Below the pieces are notes generated by a model. It made no database searches. It was not told the DNA's origin and saw only the letters and a list, made by a program, of their open reading frames with translations. From the NCBI GenBank assembly GCA_002269645.1, contig NIVC01002607.1:11967-75966 (forward strand): a DNA stretch of 64,000 bases. The letters run 5' to 3'. How positions within the stretch are numbered: position 1 is the first letter of the stretch; the number at the start of each line of letters is the position of its first letter. The stretch is from Macrostomum lignano (taxonomy: Eukaryota). The translations under genes were made by a program, and so were the position numbers. Shown here piece by piece: positions 1 through 64,000 of the stretch.

Positions 1-315
1 TGACCACTGCCTACGATGGCACCTGCACACGTTGAGTTACGGACAGGCCTGCTTGGATCGTCGCGATATTTTTGTTTGAAATATCAATGCAACTGATTGA
101 CTGTAGCAGACATGTTAGCATAGTGAATTACAGAATTTGTTGCTTTAATTTGAGAGCACTGTTCAAAATAAACCTTTGTTTCGTTATCTGTTCAGTGGAC
201 AGATTTGAAATTACTTTTGACAGAATTGATCTGAGCTTTAACCATAGACTATTAAGTTGGCGCTCGGCTTGCGAGCTGAATGTATGCCTTTCTGCTATCT
301 ACGGCAGATTTGAAG

Positions 316-1290
316 TTACTTGTGACAGACTTGGAGTGGAAAAGGTATAGTATTGTCTTGGTTCTTAGGGACCCGTTGCTCCTTGTGCTCCACACGCACG
401 AAAACAGGAACTGGCTCTTGAACCGGCCTCGTCCTCTCTGTACAAATGGCTGATAGACGTGTTCGGGGCGACTGCTGAAACACCAGAAGTGCCAGAATTG
501 ATCCATTGCAGTGAGGAGTCGTATTCTGAAACAGGCAGAATCCTGCTAAATGCCTTTCCAGCTCAGAAAGATTGGCACCAGCGTTTATCTTTCTTAAATA
601 AAACTTCAGTTCTTCAATTACTCTCTCCACCTGACCGTTGGACTGATGATGTCCTGGGGGAGTAAGTGTGTGGTCGATGTAGTTCTCTCGCAGGAAAGTA
701 ACAAAATCTTCTGCCACAAAAGTTCCACCATTGTCCGAAACCAGATTTTTCGGCAATCCGGTATACTTGAACGTTTTTCTCAGCGCACTAATGACAATGG
801 ATGCTTTCATTGACGGCACGGACTGTACATCTACCCATTTTGAAAATGCGTCAACCAGGACAAGGAAGCGTTGACCTTTGAAAGTAGCGATGTCAACGTG
901 AACTCTCTCGAAGAAACTTTTTGTCTCCGGCCATGACGACAGATTTGCATTGCTTCTTTTCCTAGCATGTAGCTGGCATTGAACACAACGTTAAACGAAT
1001 GCATTGATTTGAGCATCTATGTCGGGCCACCAGAAGTACTGTCTGGATAGACGTAGCATCCTCACGATGCCGGGGTGGTCCTCGTGAAGCATATGGAGAA
1101 TCTCGCTTCTCAGGCTAGAGGGTGGGACGATGCGCAATCCCTTGAAAATCACTCCGTTTTGGAGTGTGTATTCCAACTTATTGCGTGAATATGGCAGCAT
1201 AGCTGGTGGTGGATAAGCAGGCCAGCCGTCTTGAATGTACTTCTTGAGCATGTCCAACTTGTAATCTTTAGTTCGTACGATCCTCTGCAT
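316..1290 (-). pseudogene. Integrase, frameshifted (Zn-binding part 991-1290, rve core 316-819)
   Basis: LHEDHPGIVRM...YFWWP and VSDNG...SNGQVERVIEELK lie in different frames. Confidence 0.9.
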
Positions 1291-2216
1291 AGCTGTTCAG
1301 AGTTTCCGAAACCCTCCAGTGCATTGATTTCTAGGAGGTTGATCTTCTGATCCTCTGAGTCCGACTGCAGTGGAAGTCTGGACAAAGTGTCTGCAGCGTA
1401 CATCGTTTCACCCTTGACGTACATCACGTTGTAATCGTAAGCTCTTAACATTAATGCCCATCGCTGAATCCTTGCTGAAACTCGCTCGGAGACCTCGTTC
1501 GGATTAAATATGTACTGAAGCGGTTGGTGATCAGAAATGATGGTAAATTTTCGACCCGCGAGGTACTGACAAAAGTATCTGGTCCCTTCGACGATCGCTA
1601 ACGCCTCCCGCTCAATGTTAGCGTAGTTGCTCTCCGCTGGAGTCAGGACTCGGCTGCCTAGCCAGACAACCTGTCTTTGCATTGGATCATGAGCTAGAAC
1701 GTACCCGAGGCCATCCTTAGAGGCGTCACAAATCAAGTATAACGGTTTCGTTATGTCGTATGCGGTTATCACACCGCCTGCAATAATGCTCTTCAGCTTG
1801 TCGAATGCCGCAGACTGCTCTCCATGCCAACTCCAGTGAACTCCTTTCTTCAGCAGCTGATATAACGATCGTGCAATCATTGAAAAGTTATTGCAGAAGA
1901 CGCCATAGTGTCGGAAGGTGCACAGAGCGCTGCGCAGTTGGTCCTTGTCTTTTGGATATGGTAACCTCTTCCACGCCTCCATTCGTGCTGGGTCGGGGTG
2001 CATGCCTCCATCGCGCAAAATGAAGCCAAGAAATCGAACTTCTTTACGACATTCTTGAGACTTTCTCTGGTTAATCTTGAACCCGCAGTTTGCCAAACGA
2101 TCCTTGACTTGACGAACCAGCTGCATGTGTTTCTCGGCTGAATCCTCATGTGTCCCAATAATGATGTCATCCTGGTATGAGGCTGTAAATGGTACATCCC
2201 GAAGAACTTCGTCCAT
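1149..2216 (-). pseudogene. Reverse transcriptase C-half and RNase H
   Basis: YQDDIII, VRFLGF, CDASKDGLGYVL, IEREALAI, DHQPL, ADTLSR. Confidence 0.92.
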
Positions 2217-2264
2217 GATTTCCTGAAATCTTAGAGGCGCCGCGGAAATCCCGAATTGTAGATA

Positions 2265-3855
2265 TCAGAATGCAAAGAATCCCATGTGAGTAGAAATGCA
2301 TGTGAGCTCTTGGCTCTCAGGGGATAGAGCCACCTGTAAGAAGGCCTGTTCTAAGTCTAGGACCGTATAGAATTTAGCGTTGGGAATCTTAGCCAGGATC
2401 TCCTCCATCTTCGGAAACCTGTACTTGTCCACGTCAATAAGACGATTGAGCATCATAGAGTAGTCGCCACACAGTCGAATAGGTCTTCTTAGTTCGGTTT
2501 CTACCATAGACTTCATGGAGAAAGGAAGTGAGCGAGCAGGAAATCGCATGCCTTCCATACTCACACCCGAACGTAAGCGAAAGCTGGCAATGAAGTTTGA
2601 GCTTTGATCTCGGACAACTGGTAGGCACTTGTGTTCATTCGACACTCGAACCGCTTGATCCATTCGCACTAGGTCTAGGGACGGTATGAAGTTCATGCCC
2701 AGAATAGCTGTTGTATCTTGACCGACGTAGATGTTTTCTGAAGCAGACTTGCCACCAATAACTTGTAGCTTTGCCCCGTAGATGACAGAACTGACCGTAG
2801 CTTGAAAACCTCCGTAAGATCTTAGTTTTTGGCTGACTGGCTGTAACTCTAAGCCTGAGCTCTTAGTGATTTGATCTGGAACCTTAGTTACTTGGCTGCC
2901 GGTGTCCACAAGCATGTTGACTTCGGTTTTTCCTAGACGACACCGAACAAACCACTGATCTGAGTAACCCGTTTTTGGCTGTCTAACCGCATGAATGAGT
3001 TCCAGATGGTAAGAGCTAGTGTTCCCTGGTGAAGGGCTGCAGCTTGGCATTCGTTGGATTGCGTTCATAGCCTTTGATCTGCACACGGTAGCTAGATGTC
3101 CTACCTTGCCGCATTTATGGCACTTGGCTTCTCGGAACCTGCATGCTGATCGTAGATGTCCCGATTTCCCACAGGTGTGACACTTAGCTGTTTTACCTTT
3201 AGGTTTGCCGCTCGACTGATTATGCAGATGTCCCTGAGGTTGCTTGAATGAGACAGAGCGTTGGGCACTGCAGCTTCTAGGTCTCGAGAATGTCCCAGCA
3301 TTCTGCACATTAGCGATAGTTTCCGGCTTGTCTGTAGCAGTTGCAATTGACTCGGTCATGAGTCCCTCTTGAATAGCATCATTAAGCTCAAGCGTGCCTT
3401 TGGATAGCAGTTTTTGCCGCAGATTCTGACTACGAAGTCCGAAGATGAACTGAGACAGGATCAGGTCTTCGCGCAATTCACCATATTGGCACTTGTTGGC
3501 TTGTTGCTTGAGCCGTGCAACGAAATTTATAGCTCGTAATGCTCTCCGCGTCCTTTTGAACAGTGGAATGGAACACATGTCGCTCATAGTGAAGCAGAAC
3601 TTTCGGTTTGAAGTTCACGAGCAAAGTGTCCTGAATCGAATTGAACGTAACACCGGCCTTGGTGATGTCTTCTGGTTTTATCAGCTCCTCCACCAGATTG
3701 AATGCAGATTTACCGCAGGTAGCCAGTAGGACTGCTTTGGCTTGCTCCTTCTTCTCAGTTGCCTCCAGGTAGAACAGAAGTCGTTTGAAGTATTGTTCTA
3801 TCTCTGGGTAAGAAAGTGGCATCTCACCAAGACGGTACTCCATTGACTGAGCCAT
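2265..3855 (-). pseudogene. Gag, protease and RT N-half (frameshift near 3500-3590; deletion before PIRLCGDY)
   Basis: The 3478-3855 ORF is gag N-term-like. The 2265-3587 ORF has two zinc knuckles, DTGS, CGDY and LDLEQAFLQV. VETELRR joins directly to PIRLCGDY, lacking the usual intervening WAxP segment. Confidence 0.88.
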
Positions 3856-3903
3856 TTTGAGGGCGGCAGGTGCGGAATTTTCCTCGACCCTCAGTTGCTT
3901 TTT

Positions 3904-3916
3904 ATCCTCGTCGCCA
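3904..3916 (-). other. Primer-binding site TGGCGACGAGGAT (probably tRNA-Ser GCU)
   Basis: Abuts the LTR end (CA) on the minus strand. It is complementary to ...ATCCTCGTCGCCA, which I recall as the 3' end of metazoan tRNA-Ser(GCU); not checked against a database. Confidence 0.75.
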
Positions 3917-4128
3917 TGTTTTGTTTGAAAAACGCCAAGTCAATGAATTAGGGTAGTTTGAAATTAAGCTATATTTTAGCAGCAGCGCGCTCCTAGGGTC
4001 TTGTGTTCCTAAATGAAGAGATTCGAAGCTTAGCAAACAAAGGAGAGTACTGTATCGCGTCGCATAAACCATAGACTATTTCCGAAGTAAAAGTCTATAC
4101 TTTGCAGTAGTCATAGCAATACGCAACA
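3917..4128 (-). mobile_element. 5' LTR (212 bp, TG...CA)
   Basis: TGTTTTG...GCAACA termini, adjacent PBS, second copy at 33982-34195 with 7 substitutions over the aligned ~209 bp. Confidence 0.93.
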
Positions 4129-4741
4129 CCAGCCTCCCAAATCCTCAGTTGCTGTGCCAGCCTCCCAAATCCTCAGTCGCTGGGACAGCCTCCCAGATCC
4201 TCAGTTGCTGTGCCAGCCTCCCAAATCCTCAGTCGCTGGGACAGCCTCCCAGATCCTCAGTGGCTGTGCCAGCCTCCCAAATCCTCAGTTGCTGGGCCAG
4301 TCTCCCAGATCCTCAGTTTTTGATTAGCCAGCCTCCCAGATCCTCAGTTGCTGTGCCAGCCTCCCAAATCCTCAGTTGCTGTGCCAGCCTCCCAGATCCT
4401 CAATTGCTGTGCCAGCCTCCCAAATCCTCGGTTGCTGGGCCAGCCTCCCAGATCCTCAGTTGCTGTGCCACCCTTCCAGATCCTCAGTTGCTGGGCCAGC
4501 CTCTCAAATCCTCAGTTGCTGGGCCAGTCTCCCAGATCCTCAGTTGTTGATTGGCGAGCCTCCCAGATTCTCATTTCCTGGGCCAGTCTCCCAGATCCTC
4601 AGTTGCTGTGCCAGCCTCCCAGATCCTCAGTTGCTGGGCCAGCCTCTCAAATCCTCAGTTGCTGGGCCAGTCTCCCAGATCCTCAGTTGTTGATTGGCGA
4701 GCCTCCCAGATTCTCATTTCCTGGGCCAGTCTCCCAGATCC
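4129..4741. repeat. ~28-bp minisatellite (CCTCCCAGATCCTCAGTTGCTGTGCCAG)
   Basis: Direct tandem array starting at the first base after the LTR; same family at 33690-33981. Confidence 0.9.
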
Positions 4742-4937
4742 TCTGTAGGTTTCTCATCCTATCGAAAAAGCAGTGCGTTATTTTAACCTTCAAAATTTGG
4801 CGTCTTTACCATAGAAAATTGCTGTTGGAAGAGCTTCGTGTTGATAAGCCAGTCATTCTTCAAAGCAGAAACGCTCTCAGAAGTATCAAAAGAACTCACA
4901 AGTACACGAGCCTATCTTTGAGCATCGCAAAGCAGAG

Positions 4938-5312
4938 ATGCTGAACTCAAAGCAGCCAAAGAATTCTGACACGATAAGCAGGAATAAAATCGTTGTTCGC
5001 GTCATTCACTGCGACGCCACGTACTCCAAAGCACTCAGTACCAATCTGCGCCGACTGATGCCGCTGCACCTGATTAACGATATCGATATGGATTATCAGC
5101 TGCTGTCAGCTTCTAATTTAGACTTCTTCTCCGTTGAGATTAAGCGCAGGAATGAATCGAAAATGGTATTTACCTTTGCTAAGAATACCGAGCCGCAGCA
5201 ATATCCTCTGATCAATATTTATAACAAAGTGGCTGGAGAATTGTGCGCCGAAATTTTAAAACAGATCAAAAATGCTCAAGAGGACAGGTTTATTGCGCAG
5301 CTATACTACTGA
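4938..5312 (+). other. Non-repetitive ORF of unknown nature (open from ~4848)
   Basis: About 155 stop-free codons of ordinary composition. No domain recognised; could be an exon or TE remnant. Confidence 0.2.
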
Positions 5313-5978
5313 CCTGACAACTGCAATGAGTAGTTGAACTTCTGGAAAGTAATTTGAAATATTCAGCACAAAATTGAACTGAATTATTGCAGTATGCGTT
5401 AAGAAATATAAAGCCAAATTTTGCATCACCACTTGCTGCCTAGCTGTCTTTAGGAGTCCTTCAAATTTTGATAGTGATGATTTCAAATTTGGGCTTTGAA
5501 GGTTGCTTCAACCCAACTATATGTACGAGGAAGTTAGCTTAAAGCCAACAACTTGGACATGGGGAATATAGCTAGTGGATTTTAGGGTGGGGATATTTTC
5601 ATGAGAATTGATTTTATAAGAATAAAACTATGATCCTATTAAAACTGCAACTGATTTATCAATCTAAGAAATTACAAAAGGATTACTTATTTCCTAATTT
5701 TTCACCGTGAAGCTTTGCTTCTGAAAAAAAGATTGTTTTTTTAAATAAACTATTCTTGGAAATTGCTTAAACTTATCGAATTCCCATTAGCAGCGCATAG
5801 GGGATTAACAAATGGAGGTTTGACCTCACCGCTGAAAGCATTTTTTGTATTTTTTTACTTTTTCGTCATTTTAGGCATCACCTTAAGCGTCTGGCAAAAG
5901 GTAAAAGGATCACCTCTGAAAGGTTTACTCAATCTCAACCCCAAAAGTTGGTACCAATTGTGACCCATGATCTATGAA

Positions 5979-6433
5979 ATTTGCTTGCCGAACTTTGCTT
6001 GCAGGAATTTGCTTGCCGAACTTTGCTTGCAGAACTTTGCTTGCAGGAATTTTGCTTGCAGAACTTTGCTTGCAGGAATTTGCTTGCAGAACTTTGCTTG
6101 CCGAACTTTGCTTGCCGAACTTTGCTTGTCGAACTTTGCTTGCCGAACTTTGCTTGCCGAACTTTGCTTGTCGAACTTTGCTTGCCGAACTTTGCTTGCC
6201 GAACTTTGCTTGCCGAACTTTGCTTGCCGAACTTTGCTTGCCGAACTTTGCTTGCCGAAATTTGCTTGCCGAACTTTGCTTGCCGAACTTTGCTTGCCGA
6301 ACTTTGCTTGCCTGCAAAATTCCTGCAAGCAAAATTCCTGCAAGCAAAGTTCGGCAAGCAAAGTTCCTGCAAGCAAAATTCCTGCAAGCAAAGTTCGGCA
6401 AGCAAATTTCCGCAAACAAAATTCCTTCAAGCA
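5979..6433. repeat. 14-15 bp satellite (CTTTGCTTGCCGAA / TTTTGCTTGCAGGAA) with strand inversion at ~6312
   Basis: Units read forward to ~6311, then as the reverse complement (GCAAGCAAAGTTCG, GCAAGCAAAATTCCT). Confidence 0.9.
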
Positions 6434-7587
6434 AACGTCGTACTCCCCTTCCCTCCTCCGCTCCATTCTCTCCAGTATTTCCTTTCTTTCTCCCCCTCAG
6501 GCCCGCAGTCATGCGTTAATCCATCTATCTGTTGTCTACCTGGTCCTTGAGGTAAAAATTTTGCCGACTCAATTGCTTACAGTGGGTCTCGCTGAGGCAA
6601 GGAGTACACTAGGGTGGATTGGCGGAACCTTCACAGTTGGGATCTGCACGACCCAGTTCCCAGAAGGGACACACAAATTTTGAGGTATAGCCCGAGCATA
6701 TACGAATACTCGTACAGCTTCTCTTGGAGGACTTGCAGCAAAATACACTGCCGAAATGGGAAGTTGCAGCTTCTGGGATTCTGAATTCGAACGAGTCATA
6801 CGCACAGGCACACACTCACAGGAGTGTACAGCGGCCTCAACTTTATTTATTGTTAGGCATGTACACTTTGCTGTGCCTTGGGGGTTGGCCCTCAAGCTGG
6901 GCGTTAATTGCACGAGCAGAGCCAAGCCGAGATTTAGCCTCAAATTAATGCCACTGCACTTTGAATGGAGTCTGGACCGCTGACACATCAGAGCGCCACG
7001 ACCAGAGCATGGATGACTAGGCTACGGCACCCCAGTAGCCAAATGTATACATGTGAATTTCGCACCCGGACTCCATCTTATCCGAAAATGGCTTGCAGCA
7101 AATTCCAACTTAATTTGTGCAAACTAAACTTAAATGTGTAACCTTAGCTCAAAATCGAAAAATCGTACAAACTTAGCTTCGGCTTAAACACTTAGTGAAA
7201 CTTTTTACCACAAACCAAATTTTGTTTTCAATCCGTAGTAACATGTACTTTTCAGTACAGATTCGCACAGTTCATTTCCATGACCCTTATAACAAGAATT
7301 TGTGCACTCTTAGCCATTCTTTAATACACAACTGAATTGCCGCAAATGCAAACTGTCTATGGCCAGAGCCCGCTGACTGAGATGTACAGTTGCGTCTGTG
7401 GCTGAACCCTCAAACCCTATTATATTGCTGATCCCGAGCCCAAATGCTCTCAGCATTTCTACTTTCGATAAGCTGAATTTGCACTTTTCACAAGACTCTA
7501 TCAGACAGCAACTAGGAGAAACAAGAAACCTTCCTTTCAAAGTTCAACAAAAATCTGCGTGGATCAGCTGATCGCTTCGACCTGAGC

Positions 7588-7669
7588 ATGTTCCGAACGG
7601 TTCTGCTTCTGTTCTGCATGAGCGCAGCCATCTACGGTGCTCTGAGCTGCCCGTCCTCAAAGAAGAAAT
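7588..7669 (+). CDS. WSC gene exon 1: signal peptide MFRTVLLLFCMSAAIYGALSCPSSKKK
   Basis: ATG at 7588, hydrophobic core, 82 nt (phase 1), donor GTGAGT at 7670, 88-nt intron to the acceptor at 7757. Confidence 0.8.
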
Positions 7670-10600
7670 GTGAGTAGCTTTTGTTGCCTTTGATTTGCGC
7701 TTTAGCTTGCTTGTGCTCATGCTCAGCTGCATTCAGGATAATCCTGCCACTTTTCAGCTGAGCCTGATGCAGCTCCGGAAACCAAGGAGGATCCGCCGAA
7801 AGACAGAAGCGATTGGCCTTCAGAAAATCAATTTCACCCTGGTCTGTGAACAGTCACCATCGAGTGACTTTGATAGCCTTTGATTTGCGCTTTAGCTTGC
7901 TTGTGCTCATGCTCAGCTGCATTCAGGATAATCCTGCCACTTTTCAGCTGAGCCTGATGCAACTCCGGAAACCAAGGAGGATCCGCCGAAAGACAGAAGC
8001 GATTGGCCTTCAGAAAATCAATTTCACCCTGGTCTGTAAACAGTCACCATCGAGTGACTTCTTGTCCTCCTGTCATGATTGATTCCACTTTAATAAATGC
8101 ATTTTTCTCATCTGTCAGCATGTCAAAAAGTACTCTCATCATATCAGAACAGTTCCCTCAGCATATTAACATGTCTATAATTCCCAAACAGTTTACAATT
8201 CCCTAGCTGTCTAAATTTCCCAAACTGTTTACAATTCCCCAGCTGTCTACAATTCCCTAGCTGTCTACAATTCCCCAGCTGTCTACAATTCTCCCAAATG
8301 TCTACAGTTCCCCAAATGTCTACAATTCCCAAAGCTGTCTACAATTCCCAAGCTGTCTTTAATTGCCCTGCTGTCTACAATTCCCCACCTCTCTACAGTT
8401 TCCCAGCTGTCTACAATTCTTAAAGCTGTTTACAATCCCCCATCTGTCTTTAATTGCCTTGCTGATTAAAATTCACCAGCTGTCTACAATTCCCCAACTG
8501 TCTACAATCCCCCCAACTTTCTACTGTTCCCCAATATGTGTACAAACATTCACTCCAAAATACTTTGCACTTTAGCTTGTGCTCATGCTCAGCTGCATTC
8601 AAGATATAACTGCCACTTTTCAGCTGGGACAAATGCAGCTCCGACTAGCCAGGACACTTCGAAAGTCAAAACCACTTTGGAAGATCCAGGTGAGACACCA
8701 GTTAGATTTTGAGTTGAATTACAAATTTCTTACTTCAGTAGAGTAACTTCACCCTGGTCTTTGATCTGTCATTATCAAATCACTTATCTTGCCTTTGTGT
8801 CATAAAAGATCCTGTAGTTTTAGCGAGATACGGATCATCTCCTGCGTCTACAATGCCCTGCTGTCTAAATTTCCCCAGCTGTGTACAATTCCCCCAGCTC
8901 TCTACAATTCCCCAGCTGTCTACGATTTCTCCAGATCTCTACAATTCCCCAGCTGTCAACGATTTCTCCAGCTCTCTACAATTCCCCAGCTGTCTACAAC
9001 TCCCCAGCTGTCTACAATTTTCCAGCTGTCTTCAAATGCCCCGCTGTCTTTAATTACTCTGCTGTCTACAATATCCCCAGCCGCGTCTTTAATTGCCATG
9101 CTCTCTACAATTTCCTACCTGTCTTTAATTACTCTGCTGTCTACAATTTCCCCAGCCGCGTCTTTAATTGCCATGCTCTCTACAATTTCCTACCTGTCTT
9201 TAATTGACCTGCTGTCTACAATTCCCCAGCAGTCTACAATTTCCCACCTGTCTACAATTCCCTAGCTGTCTACAATTTTCCAGCTGTCTACAATTTCCCA
9301 CCTGTCTACAATTCCCTAGCTGTCTACAATTTTCCAGCTGTCTACAATTCCCCAGCTGTCTTCTATTGCCTGCTGTCTACAATTTCCCAGCTGTCTGCAT
9401 TTCCCCAGCTGTCTAAAATTGCCCAGCTGTCTACAATTTCCCAGCTGTCTTTAATTGCCATCCTGTCTACAACTTCCCAGCTGTCTGCAATTCCCCAGCT
9501 GTCTACAATTTCCCAGCTGTCTTTAATTGCCTGCTGTCTACAATTTTTCAGCTGTCTTTAATTGACCTGCTGTCTACAATTTCCCAGCTGTCTTTAATTG
9601 CCATCCTGTCTACAATTTCCCAGCTGTCTGCAATTTCCCAGCTGTCTTTAATTGCCATCCTGTCTACAATTCCCCAGCTGTCTAAAATTCCCCAGCTGTC
9701 TACAATTTCCCAGCTGTCTTTAATTGCCATCCTGTCTACAATTTCCCAGCTGTCTGCAATTCCCCAGCTGTCTAAAATTCCCAAGCTGTCTAAAATTCCC
9801 CAGCTGTCTAAAATTCCCCAGCCGTCTTTAATTGCCCTGCTGTCTACATTTCTCCACTTGTCTTAAACTGCCCTGCTGTTTAAAATTCACCAGCTGTTTA
9901 CATTTCCTCAACTGTCTACTATCCCCCCAACTTTCTACTGTTCCCCAATATGTGTACAAACATTCACTCCAAAATACTTTGCACTTTAGCTTGTGCTCAT
10001 GCTCAGCTGCATTCAAGATATAACTGCCACTTTTCAGCTGGGACAAATGCAGCTCCGACTAGCCAGGACACTTCGAAAGTCAAAACCACTTTGGAAGATC
10101 CAGGTGAGACACCAGTTAGATTTTGAGTTGAATTACAAATTTCTTACTTCAGTAGAGTAACTTCACCCTGGTCTTTGATCTGTCATTATCAAATCACTTA
10201 TCTTGCCTTTGTGTCATAAAAGATCCTGTAGTTTTAGCGAGATACGGATCATCTCCTGCGTCTACAATGCCCTGCTGTCTAAATTTCCCCAGCTGTGTAC
10301 AATTCCCCCAGCTCTCTACAATTCCCCAGCTGTCTACGATTTCTCCAGATCTCTACAATTCCCCAGCTGTCTACGATTTCTCCAGCTCTCTACAATTCCC
10401 CAGCTGTCTACAACTCCCCAGCTGTCTACAATTTTCCAGCTGTCTTCAAATGCCCCGCTGTCTTTAATTACTCTGCTGTCTACAATATCCCCAGCCGCGT
10501 CTTTAATTGCCATGCTCTCTACAATTTCCTACCTGTCTTTAATTACTCTGCTGTCTACAATTTCCCAGCCGCGTCTTTAATTGCCATGCTCTCTACAATT

Positions 10601-13600
10601 TCCTACCTGTCTTTAATTGACCTGCTGTCTACAATTCCCCAGCAGTCTACAATTTCCCACCTGTCTACAATTCCCTAGCTGTCTACAATTTTCCAGCTGT
10701 CTACAATTTCCCACCTGTCTACAATTCCCTAGCTGTCTACAATTTTCCAGCTGTCTACAATTCCCCAGCTGTCTTCTATTGCCTGCTGTCTACAATTTCT
10801 TTGCTGTCTTTAATTGCCCTGCTGTCTACAATTCCCCACCTGTTTTTAATTGCTCTTCTGTCTACAATTTTCCAGCTGTTTACAATTCCCCAGCTGTCTA
10901 CGATTTCTCTAACTCTCTACAATTCCCCAGCTGTGTACAATTCCCCAGCTGTCTTTAATTGACCTGCTGTCTACAATTTCCCACCTGTCTACAATTCCCT
11001 AGCTGTCTACAATTTTCCAGCTGTCCACAATTTCCCACCTGTCTTTAATTGCCCTGCTGTCTACAAGTCCCCAGCTGTCTTTAATTGACCTGCTGTCTAC
11101 AATTTCCCACCTGTCTTTAATTGCCATCCTGTCTACAATTTCCCAGCTGTCTGCATTTCCCCAGCTGTCTAAAATTGCCCAGCTGTCTACAATTTCCCAG
11201 CTGTCTTTAATTGCCATCCTGTCTACAACTTCCCAGCTGTCTGCAATTCCCCAGCTGTCTACAATTTCCCAGCTGTCTTTAATTGCCTGCTGTCTACAAT
11301 TTTCCAGCTGTCTTTAATTGACCTGCTGTCTACAATTTCCCAGCTGTCTTTAATTGCCATCCTGTCTACAATTTCCCAGCTGTCTGCAATTTCCCAGCTG
11401 TCTTTAATTGCCATCCTGTCTACAATTCCCCAGCTGTCTAAAATTCCCCAGCTGTCTACAATTTCCCAGCTGTCTTTAATTGCCATCCTGTCTACAATTT
11501 CCCAGCTGTCTGCAATTCCCCAGCTGTCTAAAATTCCCAAGCTGTCTAAAATTCCCCAGCTGTCTAAAATTCCCCAGCCGTCTTTAATTGCCCTGCTGTC
11601 TACATTTCTCCACTTGTCTTAAACTGCCCTGCTGTTTAAAATTCACCAGCTGTTTACAATTCCTCAACTGTCTACAATCCCCCCAACTTTCTACTGTTCC
11701 CCAAATTGTGTACAAACATTCACTCCAAAATACTTTGCACTTTAGCTTGTGCTCATGCTCAGCTGCATTCAAGATATAACTGCCACTTTTCAGCTGGGAC
11801 AAATGCAGCTCCGACTAGCCAGGACACTTCGAAAGTCAAAACCACTTTGGAAGATCCAGGTGAGACACCAGTTAGATTTTGAGTTGAATTACAAATTTCT
11901 TACTTCAGTAGAGTAACTTCACCCTGGTCTTTGATCTGTCATTATCAAATCACTAATCTTGCCTTTGTGTCATAAAAGATCCTGTAGTTTTAGCGAGATA
12001 CGGATCATCTCCTGCGTCTACAATGCCCTGCTGTCTAAATTTCCCCAGCTGTGTACAATTCCTCCAGCTCTCTACAATTCCCCAGCTGTCTACGATTTCT
12101 CCAGATCTCTACAATTCCCCAGCTGTCTACGATTTCTCCAGCTCTCTACAATTCCCCAGCTGTCAACGATTTCTCCAGCTCTGTACAATTCCCCAGCTGT
12201 CTACAACTCCCCAGCTGTCTACAATTTTCCAGCTGTCTTCAAATGCTCTGCTGTCTTTAATTTCTTAGCTGTCTTTAATTACTCTGCTGTCTATAATTTC
12301 CCCAACCGCGTCTTTAATTGCCATGCTCTCTACAATTTCCTACCTGTCTACAATTCCCTAGCTGTCTACAATTTTCCAGCTGTCCACAATTTCCCAGCTG
12401 ACTTTAATTGCCATCCTGTCTACAACTTCCCAGCTGTCTGCAATTCCCCAGCTGTCTACAATTTCCCAGCTGTCTTTAATTCCCCAGCTGTCTACAATTT
12501 CCCATCTGTCTTTAATTGCCCTGCTGTCTACAATTTTCCAGCTGTCTTTAATTGCCATCCTGTCTACAATTTCCCAGCTGTCTTTAATTGCCATCCTGTC
12601 TACAATTCCCCAGTTTTCTAAAATTCCCCAGCTGTCTACAATTTCCCAGCTGTCTTTAATTGCCATCCTGTCTACAATTTCCCAGCTGTCTGCAATTCCC
12701 CAGCTGTCTAAAATTCCCCTGCTGTCTACATTTCCCAGCCGTCTTTAATTACCCTGCTGTCTACATTTCCCCAGCCGTCTTTAATTGCCCTGCTGTCTAC
12801 ATTTCCCCAGCCGTCTTTAATTGCCCTGCTGTCTACATTTCCCCAGCCGTCTTTAATTGCCCTGCTGTCTACATTTCCCCAGCCGTCTTTAATTGCCCTG
12901 CTGTCTACATTTCCCCAGCCCTCTTTAATTGCCCTGCTGTCTACATTTCCCCAGCCGTCTTTAATTGCCCTGCTGTCTACATTTCCCCAGCCGTCTTTAA
13001 TTGCCCAGCTGTCTACAATTCTCCACCTCTCTACAGTTTCCCAGCTGTCTACAATTATTAAAGCTGTTTACAATCCCCCATCTGTATTTAATTGCCTTGC
13101 TGTTTAAAATTCACCAGCTGTCTACAATTCCCCAACTGTCTACAATTTCCCAGCTGTCTGCAATTCCCCAGCTGTCTAAAATTTCCCAGCTGTCTAAAAT
13201 TCCCCAGCTGTCCAAAATTCCCCACCTGTCTTTAATTGCCCTGCTGTCTACATTTCCCCAGCCGTCTTTAATTGCCCTGCTGTCTACATTTCCCCAGCCG
13301 TCTTTAATTGCCCTGCTGTCTACATTTCCCCAGCCGTCTTTAATTGCCCAGCTGTCTAGAATTCTCCACCTCTCTACAGTTTCCCAGCTGTCTACAATTA
13401 TTAAAGCTGTTTACAATCCCCCATCTGTATTTAATTGCCTTGCTGTTTAAAATTCACCAGCTGTCTACAATTCCCCAACTGTCTACAATCCCCCCAACTT
13501 TCTACTGTTCCCCAATATGTGTACAAACATTCACTCCAAAATACTTTGCACTTTAGTTTGTGCTCATGCTCAGCTGCATTCAAGATATAACTGCCACTTT

Positions 13601-16600
13601 TCAGCTGGGACAAGTGCAGCTCCGACTAGCCAGGACACTTCGAAAGTCAAAACCACTTTGGAAGATCCAGGTGAGACACCAGTCAGATTTTGAGTTGAAT
13701 TACAAATTTCTTACTTCAGTAGAGTAACTTCACCCTGGTCTTTGATCTGTCATTATCAAATCACTTATCTTGCCTTTGTGTCATAAAAGATCCTGTAGTT
13801 TTAGCGAGATACGTATCATCTCCTGCGTCTACAATGCCCTGCTGTCTAAATTTCCCCAGCTGTGTACAATTCCCCCAGCTCTCTACAATTCCCCAGCTGT
13901 CTACGATTTCTCCAGATCTCTACAATTCCCCAGCTGTCTACGATTTCTTTAGATCTCTACAATTCCCCAGCTGTCTACAACTCCCCAGCTGTCTACAATT
14001 TCCCAGCTGTCTTCAAATGCCCCGCTGTCTACAATTCTCCACCTCTCTACAGTTTCCCAGCTGTCTACAATTATTAAAGCTGTTTACAATCCCCCATCTG
14101 TATTTAATTGCCTTGCTGTTTAAAATTCACCAGCTGTCTACAATTCCCCAACTGTCTACAATCCCCCCAACTTTCTACTGTTCCCCAATATGTGTACAAA
14201 CAGTCACTCCAAAATACTTTGCACTTTAGCTTGTGCTCATGCTCAGCTGCATTCAAGATATAACTGCCACTTTTCAGCTGGGACAAATGCAGCTCCGACT
14301 AGCCAGGACACTTCGAAAGTCAAAACCACTTTGGAAGATCCAGGTGAGACACCAGTTAGATTTTGAGTTGAATTACAAATTTCTTACTTCAGTAGAGTAA
14401 CTTCACCCTGGTCTTTGATCTGTCATTATCAAATCACTAATCTTGCCTTTGTGTCATAAAAGATCCTGTAGTTTTAGCGAGATACGGATCATCTCCTGCG
14501 TCTACAATGCCCTGCTGTCTAAATTTCCCCAGCTGTGTACAATTCCTCCAGCTCTCTACAATTCCCCAGCTGTCTACGATTTCTCCAGATCTCTACAATT
14601 CCCCAGCTGTCTACGATTTCTCCAGCTCTCTACAATTCCCAGCTGTCAACGATTTCTCCAGCTCTGTACAATTCCCCAGCTGTCTACAACTCCCCAGCTG
14701 TCTACAATTTTCCAGCTGTCTTCAAATGCTCTGCTGTCTTTAATTTCTTAGCTGTCTTTAATTACTCTGCTGTCTATAATTTCCCCAACCGCGTCTTTAA
14801 TTGCCATGCTCTCTACAATTTCCTACCTGTCTACAATTCCCTAGCTGTCTACAATTTTCCAGCTGTCCACAATTTCCCAGCTGACTTTAATTGCCATCCT
14901 GTCTACAACTTCCCAGCTGTCTGCAATTCCCCAGCTGTCTACAATTTCCCAGCTGTCTTTAATTCCCCAGCTGTCTACAATTTCCCATCTGTCTTTAATT
15001 GCCCTGCTGTCTACAATTTTCCAGCTGTCTTTAATTGCCATCCTGTCTACAATTTCCCAGCTGTCTTTAATTGCCATCCTGTCTACAATTCCCCAGTTTT
15101 CTAAAATTCCCCAGCTGTCTACAATTTCCCAGCTGTCTTTAATTGCCATCCTGTCTACAATTTCCCAGCTGTCTGCAATTCCCCAGCTGTCTAAAATTCC
15201 CCTGCTGTCTACATTTCCCCAGCCGTCTTTAATTACCCTGCTGTCTACATTTCCCCAGCCGTCTTTAATTGCCCTGCTGTCTACATTTCCCCAGCCGTCT
15301 TTAATTGCCCTGCTGTCTACATTTCCCCAGCCGTCTTTAATTGCCCTGCTGTCTACATTTCCCCAGCCGTCTTTAATTGCCCTGCTGTCTACATTTCCCC
15401 AGCCCTCTTTAATTGCCCTGCTGTCTACATTTCCCCAGCCGTCTTTAATTGCCCTGCTGTCTACATTTCCCCAGCCGTCTTTAATTGCCCAGCTGTCTAC
15501 AATTCTCCACCTCTCTACAGTTTCCCAGCTGTCTACAATTATTAAAGCTGTTTACAATCCCCCATCTGTATTTAATTGCCTTGCTGTTTAAAATTCACCA
15601 GCTGTCTACAATTCCCCAACTGTCTACAATTTCCCAGCTGTCTGCAATTCCCCAGCTGTCTAAAATTTCCCAGCTGTCTAAAATTCCCCAGCTGTCCAAA
15701 ATTCCCCACCTGTCTTTAATTGCCCTGCTGTCTACATTTCCCCAGCCGTCTTTAATTGCCCTGCTGTCTACATTTCCCCAGCCGTCTTTAATTGCCCTGC
15801 TGTCTACATTTCCCCAGCCGTCTTTAATTGCCCAGCTGTCTAGAATTCTCCACCTCTCTACAGTTTCCCAGCTGTCTACAATTATTAAAGCTGTTTACAA
15901 TCCCCCATCTGTATTTAATTGCCTTGCTGTTTAAAATTCACCAGCTGTCTACAATTCCCCAACTGTCTACAATCCCCCCAACTTTCTACTGTTCCCCAAT
16001 ATGTGTACAAACATTCACTCCAAAATACTTTGCACTTTAGTTTGTGCTCATGCTCAGCTGCATTCAAGATATAACTGCCACTTTTCAGCTGGGACAAGTG
16101 CAGCTCCGACTAGCCAGGACACTTCGAAAGTCAAAACCACTTTGGAAGATCCAGGTGAGACACCAGTCAGATTTTGAGTTGAATTACAAATTTCTTACTT
16201 CAGTAGAGTAACTTCACCCTGGTCTTTGATCTGTCATTATCAAATCACTTATCTTGCCTTTGTGTCATAAAAGATCCTGTAGTTTTAGCGAGATACGTAT
16301 CATCTCCTGCGTCTACAATGCCCTGCTGTCTAAATTTCCCCAGCTGTGTACAATTCCCCCAGCTCTCTACAATTCCCCAGCTGTCTACGATTTCTCCAGA
16401 TCTCTACAATTCCCCAGCTGTCTACGATTTCTTTAGATCTCTACAATTCCCCAGCTGTCTACAACTCCCCAGCTGTCTACAATTTCCCAGCTGTCTTCAA
16501 ATGCCCCGCTGTCTACAATTCTCCACCTCTCTACAGTTTCCCAGCTGTCTACAATTATTAAAGCTGTTTACAATCCCCCATCTGTATTTAATTGCCTTGC

Positions 16601-19600
16601 TGTTTAAAATTCACCAGCTGTCTACAATTCCCCAACTGTCTACAATCCCCCCAACTTTCTACTGTTCCCCAATATGTGTACAAACAGTCACTCCAAAATA
16701 CTTTGCACTTTAGCTTGTGCTCATGCTCAGCTGCATTCAAGATATAACTGCCACTTTTCAGCTGGGACAAATGCAGCTCCGACTAGCCAGGACACTTCGA
16801 AAGTCAAAACCACTTTGGAAGATCCAGGTGAGACACCAGTTAGATTTTGAGTTGAATTACAAATTTCTTACTTCAGTAGAGTAACTTCACCCTGGTCTTT
16901 GATCTGTCATTATCAAATCACTTATCTTGCCTTTGTGTCATAAAAGATCCTGTAGTTTTAGCGAGATACGTATCATCTCCTGCGTCTACAATGCCCTGCT
17001 GTCTAAATTTCCCCAGCTGTGTACAATTCCCCCAGCTCTCTACAATTCCCCAGCTGTCTACAATTTCTTTGCTGTCTTTAATTGCCCTTCTGTCTACATT
17101 TCTCCACCTGTTTTTAATTGCTCTGCTGTTTACAATTTTCCAGCTGTTTACAATTCCCCACCTGTCTACGATTCCCCAGCTCTCTACAATTCCCCACCTG
17201 TCTACGATTCCCCAGCTCTCTACAATTCCCCAGCTGTCTACAATTCCCCAGCTGTCTACAATTCCCCAGCTGTCTTTAATTGACCAGCTGTCTACAATTT
17301 TCCAGCTGTCCACAATTTCCCAGCTGACTTTAATTGCCATCCTGTCTACAATTTCCCAGCTGTCTGTAATTCCCCAGCTGTCTACAATTTCCCAGCTGTC
17401 TTTAATTGCCGTGCTGTCTACAAGTCCCCAGCTGTCTTTAATTGACCTGCTGTCTACAATTTCCCAGCTGTCTTTAATTGCCATCCTGTCTACAATTTCC
17501 CAGCTGTCTGCAATTCCCCAGCTGTCTAAAATTCCCCAGCTGTCTAAAATTCCCCAGCTGTCTAAAATTCCCCACCTGTCTTTAATTGCCCTGCTGTCTA
17601 CATTTCCCCAGCCGTCTTTAATTGTCCTGCTGTCTACATTTCCCCAGCCGTCTTTAATTGCCCTGCTGTCTAAATTTCCCCAGCCGTCTTTAATTGCCCT
17701 GCTGTCTACATTTCCCCAGCCCTCTTTAATTGCCCTGCTGTCTACATTTCCCCAGCCGTCTTTAATTGCCCTGCTGTCTACATTTCCCCAGCCGTCTTTA
17801 ATTGCCCTGCTGTCTACATTTCTCCACTTGTCTTAAACTGCCCTGCTGTTTAAAATTCACCAGCTGTTTACATTTCCTCAACTGTCTACTATCCCCCCAA
17901 CTTTCTACTGTTCCCCAATATGTGTACAAACATTCACTCCAAAATACTTTGCACTTTAGCTTGTGCTCATGCTCAGCTGCATTCAAGATATAACTGCCAC
18001 TTTTCAGCTGGGACAAATGCAGCTCCGACTAGCCAGGAGACTTCGAAAGTCAAAACCACTTTGGAAGATCCAGGTGAGACACCAGTTAGATTTTGAGTTG
18101 AATTACAAATTTCTTACTTCAGTAGAGTAACTTCACCCTGGTCTTTGATCTGTCATTATCAAATCACTAATCTTGCCTTTGTGTCATAAAAGATCCTGTA
18201 GTTTTAGCGAGATACGGATCATCTCCTGCGTCTACAATGCCCTGCTGTCTAAATTTCCCCAGCTGTGTACAATTCCCCCAGCTCTCTACAATTCCCAAGC
18301 TGTCTACGATTTCTCCAGCTCTCTACAATTCCCCAGCTGTCAACGATTTCTCCAGCTCTCTACAATTCCCCAGCTGTCTACAACTCCCCAGCTGTCTACA
18401 ATTTCCCAGCTGTCTTCAAATGCCCCGCTGTCTTTAATTTCTTAGCTGTCTTTAATTACTCTGCTGTCTACAATTTCCCCAGCCGCGTCTTTAATTGCCA
18501 TGCTCTCTACAATTTCCCCAGCCGCGTCTTTAATTGCCATGCTCTCTACAATTTCTTACCTGTCTTTAATTGACCTGCTGTCTACAATTCCCCAGCAGTA
18601 TACAATTTCCCACCTGTCTACAATTTCCTAGCTGTCTACAATTTCCCAGCTGTCTTTAATTGCCATCCTGTCTACAATTTCCCAGCTGTCTGCAATTCCC
18701 CAGCTGTCTAAAATTCCCCTGCTGTCTACATTTCCAAAGCCGTCTTTAATTACCCTGCTGTCTACATTTCCCCAGCCGTCTTTAATTGCCCTGCTGTCTA
18801 CATTTCCCCAGCCGTCTTTAATTGCCCTGCTGTCTACATTTCCCCAGCCGTCTTTAATTGCCCTGCTGTCTACATTTCCCCAGCCGTCTTTAATTGCCCT
18901 GCTGTCTACATTTCTCCACTTGTCTTAAACTGCCCTGCTGTTTAAAATTCACCAGCTGTCTACAATTCCCCAACTGTCTACAATCCCCCCAACTTTCTAC
19001 TGTTCCCCAATATGTGTACAAACATTCACTCCAAAATACTTTGCACTTTAGCTTGTGCTCATGCTCAGCTGCATTCAAGATATAACTGCCACTTTTCAGC
19101 TGGGACAAATGCAGCTCCGACTAGCCAGGAGACTTCGAAAGTCAAAACCACTTTGGAAGATCCAGGTGAGACACCAGTTAGATTTTGAGTTGAATTACAA
19201 ATTTCTTACTTCAGTAGAGTAACTTCACCCTGGTCTTTGATCTGTCATTATCAAATCACTTATCTTGCCTTTGTGTCATAAAAGATCCTGTAGTTTTAGC
19301 GAGATACGTATCATCTCCTGCGTCTACAATGCCCTGCTGTCTAAATTTCCCCAGCTGTGTACAATTCCCCCAGCTCTCTACAATTCCCCAGCTGTCTACG
19401 ATTTCTCCAGATCTCTACAATTCCCCAGCTGTCTACGATTTCTCCAGATCTCTACAATTCCCCAGCTGTCAACGATTTCTCCAGCTCTCTACAATTCCCC
19501 AGCTGTCTACAACTCCCCAGCTGTCTACAATTTCCCAGCTGTCTTCAAATGCCCTGCTGTCTTTAATTTCTTAGCTGTCGTTAATTACTCTGCTGTCTAC

Positions 19601-22600
19601 AATTTTCCAGCTGTCTACAATTTCCCCAGCCGCGTCTGTAATTGCCATGCTCTCTACAATTTCCTACCTGTCTTTAATTGCCCTTCTGTCTACAATTCCC
19701 CACCTGTTTTCTAATTGCTGTGCTGTCTACAATTCCTCAGGTGTCTACAATTCCCCAGCTGTCTACAATTCCCCAACTGTCTACAATCATCCCAACTATC
19801 TACCGTTTTCCAAATTGTGTACAAACATTCACTCCAAAATACTTTGCACTTTAGCTTGTGCTCATGCTCAGCTGCATTCAAGATATAACTGTCACTTTTC
19901 AGCTGGGACAAGTGCAGCTCCAAGTAGCCAGGAGACTTTGAATGGCAAAAGCGCTCCGGAAGATCCAGGTGAGACACCAGTTAGATTTTGAGTTGAATTA
20001 CAATTTTTTTACTTACCCCGGCTGCAGCGTTGATTTTAGACTGCAAAATCAGCTCAGTGTGTCAGAAAAGTTTCCTCAGTATGTCAGAACAGTTTCCTCA
20101 GTATTTCTTGCTTCATTAGTGTCATTAAGCTGGTATATAAACTGACACTATCAAACCATTTCAATTGTCTTCATGTCATAAATTATCCCAGTTTGAAACA
20201 GATGCATTTTCTTCAGCATGTCAAGACATGTCCTTGTCCATGTCATGACAGTTTTGCATTAGCAGATCTTATACTTAATTGCTCGCATGTACCCCGTAGC
20301 TGATGCAAATCGCTATCATCAAACTCTGCTCAGTTTTGGTTTAATTGTCCCCAACATTTTCAGTCCAATCTTTCAATGGTATTGGCTGCTATCTCATAAC
20401 CAATAAAGTGAATAATGAAGTGAAACTGGAAATGAAGCAAAATATTAAAATGTCGCACCGCGTTTGCGCTCTTGAGTGTGCCAGGAAAAGTCCCTTAAAG
20501 AGATACAAATACTTCGGCCTCGCCAATGGTGACAACTGCCTGTGTGCATCGGAACTGCCTAGGAACTCAAGTATAGTCGATAACCCTGAAGTCCATTGTT
20601 CGTATCGCTGCCCAGGAAATCACCTGCAATCGTGCGGTGGCGAGAATGCAGCAGCCTATTTTAGCGTCAGCGCAACACTGTCTTCTATGAGAAAAGGTAA
20701 TTAGATTGATTGACACAGAGCTAAGGCTGCTTATATTAGTGATGTTCTCAAGTAAAGTCCAAGTACAAATTTACCATTTCAGATAAATTCGAGCAGGGAG
20801 CGAAGGTCTATCCGGTTATTCCAGGTGAGTGACTACTGAATTCTTTCAGTCAAATTCTATGTTTAAGGGTCTGCTTACATTGATTGTCATCTTTCCACCA
20901 TCCAAGCGGCTCTGTCTCTCGTGCATCTCATTCAGTTCTTTGTAGTCAAGCGTCTTGTGTTTATCATCGGTCTCTGGGTGGTCGTTAGTCTTCTGCCTCA
21001 TCACATAAATAATTATAATTTTAGTATACCCGCAACTGTACCTTATTCATACACATGGACTTGTGCTCAACCGTTATTTATTTTCATTTTCAGCTTCAGT
21101 TTTTCCGGAATGCTACGATAACCAACATGACTTGACAAAGGTGTTGCAAAGTATTGTGATGTCGCACCTTGTTTGCGCCTCCGAGTGTGTGAGGCGTGAT
21201 CTCTACGGGAAAAAATTCAAATATTTCGCTATCACCGACTTCGACACTTGCTTCTGTGCATCGACATTACCCACTTTAACGGAGAAAACAAAAAATTCCT
21301 ATTGTTCGTATCGGTGCCCAGGAAATCACAATCAGTCATGCGGGGGAGACCACAAGATAGCGTATTTCAACCTGAGCACAACAACTGTTCCTCCAAAAAA
21401 AGGCAAGAATTTTGTCATATTACTCCCTGTGCATGAGCTGCTTCTGTTTCGAATGGAAACTGCTTTTCACAAACTGCTTACAATTTCCAAAGATGCTCTT
21501 CATGTCCAGCTGTCTACAATTCCACAGCTGCCTACAATTTCACAGCTGTCTACAATTCTCCCGCTGTCTACAATTCCCCAGCTGTCTACGATTCCCCGGC
21601 AGTCTACAATTCCCAGCTATATTCAATTACCCAGCTGTCAATTCCCCAGCTACAATTCCCCAACTGTCTACAATTCCCTCGGTGTCTACATTTTCATAGC
21701 TGTCTACAATTCCCCAGCTGTCTACAATTCCCCAGCTGTCTACGATTACCCGGCAGTCTACGATTCCCCGGCAGTCTACAATTCCCTAGCTGTCTACAAT
21801 TCTCCAGCTGTCTACGATTCCCCGGCAGTCTACAATTCCCTAGCTGTCTACAATTCTCCAGCTGTCTACAACTACCCAGCTATCTACAATTCCCAGCTAT
21901 CTACAATTACCCAGTTGTCAATTCCCCAGCTACAATTCCCCAACTGTCTACAATTTCCTCGCTGTCTACATTTTCATAGCTGTCTACAATTCCCCAGCTG
22001 TCTACAATTCCCCAGCTGTCTACGATTACCCGGCAGTCTACGATTCCCCGGCAGTCTACAATTCCCTAGCTGTCTACAATTCTCCAGCTGTCTACTATTC
22101 CCCGGCAGTCTACAATTCCCTAGCTGTCTACAATTCTCCAGCTGTCTACGATTCCCCGACAGTCTACAATTCCCTAGCTGTCTACAATTCCCCAGCTGTC
22201 TACGATTCCCCGGCAGTCTACAATTCCCTAGCTGTCTACAATTCCCTAGCTGTCTACAATTCTCCAACTGTCTACGATTCCCCTGCAGTCTACAATTCCC
22301 CAGCTGTCTACAATTCTCCAGCTGTCTACGATTCCCCGACAGTCTACAATTCCCTAGCTGTCTACAATTCTCTAGCTGTCTACGATTCCCCGACAGTCTA
22401 CAATTCCCTAGCTGTCTACAATTCTCCAGCTGTCTACGATTCCCCGGCAGTCTACAATTCGTTAGCTGCCTGTTTCGATTCAAATAAAAATCTAAAATAG
22501 TTTTTCTGGCATTCCAATGACTCTCATCCAGTTAAGGTCATCGAAATGTTTGAGTTCATTTCTTAGATTTATTTCACTGGCCAGAAGCACCGTATCGGTT

Positions 22601-25600
22601 CACTTAAAATCACCCCAGCTTGATCAAACTTTCTCGAAAAATTTTATATTCTCAAATTTTCTATTATTCAGATACATACGAGCAGGGACCGTGGGTCACT
22701 CCAATTTTACCGGGTAAGTTTCCATCTGAATATTTCCGCTGTTTAAGCTGCTCTTACTTAAATTAATTAGTTTTAACCATTTCAGAAAACATATCGATGG
22801 CAGCCTGCGCTGTGAACATGATGATGGAAAATTCAGATGTGGTGTCTACTCGAAGAGGGATTCCATTTGAAACTTGCGCTCGAGGGTGTATCAATGTCGA
22901 TCTTTACGACAATTACAAATATTTTTTCATTCGCGACGATAAAGAATGCGTTTGTGCACCCGAGCTTCCAGAATACTCGGATATTTATCCGGACAGTGAC
23001 TGTAAAGGAAGGTGTCCTCGTATAAAAGGATCACTCGAATTTTGCGGAAATCAAGATTTTTTGGCATTTTTCAATCTTATTCGACAAAAACCAGGCAAGT
23101 ATTCGGTGACAGCTCCGGCTTTTACGATAAACATTTGCAGCTCCTTTTTAATCCTACATTCTAAAGCATGTACTCAACTTGCTAGTATCCATGCTAGTAT
23201 CGAGTAATTACAAACTCACTTCAACCTCCGCACCACTCAGACCAGTCCAAGTCGAATCTGCCAACTCCGGATCAGCAAAAACAAAGTGAGAGAACAGATT
23301 CAAAGTTTTAATTATGAATAATATTCTTCAGCTCAAAGTAAAAGTAATTATAACCACACTGCAACGTCCGCACCACGCAGGCCAGCCCGAATCGGTTCCG
23401 GCAACTCCGGATCCCAGAGCGCAGAGCGTCACACAAAATCCAAGTGAGAACTGCATGTCAGAACAGTTCCCTCAGCATGTCAGAACAGTTCCCTCAGCAT
23501 GTCAGAACAGTTCCCTCAGCATGTCAGAACAGTTCTCTCAGCATGTCAGAACAGTTCCCTCAGCATGTCAGAACAGTTCCCTCAGCATGTCAGAACAGTT
23601 CCCTCAGCATATCAGAACAGTTCCCTCAGCATGTCAGAACAGTTCCCTCAGCATGTCAGAATAATTCCCCCAGCATGTCAGAACAGTTCCCTCAGCATGT
23701 CAGAATAATTCCCCCAGCATGTCAGAACAGTTCCCTCAGCATGCCAGACTAATTCCCCCAGCATACCAGAACAGTTCCCTCAGCATGCCAGACTAATTCC
23801 CCCAGCATACCAGAACAGTTCCCTCAGCATGCCAGACTAATTCCCCCAGCATACCAGAACAGTTTCCTCAGCATGTCAGAACAGTTCCCCAGCATACCAG
23901 AATAATTCCCTCAGCATACCAGAACAGTTCCCTCAGCATGTAAGAAAAGCCCCTACTCCTATATTGATGTAATGCTTTTCATGAAACATTGGACCACTTT
24001 TCCCCAACGGTTGCAGGAGATCCCATAGGATGCTATTCAATATACCAAGGCTATCCGATGGCAAAGCTGGAACTAGTAAATAAAGAAAAAATGTCGCACC
24101 GCGTTTGCGCTTTCGAGTGTCGCAAGAAAAATGCCTTGAAGAAATTCAAATACTTCAGCCTCGCCTTCGGTGACAGCTGCCTGTGTGCATCGGAACTGCC
24201 CCACGACTCGTACAGGCTGAGTATCGAGAAAGATTGTTCGATCCGCTGCCCAGCAAGTCACATGGAGTCGTGCGGTGGAGAAAGTGGAGCGGCGTATTTC
24301 AGCCTGAGCACAATAACCAACTCGCCGAACTTTGGTAAGCTGTTGGCAAATTCGATTGGAAACTGAGACTGTTGAAGGCCACTTGCCAATTCTTGATCTT
24401 CTTGCAATTTACCTTACGATTTCAGATAAATTCGAGCAGGGAGCGAAGGTCTATCCGGTTATTCCAGGTGAGTTAAACTTGAAGCTTGTCAGTCGCATAA
24501 TCTGTCTCATTACAATTAACTATTATAATCTTATGCGGATCTCATCCGCATGCACTTGTGCTCACTTGTTATTCATTTTCATTTTTAGCTTCAGATTCTC
24601 TGAAATGCTACGAAAATCGTTATGAATTGACAAAGGTGTTGCAAAGCGATGATGAGATGTCACACCTTGTTTGCGCCTCCGAGTGTGTGAGGCGTGATCT
24701 CTACGGGAAAAAATTCAAATATTTCGCCATCGCTAACGGTGACCGCTGCTTTTGCGAATCGGAACTACCTCCGGCGAAGTATAAAAGAAAACTCAACGAA
24801 AAATGTTCATATCGATGTCCGCGAAATGACAAGCAGTCATGCGGTGGTCCCGGGGGAATTGTGTATTTTAAACTGGAAATCACGAATACTCCTCCGGAAT
24901 CAGGCAAGTGTTCGGTCACGTCACCGCCTGTGCATGAGCTGATGCTGACTTGAATTCAAACCAATTTGATTCTTTTCCGTTAAAAGCCGTTTGCCCATTC
25001 GCTAATTCTCAATCGATCAGCCCCAATTCACCGTATGCTCACCTGCCTAAAATTCTCCCAAACATCTACAATGCCCTCAGCCATCGATTCACCCAGCTCT
25101 CTTACAATTCTCACAGCTATCTGATATTCACCCAGCAGTATATAATCGCCCCAGCTGTCTACAGTTACTTAGCAATGAGGAAGTTTTGATCTCAGCTAAG
25201 AGCATCCAGCTTTTCTCCCTGGTTTCACTTCCATCTGACTTGAAAATCCGATCGAGCTGTTGTATAATGTTTTCTACTGAGTTCACCCATGACGTCACCT
25301 TTTCAGACAAAAAGAAGCAAGGAGCGAAGGTCTATCCAGCTATTCCTAGTGAGTTTACTATTTCCGTCTATTCTGATTCATCTTCTGTAGTTTAATATTT
25401 CTGCATGTTTTTATCAGCCACAACACTTGCTTGTGCACTTGTTTTTACCTGCAATGCATTTGATTTCAAATGTTTTAGATTCCTCATTTGAATGTTACAT
25501 CGATGAATATTTAGCTAAACCCAAACTAAAATCTGATAATATGTCGCACCTCATTTGCGCTACCGAGTGTGTGAGGCGTGATCTCTACGGCAGATTCAAA

Positions 25601-28600
25601 TATTTCGCCATCGCTAACGGTGACCGCTGCTTTTGCGAATCGGAACTACCTCCGGCGAAGTATAAAAGAAAACTCAACGAAAAATGTTCATATCGATGTC
25701 CGCGAAATGACAAGCAGTCATGCGGTGGTCCCGGGGGAATTGTGTATTTTAAACTGGAAATCACGAATACTCCTCCGGAATCAGGCAAGTGTTCGGTCAC
25801 GTCACCGCCTGTGCATGAGCTGATGCTGACTTGAATTCAAACCAATTTGATTCTTTTCCGTTAAAAGCCGTTTGCCCATTCGCTAATTCTCAATCGATCA
25901 GCCCCAATTCACCGTATGCTCACCTGCCTAAAATTCTCCCAAACATCTACAATGCCCTCAGCCATCGATTCACCCAGCTCTCTTACAATTCTCACAGCTA
26001 TCTGATATTCACCCAGCAGTATATAATCGCCCCAGCTGTCTACAGTTACTTAGCAATGAGGAAGTTTTGATCTCAGCTAAGAGCATCCAGCTTTTCTCCC
26101 TGGTTTCACTTCCATCTGACTTGAAAATCCGATCGAGCTGTTGTATAATGTTTTCTACTGAGTTCACCCATGACGTCACCTTTTCAGACAAAAAGAAGCA
26201 AGGAGCGAAGGTCTATCCAGCTATTCCTAGTGAGTTTACTATTTCCGTCTATTCTGATTCATCTTCTGTAGTTTAATATTTCTGCATGTTTTTATCAGCC
26301 ACAACACTTGCTTGTGCACTTGTTTTTACCTGCAATGCATTTGATTTCAAATGTTTTAGATTCCTCATTTGAATGTTACATCGATAAATATTTAGCTAAA
26401 CCCAAACTAAAATCTGATAATATGTCGCACCTTGTTTGCGCTACCGAGTGTGTGAGGCGTGATCTCTACGGCAGATTCAAATATTTCGCCATCGCTAACG
26501 GTGACCGCTGCTTTTGCGAATCGGAACTACCTCCGGCGAAGTATAAAAGAAAACTCAACGAAAAATGTTCATATCGATGTCCGCGAAATGACAAGCAGTC
26601 ATGCGGTGGTCCCGGGGGAATTGTGTATTTTAAACTGGAAATCACGAATACTCCTCCGGAATCAGGCAAGTGTTCGGTCACGTCACCGCCTGTGCATGAG
26701 CTGATGCTGACTTGAATTCAAACCAATTTGATTCTTTTCCGTTAAAAGCCATTTGCCCATTCGCTAATTCTCAATCGATCAGCCCCAATTCACCGTATGC
26801 TCACCTGCCTAAAATTCTCCCAAACATCTACAATGCCCTCAGCCATCGATTCACCCAGCTCTCTTACAATTCTCACAGCTATCTGATATTCACCCAGCAG
26901 TATATAATCGCCCCAGCTGTCTACAGTTACTTAGCAATGAGGAAGTTTTGATCTCAGCTAAGAGCATCCAGCTTTTCTCCCTGGTTTCACTTCCATCTGA
27001 CTTGAAAATCCGATCGAGCTGTTGTATAATGTTTTCTACTGAGTTCACCCATGACGTCACCTTTTCAGACAAAAAGAAGCAAGGAGCGAAGGTCTATCCA
27101 GCTATTCCTAGTGAGTTTACTATTTCCGTCTATTCTGATTCATCTTCTGTAGTTTAATATTTCTGCATGTTTTTATCAGCCACAACACTTGCTTGTGCAC
27201 TTGTTTTTACCTGCAATGCATTTGATTTCAAATGTTTTAGATTCCTCATTTGAATGTTACATCGATGAATATTTAGCTAAACCCAAACTAAAATCTGATA
27301 ATATGTCGCACCTCATTTGCGCTACCGAGTGTGTGAGGCGTGATCTCTACGGCAGATTCAAATATTTCGCCATCGCTAACGGTGACCGCTGCTTTTGCGA
27401 ATCGGAACTACCTCCGGCGAAGTATAAAAGAAAACTCAACGAAAAATGTTCATATCGATGTCCGCGAAATGACAAGCAGTCATGCGGTGGTCCCGGGGGA
27501 ATTGTGTATTTTAAACTGGAAATCACGAATACTCCTCCGGAATCAGGCAAGTGTTCGGTCACGTCACCGCCTGTGCATGAGCTGATGCTGACTTGAATTC
27601 AAACCAATTTGATTCTTTTCCGTTAAAAGCCGTTTGCCCATTCGCTAATTCTCAATCGATCAGCCCCAATTCACCGTATGCTCACCTGCCTAAAATTCTC
27701 CCAAGCATCTACAATGCCCTCAGCCATCGATTCACCCAGCTCTCCTAAGATATTCACCCAGCTATCTGATATTCACCCAGCAGTATAAAACTGCCCCAGC
27801 TGTCTACAGTTACTATGCAATGAGGATGTTTAGTCTTAGTCAGAACTGCTAAGAGCATCCAGCTTTTCTCCCTGGTCACGTCACCGCCTGTGCATGAGCT
27901 GGTGCTGACTTGAATGCAAACAAACCAATTCGATTCTTTTCCGTTAAGCCGTTTGCCAGTTCTCAATCGATCAGCCCCGATTCGCCCATCATTCCATTAA
28001 ACTTTGCACTTTAACTTGTGCTCATGCTCAGCTGCATTAATTATTTAACTGCCACTTTTCAGCTGAGTCTACTGCAGCTCCGACTAGCCAGGAGACTCAA
28101 AAAGGCAAAGGCGCTTCGGAAGATCCAGGTTGGACACCAGTCAGATTTTGAGTTGAATTACAAATTTCTTACTTCAGTAAAGCAACTTCACCCTGGTCTG
28201 TAATCTGTCACTATCGAATCCCTTATCTTGCCTTTCTGAGTGATCCTGCAGTTTTAGCGAGATCCGCATCATCTCCTGCGGCATTATCCCATGTCATTGT
28301 GCAACAATTCAATTCAAATTTACATACTGCAGGTCGGATTATCAACACATTTCAAACACCGTCCGGAGCCAATACGGCGCTACGTAGTACGGAAAAAAGC
28401 AGCACTTCAGAATCTCTAGCTTATTTTTAGATTAGCGATTATCCCTGCCTTCTGTTAGCCTTGATGAGCATTTCGACATTGAGCTGTCTACAATTTCCCT
28501 GCTGTCTACAATTCCCCAGCTGTCTACAATTCCCCAGCTGTCTACATTCCCCAGCTGTCTTTAATTGCCCTGCTGTCTACAATTCCCTCAATTGTCTAAA

Positions 28601-30982
28601 ATTCCCTAGCTGTCTACAATTCCCAAGCTGTCTAAAATTCCCCAACTGTCTTTAATTGCCCAGCTGTCTACAATTCCCCCAGTTGTCTAAAATTCCGTAG
28701 CTGTCTACAACTCCCCCAACTGTTTACAATTCCCCAACTGTCTATCATGCCCTCCAGCTGTCTACAATTCCCCAATATGAGGTCAAACGTTCACTCCATA
28801 AAAATTTGCACTTTAGCTTGTGCTCATGCTCAGCTGCATTCTTATATAACTGCCACTTTTCAGCTGGGACCACTACAGCTCCTGCAACCCAGAAGGACCT
28901 GAAAGGCAACAGCGCTTCGGAAGATTCAGGTGAGATTCCAGATCGGAAGTTGAATTACAAATTTCTTACTTCAGTAGAGTAACTTCACCCTGTCATGCGA
29001 TTCTCTTAGTTACTTCTAAGAAATGCCAAGTGCCACTGGATTTTCTCCTTGATTTCTCCTTGTCCACTGACCTGAAAATATTTTACGTATTTTCGAGAGG
29101 ACGTAAAATTAAAGATTGATTTTGCATTTTAGATGAAAAGAAGCAGGGAGCGAAGGTCTATCCAGCTATTTCGGGTGAGTTTGAGTTTGAGTGAGTTTGA
29201 GTTTCTATAAACCAAAAACGCTGACTTGTGCTCTTGTTCTCACCTGCTGTGAATTCAATTTTAACTGTTTTAGATTCTTCACCTGCATGCTACTTCTTTT
29301 ATGAGAGCGATTATCGGAATGATCATCCAGTACTAAAATCTAATAAGATGTCACACCTTATTTGCGCTACCGAGTGTGTGAGGCGTAATGTCAACGACAG
29401 GTACAAATATTTCGCCATCACTAACGGTAGCCGCTGCTACTGTAGATCGGAACTACCTCCAGCGATTTATAAATCTGGTGGCAAAAACTCGGATGTTTGT
29501 GGGCATCGATGTCAACAAAATTACAAGCAACCATGCGGTAGCCCAATAGGAATCGTGTATTCAAATCTGACCACATCAAATACTCCTCCTATAACAGGCA
29601 AGTGTGGCTCAGCCATCTTCCATTCACCCAGCTCTCTACGATATTCGCACACTGTTTGACATTCACCCAACAGTATAAAATTACCCCAACTGCTGGAGAT
29701 GTTTTGGTCTTGGTCAGAACTGCCAAGAGCTTCCAGCTTTTCTCCCTGATTTCATTTCCACCTGACCTGAAAATCTGTTTGAGCTGATGTGAAATGTTCT
29801 CTTCTAGAGTGCACCCACATATTTGTCCTTACAGATAAATACGAGCAGGGAGCGAAGGTCTATCCAGTTATTCCGGGTGAGTTCACTATTTGAGTTCACT
29901 CTGATTCCTCTTGTGCAGTTTAATATTTCTGCTGGTTTCTGTTACCAAAAACGCTTGCTTGTGCACTTGTTCTCACCTGCCATTCAACTAATTTCAACTG
30001 TTTTAGACTCTCCAGTTGGATGCTACCCGTACGATAATTCTATTTTTTTTCTACTTAAATCTAAATGGATGTCACACCTCATTTGCGCTACCGAGTGTGT
30101 GAAGCGTGATCTCTACGGCAGATTCAAATATTTCGCCATCACTAACGGTGACCGCTGCTTTTGTGAATCGGAACTACCTCCGGCGAGCGAAAAGATTTCC
30201 GTCAACGAACATTGTTCATATCGATGTCTACGAAATTTCAAGCAAATATGCGGTAGCGGTACGGGAATTGTGTATTTTAAGCTGGAAACCACGAATACTC
30301 CTCATAAATCAGGCAAGTGTTCGGTCACATCACCGCCTGTGCATGATCTGGTGCTGACTTGAATGCAATCCAATTTGATTCTTTTCCGTTAAAAGCCGTT
30401 TGCAATTCACGTAACAGTCTGAAATAACCTGACAGTAAGTTCAATACAGAAAAAAAGGTCAATTTGGAAAGGCTTGTACTGCCGAGTATTGCTGAATTCT
30501 GAACAAATCTACGGATTCTATGCAAGTTTTTGTTTGTCCGTTGATATGCAGGAAAAACTAAAGCGAGATCTGTCAGAGTCCAAGATTCGGAGAGATTTGG
30601 AGGGATTGTTTAAGATTTTAAGGAAACTGTAAGCTTAAGTGAATAAAAAATCAAAATCAAAATAAATAAATATTGCTCAGCTGTCTACAATTCCCTGGCT
30701 ATCTACAATTCCCTGGCTATCTACAATTCCCCAGCTGTCTACAATTCCCCAGCTGTCTACAATTCCCCAGCTGTCTACAATTCCCCAATCTGTGTGCAGA
30801 TATGCACTCCGCATTCCCTTGATGTCTGCACCCATTCCTCAACTGACTGTAAACATCCAGTTACCCTTTATGACAAATTTCAGACAACTGACACGGCTGC
30901 TCCGAGGCCAGTGGAGCGGTCCGGTGCTGCACAGAATCCGGCAGGTGACCCAAAGCGAACTGACAGCGTCTCGGCTCTTTGA
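7588..30982 (+). CDS. Multi-exon gene for a probably secreted tandem WSC-domain protein (10 WSC domains plus S/T/P/A-rich linkers; roughly 1500 aa if all exons are included)
   Basis: Signal-peptide exon followed by more than 30 exons, each with an AG acceptor, GT or GC donor, length divisible by 3 and an open phase-1 frame. WSC pattern (G)CY...C...C...YF....G..C.C...C...C.G...CG. No transmembrane exon found; the terminal exon is tentative. Confidence 0.85.
7758..8031 (+). CDS. Two 84-nt linker exons (7758-7841, 7948-8031; EPDAAPETKEDPPKDRSDWPSENQFHP) in a 190-bp tandem duplication
   Basis: Acceptor CCACTTTTCAG, open phase 1-1; donor GTCTGT is weak, so the 3' boundary is uncertain. Confidence 0.55.
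8170..19800. repeat. Intronic 18-19 bp minisatellite (CTGTCTACAATTCCCCAG) with higher-order repeats (2484-bp duplication; 673/1811-bp sub-spacing)
   Basis: Hundreds of unit variants between the 66-nt exon modules. Exon spacings 11794 to 14278, 13605 to 16089 and 14278 to 16762 are all 2484 bp. Confidence 0.92.
8624..19968 (+). CDS. Ten 66-nt linker exons (GTNAAPTSQDTSKVKTTLEDP-like) at 8624, 10038, 11794, 13605, 14278, 16089, 16762, 18008, 19100, 19903
   Basis: Each is CACTTTTCAG|66 nt|GTGAGA, phase 1-1 and stop-free. Diverged copies (19903, 28063, 28864) keep the exact 66-nt length. Confidence 0.75.
20364..20696 (+). CDS. WSC exon W1 (type A, GT donor)
   Basis: TTTTCAG|333 nt|GTAATT; GIGCY...MSHRVCALEC...YFGLANGDNCLC...CSYRCPGNHLQSCGG. 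Confidence 0.92.
20783..29876 (+). CDS. Eight 42-nt spacer exons (KFEQGAKVYPVIP-like) at 20783, 22672, 24426, 25307, 26188, 27069, 29133, 29835
   Basis: Each is YAG|42 nt|GTGAGT or GTAAGT, phase 1-1, placed 72-275 nt upstream of a WSC exon. Confidence 0.88.
21100..21402 (+). CDS. WSC exon W2 (type B, GC donor)
   Basis: CTTCAG|303 nt|GCAAGA; ECYDN...VCASECVRR...CFC...CSYRCPGNHNQSCGG. Confidence 0.88.
21505..22465. repeat. CTGTCTACAATTCCCCAG-family minisatellite (also 28480-28780, 30675-30790)
   Basis: Same unit as 8170-19800. Confidence 0.9.
22786..23094 (+). CDS. WSC exon W3 (divergent, GC donor)
   Basis: CATTTCAG|309 nt|GCAAGT; FETCARGC...YKYFFI...ECVCAPELP...CKGRCP...FCG. Confidence 0.85.
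23455..23945. repeat. 22-bp minisatellite (CAGAACAGTTCCCTCAGCATGT)
   Basis: Tandem array; short relics at ~8143, ~20060 and ~31790. Confidence 0.9.
24017..24334 (+). CDS. WSC exon W4 (type A, GT donor)
   Basis: TTGCAG|318 nt|GTAAGC; PIGCY...MSHRVCAFEC...CLCASELP...CSIRCP...SCGG. Confidence 0.92.
24595..24903 (+). CDS. WSC exon W5 (type B, GC donor, mosaic)
   Basis: CTTCAG|309 nt|GCAAGT. Confidence 0.9.
25479..25784 (+). CDS. WSC exon W6 (881-bp tandem unit)
   Basis: TTTTAG|306 nt|GCAAGT. Confidence 0.9.
26360..26665 (+). CDS. WSC exon W7 (881-bp tandem unit)
   Basis: TTTTAG|306 nt|GCAAGT; differs from W6 and W8 by E to K and I to V. Confidence 0.88.
27241..27546 (+). CDS. WSC exon W8 (881-bp tandem unit)
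   Basis: TTTTAG|306 nt|GCAAGT. Confidence 0.88.
28063..28929 (+). CDS. Two diverged 66-nt linker exons (28063-28128 ESTAAPTSQETQKGKGASEDP; 28864-28929 GTTTAPATQKDLKGNSASEDS)
   Basis: CACTTTTCAG acceptors, donors GTTGGA and GTGAGA, exact 66 nt, stop-free. Confidence 0.72.
29274..29597 (+). CDS. WSC exon W9 (GC donor)
   Basis: TTTTAG|324 nt|GCAAGT; PACY...ICATECVRR...CYC...CGHRCQQ...CGS. Confidence 0.88.
30007..30312 (+). CDS. WSC exon W10 (GC donor)
   Basis: TTTTAG|306 nt|GCAAGT; VGCY...ICATECVKR...CFC...CSYRCLR...CGS. Confidence 0.9.
30861..30982 (+). CDS. Candidate terminal exon of the WSC gene (TLYDKFQTTDTAAPRPVERSGAAQNPAGDPKRTDSVSAL*)
   Basis: CTGAC...CATCCAG acceptor in phase 1, TAAP motif like the linker exons, stop at 30980-30982, AATAAA at ~31405. 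It could instead be an 84-nt internal exon ending at 30944 (GTGACC). Confidence 0.4.
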
Positions 30983-32084
30983 TTTTCTAGCAAACATTTT
31001 CAATGGAATTTAGCTCAGTGTGATTACTGTAGGATTCATTTTCATACTGTAGGCACGTGCTTTTAAGCATGATGCATTGGAATTTAGCTCAGTGTATGAT
31101 TACTGTAGGATTCATTTCATACTGTAGGCATGTGCTTTTAAGCATGATGCATTTTGTAAGCCAGCCAGCATTTCAGTTCCTTGCCTGTAGCTATAGGGAA
31201 TAGGTTCCAAGCAGTGGCATTATTCTTATCAAATGTGATATATTGTAGCTCAGCCAATCGCTCTTTTCAGTTGAACTCAAATTTCAAGCTAACAAGTACG
31301 AGCGTATGTACATGTCCTTGAGTTCTTTTTCTTACGTAGCTCAGTAGCTCTGTCTGCTTGCAAAAGGTACTTTATTTGTATTTCAATGCGCATAGTCAAA
31401 ACCAATAAAATCTGCGTGCTCATTCACCAGCTTCTCCCTAAGTAATCTCTGTGTTTCTCTTAATAAGAAACTCAAACATAAAGCAAGAACTATATTGGGA
31501 ATTTTTAGGGAATTAATAGCAAAAACTGAGACTGATAATACTGAAGAATTATTTGAATTAAGCAGAGTGTCAAAATACTAGGTAAAAAGGTACACTTGTA
31601 TTCAATTTGTAATCTGCTTGAAATAGAATGATCATTGCATTGAATTCAGTGGGGTTGCAGCCTACTGGTAAACCTGTTGTTGAGACGTTACCGTAAGCAG
31701 AATCGCTAAAGAGTCATTGCTAAAAAAACTCACTAATGAATTTAGCGACTCTGTGTCTAAAATAGAAACGTCGCTAAAAGTCCCTCAGTTCCCTCAGCAT
31801 GTCAGAACACTTCCCTCAGCATGTAAGAACAGTTCATAGTGGTGTTCCTAGTGGTCCTTCTCTCCAATTTTTACTTTTCTATTGTTCTCGGTTCTCCCCA
31901 ATTATCCCCGATTCCCATTTCCTTTGTTCTCGACCCGAACCCCATTGTTCTCAATGTTTGCTTGCGCGACACTTTCTCGACCCTCCGCTGTGCTCATTAT
32001 CCTCCCACCCCACCTCCGGATTGCGCAATTTTCCCATTTCTCATGTTGCAATGGCATTCTTATGTTTCTCATCATGACTTATTC

Positions 32085-32163
32085 TGACGTCATTTCTCCG
32101 GCAGCCAATCAGAGAGAGGGAGTCATGGAAACGACCTTGGAGCGGCTGGGAAGGCTATTTAAG
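32085..32163 (+). promoter_or_regulatory. Promoter-like cluster: TGACGTCA, CCAAT, TATTTAAG
   Basis: CRE palindrome 32085, GCCAATCAG 32104, TATA-like 32156, in canonical order; the associated transcript is unknown. Confidence 0.3.
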
Positions 32164-32462
32164 GAAGCGTTTTTCGGCGTGACAACCCTTAAAAGTCTTC
32201 GTCTCTCTTCTCGTCCTTCTTTGGACTTGCTGTCAGACATTGATCTGACCCATTCGTCTATAAGACGAATCATTTCCGTCCGCGGTCTGATACCGCCAAG
32301 TTCCCTCAGATCCCTAAGTGAGCTCGTCTGCCGGCCAGCGGTCTGATACCGCCCAGCACCTTCAGCATCGCCTGAACTACATCAGCGCCTCGTCGCTTCA
32401 GCGCATCGCCGCTTCACTACCTGCCTGTCTGCAGCCAACAGCCGCCCACGGTCACTCCGTCG

Positions 32463-32468
<6 letters not shown>

Positions 32469-32546
<78 letters not shown>
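32469..32546. repeat. (CT)n microsatellite
   Basis: Pure CT run. Confidence 0.97.
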
Positions 32547-32550
<4 letters not shown>

Positions 32551-33689
32551 AGCTGCCAGTAAGTTCCTGTACTGATTTGTGCTCTAATTGCCTTTACTTA
32601 TCCGGGGTTTGCTTATTTCCCATTGCTTGATTAGAGAGCTGAGCCAATTGTGATACCGTATCTTTGCTGTATTTTACTCGATAGTGAAGCCGCCTGATTG
32701 CCTGTTTATTTTGCCTAGAGGGCCTAATTATTAACCATTACTAAAATCCTCATTATTCGCACTTTCACCGTCATTTCATTCATGGCTTGCTAAGCCTTTC
32801 TCCCTGGGTGGCAAAGCATAAGGAAGTTTGGGTAAGCTAATGGCCTCTCCCCGTGCAAAGAGAGGTCTGGTAGTGAGATCCAGGTGCGCCAGGTCACATA
32901 GAGTGGTGGCAGCCACTCGGTCATGCTATGAGCGAGTGACCAACTATTGCACCTTGGCTACAGGTAGGGTCCATGTGGGTCCTTGGCCCTCTGGTCACGA
33001 AAGCGCTACCAAAGCTATCAATCATGTGGGCGGGACAGTCTGGTGCTGGAGGTTCGTCAGGTCATTGCCCGGTCATAGGCAGCCTACGGTCATTGTCCCC
33101 TATGGTCATACGTTTGCCTCCAAGCGGAGCGGACGGGCACCAAGGTCTTGGCTGCTAGGGCTGGTCCTTGTTAATTCATTCCATCAATATAATCGTGCCG
33201 CTATCGCTATAAATGACTACTTTTAGTTTCAAGCACAGATATTAGATTAACTAGATGCGCCACTCAGCACATTTGCGTGTAAGCTACTGTCAGTTCAGTA
33301 GGAAGTTAAAGAGAAGCATTTTAATGTATTTTTAAAGCCAAGGCTCATTTATTGGCTCTTAGCCCCAGCTTAGATCCTGCAACTGCATTCCATTGCAAGA
33401 GCAAAATTATAGCTATATTTAAAATATTTATATACTTAAAACGCTTTTATCTATAATACAAGCTTAAAATTGGGTTATCTCTATATGCTGTTTTGTTTAT
33501 CTAATTAAATTAATATTCAGATACTGAGTATCTGATTGGTCAAGCACATTCTAGAAGTCTTTTTGCAACCAAAGGTTTGAAAAATCATTATTTGCAGTAC
33601 TTACTTGCATCACTTTGGATAACCACACATAGTCGGGAATGAGAATATAACATGCTAATACAGATTATTAATATAATTAGTAGATAACA

Positions 33690-33981
33690 GTAGATCCTCA
33701 GTTGCTGGGCCAGCCTCCCAGATCCTCAGTTGTTGATTGACCAGCCTCCCAGATCCTCAGTTGCTGGGCCAGCCTCCCAGATCCTCAGTTGTTGATTGAC
33801 CAGCCTCCCAGATACCCATTTGTTGATTAGCCAGCCTCCCAGATCCTCAGTTGTTGGTTGGCCAGCCTCCCAAATCCTCAGTTCCTGGGCCAGCCTCCCA
33901 AATCCTCAGTCGCTGGGCCAGCCTCCCAGATCCATAGTTGCTGAGCCAGCCTGCCAGATCCTCAGTTGCTGTGCCAGCCTT
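33690..33981. repeat. ~28-bp minisatellite, same family and orientation as 4129-4741
   Basis: CCTCCCAGATCCTCAGTTGCTGGGCCAG units ending at the LTR. Confidence 0.9.
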
Positions 33982-34560
33982 TGAAATTTGTTTGAAAAAC
34001 GCCAAGTCAATGAATTAGGGTAGTTTGAAACTAAGCTATATTTTAGCGGCAGCGCGCTCCTAGGGTCTTGTGTTCCTAAATGAAAAGATTCGAAGCTTAG
34101 CAAACAAAGGAGAGTACTGTATCGCGTCGCATAAACCATAGACTATTTTTGAAGTAAAATTCTATACTTTGCAGTAGTCATAGCAACACGCAACACCCCC
34201 ACCGATGCTTATACAGTGCAGTTCAAAGTTACGCCTCAAGCAATTCAGTAATAAGTCAATCGTTCCGGACGTCGCCTGACTCGCGTGCTCCTACGGAACT
34301 CGAGCACACCCTGTTCCTTGTGCCTAGGCGACTGCATTGCATGGCGCATTGGACTTGTGGTAGCACTGACTTGGCACGTAGTTGCATCAGTATCACGAGG
34401 GGTGATCCCAGACTGCTTCGAATCATCAATCGGTAGTTCCTCTGTACGAGCAGTAGCATCGGACTGGTGCACTAATCGTCCTTCTGCGTCTCGGAAAGTA
34501 TTTGTACCAACTGTAGACTTCAGCTCAGACGGGCCATGCATGATCTTCAGGATTATAGTA
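33982..34560 (-). mobile_element. Truncated 3' end of the same Gypsy family: 3' LTR (33982-34195), polypurine tract, integrase C-terminus
   Basis: LTR ~97% identical to 3917-4128. Minus-strand GGTGGGGG lies immediately before TGTTG. The ORF ends FRRSTRVRRRPERLTYY* (34245), a typical Gypsy integrase tail. Confidence 0.9.
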
Positions 34561-34830
34561 AGGGTCATAGCAGCGGGTCGATTAATAAAAAATGAAATCA
34601 ATAAAACAAAATTAATTGCAATAACAGTTGTTTGGAAAAATTCTCATTTAAATCGTCACTGGCCAGCTACTTCAAAAAGTTTTTTGAGCTGAGTGAGAGT
34701 TTATTTCTTGGTTATCTTCACAATTTTTCTACCAAAATGTGAATTAATTATTGACAGTTTTTAAAAAAAATGAGTACACATCTATTATCAAGTTCCGTTA
34801 TCTCGCTATCTCAAAGTACAACTGCAGTGT

Positions 34831-35025
34831 TCACTTGCTCAGCGTCACCAAGCTGCTCTTGTAGCGACTGTGGCTGCTGTGCTTCATCATAGCCTCCCTG
34901 GGCGGCACCTCGTATTTGCTGTCAACCCGAGCTCGCTCTTCAACGTTGTAAACCAATTGTTCGCGCCTGTCCAAGTAGAGCGAGTCATCGTGCTCGTGGT
35001 TTGGGATCATGCCGATTGCGGCGTT
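34831..35025 (-). CDS. Terminal coding exon (NAAIGMIPNHEHDD...SSLVTLSK*)
   Basis: CTAAC...CCCAG acceptor, 64 codons plus TGA, AATAAA ~125 nt downstream. Confidence 0.72.
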   Translation of the reverse strand, partial: NAAIGMIPNHEHDDSLYLDRREQLVYNVEERARVDSKYEVPPREAMMKHSSHSRYKSSLVTLSK

Positions 35026-38000
35026 CTGGGTTTAGGGTTGCAGTTAGATCACGTGTGTATCTTGTTTGCTTATCTCTCTCCTGTCTCTTCTCACCCTTCA
35101 TTTGTTCCCCATCTGTCTGTCTCAGTGACTCTCCTGTCTCTTCTCACCCTTCATTTGTTCCCCATCTGTCTGTCTCAGTGACCCTCCTGTCTCTTCTCAC
35201 CCTTCATTTGTTCCCCATCTGTCTGTCTCAGTGACTCTCCTGTCTCTTCTCACCCTTCATTTGTTCCCCATCTGTCTGTCTCAGTGACTCTCCTGTCTCT
35301 TCTCACCCTTCATTTGTTCCCCATCTGTCTGTCTCAGTGACTCTTCCTGTCTCTTCTCACCCATCATCTGTTCTTGTCTGTCTGTCTCAGTGACTCTTCC
35401 TGTCTCTTCTCACCCTTCATCTGTTCCTTGTCTGTCTGTCTCAGTGACTCTCCTGTCTCTTCTCACCCTTCATCTGCTCCTTATGTGTTCGTCTCAGTGA
35501 CTCTCCTGTCTCTTCTCACCCTTCATCTGTTCCTTGTCTGTCTGTCTCAGTGACCCTCCTGTCTCTTCTCACCCTTCATCTGTTCCTTGTCTGTCTGTCT
35601 CAGTGACTCTCCTGTCTCTTCTCACCCTTCATTTGTTCCTTGTCTGTCTGTCTCAGTGACTCTTCTGTTTCTTCTCACCCTTCATTTGTTCCTTGTCTGT
35701 CTGTCTCAGTGACTCTTCTGTTTCTTCTCACCCTTCATTTGTTCCTTGTCTGTCTGTCTCAGTGACTCTTCTGTTTCTTCTCACCCTTCATCTGCTCCTG
35801 TCTCTCTGCTATTCTCCTATATACTAAAATTGTGATGTCCTGCAAATCTATCTGTGCGTCTGTACCCGCACTCACCGTATTAATCAGTTCCCTATTTCGC
35901 ATGTCTTGACGCCATTCTTGAACGTACAGTTTTGGAATCACTGGATGCGCCTGCGAGTGCCATGGGATCCTGCGCAAGTTTGTGCAGATTTTTATGTTAT
36001 AATTGTTTTCTACACATTGTAAATCGTGTCAAAACTTACCGAACATCGTTACCCTGAGTTAGGGCATTGCAGGGCCTACTGTTTGCAGCCATTACGCTCG
36101 TATTCTTTTGATTAGAAAAAATATTGAATCTAGGAAAAATATAGAAATTCAACCTTTGCTATATTTGCCTTCTTTCGTCTGAAATATAACGGGCTCAATA
36201 TATGCTTAGGGATTGAATTCACTCTGAAGTTTTCTTGCCGTCTCGTTGCTAGGCAGGGCGAGGGCAGTGAGTGAGGGAGAAGGCGACAGGGGTAGAGAGA
36301 ACGGGACTTTGATGCACTTATCAGACAATGGCCTATTTACTGTACACTGCATATACTGCGTACATGAATTCTGCGTACTTTGTCGTCTATTCTGTTATGT
36401 TAGCTGAGGCTTCGCGACAGTCTTTATGGGGCTCAGGACTGTCTTACTGAGTCTGATGCCTCAGGACTGTCTTAGTCTGATGCCTCAGGACTGTCTTACT
36501 GAGTCTGATGCCTCAGGACTGTCTTACTGAGTCTGGTGCCTCAGGACTGTCTTACTGAGTCTGATGCCTCAGGACTGTCTTACTTAGTCTGATGCCTCAG
36601 GACTGTCTTACTGAGTCTGATGCCTCAGGACTGTCTTACTGAGTCTGATGCCTCAGGACTGTCTTACTGAGTCTGATGCCTCAAGACTGTCTTACTGAGT
36701 CTGATGCTTCACAGGACTGTCCTACTGAGTCTGATGCCTCAGGACTGTCTTACTGAATCTGATGCCTCAGGACTGTCTTTATACCCCTTATCAATAAATC
36801 TGATTTTGAAGAAGGCATCGCACAAAAAGATCACACAGAAAACAGGATCAGTTTCTAGAGATTCAGCGATCGAAGCTTTCTATATTTATAAGTGTGTATA
36901 GAGTGCAAAGTTTAACAAAAAACAGCTGCAGAATGCTTCATAAACAGAGAAGAAATATGAGTAACATTGTTGTGCTTCTATTGCAGTGCATTGATAAAAT
37001 TGCGAGGTTACTTTTTGTTTCATATACATTACATAATCGGACAATATTTTTCGATTAGTTATTAAATAATACTAGTACGAGCGTATATAGCCAAAAAGGT
37101 TAATATTCGCAGAACTTATTCGATGGCTCTGTATCCTGTAATTGTTTCTATTTGCCTCGTCCATAAAACAGCCAATCTGTCGGGATCTGTTTGTGCATCT
37201 GCGGGACGCATCTGGGACTTCCTGGCGGACTCCAGTGGCCGTTTAGACAGATGGCGTGCGTATGACCTCGAAGCACGTGACCCTTCTCGGTGCACTCGAA
37301 TTTCACCAGCTCCTCGCTGTCTGACAATGTCTCCGGTCGGGTCCAGGGGTTTTTCTGGCCTTCCGGTCCAAGTAGCCACTTGGCAACGTTGGGTTCGGAG
37401 TTTATCCAGGGACAGCGTTCTGGCAGTGTGGGGTCGGCGTCTTATAAGATTTACATGTAAGATTCTATTACTGGTTAACTCTCTGACGTCCTTTTTGGGT
37501 ATCCCCCTGACATCCATTCTGGTTAACTCTCTGACGTCCTTTTTGGGTATCCCCCTGACATCCATTCTGGTTAACTCTCCGACGTCCTTTTTGGGTATCC
37601 CCCTGACATCCATTCTGGTTAACTCTCCGACGTCCTTTTTGGGTATCCCCCTGACATCCATTCTGGTTAACTCTCTGACGTCCTTTTTGGGTATCCCCCT
37701 GACATCCATTCTGGTTAACTCTCTGACGTCCTTTTTGGGTATCCCCCTGACATCCATTCTGGTTAACTCTCCGACGTCCTTTTTGGGTATCCCCCTGACA
37801 TCCATTCTGGTTAACTCTCCGACGTCCTTTTTGGGTATCCCCTGACATCCATTCTGGTTAACTCTCTGACGTCCTTTTTGGGTATCCCCCTGACATCCAT
37901 TCTGGTTAACTCTCTGACGTTCTTTTTGGGTATCCCCCTGACATCCATTCTGGTTAACTCTCCGACGTCCTTTTTGGGTATCCCCCTGACATCCATTCTG

Positions 38001-41000
38001 GTTAACTCTCCGACGTCCTTTTTGGGTATCCCCCTGACATCCATTCTGGATAACTCTCTGACGTCCTTTCTGGTTAACTCTCTGATGTCCTTTCTGGATA
38101 ACTCTCTGACATCCTTGCTGGATAACTCTCTGACATCCTTGCTGGATAACTCTCTGACGTCCTTTCTGGATAACTCTCTGACGTCCTTTCTGGAAAACTC
38201 TCTGACGTCCTTTCTGGATAACTCTCTGACATCCTTGCTAAATAACTCTCTGACGTCCTTTCTGGATAACTCTCTGACATCCTTGCTGGATAACTCTCTG
38301 ACGTCCTTTCTGGGTAACTCTCTGACGTCCTTTCTGGGTAACTCTCTGACGTCCTTTCTGGATAACTCTCTGACGTCCTATGTAACTCTCTGACGTCCTT
38401 TCTGGGTAACCCCCTGACATCCCTTCTGGGTAACTCTCTGACGGCCTTTCTGGGTAACTCTCTGACATCCTTTCAGATACTCCATAAAGTCATTTGTTGG
38501 TGACTCCCCGACATCCCCATCCTGTCAAGTGCAGATCCGCAGTATTTGAGACCAGCAATAGATCCAGCTAGTCTTACTTACTTTTCGTGCAAACCGGCCT
38601 CGACCCAGCCCACTTCCCGTAGCGACAAACAACGGAACTGCTTCCGCTCGACATCTCGTAGCCAACGTAGCAGCTGTACATCGCACGGTCATTGTGCCGG
38701 GTGCTGTAAAATCTCGCTATGCCGTTCTTCACTATCGGCGGCCTATCGTTGCAGTCCTCTGAATTTTTGTTGTTTTTTAGAGATTTTATACTTGTTATTT
38801 TTTGTTTATAAATGGTATTGTATAAGTAGTACAGTTAAGATGTTTAGGATCTGTATTTGAGTTTTCTTAAATAGCCCTCCTCCTTAGATTATCAACAATA
38901 GGTATTCGAACATTATAGGAACCAACCCTATCTAACGCCTATTCGAACTATAATCCACACCTGTTCAAACTATAGAATGAACAGCCCTATCTAACACCTG
39001 TTCCAACTATAGAATGAACAGCCCTATCTAACACCTGTTCAAACTATAGAATGAACAGCCCTATCTAACACCTGTTCAAACTATAGAATGAACAGCCCTA
39101 TCTAACACCTGTTCAAACTATAGAATGAACAGCCCTATCTAACACTTGTTCAAAATGGAACGAGCAGCCCTAACTTACACCTACTTAAACTAGAATGAAC
39201 AACCCTATCCAACATTCAAATACAAGCTATTCGTATTTTCTTAAACCATAGCAGCCAGTCAACAACATGCAGTTGATCCTCACTTGGAATGCACTCGGGC
39301 AGTCGAGTCCACGATCCATTATTGCACCTGGGATAGTACACAGTCTTCAGCTGGTACTCTTCCCTGCATTGCACATTCAGCGTGGTATCCGAGGGCACTT
39401 TACCACGAGCTATCGGCCCACCGGCTCTGCCGATGTACACCCGAGCGTGCGGTATTGTCGGCGAATCGCAGTGCTTCCTGCAACGAGGCGGTGCCGGCAG
39501 CCATTGTCCGGAGTTCTGGCATACGATTCGGCCAGCATTTTCGCCTTCAAACTTTGTCCCGTCCATACAGGTGTAAGCTACGGTGGAGCCGAAGGTCGTG
39601 CTACTGTAGATTGGCCGAAGAGCGTTAGGCACGAACGGTGGCGGTCCGCAGTCCTGAATGCTGCACGTCGGATCTGAACCGTCCCAGGTGCCGTCCCGAC
39701 GGCAGAGACGCTTATTGTGACCATTCAGTCGGTAGCCAGGATTGCAGAAATATTCGGCCACGCTGTTGACCGTGTTGCGTCCGGCTTTTGTGTAACCGTT
39801 GGCCGGGTTGTCAAGGTCTGGGCAGCGGACAGCTGGATTTCAGTGGTTGATTGCTTCAGTTGTAGGTTTTAAAGGATTCTGATGCTCAGGGCTGCCTTAC
39901 TGAGTCTGATATGCTTTAGGGCTGTCTTATTGAGTCTGATATGCTTCAGGACTGTCTTACTGAGTCTGATATGCCTCAGGGCTGTCTTACTGAGTCTGAT
40001 ATGCTTCAGGAATGTCTTACTGAGTCTGATATGCTTCAGGGCTGTCTTATTGAGTCTGATATGCTTCAGGACTGTCTTACTGAGTCTGATATGCCTCAGG
40101 GCTGTCTTACTGAGTCTGATATGCTTCAGGAATGTCTTACTGAGTCTGATGCCTCAGGACTGTCTTACTGAGTCTGATGCCTCAGGACTGTCTTACTGAG
40201 TCTGATGCTTCACAGGACTGTCTTACTGAGTCTGATGCCTCAGGACTGTCTTACTGAGTCTGATGCTTCACAGGACTGTCCTACTGAGTCTGATGCCTCA
40301 GGACTGTCTTACTGAGTCTGATGCCTCAGGACTGTCTTACTGAGTCTGATGCTTCACAGGACTGTCTTACTGAGTCTGATGCTTCACAGGACTGTCTTAC
40401 TGAGTCTGATGCTTCACAGGACTGTCTTACTGAGTCTGATGCTTCACAGGACTGTCTTACTGAGTCTGATGCTTCACAGGACTGTCTTACTGAGTCTGAT
40501 GCTTCACAGGACTGTCTTACTGAGTCTGATGCTTCACAGGACTGTCTTACTGAGTCTGATGCTTCACAGGGCTGTCTTACTGAGTCTGATATGCCTCAGG
40601 GCTGTCTTACTGAGTCTGATGCTTCACAGGACTGTCTTACTGAGTCTGATGCTTCACAGGACTGTCTTACTGAGTCTGATGCTTTACAGGACTGTCTTAC
40701 TGAGTCTGATGCTTCACAGGGCTGTCTTACTGAGTCTGATATGCCTCAGGGCTGTCTTACTGAGTCTGATATGCTTCAGGATTGTCTTACTGAGTCTGAT
40801 ATGCTTCAGGAATGTCTTACTGAGTCTGATATGCTTCAGGGCTGTCTTACTGAGTCTGATATGCTTCAGGGCTGTCTTACTGAGTTTAATGCTTCGGGGG
40901 TTTCTTTTGTGTTTAAATGATTTATACTCCATCTAATGACGAGCGAGTACCCTAAAAACGTCTTCATCAATCAAGCTTACTGTTGCAGCTGGGCAAATTG

Positions 41001-44000
41001 CCAGACCAGTGTCCACTCGCTTCGCAAGCTCTCACTTGACCTGAAATTTGTGTCAAGGCAAACTTTTGCTACTACTTGTTACAGTAGTATAAATCGACAA
41101 CGCTATTTAGATTATATTCTAACTCAACTGACATTATTTTGAAGTTTTTTAATGGTTGTACACGTTTAAAATCCTGGAGAAATGGAAGTTTAAATGTAAA
41201 TACAAGTGAAATAAAGTTAAAACTACTAGATAATAAACTTCAAACCCTAGATAATGAAGTTCAGCCTCTAGATAAGGAACTTCAAACCCTAGATAATAAA
41301 CTTCAAACCCTAGATATTAAACTTCAAACCCTAGATAATAAACTTCAAACCCTAGATAATAAACTTCAAACCCTAGATATTAAACTTCAAACCCTAGATA
41401 ATAAACTTCAAACCCTAGATAATCAAGTTCAGCCTCTAGATAATGAACTTCAAACCCTAGATAATAAACTTCAAACCCTAGATATTAAACTTCAAACCCT
41501 AGATAATGAACTTCAAACCCTAGATAATAAACTTCAAACCCTAGATATTAAACTTCAAACCCTAGATAATAAACTTCAAACCCTAGATAATCAAGTTCAG
41601 CCTCTAGATAATGAACTTCAAACCCTAGATAATAAACTTCAAACCCTAGATATTAAACTTCAAACCCTAGATAATGAACTTCAAACCCTAGATAATAAAC
41701 TTCAAACCCTAGATAATAAACTTCAAACCCTAGATAATAAACTTCAAACCCTAGATAATAAACTTCAAACCTTAGATAATGAAGTTCCAACTAGTTTGCA
41801 TCATTAGAATTGAAAGTCTCATGAATAAAAAATCTGTTTATTCACATCCTGGCGAGTGTTCCGGGCATTCGATTCTGTAGCCTTCGTTGCAAAAGTACGA
41901 AACCTTTTGACCGAACGTGTAGTTTCGGTTTAAATGTCGGCCATTTATTGGGGTGCCCGGATCGCCGCAGTTTATTACTGAAATGAGGAGAGATTTGCAG
42001 CAGATTCTATGAACTGGGGCAGATTCTATGCACTGGGGCAGATTCTATAAATTGTGCAGATTCTATGCACTGGGGCAGATTCTATAAATTGTGCAGATTC
42101 TATGCACTGGGGCAGATTCTATGCACTGGGGCAGATTCTGTGCACTGGGGCAGATTCTATAAATTGTGCAGATTCTATGCCCTGGGGCAGATTCTATGCA
42201 CTGGGGCAGATTCTATGAACTGGGGCAGATTCTATGCATTGGGAAGCAGATTCTGTGCACTTGAGCGGATTCTGTGAATTAGAGCAGATTCTGTGAACTG
42301 GGGCAGATTCTATGAATTGGGAGATTCTTTGAAATGGGGCAGATTCTTTGAAATGGGGCAGATTCTTTGAAATGGGGCAGATTCTTTGAAATGGGGCAGA
42401 TTCTATGCACTGGGGCAGATTCTTTGCACTGGGGCAGATTCTATGCACTGGGGCAGATTCTATGCACTGGGGCAGATTCTATAAACTGGGCAGATTCTAC
42501 GAACTGGGGCAGATTCTATGCACTGGGGCAGATTCTATGCACTGGGGCAGATTCTATGCACTGGGGCAGATTCTATGAACTGGGGCAGATTCTATGAATT
42601 GGGAGATTCTTTGAAATGGGGCAGATTCTTTGAAATGGGGCAGATTCTATGCACTGGGGCAGATTCTTTGCACTGGGGCAGATTCTATGCACTGGGGCAG
42701 ATTCTATGCACTGGGGCAGATTCTATAAATTGTGCAGATTCTATGCACTGGGGCAGATTCTATGCACTGGGGCAGATTCTATGCACTGGGGCAGATTCTA
42801 TAAATTGTGCAGATTCTATGCACTGGGGCATATTCTATGCACTGGGGCAGATTCTATGAACTGGGGCAGATTCTATAAATTGTGCAGATTCTATGCACTG
42901 GGGCAGATTCTATGCATTGAGAAGCAGATTCTGTGCACTGGGGCGGATTCTGTGAATTAGAGCACATTCTGTGAACTGGGGCAGATTCTATGAATTGTGA
43001 GATTCTTTGAAATGGGGCAGATTCTTTGAAATGGGGCAGATTCTATGAAATGGGGCAGATTCTATGAAGTTGGGCTTTTTCTATAAACTAAGGATTGGAG
43101 AGGCAGAATAAAGGGCTGATGGAGAGCAGAGGCAGACTCAAGTGTCAAACCGCTTACACGAGCAGGTAAGATCTTGAATATTCCATTGTCCATTTGAGCA
43201 GACGGCGGTCACGGCGAGGCCAGGTGCTGCGGCAGTGTAGCCAGGCGCACAGGTGTAGCTGAACATCTCCCCGTCTGAGTAGGTCGATTTTCTCACGTCC
43301 GGAGCCGGATCCAAAATGGTGTGTGGCTGGACCTTCGGCCGGCCGCAGGGAGAAGTGTTGCCGGATGCTGTTAGATGGCAAGCAATAGTTTGAGTATTGA
43401 GTGACCTCTGCCTCTTCACCATCCCCCGATTCTTGAGTGACCTCCGGTCGTCTCTTCACCATCCCCCGATTCTTCAGTGACCTCTGCCTCTTCACCATCC
43501 CCCCGATTCTTCAGTGACCTCTGCCTCTTCACCATCCCCCGATTCTTCAGTGACCTCTGCCTCTTCACCATCCCCCGATTCTTCAGTGACCTCTGCCTCT
43601 TCACCATCCCCCGATTCTTCAGTGACCTCTGCCTCTTCACCATCCCCCCGATTCTTCAGTGACCCCCGGTCGTCTCTTCACCATCCCCCGATTCTTCAGT
43701 GACCTCCGCCTCTTCACCATCCCCCGATTCTTCAGTGACCTCCAATTTTTCACCATCCCCCGATTCTTCAGTGACCTCCGCCTCTTCACCATCCCCCGAT
43801 TCTTCAGTGACCTCCAATTTTTCACCATCCCCCGATTCTTCAGTGACCTCCGCCTCTTCACCATCCCCCGATTCTTCAGTGACCTCCACTTTTTCACCAT
43901 TCCCCGATTCTTCAGTGACCTCCAATTTTTCACCATCCCCCGATTCTTCAGTGACCTCCGTCTCTTCACCATCCCCCGATTCTTCAGTGACCTCCGCCTC

Positions 44001-46914
44001 TTCACCATCCCCCGATTCTTCAGTGACCTCCAATTTTTCACCATCCCCGATTCTTCAGTGACCTCCGCCTCTTCACCATCCCCCGATTCTTCAGTGACCT
44101 CCAATTTTTCACCATCCCCCGATTCTTCAGTGACCTCCGCCTCTTCACCATCCCCCGATTCTTCAGTGACCTCCAATTTTTCACCATCCCCCGATTCTTC
44201 AGTGACCTCCGCCTCTTCACCATCCCCCGATTCTTCAGTGACCTCCGGTCGTCTCTTCACCATCCCCTGATTCTTCAGTGACCTCCGGTCGTCTCTTCAC
44301 CATCCCCCGATTCTTCAGTGACCTCCGCCTCTTCACCATCCCCCGATTCTTCAGTGACCTCCACTTTTTCACCATTCCCCGATTCTTCAGTGACCTCCAC
44401 TTTTTCACCATTCCCCGATTCTTCAGTGACCTCCGGTCGTTTATTCACCATCCCCAGATTCTTCAGTGACCTCCGGTCGTCTCTTCACCATCCCCTGATT
44501 CTTCAGTGACCTCCGGTCGTCTCTTCACCATCCCTGATTATTCAGTGACTTCCGCCTCTTCACCATCCCCCAATTATTCAGTGACATTCGCCTCTTCATT
44601 ATTTCTCCATTCTTCAGTGCTCTCACCTGATACACAGCGTCCCCTTCGCTCTTTTGGAACAGTCCACTTCAAATTAGCTTTGCAGGTGACAATTGATGAG
44701 CCAATCAGTCGGTAGCCACTATTGCAGGTGTAAGTCACTGTTTGGCCAACCCTGTTTTCGTTTCCGCTAATTGCTCGAGTTTTGTTACCGTTCGGCACCT
44801 CGGCAAGACCCTCGCAACCAGCGTCTGAAAAATGTTTTATAGTATTATTCTATAAAAATAAAATTACGCCACAGTCCATATTGTTTACATCAGTACTAGA
44901 CCACGGCCTCTCAACCCTGTCACGCCATTGGGTTATATTGATTCTCTCTATATGCGGCCCCTCACCCACACCCCATGTGGTTATATCGATTCTTTCTACG
45001 TGCGGCCCCTCACCTCCAACCCCCACCCCATGGGGTTATATCGATTCTCTCTATGTGCGGCCCCTCACCTCCAACCCTCACCCCGTGGGGTTATATCGAT
45101 TCTCTCTATGTGCGGCCCCTCACCTCCAACCCCACCCCATCGGGTTATGTATTGATTCTCTCTGTGTGCGGCCCCTCACCTCCAACCCCCACCCCATGGG
45201 ATTATATCGATTCTCTCTATGTGCGGCCCCTCACCTCCAACCCCCACCCCATGGGGTTATATCGATTCTCTCTATGTGCGGCCCCTCACCTCCAACCCCC
45301 ACCCCATGGGGTTATGTATTGATTCTCTCTATGTGCGGCCCCTCACCTCCAACCCCCACCCCATGGGGTTATGTATTGATTCTCTCTGTGTGCGGCCCCT
45401 CACCTCCAACCCCCACCCCATGGGGTTATATTGATTCTCTCTATGTGCGGCCCCTCACCTCCAACCCCACCCCGTGGGGTTATATCGATTCTCTCTATGT
45501 GCGGCCCCTCACCTCCAACCCCCACCCCATGGGGTTATGTATTGATTCTCTCTATGTGCGGCCCCTCACCTCCAACCCCCACCCCATGGGGTTATGTATT
45601 GATTCTCTCTATGTGCGGCCCCTCAACCCCAACCCCACGGGATTATATTGATAAGCAATTAATTCACCGCAGCTCTCACCGGGCGGAACGCAGACAGAAC
45701 CGCAAAGCTCTTTATCGCACACGCAAATCAGGGGCACATCTCTGATTTTGCAGTCGTAGATAGTTGAGCACGATTGCTTTGGACAATTAGAACTGAAAGC
45801 GCCAGGTTTTGGACTGCAATAGGCGCTGCTTCTCTGTGGTGCGGCTGTTAAAAAGAAACGAAGTGGAGAGAATCGTTAAAGTGTTTTCCTGTGTTTTATA
45901 CATGCACTAATGAATGTACATTTGATCTAGGGACTGGGTTTGAGCACTCAATTTAAGCTTTTGGATCGTAATGTACGCACGTAATGTACATTGAACGATT
46001 GAAGCTGAGGCAGGAACCTGTCCATAAACAGTAAAGCGTTTTAGTTGCATAATTAGTATTTATAGCCAACAATAGAATTAATATAAAAAATTTACCTCTT
46101 ACGTAGTGGCTGTTCCTTGAGGCATCCCGTTCAAAGCGTTCATTCAATATGGTCAGAGCTGAAACCATTGAAGTCGCTGAAAAAATAAAATAATTAAGCA
46201 AATGTTTTTGTCTTCTCCCTATTATCTGTCGAACAAAGCAATAAAACTGCGTATAAATAACTATATAATAACTATACTATATAAAAATAATAGAATGGCG
46301 CCCCACACTGATAGAATGGCGCCCCACACTGATAGAATGGCACCCCACACTGATAGAATGGCGCCCCACACTGATAGAATGGCGCCCCACAATGATAGAA
46401 TGGCGCTCCACACTGATAGAATGGCGCCCCACACTGATAGAATGGCGCCCCACCCTGATAGAGTGGCGCCCCACCCTAATAGAATGGCGTCGTCCAACCC
46501 TGATAGAATGGCGCTCACCCTAATAGAATGGCGTCCAACCCTAATAGAATGGCGCCTACCCTAATAGAATGGCGCCCACCCTAATAGAATGGCGCCCCAC
46601 CCTAATAGAATGGCGCCCACCCTGATAGAATGGCGCCCACCCTAATAGAATGGTGCCCCACCCTGATAGAATGGCGCCCACCCTAATAGAATGGCGCCAC
46701 CTTGATAGAATGGCGCCCCACCCTAAAAGAATGGCGCCCCACCCTGATAGAATGGCGCCCACCCTAATAGAATGGCGCCCCACCCACTTACAGGGAATTT
46801 GTACTGGATGAACTTACACGGATTCAACAGTCGAAACAGGCTGATGCAGCACAGAATCGTTGATGCATAAGACAGAGTGGCGGGAATGGGCGACCGCAAA
46901 ATTATCAAAGGCAT
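34831..46914 (-). CDS. lev-9: lev-9-like secreted synaptic scaffold (WAP + 8 CCP/sushi + RxxR site + C-terminal tail), 13 coding exons
   Basis: Contiguous in-frame exon chain (see exon entries). WAP-like C..CDKELCGSVCVPP; eight CCPs, including the family-typical STRHNDRAMYSC...CRYGKW and GHWSP..SPRC....H...W. Architecture matches C. elegans LEV-9 from established knowledge; AATAAA on the minus strand at 34700-34705. Confidence 0.82.
35079..35800. repeat. 53-bp intronic minisatellite
   Basis: CTCAGTGACTCTCCTGTCTCTTCTCACCCTTCATTTGTTCC... period 53. Confidence 0.92.
35876..35969 (-). CDS. 94-nt exon (IPWHSQAHPVIPKLYVQEWRQDMRNRELINT), phase 2 to 0
   Basis: GCGCAG acceptor, GTGAGT donor; only the phase-2 frame is open. 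Confidence 0.7.
36040..36053 (-). CDS. 14-nt microexon (GNDV(R)), phase 0 to 2
   Basis: CTAACTCAG acceptor, GTAAGT donor; supplies exactly the frame needed for the next exon. Confidence 0.65.
36223..36248 (-). CDS. 26-nt microexon ((A)TRRQENFR), phase 1 to 0
   Basis: About 50-nt pyrimidine tract plus CTAG acceptor, GTGAAT donor; completes R-A-T-R-R. Confidence 0.65.
36436..36780. repeat. 28-30 bp minisatellite (CTGAGTCTGATGCCTCAGGACTGTCTTA)
   Basis: Tandem array; same family at 39880-40895. Confidence 0.92.
37156..37440 (-). CDS. CCP8 exon (GC donor)
   Basis: TATAAG|285 nt|GCAAAT; RCPWINSEP...VKFECTEKGHVLRG...ICLNGHWSPPGSPRCVPQMHKQIPTDWLFYGR. Confidence 0.8.
37470..38475. repeat. 45-bp minisatellite grading into its 24-bp sub-unit
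   Basis: 45-mers to ~38050, then CTGGATAACTCTCTGACGTCCTTT 24-mers. Confidence 0.92.
38582..38758 (-). CDS. CCP7 exon
   Basis: AATTCAG|177 nt|GTAAGT; DCNDRPPIVKNG...RHNDRAMYSCYVGY...VCRYGKWAGSRPVC. Confidence 0.92.
38925..39215. repeat. 37-bp minisatellite
   Basis: CTATCTAACACCTGTTCAAACTATAGAATGAACAGCC. Confidence 0.9.
39284..39832 (-). CDS. CCP4-6 exon
   Basis: ATCCAG|549 nt|GTGAGG; three sushi repeats (VRCPDL..., QDCGPP..., KHCDSP...). Confidence 0.95.
39880..40895. repeat. 28-31 bp minisatellite
   Basis: CTGAGTCTGAT(AT)GCTTCA(CA)GGACTGTCTTA. Confidence 0.92.
40981..41040 (-). CDS. CCP3 second half
   Basis: ATTTCAG|60 nt|GTAAGC; (C)QVRACEASGHWSGNLPSCN. Confidence 0.9.
41228..41785. repeat. 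21-bp minisatellite (AAACTTCAAACCCTAGATAAT)
   Basis: Tandem array. Confidence 0.92.
41846..41977 (-). CDS. CCP3 first half
   Basis: CATTTCAG|132 nt|GTGAAT; NCGDPGTPING...YFCNEGYRIECPEHSPG. Confidence 0.9.
42005..43075. repeat. 19-bp minisatellite (GGGGCAGATTCTATGCACT)
   Basis: Tandem array. Confidence 0.92.
43158..43367 (-). CDS. CCP2 exon
   Basis: CTAACAG|210 nt|GTAAGC; PCGRP...YTCAPGY...VCSNGQW...TC. Confidence 0.92.
43400..44600. repeat. 36-bp minisatellite (CTTCAGTGACCTCCGCCTCTTCACCATCCCCCGATT)
   Basis: Fills the CCP1-CCP2 intron almost to both splice sites. Confidence 0.93.
44627..44824 (-). CDS. CCP1 exon
   Basis: TTTTTCAG|198 nt|GTGAGA; GCEGLAEVPNG...TYTCNSGYRLIG...TCKANLKW...C. 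Confidence 0.92.
44925..45650. repeat. ~57-61 bp minisatellite
   Basis: TATCGATTCTCTCTATGTGCGGCCCCTCACCTCCAACCCCCACCCCATGGGGTTA units. Confidence 0.9.
45680..45844 (-). CDS. lev-9-like WAP-domain exon
   Basis: TTTTTAACAG|165 nt|GTGAGA; YCSPKPGAFSSNCPKQSCSTIYDCKIRDVPLICVCDKELCGSVCVPP (8 Cys). Confidence 0.88.
46291..46785. repeat. 20-21 bp minisatellite (GATAGAATGGCGCCCCACACT)
   Basis: Tandem array ending a few nt from an exon donor. Confidence 0.92.
46818..46914 (-). CDS. lev-9-like candidate first coding exon (signal-peptide-like MPLIILRSPIPATLSYASTILCCISLFRLLNP)
   Basis: 97 nt ending in phase 1 at GTAAGT, compatible with the WAP exon; acceptor TTTGCACAG at 46949. The start codon is not certain. 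Confidence 0.45.
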
Positions 46915-47509
46915 CCTTCGTTGCTCGAGTGAGATCAGGCAGCTGTGTCTGTGCAAAAATTATTCAAAGTTTATTATACAATGTTACATAAATACATTTT
47001 CCTCAATGCAGTTTTATCTTCCACCAATCGGAGACAGAAAGCGAATGAGAAACTAATTATTTAGATAGAAGCAGAAATCAATAAATTGGGTAAAATTAAT
47101 TAATCAACGATGCCGTTGAGCTTGCCTCGCGGCTTCCGAACTCCATTCACTTGAAGATCTTAATCTTCGTGCGCAATTATAGGGGAATGCCTGAAAAAAT
47201 CTATATATAAGAAGAGATCGAGTCCCCCCCCCTTAATCCTATAGCTATACTTCAATGTGAACTTTATAGCTTAGCTAATCTTGGTTTAGAAATTCGTTGT
47301 GCAACTATCGAAAGTCAATTTGGGATTAAATGTGTGGGTTTTATTGTACCTTTAATACAAGGATTTTCATACCTTTTTTGATCAAGAGACTTCTAGACAA
47401 GGGCCTGTAGTAGTGAGATTTTTTGGCAAAGTTTGGTAGACTTTAGTAAAAATTTACTGCTCCTGTAGTAATCCCTTACTCCCCGTTACCTCCCGGTTGT
47501 GTCTCTCGT

Positions 47510-49530
47510 TAGTCACTGCTATAATCTTAGCAGTGACTCTCGTTAGTCCTAGTTGTGTCTCTCGTTAGTCACAGTTGTGTCTCTCGTTAGTCCCAGTTGT
47601 GTCTCGCGTTAGTCCTAGTTGTGCCTCTCGTTAGTCCTAGCTGTGTCTTTCGTTAGTCCCAGTTGTGTCTCTCGTTAGTCCTAGCTGTGTCTTTCGTTAG
47701 TCCCAGTTGTGTCTTTCGTTAGTCACAGTTGTGTCATTCGTTAGTCCCAGTTGTGTCTCTCGTTAGTCCTAGTTGTGTCTTTCGTTAGTCCCAGTTGTGT
47801 CTTTCGTTAGTCCCAGTTGTGTCTTTCGTTAGTCACAGTTGTGTCATTCGTTAGTCACAGTTGTGTCATTCGTTAGTCCCAGTTGTGTCTCTCGTTAGTC
47901 CTAGTTGTGTCTTTCGTTAGTCCCAGTTGTGTCTTTCGTTAGTCCTAGTTGTGTCATTCGTTAGTCACAGTTGTGTCATTCGTTAGTCCCAGTTGTGTCT
48001 CTCGTTAGTCCTAGTTGTGTCATTCGTTAGTCACAGTTGTGTCATTCGTTAGTCCCAGTTGTGTCTCTCGTTAGTCCTAGTTGTGTCTTTCGTTAGTCCC
48101 AGCTGTGTCTTTCGTTAGTCCCAGTTGTGTCTTTCGTTAGTCACAGTTGTGTCATTCGTTAGTCCCAGTTGTGTCTCTCGTTAGTCCTAGTTGTGTCTTT
48201 CGTTAGTCCCAGTTGTGTCTTTCGTTAGTCCCAGTTGTGTCTTTCGTTAGTCACAGTTGTGTCATTCGTTAGTCACAGTTGTGTCATTCGTTAGTCCCAG
48301 TTGTGTCTCTCGTTAGTCCTAGTTGTGTCTTTCGTTAGTCCAGTTGTGTCTTTCGTTAGTCCTAGTTGTGTCATTCGTTAGTCACAGTTGTGTCATTCGT
48401 TAGTCCCAGTTGTGTCTCTCGTTAGTCCTAGTTGTGTCATTCGTTAGTCACAGTTGTGTCATTCGTTAGTCCCAGTTGTGTCTCTCGTTAGTCCTAGTTG
48501 TGTCTTTCGTTAGTCCCAGTTGTGTCTTTCGTTAGTCCTAGTTGTGTCATTCGTTAGTCACAGTTGTGTCATTCGTTAGTCCCAGTTGTGTCTCTCGTTA
48601 GTCCTAGTTGTGTCATTCGTTAGTCACAGTTGTGTCATTCGTTAGTCCCAGTTGTGTCATTCGTTAGTCACAGTTGTGTCATTCGTTAGTCACAGTTGTG
48701 TCATTCGTTAGTCCCAGTTGTGTCTCTCGTTAGTCCTAGTTGTGTCTTTCGTTAGTCCCAGTTGTGTCTTTCGTTAGTCCTAGTTGTGTCATTCGTTAGT
48801 CACAGTTGTGTCATTCGTTAGTCCCAGTTGTGTCTCTCGTTAGTCCTAGTTGTGTCTTTCGTTAGTCCCAGTTGTGTCTTTCGTTAGTCACAGTTGTGTC
48901 ATTCGTTAGTCCCAGTTGTGTCTCTCGTTAGTCCTAGTTGTGTCTTTCGTTAGTCCCAGTTGTGTCTTTCGTTAGTCCTAGTTGTGTCATTCGTTAGTCA
49001 CAGTTGTGTCATTCGTTAGTCCCAGTTGTGTCTCTCGTTAGTCCTAGTTGTGTCTTTAGTTAGTCCTAGTTGTGTCTCTCGTTAGTCCTAGTTGTGTCAT
49101 TCGTTAGTCCCAGTTGTGTCTCTCGTTAGTCCTAGTTGTGTCTTTCGTTAGTCCCAGTTGTGTCTTTCGTTAGTCACAGTTGTGTCATTCGTTAGTCCCA
49201 GTTGTGTCTCTCGTTAGTCCTAGTTGTGTCTTTCGTTAGTCCCAGTTGTGTCTTTCGTTAGTCCTAGTTGTGTCATTCGTTAGTCACAGTTGTGTCATTC
49301 GTTAGTCCCAGTTGTGTCTCTCGTTAGTCCTAGTTGTGTCTTTTGTTAGTGCTAGTTGTGTCTCTCGTTAGTCCTAGTTGCGTCTCTCGTTAGTCCTAGT
49401 TGTGTCTTTTGTTAGTCCTAGTTGTGTCTTTCGTTAGTCCTAGTTGTGTCTTTCGTTAGTCCCAGTTGTGTCTCTCGTTAGTCCCAGTTGTGTCTCTCGT
49501 TAGTCCCAGTTGTGTCTCTCGTTAGTCACT
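47510..49530. repeat. 22-bp satellite (CGTTAGTCCCAGTTGTGTCTCT)
   Basis: About 90 copies with a few recurring variants. Confidence 0.95.
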
Positions 49531-50557
49531 GCTATATCTCAGCTGTGTCTCTAGAGTGAGTCACCGCGCTAACTCCCAGCTGTGTCATTCATTATTCGGC
49601 ATGTGTGTCTAATATACACACCTATTTGTGTATTGTTCAAGGTCAAGAGAACATAACGATGCTAATAAATACTAATTATATCTTCTTAAGTACTTGCATA
49701 AGCGACACGAAATTGGTGCGCCCAGGTCCTGCAGAATCACTCACCAATATCGCGTATTAAAGGCGTTGGTTAAACAAAAATATTTTAGCGCCTGAACAAA
49801 GAAAATTTCAAAGGCTCTCTTTGTCTTCGCAGTGTCGGCTCACTCAGCAGCTTACCTTAAAATGGAACAAATTCAAGCCACCATTTTTTTAAATTGCTAA
49901 TTGCGCATGACGATGTTGACAGCTGCTATTAAGAAGCGCGCCTGCTCATTAGTTGAACTCTCCACACAGCTGTATATAGAGAGATTTTCGACAGTTCTTC
50001 AGACGGGTTTTTTAAAATAGCTACTGGTTAAGTAAGACAGCCTTTGAAATAATATATTGCTACCGGTATATGTGTGTGTGCGTGTGTGTGTTAACTGGCT
50101 GGCCCTATATAATCGAATTTCACGCACGCGATATTATATATATGCACACTCATACATTTATTTGTATTGAAGCTTTTACTAAGCCAAACAACTCCTTTCT
50201 GCTCGTATATTATAGCATAAGCAGCAACCCCCCTTATTTAGCTGCTTTTAATTCGTTGGTTTCTTTCTATACTCTCGCTCTTTCTGGGCCGCCCAGTTGC
50301 TGAGAGCTGAGAGAGCGCGCGCTCGCGCCACTTAAAAAGCGCTGATTGCTGCCTTTTGTGTTTCGTATATTCAACTGTTCCGGGGCGGAGTGGTGTGTAG
50401 AGTTTTGGCAGTTAAAATGGAGTTTTTTTCATACTGCAGGCGCCTCAGAGAGGGTTACACAGAGCTGCTGTGAGCTAATAGCCTTTTGACAGAATGTAAA
50501 GTAGGGTCTAGCCAAAAATATGAAACCATCTCTTGCCAGGTTGCTTCGTACTACTAC

Positions 50558-51609
50558 CAAGGACTTCTAGACTAACAGGACGTAAAACTCAAAGATCGTG
50601 CAATTTTTTGGAGGCCACGATTTCCTGGAAAAAATACACTGCGAAGATAGGAAAAAATCAGTTTTTCGTCACAAAATCTGTGATTGTATTTGATCTGGGG
50701 CAGTGAAGACTACCATTCTTTTAATTTAACATGCACAATATGTTAATCTATTATATTTTCATATAGCTGTGTAGTGAAGTTTTCATTTTCATATTGTTTT
50801 CACTTTATTTCATAAGCCCAAAGTTGCAAACTCACAAGTGGCATTAGCCAAATATCAAATTCAAGAAAAGAAAAGCTATTCAAATTTGTAATATAATAAT
50901 ATTTTTAGCCTTTAAAATAAAAGTTATAAAAGGACTAATCAATGTTTTTTCTTATAGATACCTAGTAAAAATGGTTAGGGCCTATTTTTGTGATTAAGTC
51001 TATTCTTCTTAAATATATTAGTCCTAAATATAGGCTTGGCTTAAAAACTGATAATACAGCTTTCTCAAGCCTAGGTAACCAACCATATGAAACTATTTAT
51101 TGGTAATCTATATATAATAAAAAATCTAAATATACTAATCTCTAAGTCATTGCCTAAATTTAATTACTTATTAGGCTAGATAGTGTAGTGATAGGTCTAG
51201 TTCTAGTAGGCCTAGGAATTAGTATAGTTACTAAACCTACAATAATAGCTTAAGACTAAGAGTACCTACATGCAATGTTTTTATACTTTATTTTAAAAAG
51301 AACAACACAAAAAGTTTGGCTAATGCCACTTGTGAGTTTGCAACTTTGGGCTTATGAAATAAAGTGAAAACAATATGAAAATGAAAACTTCACTACACAG
51401 CTATATGAAAATATAATAGAGTAACATATTGTGCATGTTAAATTAAAAGAATGGTAGTCTTCACTGCCCCAGATCAAATACAATCACAGATTTTGTGACG
51501 AAAAACTGATTTTTTCCTATCTTCGCAGTGTATTTTTTCCAGGAAATCGTGGCCTCCAAAAACTTGCACGATCTTTGAGTTTTACGTCCTGTTAGTCTAG
51601 AAGTCCTTG
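50558..51609. mobile_element. Non-autonomous foldback DNA transposon (295-bp TIRs, 8-bp TSD ACTACTAC), possibly P superfamily
   Basis: 50558-50852 and 51315-51609 are inverted with only ~2 mismatches seen; termini CAAGG...CCTTG; ACTACTAC at 50550-50557 and 51610-51617; no ORF inside. Confidence 0.88.
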
Positions 51610-52739
51610 ACTACTACTCGTATTAGTAGTTCGACAATAAAAAGTTTCTATATTGGCTAAAACTATATAGGTAGCTATGAATGTACAAGACCGTGAGACT
51701 ATAATACCACTGCTGACGGGGGGCTCAAGGCCGAGAGGCCCCTATCGCAACCCCCAAGCCAAAAACAGAAAGGCGTTAGCCTTGGGGCTGCGCCCTCCCT
51801 CGTCAGCAGAGCATGTAGAAGAGCTTGCCAGACTCCCAGACAAATGCGCGTAGGTCACGGTGTTGATCACGGACGGACGTCGGTTTGGTCGGTAGTGAAA
51901 TGTCTCCGGAAGAAGCCATGACCGGTAGTGACCATGTACATGTACTTGTACATCTCTGAGGTCTGCATTTTTACGTCCTTTCCAGTTTATGACAGGCATT
52001 GCTATTCGTGTTTGCCAATGTTCGGAGCAGTTGTTCGATCCAGTGCAACTGGTGTTTAATGGATCCAAACTACATATATTTGTGAATGACCCGGTTGACT
52101 CTGAGGATTTCGGGCTATTGCTGCCTCGTTTGGCGAGTTGGTCCAGTACCACACTAATTAATTCGTTGCCAAGGATATTGCTCTGTCCTGGTGTCCAGAC
52201 ATTATCCTATATTTTCTGAAACAGTCTGAAACTGCATTATTTATTTTCATGACTTTCATGGTTGAAAGCGAAGCAGCTAGTACAAGACCGTCAGTGTACT
52301 ATCACAAAACAAATGCAGAGGCATCCCGCTGAAATCCCGTACAGCAATCCGACCTCGGCGACGTCTGGCCGACGTTTTTCCAAGTTCTTTTGTCGGCTCT
52401 TAAATTACATTGTAGTGGTTGTACTTAGTGCTGCTTAGAGGTGGTCTGGAGATGGCCTGGTAGGTCTTGAAATCCCACCGCTGCCACCAATGAAGTATAG
52501 GTTGTTTAGTTGTTACCTTGCGGGTGCTCTCGCAGGTCTCCAGTAGAATCGCTGCCACCAGAGGGAGTACTGCTGACGTTCTCGGGCTGTCTCGGGCGGC
52601 CGGGCAGACCTCTTAGCGCTTGGCGGTGACCTCTAGCTGGCGATTTCTTAGAATTGCTACTCGTAGCGTAGGTAGTGCTGCCACAAGCTTCACAGAGCCG
52701 AAGCCTTCGGTGAGGTGCTGAGCTCCACCTAACGGTGGA

Positions 52740-52903
52740 GGACTAGTCAGGCATTCCACGTACTACAGGAAAACTACGCGACTAGACCATGGGTCCACGG
52801 TGGCATGGACTCGACTAGTTATGGTTATCGTGGACCATAGCATGGTCTAGTCGCGTAGTTTTCCTGTACGAGTTGTAGTGGAATTCGAATGCCTGACGAG
52901 TCC
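52740..52903. other. Long imperfect inverted repeat (28-bp perfect core stem)
   Basis: 52764-52791 pairs perfectly with 52841-52868; inner GGTCCACG/CGTGGACC and outer GGACT.GTCAGGCATT stems extend it. Confidence 0.8.
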
Positions 52904-54610
52904 GCGCAAATGGGCTGCAGACATGCAGCCAGAGGAGGCAGGGGTACGGTCCTGGCGCACGTGATGTCCATAAACACGAGCCCACACTCCAAGCCTAACA
53001 TTATTAGTTGAGTGATTTTGGGGCACACTCCAAATTTGGAGGTGCCCACCAGAGAAAGAAACAGAGGCAGGCCAGACCAAGCTGTCTGGGCACTGCAAAA
53101 CGGGAGCACGAGACAAAAGGGGCAAACGAGGACAAACCGACAGACAGACAACCGGGCAAGGGACAGGCCAGGGGACAGGCGAGAAGGGACAGGCAACTGC
53201 CAGCGGCAGACAGAAGCCTGGGGCGAGGGCGAGGGAAACAGCTGACTAGTGCGGCGCCTAACTAAACTATAGCGACTCACTATACAACATGTACTGTATG
53301 AATCTAGCGGTTGTTTTGGTTTGGGGTTAAACGGTTTTCTGCGATCACGTACAACTGCAGTAGAAATACATTACATGATGTACATCTATGATCTATTTAA
53401 CTATTTTCTTAGAAATGAGCTGGAGAAAGGTAAAGGAACGTATATTTTTTGCAATAATCGCCAGTGTATTCACAGTAGCTTGCTCTCGAGAAATCGGATT
53501 TTTCCAGCACAGATTATATTTGATCCCTACCGATTAGCAGTCTATACAAAACTCCCTTCAGCGCTATGCTTTCTATAGAGCATGCTTATTTCACTAGCGA
53601 TTTGCCAAATATATGCTCCATTCTACTTCCAGCCTCCAGCTCTTTTATCAGAAAATCTAGTGTATAATAGTAGAGGGTTATTCTATTCAGTTGTCAGCTT
53701 CTTTAATTAATAATAATAACCGCAAAACATCGATTATTAATTTCCGTTTCAATTCATATTATTCCCGAATACGCTCCGTTTAACGATGATCAACAATAGC
53801 GATGGTTGTGTTTTATTTTAATGGTTTTATTACTAGCGATTCGGCTTGATTTTATCTTATGCTTTTATCGACTATAACTAAATCACAGCATCTAAGTACA
53901 AAAAAGCCGAAGAAGATTGAAAAATACATTTAATAAGGTTTTTAGTGCGTTATATTTTTAGTCTACAGATTAAGCTAGTTTTTTTACAGATATTTATATT
54001 TTACTAGGTTTAACTTTTTAATAAAATTAAACGGTGTCATATTTTTAAAGTAACCTTAAAATTATACATATATTGATAAAGAAGTAGTCATGACAGCGTC
54101 GTTTGTTAGCAGTAGCGAATAGCATCCGAAAGTTCCCTAATCACTGTTCCATCTTAAATTTAAAATTAGGTTGCAAAATCGCACCCAAAAATCAGAAGAG
54201 TGGTAAATCAAATAAGTTGAAATAACAAAAAAAGCAGTTAACAACCTGTAAGTGTAATTTTTCTGTAGGGCCTAGGCCTAGCTAGGCCCCAAAATCACTC
54301 AACTAATTATGTTAGGCTTGGCCATAGCCAAAATTCATGAATGGGCTCATTAGGCTATCCTCGCTCATATAAACGCATAATATGCCCTAGTCACTATTAA
54401 GCCTTAAGCCTAGCGAATGCCTTTTTACAAAATTGGTCTAGAATCATCATAGCTTATAGGCCTGGTTAGAAAGTCAAGAAAGGTGGCGCAGGTGTGCTGG
54501 AATAAATTTTAGAGGGACAATCTTTGCCTCACCTCTGTGCCGTATGTGTGCCATATGTGCTAGTTGGGCAGCTTGGTATATTAGAATGCACAAACCCAAC
54601 TTGAATGGGT

Positions 54611-54867
54611 AATGGCTAGAGTTCTAGCACTGGAACCTGTTTTCTAATGGCTATGGATCTGGCAGTCTTCTGCAGGCAGTTTGAGTTATCTAATATATAA
54701 TTAAGTCTTTGAACATTAGAAGTATCTTGTTTTGAATCTTATATTGAACAAAATCCTAATATCAACCACCCTTAAAAAAGTAAAGGCAAAAAAATAATAG
54801 GCCTATGTTTCTGCTATATTATACCTATAAATTGCATTACTAGAATACCTCTATGTATCTATCTATC

Positions 54868-54911
<44 letters not shown>

Positions 54912-54967
54912 ATTACTGGATCTATAGCCATTAAAAAATGGGTTCTGGTGCCAGAACTCTAGCCATT
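54611..54967. mobile_element. Possible decayed MITE (~50-bp imperfect inverted ends, internal (TATC)n)
   Basis: AATGGCTAGAGTTCT.GCAC..GAACC at 54611 is inverted at 54917-54967; no TSD found. Confidence 0.35.
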
Positions 54968-55299
54968 GCCACTTGAATATGCAGCTAGCTAGACTAGCAA
55001 TGGGTGGATCATAAGCAATGAGCTTAGAGTACTATGTGCAGTGCCATAGGCTTAGGCCTATCTATTTTCTTTCCTTGAAGTACTTTACCATGGCGGCATG
55101 GCCTATTCCATATATTTTAATATTGTGAGATAAGGCTAAGCTTTGATGAGCAAGGCAAGCTACTTGATAATGACATCAAGCTTAGGTATGCAACTGGAGT
55201 GCTCTTTGTCTTCAAAGGATTCATCACCTAGTTTATAGGGCACCACTAGCAATCTACGCCCCCCGTTGGGAAGCCAAAGAAATGCAATACACATTTTTT

Positions 55300-56270
55300 T
55301 AATAAGCTACATGTATCCTTGAAATCTTAAAAAATCTCCTGTCAAACCTTGTAAGCCTTGACATGTCAGTTATCCCCCCCCACAAGCTTTAACATATCAA
55401 CTTCCCCCCTTGACATCTCAGCAATGCCCCCAATAAGCCTTGGAAATCTAAAAATATCTGTCAACCTTCTAACCCTAACCCTAGCCTAACCCTAACCCTA
55501 ACCCTAACCCTAACCCTAACCTAACCCTAAAGCATTGAAATTTCAGTAATTCTCCCTAAGAGTCATTATAGCACTACTACAGCATTATAGCGATTCCTTG
55601 CAAGCCTCAACATCGTAGGGATTCCCAAATGAATCTCTTAACTTCGACATGAAGCTTCTTTTATTTTTTACATTACGCTTTTTTATCAGCGATCCCTCCC
55701 CTGAGGAGGCATCAAATAATGTAATAAAAAGTTTTCAATAAACTACATGTAGCTTCTGACTTTAGCCTTGAAATCTCATTTATACCCCCGTGAGCCTTGA
55801 CATCTCAGCTATTCCCCCGTAAGCCTTGACATGTCAGCAATGGCCCCCATAAACCTTGAAATCTAAAAAATCCCCTGTTAACCTTGAAACCCGATAAAAT
55901 ATAACCCTCAACCCACACCTGACCTAAACCTAACTTTAACCCAACCTAAAGCCTTGAAATCTCAGCAATTCTTCTCCCCTAAGCCTTAACATTTTAGTGA
56001 TTCTTTCTTTAAGAATCACAGCACTATAACGATTTCCACCAAGCTTTGACATCGTAGCAATTCCCAAATGAATCTTTTAACTTCGACATGACTTTTCTTT
56101 TATGTATACATAGTGCTACTTTTATTTTTTACATGACTTTTCTTCTATCAGCGCCCCCCCGTGACGAGCCAACAAAGAATGCAATAAAAAAATGGAGTAA
56201 AGTACATGAACTTTGAAGTAGCTTCTGACTTTTGCTTTGACATCTCAGAAACCCCCCCCCCCCCGTAATC
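55300..56270. repeat. Two diverged tandem copies of a ~480-bp element; the first contains (CCCTAA)~10 at 55469-55530
   Basis: Shared blocks (AGCCTTGACAT.TCAG, ATTCCCAAATGAATCT.TTAACTTCGACATGA, GTAGCTTCTGACTTT) recur ~480 bp apart. Confidence 0.7.
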
Positions 56271-56419
56271 TCAGTTATTCTCTGAGAGCCTTGACGTCTC
56301 AGTTTTTCTCCCCAGCACAGCATTATAGTTGCATTTAATTTTTACATGAACCCTTCATGTCTGACATGACGTTTCTTTTATTCTACCGTGACGCTTCTTA
56401 ATTTTTTAAATGACACTTT

Positions 56420-59400
56420 CATTAGTTTTTAAATGAGGCTTCTATGATTTTTTCTTGACGCTTCTATGATTTTTACATGACGCTTCTATGATTTTTTACA
56501 TGACGCTTCTATGATTGTTTACATGACGCTTCTATGATTTTTTACATGACGCTTCTATGATTGTTTACATGACGCTTCTATGATTTTTTACATGACGCTT
56601 CTATGATTGTTTACATGACGCTTCTATGATTTTTTACATGACGCTTCTATGATTGTTTACATGACGCTTTATGATTTTTTACATGACGCTTCTAGATTTT
56701 TTACATGACGCTTCTACGATTTTTTACATGACGCTTCTATGATTGTTTACATGAGGCTTCTATGATTGTTTACATGACGCTTCTATGATTGTTTACATGA
56801 CGCTTCTAAGATTTTTTACATGACGCTTCTACGATTTTTTACATGACGCTTTATGATTGTTTACATGACGCTTCTACGATTTTTATATGACGCTTCTATG
56901 ATTTTTACATGACGCTTCTATGATTTTTTACATAACGCTTCTATGATTGTTTACATGACGCTTCTACGATTTTTACATGACGCTTCTATGATTGTTTACA
57001 TGACGCTTCTACGATTTTTATATGACGCTTCTATGATTTTTTACATGACGCTTCTACGATTTTTATATGACGCTTCTATGATTGTTTACATGACGCTTCT
57101 ATGATTGTTTACATGACGCTTCTAATGATTTTTACATGACGCTTCTATGATTTTTTACATGACGCTTCTATGATTGTTTACATGACGCTTCTATGATTTT
57201 TACATGACGCTTCTATGATTGTTTGCATGACGCTTCTATGATTGTTTACATGACGCTTTTATGATTGTTTACATGACGCTCTACGATTTTTTACATGACG
57301 CTTCTATGATTTTTTACATGACGCTTCTATGATTGTTTACATGACGCTTCTATGATTTTTTACATGACGCTTCTATGATTGTTTACATGACGCTTCTATG
57401 ATTGTTTACATGACGCTTCTAGATTTTTACATGACGCTTCTATGATTGTTTACATGACGCTTCTACGATTTTTACATGACGCTTCTATGATTGTTTACAT
57501 GACGCTTCTACGATTTTTATATGACGCTTCTATGATTTTTACATGACGCTTCTACGATTTTTATATGACGCTTCTATGATTGTTTACATGACGCTTCTAT
57601 GATTGTTTACATGACGCTTCTAGATTTTTACATGACGCTTCTATGATTTTTACATGACGCTTCTATGATTGTTTACATGACGCTTCTACGATTTTTACAT
57701 GACGCTTCTATGATTGTTTACATGACGCTTCTATGATTGTTTACATGACGCTTTATGATTGTTTACATGACGCCTCTACGATTTTTTACATGACGCTTCT
57801 ATGATTGTTTACATGACGCTTCTATGATTTTTTACATGACGCTTCTACGATTTTTTACATGACGCTTCTATGATTGTTTACATGACGCTTCTATGATTGT
57901 TTACATGACGCTTCTAAGATTTTTTACATGACGCTTCTACGATTTTTTACGTGACGCTTTTATGATTGTTTACATGACGCTTCTACGATTTTTATATGAC
58001 GCTTCTATGATTTTTTACATGACGCTTCTATGATTTTTTACATGACGCTTCTATGATTGTTTACATGACGCTTCTATGATTGTTTACATGACGCTTCTAT
58101 GATTTTTACATGACGCTTCTATGATTTTTACATGACGCTTCTATGATTGTTTACATGACGCTTCTGATTTTTACATGACGCTTCTATGATTGTTTACATG
58201 ACGCTTCTATGATTGTTTACATGACGCTTCTATGATTGTTTACATGACGCTTCTATGATTTTTTACATGACGCTTCTATGATTGTTTACATGACGCTTCT
58301 ATGATTTTTTACATGACGCTTCTATGATTGTTTACATGACGCTTCTATGATTTTTTACATGACGCTTCTAGATTTTTTACATGACGCTTCTATGATTTTT
58401 ACATGACGCTTCTATGATTGTTTACATGACGCTTCTATGATTGTTTACATGACGCTTCTATGATTGTTTACATGACGCTTCTAGATTTTTTACATGACGC
58501 TTCTATGATTTTTTACATGACGCTTCTATGATTGTTTACATGACGCTTCTACGATTTTTATATGACGCTTCTATGATTTTTTACATGACGCTTCTATGAT
58601 TTTTTACATGACGCTTCTATGATTGTTTACATGACGCTTCTATGATTGTTTACATGACGCTTCTATGATTTTTTACATGACGCTTCTATGATTGTTTACA
58701 TGACGCTTCTATGATTTTTTACATGACGCTTCTATGATTGTTTACATGACGCTTCTATGATTGTTTACATGACGCTTCTATGATTGTTTACATGACGCTT
58801 CTATGATTTTTTACATGACGCTTCTATGATTTTTTACATGACGCTTTTATGATTTTTTTACATGACGCTTCTATGATTGTTTACATGACGCTTCTATGAT
58901 TGTTTACATGACGCTTCTATGATTTTTTACATGACGCTTCTATGATTGTTTACATGACGCTTTATGATTTTTTACATGACGCTTCTAGATTTTTTACATG
59001 ACGCTTCTGATTTTTACATGACGCTTCTAGATTGTTTACATGACGCTTCTATGATTGTTTACATGACGCTTCTATGATTTTTACATGACGCTTCTAGATT
59101 TTTTACATGACGCTTCTAGATTTTTACATGACGCTTCTATGATTGTTTACATGACGCTTCTATGATTTTTACATGACGCTTCTATGATTTTTTACATGAC
59201 GCTTCTATGATTTTTACATGACGCTTCTATGATTGTTTACATGACGCTTCTATGATTGTTTACATGACGCTTCTATGATTTTTACATGACGCTTCTATGA
59301 TTTTTTACATGACGCTTCTATGATTTTTACATGACGCTTCTATGATTTTTACATGACGCTTCTATGATTGTTTACATGACGCTTCTATGATTTTTACATG

Positions 59401-62400
59401 ACGCTTCTATGATTTTTATATGACGCTTCTATGATTGTTTACATGACGCTTCTACGATTTTTATATGACGCTTCTATGATTTTTACATGACGCTTCTATG
59501 ATTTTTTACATGACGCTTCTATGATTGTTTACATGACGCTTCTATGATTTTTACATGACGCTTCTAGATTTTTTACATGACGCTTCTACGATTTTTACAT
59601 GACGCTTCTATGATTTTTACATGACGCTTCTATGATTTTTACATGACGCTTCTATGATTTTTACATGACGCTTCTATGATTTTTACATGACGCTTCTATG
59701 ATTGTTTACATGACGCTTCTATGATTGTTTACATGACGCTTCTATGATTGTTTACATGACGCTTCTATGATTTTTACATGACGCTTCTATGATTTTTACA
59801 TGACGCTTCTATGATTTTTACATGACGCTTCTATGATTGTTTACATGACGCTTCTATGATTGTTTACATGACGCTTCTATGATTGTTTACATGACGCTTC
59901 TATGATTTTTTACATGACGCTTCTATGATTTTTACATGACGCTTCTATGATTTTTACATGACGCTTCTATGATTGTTTACATGACGCTTCTATGATTTTT
60001 ACATGACGCTTCTATGATTTTTTACATGACGCTTCTATGATTTTTACATGACGCTTCTATGATTGTTTACATGACGCTTCTATGATTTTTACATGACGCT
60101 TCTATGATTTTTACATGACGCTTCTATGATTGTTTACATGACGCTTCTATGATTTTTTACATGACGCTTCTATGATTTTTACATGACGCTTCTATGATTT
60201 TTACATGACGCTTCTATGATTTTTACATGACGCTTCTATGATTTTTTACATGACGCTTCTATGATTGTTTACATGACGCTTCTATGATTTTTTACATGAC
60301 GCTTCTATGATTGTTTACATGACGCTTCTATGATTTTTTACATGACGCTTCTATGTTTTACATGACGCTTCTATGATTGTTTACATGACGCTTCTATGAT
60401 TTTTACATGACGCTTCTATGATTTTTTACATGACGCTTCTATGATTTTTACATGACGCTTCTATGATTGTTTACATGACGCTTCTATGATTTTTACATGA
60501 CGCTTCTATGATTGTTTACATGACGCTTCTATGATTTTTATATGACGCTTCTATGATTTTTTACATGACGCTTCTATGATTTTTTACATGACGCTTCTAT
60601 GATTTGTTTACATGACGCTTCTATGATTGTTTACATGACGCTTCTATGATTTTTTACATGACGCCCTTCTATGATTTTTACATGACGCTTCTATGATTTT
60701 TACATGACGCTTCTATGATTTTTTACATGACGCTTCTATGATTGTTTACATGACGCTTCTATGATTGTTTACATGACGCTTCTATGATTTTTACATGACG
60801 CTTCTATGATTTTTTACATGACGCTTCTATGATTGTACATGACGCTTCTATGATTTTTTACATGACGCTTCTATGATTTTTACATGACGCTTCTATGATT
60901 GTTTACATGACGCTTCTATGATTGTTTACATGACGCTTCTAAGATTTTTTACATGACGCTTCTATGATTTTTTACATGACGCTTCTATGATTTTACATGA
61001 CGCTTCTATGATTTTTACATGACGCTTCTATGATTTTTTACATGACGCTTCTATGATTGTTTACATGACGCTTCTATGATTGTTTACATGACGCTTCTAT
61101 GATTGTTTACATGACGCTTCTATGATTTTTACATGACGCTTCTATGATTTTTACATGACGCTTCTATGATTTTTACATGACGCTTCTATGATTGTTTACA
61201 TGACGCTTCTATGATTTTTACATGACGCTTCTATGATTTTTTACATGACGCTTCTATGATTTTATATGACGCTTCTATGATTTTACATGACGCTTCTATG
61301 ATTTTTACATGACGCTTCTATGATTTTTACATGACGCTTCTATGATTTTTTACATGACGCTTCTATGATTTTTACATGACGCTTCTATGATTGTTTACAT
61401 GACGCTTCTAGATTTTTACATGACGCTTCTACGATTTTTTACATGACGCTTCTATGATTGTTTACATGACGCTTCTATGATTTTTACATGACGCTTCTAT
61501 GATTTTTACATGACGCTTCTATGATTTTTACATGACGCTTCTATGATTTTTACATGACGCTTCTATGATTGTTTACATGACGCTTCTATGATTTTTACAT
61601 GACGCTTCTATGATTTTTACATGACGCTTCTATGATTGTTTACATGACGCTTCTACGATTTTTTATGACGCTTCTTATGATTGTTTACATGACGCTTCTA
61701 TGATTGTTTACATGACGCTTCTATGATTTTTACATGACGCTTCTATGATTTTTTACATGACGCTTCTATGATTGTTTACATGACGCTTCTATGATTTTTA
61801 CATGACGCTTCTATGATTTTACATGACGCTTCTATGATTGTTTACATGACGCTTCTATGATTTTTTACATGACGCTTCTATGATTTTTTACATGACGCTT
61901 CTATGATTGTTTACATGACGCTTCTATGATTGTTTACATGACGCTTCTATGATTTTTTACATGACGCTTCTATGATTTTTACATGACGCTTCTATGATTG
62001 TTTACATGACGCTTCTATGATTTTTACATGACGCTTCTATGATTTTTACATGACGCTTCTATGATTTTTTACATGACGCTTCTATGATTGTTTACATGAC
62101 GCTTCTATGATTGTTTACATGACGCTTCTATGATTTTTACATGACGCTTCTATGATTGTTTACATGACGCTTCTATGATTGTTTACATGACGCTTCTATG
62201 ATTTTTTACATGACGCTTCTATGATTTTTACATGACGCTTCTATGATTTTTACATGACGCTTCTATGATTGTTTACATGACGCTTCTATGATTTTTACAT
62301 GACGCTTCTATGATTGTTTACATGACGCTTCTATGATTTTTACATGACGCTTCTATGATTGTTTACATGACGCTTCTACGATTTTTAATGACGCTTCTAT

Positions 62401-64000
62401 GATTTTTTACATGACGCTTCTATGATTTTTACATGACGCTTCTATGATTGTTTACATGACGCTTCTTGATTTTTACATGACGCTTCTATGATTTTTACAT
62501 GACGCTTCTATGATTTTTACATGACGCTTCTATGATTTTTACATGACGCTTCTATGATTTTTACATGACGCTTCTATGATTGTTTACATGACGCTTCTAT
62601 GATTGTTTACATGACGCTTCTATGATTGTTTACATGACGCTTCTATGATTTTTTACATGACGCTTCTATGATTTTTACATGACGCTTCTATGATTTTTAC
62701 ATGACGCTTCTACGATTTTTTACATGACGCTTCTATGATTTTTACATGACGCTTCTATGATTGTTTACATGACGCTTCTATGATTTTTACATGACGCTTC
62801 TATGATTTTTTACATGACGCTTCTATGATTGTTTACATGACGCTTCTATGATTTTTACATGACGCTTCTATGATTTTTTACATGACGCTTCTATGATTTT
62901 TTACATGACGCTTCTATGATTGTTTACATGACGCTTCTATGATTGTTTACATGACGCTTCTATGATTGTTTACATGACGCTTCTATGATTTTTACATGAC
63001 GCTTCTATGATTGTTTACATGACGCTTCTATGATTTTTACATGACGCTTCTTGATTGTTTACATGACGCTTCTATGATTGTTACATGACGCTTCTATGAT
63101 TGTTTACATGACGCTTCTATGATTGTTTACATGACGCTTCTATGATTGTTTACATGACGCTTCTATGATTTTTTACATGACGCTTCTATGATTTTTTACA
63201 TGACGCTTCTATGATTGTTTACATGACGCTTCTATGATTGTTTACATGACGCTTCTACGATTTTTTACATGACGCTTCTATGATTTTTACATGACGCTTC
63301 TATGATTTTTTACATGACGCTTCTATGATTTTTACATGACGCTTCTATGATTTTTACATGACGCTTCTATGATTGTTTTACATGACGCTTCTATGATTGT
63401 TTACATGACGCTTCTATGATTTTTACATGACGCTTCTATGATTTTTACATGACGCTTCTATGATTTTTACATGACGCTTCTATGATTTTTACATGACGCT
63501 TCTATGATTTTTTACATGACGCTTCTATGATTGTTAACATGACGCTTCTATGATTGTTTTACATGACGCTTCTATGATTTTTATATGACGCTTCTATGAT
63601 TTTTTACATGACGCTTCTATGATTTTTTACATGACGCTTCTATGATTGTTTACATGACGCTTCTATGATTTTTACATGACGCTTCTATGATTTTTTACAT
63701 GACGCTTCTATGATTTTTACATGACGCTTCTATGATTGTTTACATGACGCTTCTATGATTTTTACATGACGCTTCTATGATTGTTTACATGACGCTTCTA
63801 TGATTTTTACATGACGCTTCTATGATTGTTTACATGACGCTTCTATGATTTTTACATGACGCTTCTATGATTGTTTACATGACGCTTCTATGATTTTTAC
63901 ATGACGCTTCTATGATTTTTTACATGACGCTTCTATGATTGTTTACATGACGCTTCTACGTTTTTACATGACGCTTGCTATGATTTTTACATGACGCTTC
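56420..64000. repeat. 22-23 bp satellite (TTTTACATGACGCTTCTATGAT / TGTTTACATGACGCTTCTATGAT), at least 7.5 kb
   Basis: Very homogeneous array continuing to the window end. Confidence 0.98.

Follow-up and report, generated by a model that had tools for sequence, protein, structure and literature searches.

A WSC-domain gene lies between the swapped halves of a single Ty3/Gypsy retrotransposon

Organization of the locus

The stretch of DNA analyzed, hereafter the window, is 64 kb long (64,000 nucleotides), and the evidence on the locus comes from this window in one assembly of an extremely repeat-rich genome. The window contains no Ns, and there is no gap at either of the two junctions described below. 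Its relevant features are as follows (positions in the window, strand, description, and source where applicable).

1..367, no strand: left flank a, non-element DNA (40% GC, one 29-bp internal repeat)
368..3904, minus: half A of the element, with a gag-like region with a zinc knuckle, protease, RT, RNase H and integrase (Pfam, relatives)
368..370, minus: junction triplet CCC (GGG on the plus strand), copy 1 (L001 alignment)
3905..3916, minus: PBS, TGGCGACGAGGA, immediately after the 5′ LTR (read in the sequence)
3917..4128, minus: 5′ LTR, 212 bp, ends TG..CA (blastn)
4129..4743, plus: minisatellite M, 22 × 28 bp (some units 31 bp), starting with CCAGCCTCCC
4744..33691, plus: interval W, 29 kb, which holds the WSC exons (tblastn, Pfam, tandem-repeat scan)
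33692..33981, plus: minisatellite M′, 9.6 units of the M family, terminating in ...GCTGTG CCAGCCT T
33982..34195, minus: 3′ LTR, 214 bp, outer U5 tip altered (blastn)
34196..34208, minus: PPT, GCATCGGTGGGGG, adjoining the right LTR
34248..34533, minus: half B of the element, the C-terminal tail of integrase, in an open frame ending ...RRSTRVRRRPERLTYY and then a stop
34531..34533, minus: second copy of the junction triplet CCC, matching the first in codon phase
34534..45875, minus: right flank z, which carries a Sushi/CCP-repeat gene (exons and 3′ end)

Ten WSC-domain exons were identified by tblastn on the plus strand of interval W, at positions 20351 to 30389, with a match to the Pfam WSC domain. 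As stated in a preliminary description of this DNA, these exons are enclosed by direct LTRs and by two arrays of one split minisatellite. An 881-bp WSC exon unit is repeated at 25427-27593, where the exon translations are 97.8 to 99.3% identical, and a more diverged copy of this unit (77%) is present at 24549-24950. tblastn detected no second copy of the WSC gene within the window, which contains a single exon set. The closest protein to the WSC exons was P0001, an M. lignano WSC fragment with 78% identity, which was the only return of a word-indexed search. Upstream of the exons, an 18-bp minisatellite extends from 8172 to 19787 and itself contains 2.5-kb repeats. This array is non-coding; the possibility that it represents a coding repeat was discarded because it has no long ORF.

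The right flank is occupied by the Sushi/CCP-repeat gene on the minus strand, whose last coding exon (34834-35031) is followed by a stop codon (34831-34833) and an AATAAA signal (34700-34705). The introns of this gene are each filled with a different minisatellite.

A dead Ty3/Gypsy element with outward-facing LTRs

Alignment by blastn of positions 3920-4130 with 33987-34197 showed 96.7% identity over 211 bp, and delimitation by their TG..CA ends gave LTRs of 212 bp (3917-4128) and 214 bp (33982-34195). These are the only two copies of the LTR in the window, and they are in direct orientation. They differ by seven substitutions and by the outer tip of the right copy, which reads TGAAAT in place of TGT, and the longest perfectly identical run between them is 63 nt. 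The element strand is the minus strand. Next to the left LTR is the PBS (3916->3905); the PPT (34208->34196) lies directly beside the right LTR. The LTRs thus face outwards, with the PBS to the left of the first and the PPT to the right of the second. The PPT and the start of the adjoining LTR share 20 of 20 bases with a related element found in the Logan contig L001. A tRNA gene that could correspond to the primer for the PBS was sought in the window, and none is present.

The left piece encodes a zf-CCHC domain, protease, RT, RNase H, and the zinc-binding and core domains of integrase. The Pfam matches, from 3587 to 316 on the minus strand, follow the order protease - RT - RNase H - integrase, which is that of Ty3/Gypsy elements. 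The LTR ends, the PBS and PPT, and the domain order all identify the element as a Ty3/Gypsy LTR retrotransposon (Metaviridae). The retrotransposon is dead, as shown by frame breaks in half A near 3478-3587, 2216-2265, and 1149-1290 and by an in-frame stop near 987.

Complementary breakpoints in the integrase gene

The right piece of the element had been described as truncated next to the 3′ end of a “lev-9-like” gene. Its homology indeed ends at 34529-34533, 167 bp from the AATAAA of the adjoining gene, whose Sushi/CCP repeats are in agreement with that label, and no element homology was found beyond 34533. The left piece is truncated too, at 368-370. Residues 1-147 of the related protein P0002 map to 810->370 with 74% identity, residues 1-205 of a second relative, P0003, map to 984->370, and the DNA of L001 aligns with half A at 1112->382 (72.7%). 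Mapped on P0002 and P0003, both of which are intact, the right piece begins at the point exactly complementary to this end: 34529->34251 corresponds to residues 149-238 of P0002 and 207-296 of P0003 (E about 1e-11), a match at 50% identity that depends on one family of relatives. The residues that flank the break, 147/149 in P0002 and 205/207 in P0003, are the next codon but one from each other. The key relative for the tail came from a full HMMER search of the tail; a word-indexed protein search gave no match with the tail and P0002 alone with the integrase. A conserved 33-mer of the LTR was also scanned against metagenome contigs, and four window ORFs and P0001 were submitted to exact-protein look-ups, in both cases with no match.

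The break can be followed at the level of single bases. The intact sequence in L001 is GGGT-CCC-GTCT, and half A tracks it through CCC and then diverges. When A and B are joined, they form a continuous frame, ...EQRVPSELKSTVG..., colinear with ...QERVKSHVQSAVG... of P0002. By frame continuity, the CCC triplet therefore belongs to the element. No base was lost at the break, CCC is present at both junctions in matching codon phase, and the two pieces do not overlap anywhere. In an element of ~4.3 kb, the chance that two breakpoints coincide within a few bases is roughly 1 in 1000. Because the pieces are complementary with respect to the relatives, restore a continuous frame, and lack no base, the two LTR-bearing pieces are the halves of one Ty3/Gypsy element, in swapped order but with their orientation kept. 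This corrects the annotation, since the apparent pair of element copies around the gene is a single element.

A single insertion site in permuted order

The 28-bp minisatellite unit occurs in the window only at 4129-4743 and 33692-33981, adjoining the outer ends of the LTRs (27 matches in the window versus 0 expected by chance). The right array ends in ...GCTGTG CCAGCCT(T). The left one opens with CCAGCCTCCC, and the two rejoin in phase, with a 7-nt overlap (CCAGCCT) and one extra T. A rare unit variant, GTCGCTGGG, is common to M′ and to the first units of M. The restriction of the family to the two LTR ends, the in-phase rejoining, and the common rare variant support the view that the flanks of the LTR pair correspond to the two sides of a single insertion site in permuted order. 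That part of the preliminary description thus stands.

We considered other origins for these flanks. The minisatellite cannot be a component of the LTRs, as it sits outside both of them, which is impossible for a direct LTR structure. It might alternatively mark the two ends of a host transposon, but 30400-33691 and 4744-8171 share no repeats, whether inverted or direct, beyond a 36-bp stretch of an intron minisatellite.

An alternative is that two members of the family inserted independently into two arrays of a dispersed minisatellite and were each truncated afterwards. The phase match alone is only moderately improbable under such a scenario (roughly 0.1 to 0.2 for a 4- to 8-nt overlap), and a clean 4- to 6-bp target site duplication (TSD) is not legible because the U5 tip of the right LTR has been altered. 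However, the two fragments are complementary to within 0 to 3 nt, in the same reading frame, and without overlap. We therefore consider independent insertions extremely improbable, in line with the earlier assessment that they were less parsimonious.

Tandem duplication as a possible alternative

The preliminary description had envisaged a complete left element, with its 3′ LTR just upstream of the window, and a second, truncated copy on the right. As described above, the left piece stops at 368-370. Positions 1 to 367 were searched for the integrase tail, the PPT, and the LTR, with no similarity above chance, and tblastn of this segment with both tails gave E > 1. Flank a similarly showed no similarity above chance to the right flank or to the rest of the window, and it contains stop codons in every minus-strand frame. 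A colinear-looking DNA alignment, which could have pointed to a divergent tail or 3′ LTR within this segment, scored at the level of shuffled sequence; a 14-nt exact match to the LTR was discarded for the same reason. Since the left piece ends where the right one begins, and since the tail, PPT, and LTR are absent from 1-367, the window contains one element and one unit rather than one unit and part of another.

These observations bear on the tandem duplication of an element-plus-WSC gene unit that had initially been proposed. As expected of a tandem segmental duplication formed by unequal crossing-over, the right flank of the insertion lies upstream of the left one, with the gene between them. 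However, such a duplication should leave both elements full, or one of them full and the other broken, and create only one novel junction, with every other adjacency ancestral. The locus has instead complementary halves and two new junctions, 367|368 and 34533|34534, at the same point of the element. Within the window, there are no overlapping element pieces, there is one set of WSC exons, and flank a is unique. A plain tandem duplication is at odds with positions 1 to 367, where the left piece is continued by neither a tail nor an LTR.

A duplication can be salvaged only by supposing that a segment carrying the Sushi gene entered the element first and that the duplication, of a unit of 64 kb or more, came afterwards. 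The inserted segment, of at least 30 kb, would have entered the integrase tail with duplication of CCC, and the doubled unit would read M′ - tail half - Sushi segment - 5′ half - M - WSC. The inserted segment would then be present twice, with the window reaching from the end of its first copy to the start of its second. CCC at both junctions, which by frame belongs to the element, would be expected if the element had been the insertion target, and if the triplet represents a staggered-break duplication, it mildly favors this scenario. The locus is also prone to tandem duplication, as illustrated by the 881-bp WSC exon unit and by the 2.5-kb repeats of the 18-bp array, and P0001 shows that M. 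lignano has a WSC paralogue. On the other hand, two large and rare events are needed, the window contains no duplicated material at all, and the critical evidence would all lie beyond it. Moreover, the absence of any further copy of flank a from 34534-64000 would require an inserted segment longer than 29.8 kb. We thus regard a large tandem duplication as unlikely.

Origin of the permuted block

The block from 368 to 34533 represents exactly one unit (34,163 bp), a circular permutation of M′ - element - M plus the WSC gene. Most scenarios imply that this unit existed in a closed form, either tandem or circular. The model that we favor, to which we give about an even chance, is the reinsertion of a circular or unit-length intermediate at the locus. 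The Ty3/Gypsy element inserted once, in minus orientation, into the 28-bp minisatellite, and it was later cut at a single point in the part of the integrase gene that encodes the C terminus, with CCC at both new ends. Under our model, the unit would have been closed before this cut, being either circular and extrachromosomal or arranged in head-to-tail repeats, with the element intact. Recombination between tandem WSC paralogues or between minisatellite arrays, and end-joining, are candidate routes to the closure of a circle. One double-strand break within the element would have opened the closed unit. The opened unit would finally have been end-joined, with an overlap of 0 to 3 nt, into an intergenic site 167 bp past the poly(A) signal of the Sushi gene. 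In the present arrangement, the LTR ends, which once faced the two sides of the minisatellite, are connected via minisatellite - WSC gene - minisatellite, and the broken internal ends of the element meet unrelated DNA, namely flank a on the left and the 3′ flank of the Sushi gene on the right.

The signature of a circular intermediate consists of a reversed block order and microhomology at the junctions (PMC7450558; Durkin et al. 2012, as cited in PMC12235870). The order found here is circularly permuted, the ends of the block were adjacent in the source, as deduced from the element and the minisatellite, and the junctions show only microhomology, with CCC in common and no bases lost. Under the favored model, the CCC triplet would reflect either staggered ends where the circle was opened or a chance microhomology. 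A narrower version of this model is possible, and we propose it tentatively: an extrachromosomal circle of 34 kb, with a retrotransposon residing in it alongside a complete multi-WSC-domain gene, would have returned to the germline genome of a Macrostomum-like flatworm.

The permutation might also have arisen by a local reshuffle with three breaks, without duplication or a free circle. From an ancestral order a - (X - M′ - tail half)(5′ half - M - Y) - z, the two fragments in parentheses would have been released by breaks within the element and at either outer end, and religated in swapped positions with their orientation kept. With nothing but what the window contains, such a rearrangement explains the two junctions, the cleanness of the cut, and why the content is single-copy. 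However, it predicts a third junction within 4744-33691, most likely in 4744-8129 or 31835-33691, and none was recognized. The region from 8129 to 31835 is bridged by two intron minisatellite families, suggesting one continuous piece, and swapped order with both orientations kept is one of eight possible outcomes. A local reshuffle is therefore quite unlikely.

Finally, the arrangement could have been created during assembly, if a true tandem array of the 34-kb unit, with intact elements, had been collapsed to a circular unitig, linearized at an arbitrary point within the element, and pasted between neighboring contigs. A circular unitig that is cut arbitrarily has exactly complementary ends, and the region is extremely repeat-rich. 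Nevertheless, neither junction has Ns or gaps, and assemblers and scaffolders do not generate an overlap of just 3 bp with seamless joins to unique DNA. In our opinion, an artefact is very unlikely.

Comparison with known systems

Translocation by way of circular DNA has been described for the cattle color-sidedness alleles Cs29 and Cs6 (Durkin et al. 2012, Nature 482:81, as cited in PMC12235870), and human segmental duplications with a reversal of order from A-B to B-A have been reported (Chicote et al. 2020, PMC7450558). In those cases as in the present one, the block is permuted, its ends were originally adjacent, and the junctions have overlaps of 0 to 3 nt and no homology. They differ in that the original order is deduced here from a retroelement split within a split minisatellite rather than known from a donor, and in that the block is small (34 kb) and lies in a flatworm-like genome.

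The passage of a rearrangement through circular DNA is usually recognized when the copy is compared with the donor. Here, the split retroelement and the split insertion site together constitute internal, base-level proof of the circular permutation of a gene-bearing block. To our knowledge, only a handful of germline rearrangements are known to have involved circular DNA, and most of these are from mammals. If a circle did return to the genome, the locus would represent the relocation or duplication of an invertebrate gene via a circular intermediate, with the split element as a base-precise record of the point of opening. What might have passed for an assembly curiosity thus becomes a directly testable case, in which reinsertion of a circle, large tandem duplication, and artefact can be set against one another.

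The locus also resembles a nested insertion into an LTR retrotransposon, with its single clean cut and the short duplication of element bases. In nested insertions, however, the two halves keep their order around the insert, whereas the halves of the present element have changed places around its own flanks.

In yeast, genes flanked by LTRs can form circles, such as the GAP1 circle that arises between two Ty LTRs. The two situations have in common a cellular gene located between direct LTRs that are able to recombine, leading to its excision or amplification. Unlike those of GAP1, the LTRs of the present locus belong to one element, and they face outwards, with the PBS and the PPT outside the interval. 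This arrangement looks like the outcome of a circle, not like the starting point of one. As the WSC gene lies between direct LTRs of 212 bp and direct minisatellite arrays, it is reasonable on general grounds to expect that LTR-LTR recombination could excise it, as a circle of 30,065 bp.

The WSC gene is flanked by two pieces of a Ty3/Gypsy element

Self-BLAST of the window revealed a sole long-range pair outside the satellite arrays, 3920-4130 versus 33987-34197, with 96.7% identity over 211 bp. No further LTR copies or internal element fragments were found elsewhere in the window. The LTRs and the neighboring gene are as follows.

3917-4128, minus strand: left LTR, TG..CA ends
33982-34195, minus strand: right LTR, TG..CA ends, outer tip altered
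Ending at 34831, minus strand: Sushi/CCP-repeat gene, right of the element, AATAAA at 34700-34705

The LTRs differ by seven substitutions, in addition to the altered outer tip, which is found in the right copy only. On the minus strand, a PBS (TGGCGACGAGGA) comes after the left LTR, and the domains beyond it (gag/zinc-knuckle, protease, RT, RNase H, and integrase) are arranged in the Ty3/Gypsy order. This coding region has several frame breaks, which show that the element copy is dead. In the same reading direction, a 95-codon open frame and a PPT (GCATCGGTGGGGG) come before the right LTR. A clean 4-6-bp TSD is not readable, as the right LTR has a changed U5 tip. Scanning metagenome contigs with a 33-mer of the LTR gave no match.

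A 28-bp minisatellite forms only two arrays in the window, 4129-4743 and 33692-33981, each adjoining the outer end of one LTR. The preliminary description regarded them as one split minisatellite, and unit parsing bears this out. The right array terminates with ...GCTGTG CCAGCCT(T) and the left one starts with CCAGCCTCCC, which brings them back together in phase, overlapping by 7 nt; both contain the rare unit variant GTCGCTGGG beside the junction. The other features described there, i.e., the LTR pair, the element 5′ end, the PPT and integrase tail, the WSC gene, and the lev-9-like (Sushi) 3′ end, are all present in the window as well.

The window is eukaryotic sequence, and a tandem-repeat scan showed it to be packed with minisatellites. 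Ten WSC domains are encoded on the plus strand at 20351-30389. The sole database relative of their exons, P0001 (78% identity), is a protein of Macrostomum lignano, which makes a macrostomid flatworm the probable source.

The pieces are complementary at the break

The right-hand open frame has no Pfam match, and a word-indexed protein search found no homologue. An exhaustive HMMER search with this frame returned one relative, P0002, plus its cluster mate P0003, both from short Logan contigs. P0002, which includes the integrase core, matches the left piece with residues 1-147 (810->370, 74% identity) and the right piece with residues 149-238 (34529->34251, 50% identity, E about 4e-11). The split is repeated in P0003, at residues 205/207. 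Logan contig L001 (SRR31628394) carries at 1-1090 a related, apparently intact Ty3/Gypsy integrase-tail-PPT-LTR junction with 73% DNA identity to the window element. Its DNA aligns with the left piece as far as about 382 (72.7%) and is identical to the right piece over the PPT and LTR start (20/20 bases).

We compared the break points by three-way alignment of roughly 100 bp around the break. This alignment implies ...CGGGT CCC GTCTGAG... as the intact sequence, which the left piece tracks as far as CCC (368-370) and the right piece tracks from CCC (34531-34533) onward. The two triplets share one codon phase, and translation across the join, ...EQRVPSELKSTVGTNTFRD..., runs colinear with ...QERVKSHVQSAVGSNTFRD... 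of P0002 without a gap. Bases 1-367 have stops in every frame and resemble the tail, the LTR, the right flank, and the rest of the window no more than expected by chance.

The common split of P0002, P0003, and L001, the phase of the CCC triplets, and the non-element nature of bases 1-367 show that the two LTR-bearing pieces are halves of one element, separated at a single cut point with nothing lost, rather than two copies. The probable assignment of the tail is based on a single family of relatives, with 50% identity, and draws further support from frame continuity and from conservation of the PPT/LTR boundary. All the evidence was drawn from a single assembly, and the genome is highly repetitive. 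Independent insertions, which the preliminary description already held to be less parsimonious, are effectively refuted, as two truncations would have to coincide within 0-3 nt and in frame, with a chance of roughly 1 in 1000.

The block is circularly permuted

On the plus strand, the order is left flank (1-367), 5′ four-fifths of the element (368-4128), left minisatellite array, WSC interval, right array, 3′ fifth of the element (33982-34533), and right flank, which lies 3′ of the Sushi gene. The original insertion must have read right array, 3′ fifth, 5′ four-fifths, left array. Compared with that order, block 368-34533 (34,166 bp; unit 34,163 bp) is circularly permuted: joining its two ends makes the element uninterrupted again and leaves the minisatellite flanks of the element connected via the WSC interval.

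The window contains two new junctions, both at the same point of the element, whereas one tandem duplication makes a single new junction and cannot yield them. The earlier model, a tandem segmental duplication of element and WSC gene, is only partly supported: the permuted halves of one insertion site are retained, but the pieces are complementary halves with two new junctions and not copies. A duplication could come second, if an insertion of at least 30 kb with the Sushi gene had entered the element before a unit of 64 kb or more was duplicated in tandem. By its reading frame, CCC is part of the element; this fits the element as target and mildly favors this scenario. However, the scenario requires two large events, all outside the window, and we consider it rather doubtful. 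Still less probable is a local three-break swap of two fragments, which would predict a third junction in 4744-8129 or 31835-33691, where none was recognized. An assembly artefact, in which a tandem array was collapsed into a circular unitig and then pasted in, is unlikely because there are no Ns and the joins to unique DNA are seamless.

The element and block record one insertion, one clean cut, halves in swapped order, and closure via the WSC gene; from these we infer a circle, its origin, and an acceptor site. Most economically, the unit would at first have been closed, either as an extrachromosomal circle or as a head-to-tail repeat, and its element would have been intact. One break within the integrase tail would then have opened it, and the opened unit would have been ligated into an intergenic site, 167 bp past the Sushi-gene poly(A) signal. 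The same signature as that of block 368-34533 has been reported for some human segmental duplications (PMC7450558) and, as cited in PMC12235870, for cattle color-sidedness (Durkin et al. 2012). The feature is one unit in circularly permuted order, with the split retroelement as its marker, and adds a case to a type of rearrangement that is already known. This reading is directly testable with reads and neighboring sequence.

Other repeats in the window

Within the WSC gene, an 881-bp unit with one WSC-domain exon is tandemly repeated at 24549-27623. Exon translations of three copies at 25427-27593 are 97.8-99.3% identical to a query drawn from one of them, and the copy that flanks them, at 24549-24950, has 77% identity; the gene seems to have expanded here very recently. 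An 18-bp minisatellite (GTCTACAATTCCCCAGCT) occupies 8172-19787, upstream of the WSC exons, as an array of 11.6 kb with higher-order repeats of about 2.5 kb, and it recurs in WSC-gene introns (21506-22460, 28482-28774, and 30678-30787). All three plus-strand frames of the unit are open; a search for a long ORF in the 8172-19787 array found none, and the array is non-coding. At 5976-6435, a 14-bp tandem array is directly followed by its reverse-complement array, together forming a long imperfect palindrome.

In the right flank, nearly every Sushi/CCP-gene intron holds a different minisatellite (35076-49527; periods of 53, 28, 48, 37, 30, 21, 19/75, 36, 55/166, 21, and 22 bp), and a 28/30-bp family occurs there twice (36432-36779 and 39878-40895). 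A 1,052-bp foldback or MITE-like element at 50558-51609 consists of two 295-bp arms, 99% complementary, with 462 bp between them, and has the same short ORF on either strand. About 10.7 copies of an interstitial telomere-like repeat (CCCTAA) lie in otherwise unique DNA at 55469-55530 and may be the trace of a former chromosome end or fusion point. Just to their right, an AT-rich 23-bp satellite (TGACGCTTCTATGATTTTTTACA; 56389-64000) comprises more than 337 copies with 93% identity and continues past the right window edge.

Follow-up and report, generated by a model that had tools for sequence, protein, structure and literature searches.

Does a gene assembled from short, symmetric exon cassettes vary its product by splicing, or is the variation already present in the genome? 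The question is raised by the window analyzed here, a 64-kb stretch of DNA that mapped to the end of Macrostomum lignano contig NIVC01002607.1 (~76 kb, with satellite at its end) and in which a preliminary description had recognized a secreted, modular WSC-domain gene whose domain number, order and linker length might vary by splicing and copy number. The gene is BOX15_Mlig009330g1 in GenBank, with an annotated length of 23,304 bp and an mRNA of >4.2 kb. Its product, PAA56548.1 (P0007; UniProt A0A267E4T1, 1409 aa), is labeled "hypothetical protein" in GenBank and "WSC domain-containing protein" in UniProt, and is the translation of a 30-exon subset of the exons in Table 1 (100% identity over 1409 aa). 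The M. lignano annotation was built from RNA-seq with StringTie and TACO together with a de novo transcriptome (PMC5730564); BOX15_Mlig009330g1 is therefore expressed and its GC-donor junctions are used. The gene had been called undescribed, which is incorrect as regards annotation and correct as regards publication: our literature search found no paper on it, and neither Mlig009330 nor its second genomic copy, Mlig015297, is named in any text searched. BOX15_Mlig009330g1 is a real, annotated, yet unstudied gene for a predicted secreted multi-WSC protein with a mucin-like stalk.

Exon anatomy and WSC domains

The exons counted in the preliminary description (a signal exon, two of 84 nt, twelve of 66 nt, eight of 42 nt and ten WSC exons) were all found on the + strand, the 66-nt exons being divided into ten in the 5' array and two internal copies. 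Two further phase 1-1 linkers, of 45 and 63 nt, had been missed, and the gene end had been set at 30982, whereas the stop codon lies at 30889-30891 in a terminal exon that begins at 30884 (...KS-DN*), in agreement with the annotated gene length. As had been claimed, the internal exons (n = 34) are without exception multiples of 3 and phase 1-1, and they are open in that frame only; any subset is therefore skippable in frame. Of the ten WSC exons (306-333 nt each), eight end at GC donors (AG|GCAAGT or AG|GCAAGA) and not at GT donors.

The assignment of these exons to the WSC family was borne out. Pfam WSC (PF01822) matches each of the ten singly (E 4e-14 to 4e-6), nine above the gathering score and WSC exon 3 at 27.3 versus 27.8 bits, and the annotated protein contains ten WSC stretches (E = 1.2e-92). 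Eight cysteines are invariant across 18 WSC copies, consistent with the scaffold noted earlier, and variation is densest in the segment from Cys1 to the MSH motif and in the Cys5-Cys6 loop, with dN/dS among copies of 0.5-1.1. The best Foldseek PDB match of the AF2 model of WSC exon 6 (pLDDT 77) is the Kremen1 crystal structure 5fwt (TM 0.66, 26% identity), and the predicted fold also matches the yeast Wsc1 CRD structure 7pz2 (21% identity).

Table 1. Exons and repeats of BOX15_Mlig009330g1, in positions of the window
Feature	Positions	Strand	Evidence or remark
Exon 1, start codon and signal peptide, 82 nt, phase 1 end, MFRTVLLLFCMSAAIYGALSCPSSKKK	7588..7669	+	Equals PAA56548.1 N-terminus
84-nt linker exon SEPDAAPETKEDPPKDRSDWPSENQFHP, phase 1-1	7758..7841	+	Within 190-bp x2 tandem duplication
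84-nt linker exon, copy 2	7948..8031	+	In PAA56548.1 match
66-nt mucin-like linker exon AGTNAAPTSQDTSKVKTTLEDP	8624..8689	+	Sequence found in PAA56548.1
66-nt linker exon	10038..10103	+	
66-nt linker exon	11794..11859	+	
66-nt linker exon, N>S variant, intact	13605..13670	+	Absent from annotated protein
66-nt linker exon	14278..14343	+	
66-nt linker exon, N>S variant	16089..16154	+	Copy of 13605 exon, 2484-bp offset
66-nt linker exon	16762..16827	+	Copy of 14278 exon, 2484-bp offset
66-nt linker exon, D>E variant	18008..18073	+	
66-nt linker exon, D>E variant	19100..19165	+	
66-nt linker exon AGTSAAPSSQETLNGKSAPEDP, end of 5' array	19903..19968	+	Present in PAA56548.1
WSC exon 1, 333 nt, GT donor	20364..20696	+	Pfam WSC 4e-14
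42-nt spacer exon DKFEQGAKVYPVIP	20783..20824	+	In PAA56548.1 match
WSC exon 2, 309 nt, GC donor AG|GCAAGA	21094..21402	+	Pfam 1.2e-11
42-nt spacer exon DTYEQGPWVTPILP	22672..22713	+	In PAA56548.1 match
WSC exon 3, 309 nt, GC donor, most divergent	22786..23094	+	Pfam 4.3e-6; all 8 Cys
45-nt linker exon DQSKSNLPTPDQQKQ, phase 1-1	23241..23285	+	Present in PAA56548.1
63-nt linker exon SQPESVPATPDPRAQSVTQNP, phase 1-1	23381..23443	+	Present in PAA56548.1
WSC exon 4, 318 nt, GT donor	24017..24334	+	Pfam 1.1e-10
42-nt spacer exon	24426..24467	+	In PAA56548.1 match
WSC exon 5, 315 nt, GC donor, chimeric	24589..24903	+	5' part unique; 881-bp repeat from ~24650
42-nt spacer exon DKKKQGAKVYPAIP	25307..25348	+	In PAA56548.1 match
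WSC exon 6, 306 nt, GC donor	25479..25784	+	Pfam; in PAA56548.1 match
42-nt spacer exon	26188..26229	+	In PAA56548.1 match
WSC exon 7, 306 nt, GC donor	26360..26665	+	Pfam; 98% identity to exon 6
42-nt spacer exon	27069..27110	+	In PAA56548.1 match
WSC exon 8, 306 nt, GC donor	27241..27546	+	Pfam; coding sequence identical to exon 6
Internal 66-nt linker exon AESTAAPTSQETQKGKGASEDP	28063..28128	+	In PAA56548.1 match; none in copy L001
Internal 66-nt linker exon AGTTTAPATQKDLKGNSASEDS	28864..28929	+	In PAA56548.1 match; none in copy L001
42-nt spacer exon DEKKQGAKVYPAIS	29133..29174	+	In PAA56548.1 match
WSC exon 9, 324 nt, GC donor	29274..29597	+	Pfam 1.1e-7
42-nt spacer exon DKYEQGAKVYPVIP	29835..29876	+	In PAA56548.1 match
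WSC exon 10, 306 nt, GC donor	30007..30312	+	Pfam 2.5e-10
Terminal exon coding part, (G)AC AAC TGA = Asp-Asn-stop, then 3' UTR	30884..30891	+	"...HKSDN" end of P0007, P0001
18-bp minisatellite GTCTACAATTCCCCAGCT filling 5'-array introns	8172..19787	+	TRF
Further 18-bp minisatellite blocks	21506-22460, 28482-28774, 30678-30787	+	TRF
Recent tandem duplication, 2484-bp period, two 66-nt exons per unit	11650..17033	+	At least 99% identity
881-884-bp tandem unit, ~3.6 copies	24650..27876	+	98-99.6% identity

Duplication within the gene and between genomic copies

The 18-bp minisatellite is confined to introns of BOX15_Mlig009330g1, where it makes up about half of the gene length; its 272 copies (at most two mismatches) all lie on the + strand between 8191 and 30755, with none in the rest of the 64-kb window and none in the paralog L003. 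Intragenic tandem duplications (881-bp and 2484-bp periods) reach 99-100% identity, and each 881-884-bp unit spans a 42-nt exon together with the 3' part of the WSC exon before it and the 5' part of the one after it. Between WSC5 and WSC6, and between WSC10 and WSC8 of the second genomic copy, the N-terminal segment is saturated while the remainder has a dS of 0.02-0.08, which argues for recombination breakpoints inside exons. The gene would thus have been made, and may still be reshaped, through tandem duplication and unequal recombination of phase-1 cassettes, the putative units being a 42-nt exon with a GC-donor WSC exon and a 66-nt exon with its minisatellite intron.

The search for paralogous loci suggested in the preliminary description recovered a second syntenic copy, L001 (BOX15_Mlig015297g1; PAA76924.1, 1130 aa), on NIVC01000778.1, with Isy1 upstream and an SPMIP10-like gene downstream of both copies. 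This copy shares its N-terminus (identical), its cassette grammar and its "DN*" end with BOX15_Mlig009330g1, and its WSC1-5 are 95-98% identical, but it contains 8 rather than 10 WSC exons and 11 rather than 10 5' 66-nt exons, is without the internal 66-nt pair, and has distal WSC domains that are diverged and not triplicated, its WSC6-8 showing 75-86% identity to the best-matching WSC exons of the window. The cassette order differs in the paralog P0002, which reads 1-2-3*-4-2-3*, and the 3-domain paralog L003 contains the same cassette, GC donors included. The earlier inference therefore holds as far as copy number is concerned, because domain number, domain order and linker number differ among copies and paralogs.

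It could be argued that the repeat counts are partly an assembly artifact: mis-assembly, or haplotigs that were not collapsed, would then account for the near-identical cassettes (three WSC6-8 domains, doubled 66-nt units) and for the ways in which the two copies differ. The 76-kb contig runs into satellite at the end that forms the window, blocks duplicated at ≥95% identity amount to 180 Mb of the assembly (PMC5730564), the upstream flanks of the two copies are 99.8% identical, and units of 99-100% identity are difficult to count. M. lignano is a hidden polyploid, and its PacBio assembly may not give repeat copy numbers exactly. However, the downstream flanks are 95-96% identical, the copies differ by divergent WSC exons and not just by absent ones, and an older, independent prediction from another assembly, UniProt A0A1I8J9J6 (P0010), likewise has three near-identical WSC6-8 domains. 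We regard an artifactual origin of the counts as unlikely, and the gene, its cassettes and their phases are independent of exact copy number.

Inclusion of cassettes in the transcript

Alternative splicing of the cassettes would yield a repertoire of secreted lectin isoforms with varying numbers and orders of WSC domains and linkers of varying length, a recognition system comparable to Dscam, FREPs or SpTransformer. Alternatively spliced exons are enriched in GC donors, and the presence of such donors at most WSC exons, the in-frame skippability of every internal exon, the 42-nt micro-exon spacers and the focusing of variation in two segments at the dN/dS given above are all consistent with such a repertoire, as is the PAA56548.1 model, which carries four of the ten near-identical 5' 66-nt exons and leaves six out. 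Against it, this RNA-seq-derived model and that of the second copy hold every WSC and 42-nt exon in genomic order, and because all stand serially in both models these exons are not mutually exclusive; Dscam-like exon choice is thereby excluded for the dominant transcript. The annotation gives 3+1 66-nt repeats at either copy despite 10 and 11 genomic 5' exons, a pattern that collapse or multi-mapping of identical repeats in short-read assembly would produce; we read the six missing exons as probable repeat collapse in the annotation rather than exon skipping. Furthermore, the GC donors fit the strong AG|GCAAGT consensus and were inherited with the cassette in L003, phase 1-1 symmetry is normal in extracellular mosaic proteins, and there is no immune context, the only family context in M. 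lignano being reproductive.

Dscam exon clusters, snail FREPs and sea-urchin SpTransformer resemble BOX15_Mlig009330g1 in their tandem similar exons or elements, extracellular products and symmetric phases. One exon per cluster is chosen in Dscam, whereas the transcript here contains all copies in series, and BOX15_Mlig009330g1 has no Ig, fibrinogen or SpTransformer element, its variation being known from genomic copies. Splice diversification is thus not favored, and we consider it quite improbable. In the main transcript the WSC and spacer exons are all included constitutively, with GC donors and 42-nt micro-exons that are compatible with some regulated skipping.

The predicted protein and its possible role

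The product is predicted to be a soluble secreted glycoprotein, with a signal peptide and no hydrophobic 19-mer after it in PAA56548.1. Two 28-aa units followed by up to ten 22-aa Thr/Ser/Pro/Ala-rich repeats, one 66-nt exon each, would form a stalk that is mucin-like and probably carries O-glycans; the composition of the N-terminal 276 aa of PAA56548.1 includes T 18%, A 13%, P 12% and S 10.5%. Beyond the stalk, ten 8-Cys WSC domains of predicted PAN/apple-type fold, one exon apiece, would be joined by 14-aa Pro-containing spacers, each from one 42-nt exon.

Yeast Wsc1 also pairs a WSC domain with a Ser/Thr-rich O-glycosylated stalk; in BOX15_Mlig009330g1 the stalk lies at the N-terminus and the product lacks a membrane anchor. 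This cell-wall-integrity sensor shares the PAN/apple-type fold with four disulfides (PMC9024836, PMC9252488) but is a single-domain, membrane-anchored mechanosensor from another kingdom. The WSC lectins of Serendipita indica are secreted and glucan-binding (PMC9024836, PMC9252488), WSC3 being titled a beta-glucan-binding lectin by Wawra et al. 2019, as cited in PMC9252488. Among animal proteins, Kremen1 (5fwt) provides the closest solved WSC fold, but Kremen1/2, polycystin-1 and WSCD1/2 are membrane proteins or Golgi sulfotransferases with one WSC amid other domain types and no tandem array. Long, predicted extracellular WSC arrays occur in the oyster "putative fungistatic metabolite" K1QKY9 (7 WSC), Saccostrea LOC134282764 (10), Diplonema (23), and Tilletia and Cryptococcus (9-12); compared by domains alone, these are unrelated beyond the WSC domain and likewise uncharacterized. 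For animal poly-WSC proteins, we found no glycan-binding data.

The only precedent for the family in M. lignano is a set of small WSC proteins that figure prominently among prostate and seminal-fluid candidates (PMC5977470, PMC4490696, PMC6953679), and by our own reading roughly two dozen entries in a BLAST table of 76 prostate-limited transcripts have WSC-type matches. These transcripts (Mlig-pro5 = RNA815_80.4, Mlig-pro46, Mlig-pro4, Mlig-pro63 and others) likewise encode secreted proteins in which WSC is the sole recognizable module; their genes lie in multi-copy clusters and are presumed to evolve rapidly (PMC5977470, PMC4490696, PMC6953679). BOX15_Mlig009330g1 might by analogy encode a prostate-gland seminal-fluid protein transferred at mating, with fast cassette turnover from sexual selection or conflict. 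The RNA815_80.4 transcript is prostate-specific and its RNAi abolished prostate-gland antibody staining (PMC4490696), knock-down of the WSCD2-like Mlig-pro46 reduced sperm competitive ability (PMC6953679), and the signal peptide, high dN/dS and copy differences seen here are typical of reproductive proteins. However, the prostate transcripts are short (~0.3-1.7 kb, 2-3 WSC domains, against the far longer mRNA here) and distant in sequence, with no mucin-like exon array reported; RNA815_80.4 itself shows only distant similarity on visual inspection of the beginning of its sequence. Moreover, Mlig009330 and Mlig015297 are absent from the 18 Mlig-pro candidates mapped to Mlig_3_7 gene ids, and rhabdite, pharyngeal, cement/shell, adhesive and mucus glands are equally possible sources. 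Because the known prostate WSC proteins are short and distantly related, a seminal-fluid role is an analogy, which we regard as possible but doubtful.

We consider it likely that BOX15_Mlig009330g1 encodes a secreted protein of a stalk and ten WSC domains, built from cassettes, remodeled in the germline and constitutively spliced. In a gland secretion it may bind glycans or glycosylated partners multivalently, or cross-link them, and under cassette duplication and recombination its variation in domain number, order and linker length would arise in germline DNA, between copies and paralogs.

Exon structure and surroundings of the gene

In a protein search the WSC part of the gene model matched only Macrostomum lignano proteins, and the matched cluster includes PAA56548.1, a 1409-aa entry deposited as 'hypothetical protein BOX15_Mlig009330g1' and encoded on NIVC01002607.1 (assembly GCA_002269645.1), a contig of 75,966 bp whose final 64 kb make up the window. 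Thirty of the exons called on the DNA alone, when joined, translate to PAA56548.1 at 100% identity, which establishes that the gene is real and had already been annotated. The genome paper describes an annotation that combines RNA-seq models (StringTie, TACO) with a de novo transcriptome (PMC5730564), so that expression of the gene and its splice junctions have transcript support. It is named in the databases merely as a hypothetical WSC-domain protein and is uncharacterised; the identifiers Mlig009330 and Mlig015297, the latter for a second syntenic copy on contig NIVC01000778.1, were absent from the literature searched and from the supplements of PMC7336406 and PMC5946080. An Rfam scan of the whole window gave no match.

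The exon inventory of the preliminary description was right (a signal-peptide exon, two 84-nt, twelve 66-nt and eight 42-nt exons and ten WSC exons). Every internal exon is a multiple of three and has no open frame other than phase 1-1. The list nevertheless omitted two linker exons (45 and 63 nt), both of them phase 1-1, and the account of the ten WSC exons overlooked the GC splice donors at eight of them. The stop codon proposed at 30982 was dismissed, since its frame is unreachable in phase 1; the true stop lies at 30889-30891, and the terminal exon contributes only Asp-Asn before it. The largest possible product, which uses every 66-nt exon, comprises 36 exons and 1541 aa.

Coordinates of the gene, its exons and introns, and neighbouring features (window positions unless stated otherwise)
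Feature	Position	Strand	Evidence or remark
Annotated gene BOX15_Mlig009330g1	7588-30891	+	23,304 bp
Signal-peptide exon	7588-7669	+	exon call, match to PAA56548.1
66-nt exons (n=12)	ten as 5' array, 8.6-20 kb; two at 28063 and 28864	+	exon call
45-nt and 63-nt linker exons	23241; 23381		phase 1-1
WSC exons (n=10)		+	306-333 nt each; exon call, Pfam
GC-donor introns, first base	21403, 23095, 24904, 25785, 26666, 27547, 29598, 30313	+	AG/GCAAGT or AG/GCAAGA
GC-donor introns of paralog Mlig010030g1, first base (own locus)	5577, 6461, 7299		after all three WSC exons
18-bp minisatellite GTCTACAATTCCCCAGCT	within 8191-30755	coding strand	272 copies (<=2 mismatches)
22-bp minisatellite GCATGTCAGAACAGTTCCCTCA	23453-23946		occupies intron preceding WSC exon 4
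GCATGTCAGAACAGTTCCCTCA, short copies	20053-20104; 31789-31835		intron after last 66-nt exon; just downstream of gene
SPMIP10-like gene (PF14983)	~34831-36092	-	downstream of WSC gene
Sushi/CCP-repeat protein gene, exons	39216-39761; 43138-43422	-	Pfam Sushi 9.5e-25; 3e-6
Dense minisatellites	33692-49527; 4129-6435		periods 14-75 bp, 10-90 copies each
Example minisatellites	47533-49527; 43400-44619		22 bp x 91; 36 bp x 33
23-bp satellite TGACGCTTCTATGATTTTTTACA	56389-64000		~337 copies, 93% matches; reaches window end = contig end

The window also contains a small gene with an annotated SPMIP10-like domain and a Sushi/CCP-repeat protein gene whose assembly-annotated product is at least 646 aa. 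The SPMIP10-like gene is found downstream of the second copy too, confirming the synteny of the two loci. The assembly break at the contig end is probably due to the 23-bp satellite TGACGCTTCTATGATTTTTTACA. Minisatellites unrelated to one another are unusually dense on either side of the gene, which fits the reported share of simple and tandem repeats in the M. lignano genome, 15%.

WSC domains and the predicted product

The Pfam check put forward in the preliminary description was carried out on each exon individually: WSC (PF01822) matched all ten WSC exons, nine of which exceed the gathering score, whereas WSC exon 3 falls 0.5 bit under it (27.3 versus 27.8). The whole protein gave ten WSC stretches (E = 1.2e-92), while weak hits of the same protein to TraN, DUF4754, XRCC4_CC and NinH were rejected as summed repeat noise, none of them containing an individually significant stretch. 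In the alignment, eight cysteine columns (four disulfides) are invariant in 18 copies from both loci, and likewise in A1/A2. The proposal that the Cys scaffold is kept while the intervening segments diverge thus held for the 18 copies, with most of the variation placed in two segments, from Cys1 to the conserved MSH motif and the Cys5-Cys6 loop. An AlphaFold (AF2) model of one WSC domain (pLDDT 77, pTM 0.72) found its best Foldseek matches in the PDB in Kremen1 (5fwt, E = 9e-5, TM 0.66) and the yeast Wsc1 CRD (7pz2), in agreement with a PDB sequence search, and PAN/HGF N domains ranked next, weakly. The modelled domain accordingly has a PAN/apple-like fold resembling solved WSC domains. A profile of the WSC cassette alignment searched against a word-indexed database of 5.8 billion proteins retrieved just two fragments, both from M. 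lignano, and added no information.

The N-terminus MFRTVLLLFCMSAAIYGALS has the n-region and h-region of a signal peptide, as judged by eye, and later 19-mers of the protein reach a maximum of 12 hydrophobic residues out of 19, up to a C-terminus ending in TPHKSDN; the product is thus predicted from its sequence to start with a signal peptide and to lack a membrane anchor. The first 276 mature residues are rich in T (18%), A (13%), P (12%) and S (10.5%) and are organized in 22-aa repeats, a composition milder than that of classical mucin PTS domains, and would form a mucin-like stalk that is probably O-glycosylated. The ten WSC domains come after the stalk, with 14-residue spacers of the type DKFEQGAKVYPVIP between them. 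In fungi the WSC domain, a PAN/apple-type module, is implicated in carbohydrate or cell-wall interactions, as in the yeast Wsc1 sensors (PMC9024836), and secreted glucan-binding WSC lectins are described from Serendipita (PMC9252488). Our reading goes no further than a probable component of a gland secretion, secreted and multivalent, that would bind glycans or act as a cross-linker.

Such a secretion could be the seminal fluid; in M. lignano WSC proteins are conspicuous among prostate-gland and seminal-fluid candidates. By our reading, some two dozen entries in the BLAST table for the 76 prostate-limited transcripts show WSC-type hits (PMC5977470). Expression of RNA815_80.4 (Mlig-pro5) is restricted to the prostate, and a prostate-gland antibody no longer stains after its knock-down (PMC4490696), and knock-down of the WSCD2-like Mlig-pro46 reduced sperm competitive ability (PMC6953679). 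The gene studied here encodes a predicted secreted WSC-domain protein, as the WSC members of the candidate set do; however, Mlig009330 is absent from the 18 of the 76 Mlig-pro candidates that have Mlig_3_7 identifiers (PMC6953679). A seminal-fluid role is possible, though we rate it as less likely than not. A comparison of the start of the sequence ruled out RNA815_80.4 (969 nt) as the gene under study, identifying it as a distant, different WSC gene.

Splice donors, introns and the isoform question

If all 36 exons are used, eight of the 35 introns of the gene begin with GC, each of them after a WSC exon. GC-AG introns usually make up about 1%, so this share is far above the usual one and is explained by inheritance of the donor with the duplicated cassette. 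The three-domain paralog Mlig010030g1 is also built of the unit of a 42-nt exon and a GC-donor WSC exon.

The cassette architecture might alternatively serve to generate a repertoire of isoforms by splicing. The phase symmetry, the GC donors and the 42-nt micro-exons leave room for this reading and are all real, though generic, and the GC donors fit the strong consensus and were merely inherited with the cassette. Transcript-derived PAA56548.1 and its counterpart PAA76924.1 from the second copy hold every WSC and 42-nt exon of their locus in genomic order, and the annotated models of both loci, with one database protein per locus, yielded no positive evidence of splice diversification. Since both models carry all WSC exons in series, a mutually exclusive use of exons like that of Dscam is excluded for the main mRNA. 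What the models lack is confined to near-identical 66-nt repeats, six in the window and seven in the second copy. Both models contain exactly three GTNAAP...D repeats plus a terminal variant, despite ten genomic 66-nt exons in the window array and eleven in the second copy (L001, 10001-38392). An identical three-plus-one count at loci of unequal exon number fits collapsed or multi-mapped short reads, and the missing 66-nt exons were therefore not counted as skipping; it suggests that public gene models under-count the 66-nt repeats. We regard a splice-made repertoire as unlikely.

The 18-bp minisatellite GTCTACAATTCCCCAGCT fills several introns in addition to those of the 5' array, and all its copies lie on the coding strand; not one lies in the remaining 33 kb of the window or at the paralogous locus Mlig010030g1. 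The repeat confers a GC skew of about -0.4 on its region, and each unit has a pyrimidine-rich ...CCCCAG resembling a decoy 3' splice site. Open reading frames through this minisatellite (PQLSTI, SPAVYN and LQFPSC repeats) were ruled out as coding, being missing from the transcript-based protein; for an 18-mer to lack stop codons in three frames is nothing out of the ordinary. The second minisatellite, the 22-bp GCATGTCAGAACAGTTCCCTCA, occupies one further intron.

Duplication of cassettes and differences between copies

Two tandem units are apparent inside the gene, one of 881-884 bp (98-99.6% identity) that makes WSC6, WSC7 and WSC8 nearly identical, and one of 2484 bp (at least 99% identity) with two 66-nt exons; both duplications are very recent. 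The 881-bp unit begins within WSC exon 5, so that WSC5 is chimeric, its 5' part being unique and its 3' part repeated, in agreement with a comparison of WSC5 and WSC6 in which the N-terminal segment is saturated and dS is 0.08 elsewhere. WSC10 and its counterpart at the second locus differ by a dS of 0.88 in the N-terminal segment versus 0.02 in the rest. The dN/dS among WSC copies is 0.5-1.1, and between the two loci WSC1-5 show 14.5 non-synonymous against 3.5 synonymous changes, a roughly neutral pattern.

The flanks of the second copy are 99.8% identical to the window upstream and 95-96% downstream, with Isy1 and the SPMIP10-like gene as shared neighbours; M. lignano is a hidden polyploid, in which duplicated blocks of this kind are expected (PMC5730564). 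The second copy has eleven 5' 66-nt exons and eight WSC exons, its distal domains are diverged rather than triplicated, and it lacks the internal 66-nt pair. A more distant paralog, P0002, shows the cassette order 1-2-3*-4-2-3*. The variation in domain number, order and linker length anticipated in the preliminary description can thus be shown in the DNA of the window, the second copy, P0002 and Mlig010030g1.

A more far-reaching scenario is a germline 'cassette-shuffling' lectin gene, in which the intron-confined, strand-specific minisatellite and the GC-donor phase-1 cassettes would drive frequent unequal recombination, possibly with regulated skipping of 66-nt or WSC exons, so that individuals and subgenome copies would carry different multivalent WSC proteins for sexual conflict (ejaculate binding to partner glycans) or microbe recognition. 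We regard this scenario as unlikely.

Long tandem WSC arrays occur elsewhere, with seven domains in an oyster 'putative fungistatic metabolite', ten in Saccostrea, 23 in Diplonema and nine to twelve in basidiomycetes; the architecture, present in many eukaryotes, is therefore known already, if uncharacterised. This gene stands out for an exon array that encodes the mucin-like part, for GC-AG junctions conserved with the cassette and for a minisatellite confined to its introns; its duplicated copies also differ clearly in structure. At present the gene does not open up a new kind of recognition system. It is a well-resolved example of the growth of an extracellular mosaic gene by symmetric exon cassette duplication, one in which domains are chimeric, a minisatellite is specific to the introns and a GC-AG donor has been inherited. 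WSC proteins dominate the seminal-fluid candidates, and the gene is a large and unstudied relative of them in Macrostomum, a model of sexual selection in hermaphrodites in which transgenesis and RNAi can be used. If the cassette number is polymorphic or splice-regulated, the gene would make the rapid structural evolution of a putative lectin accessible to study.
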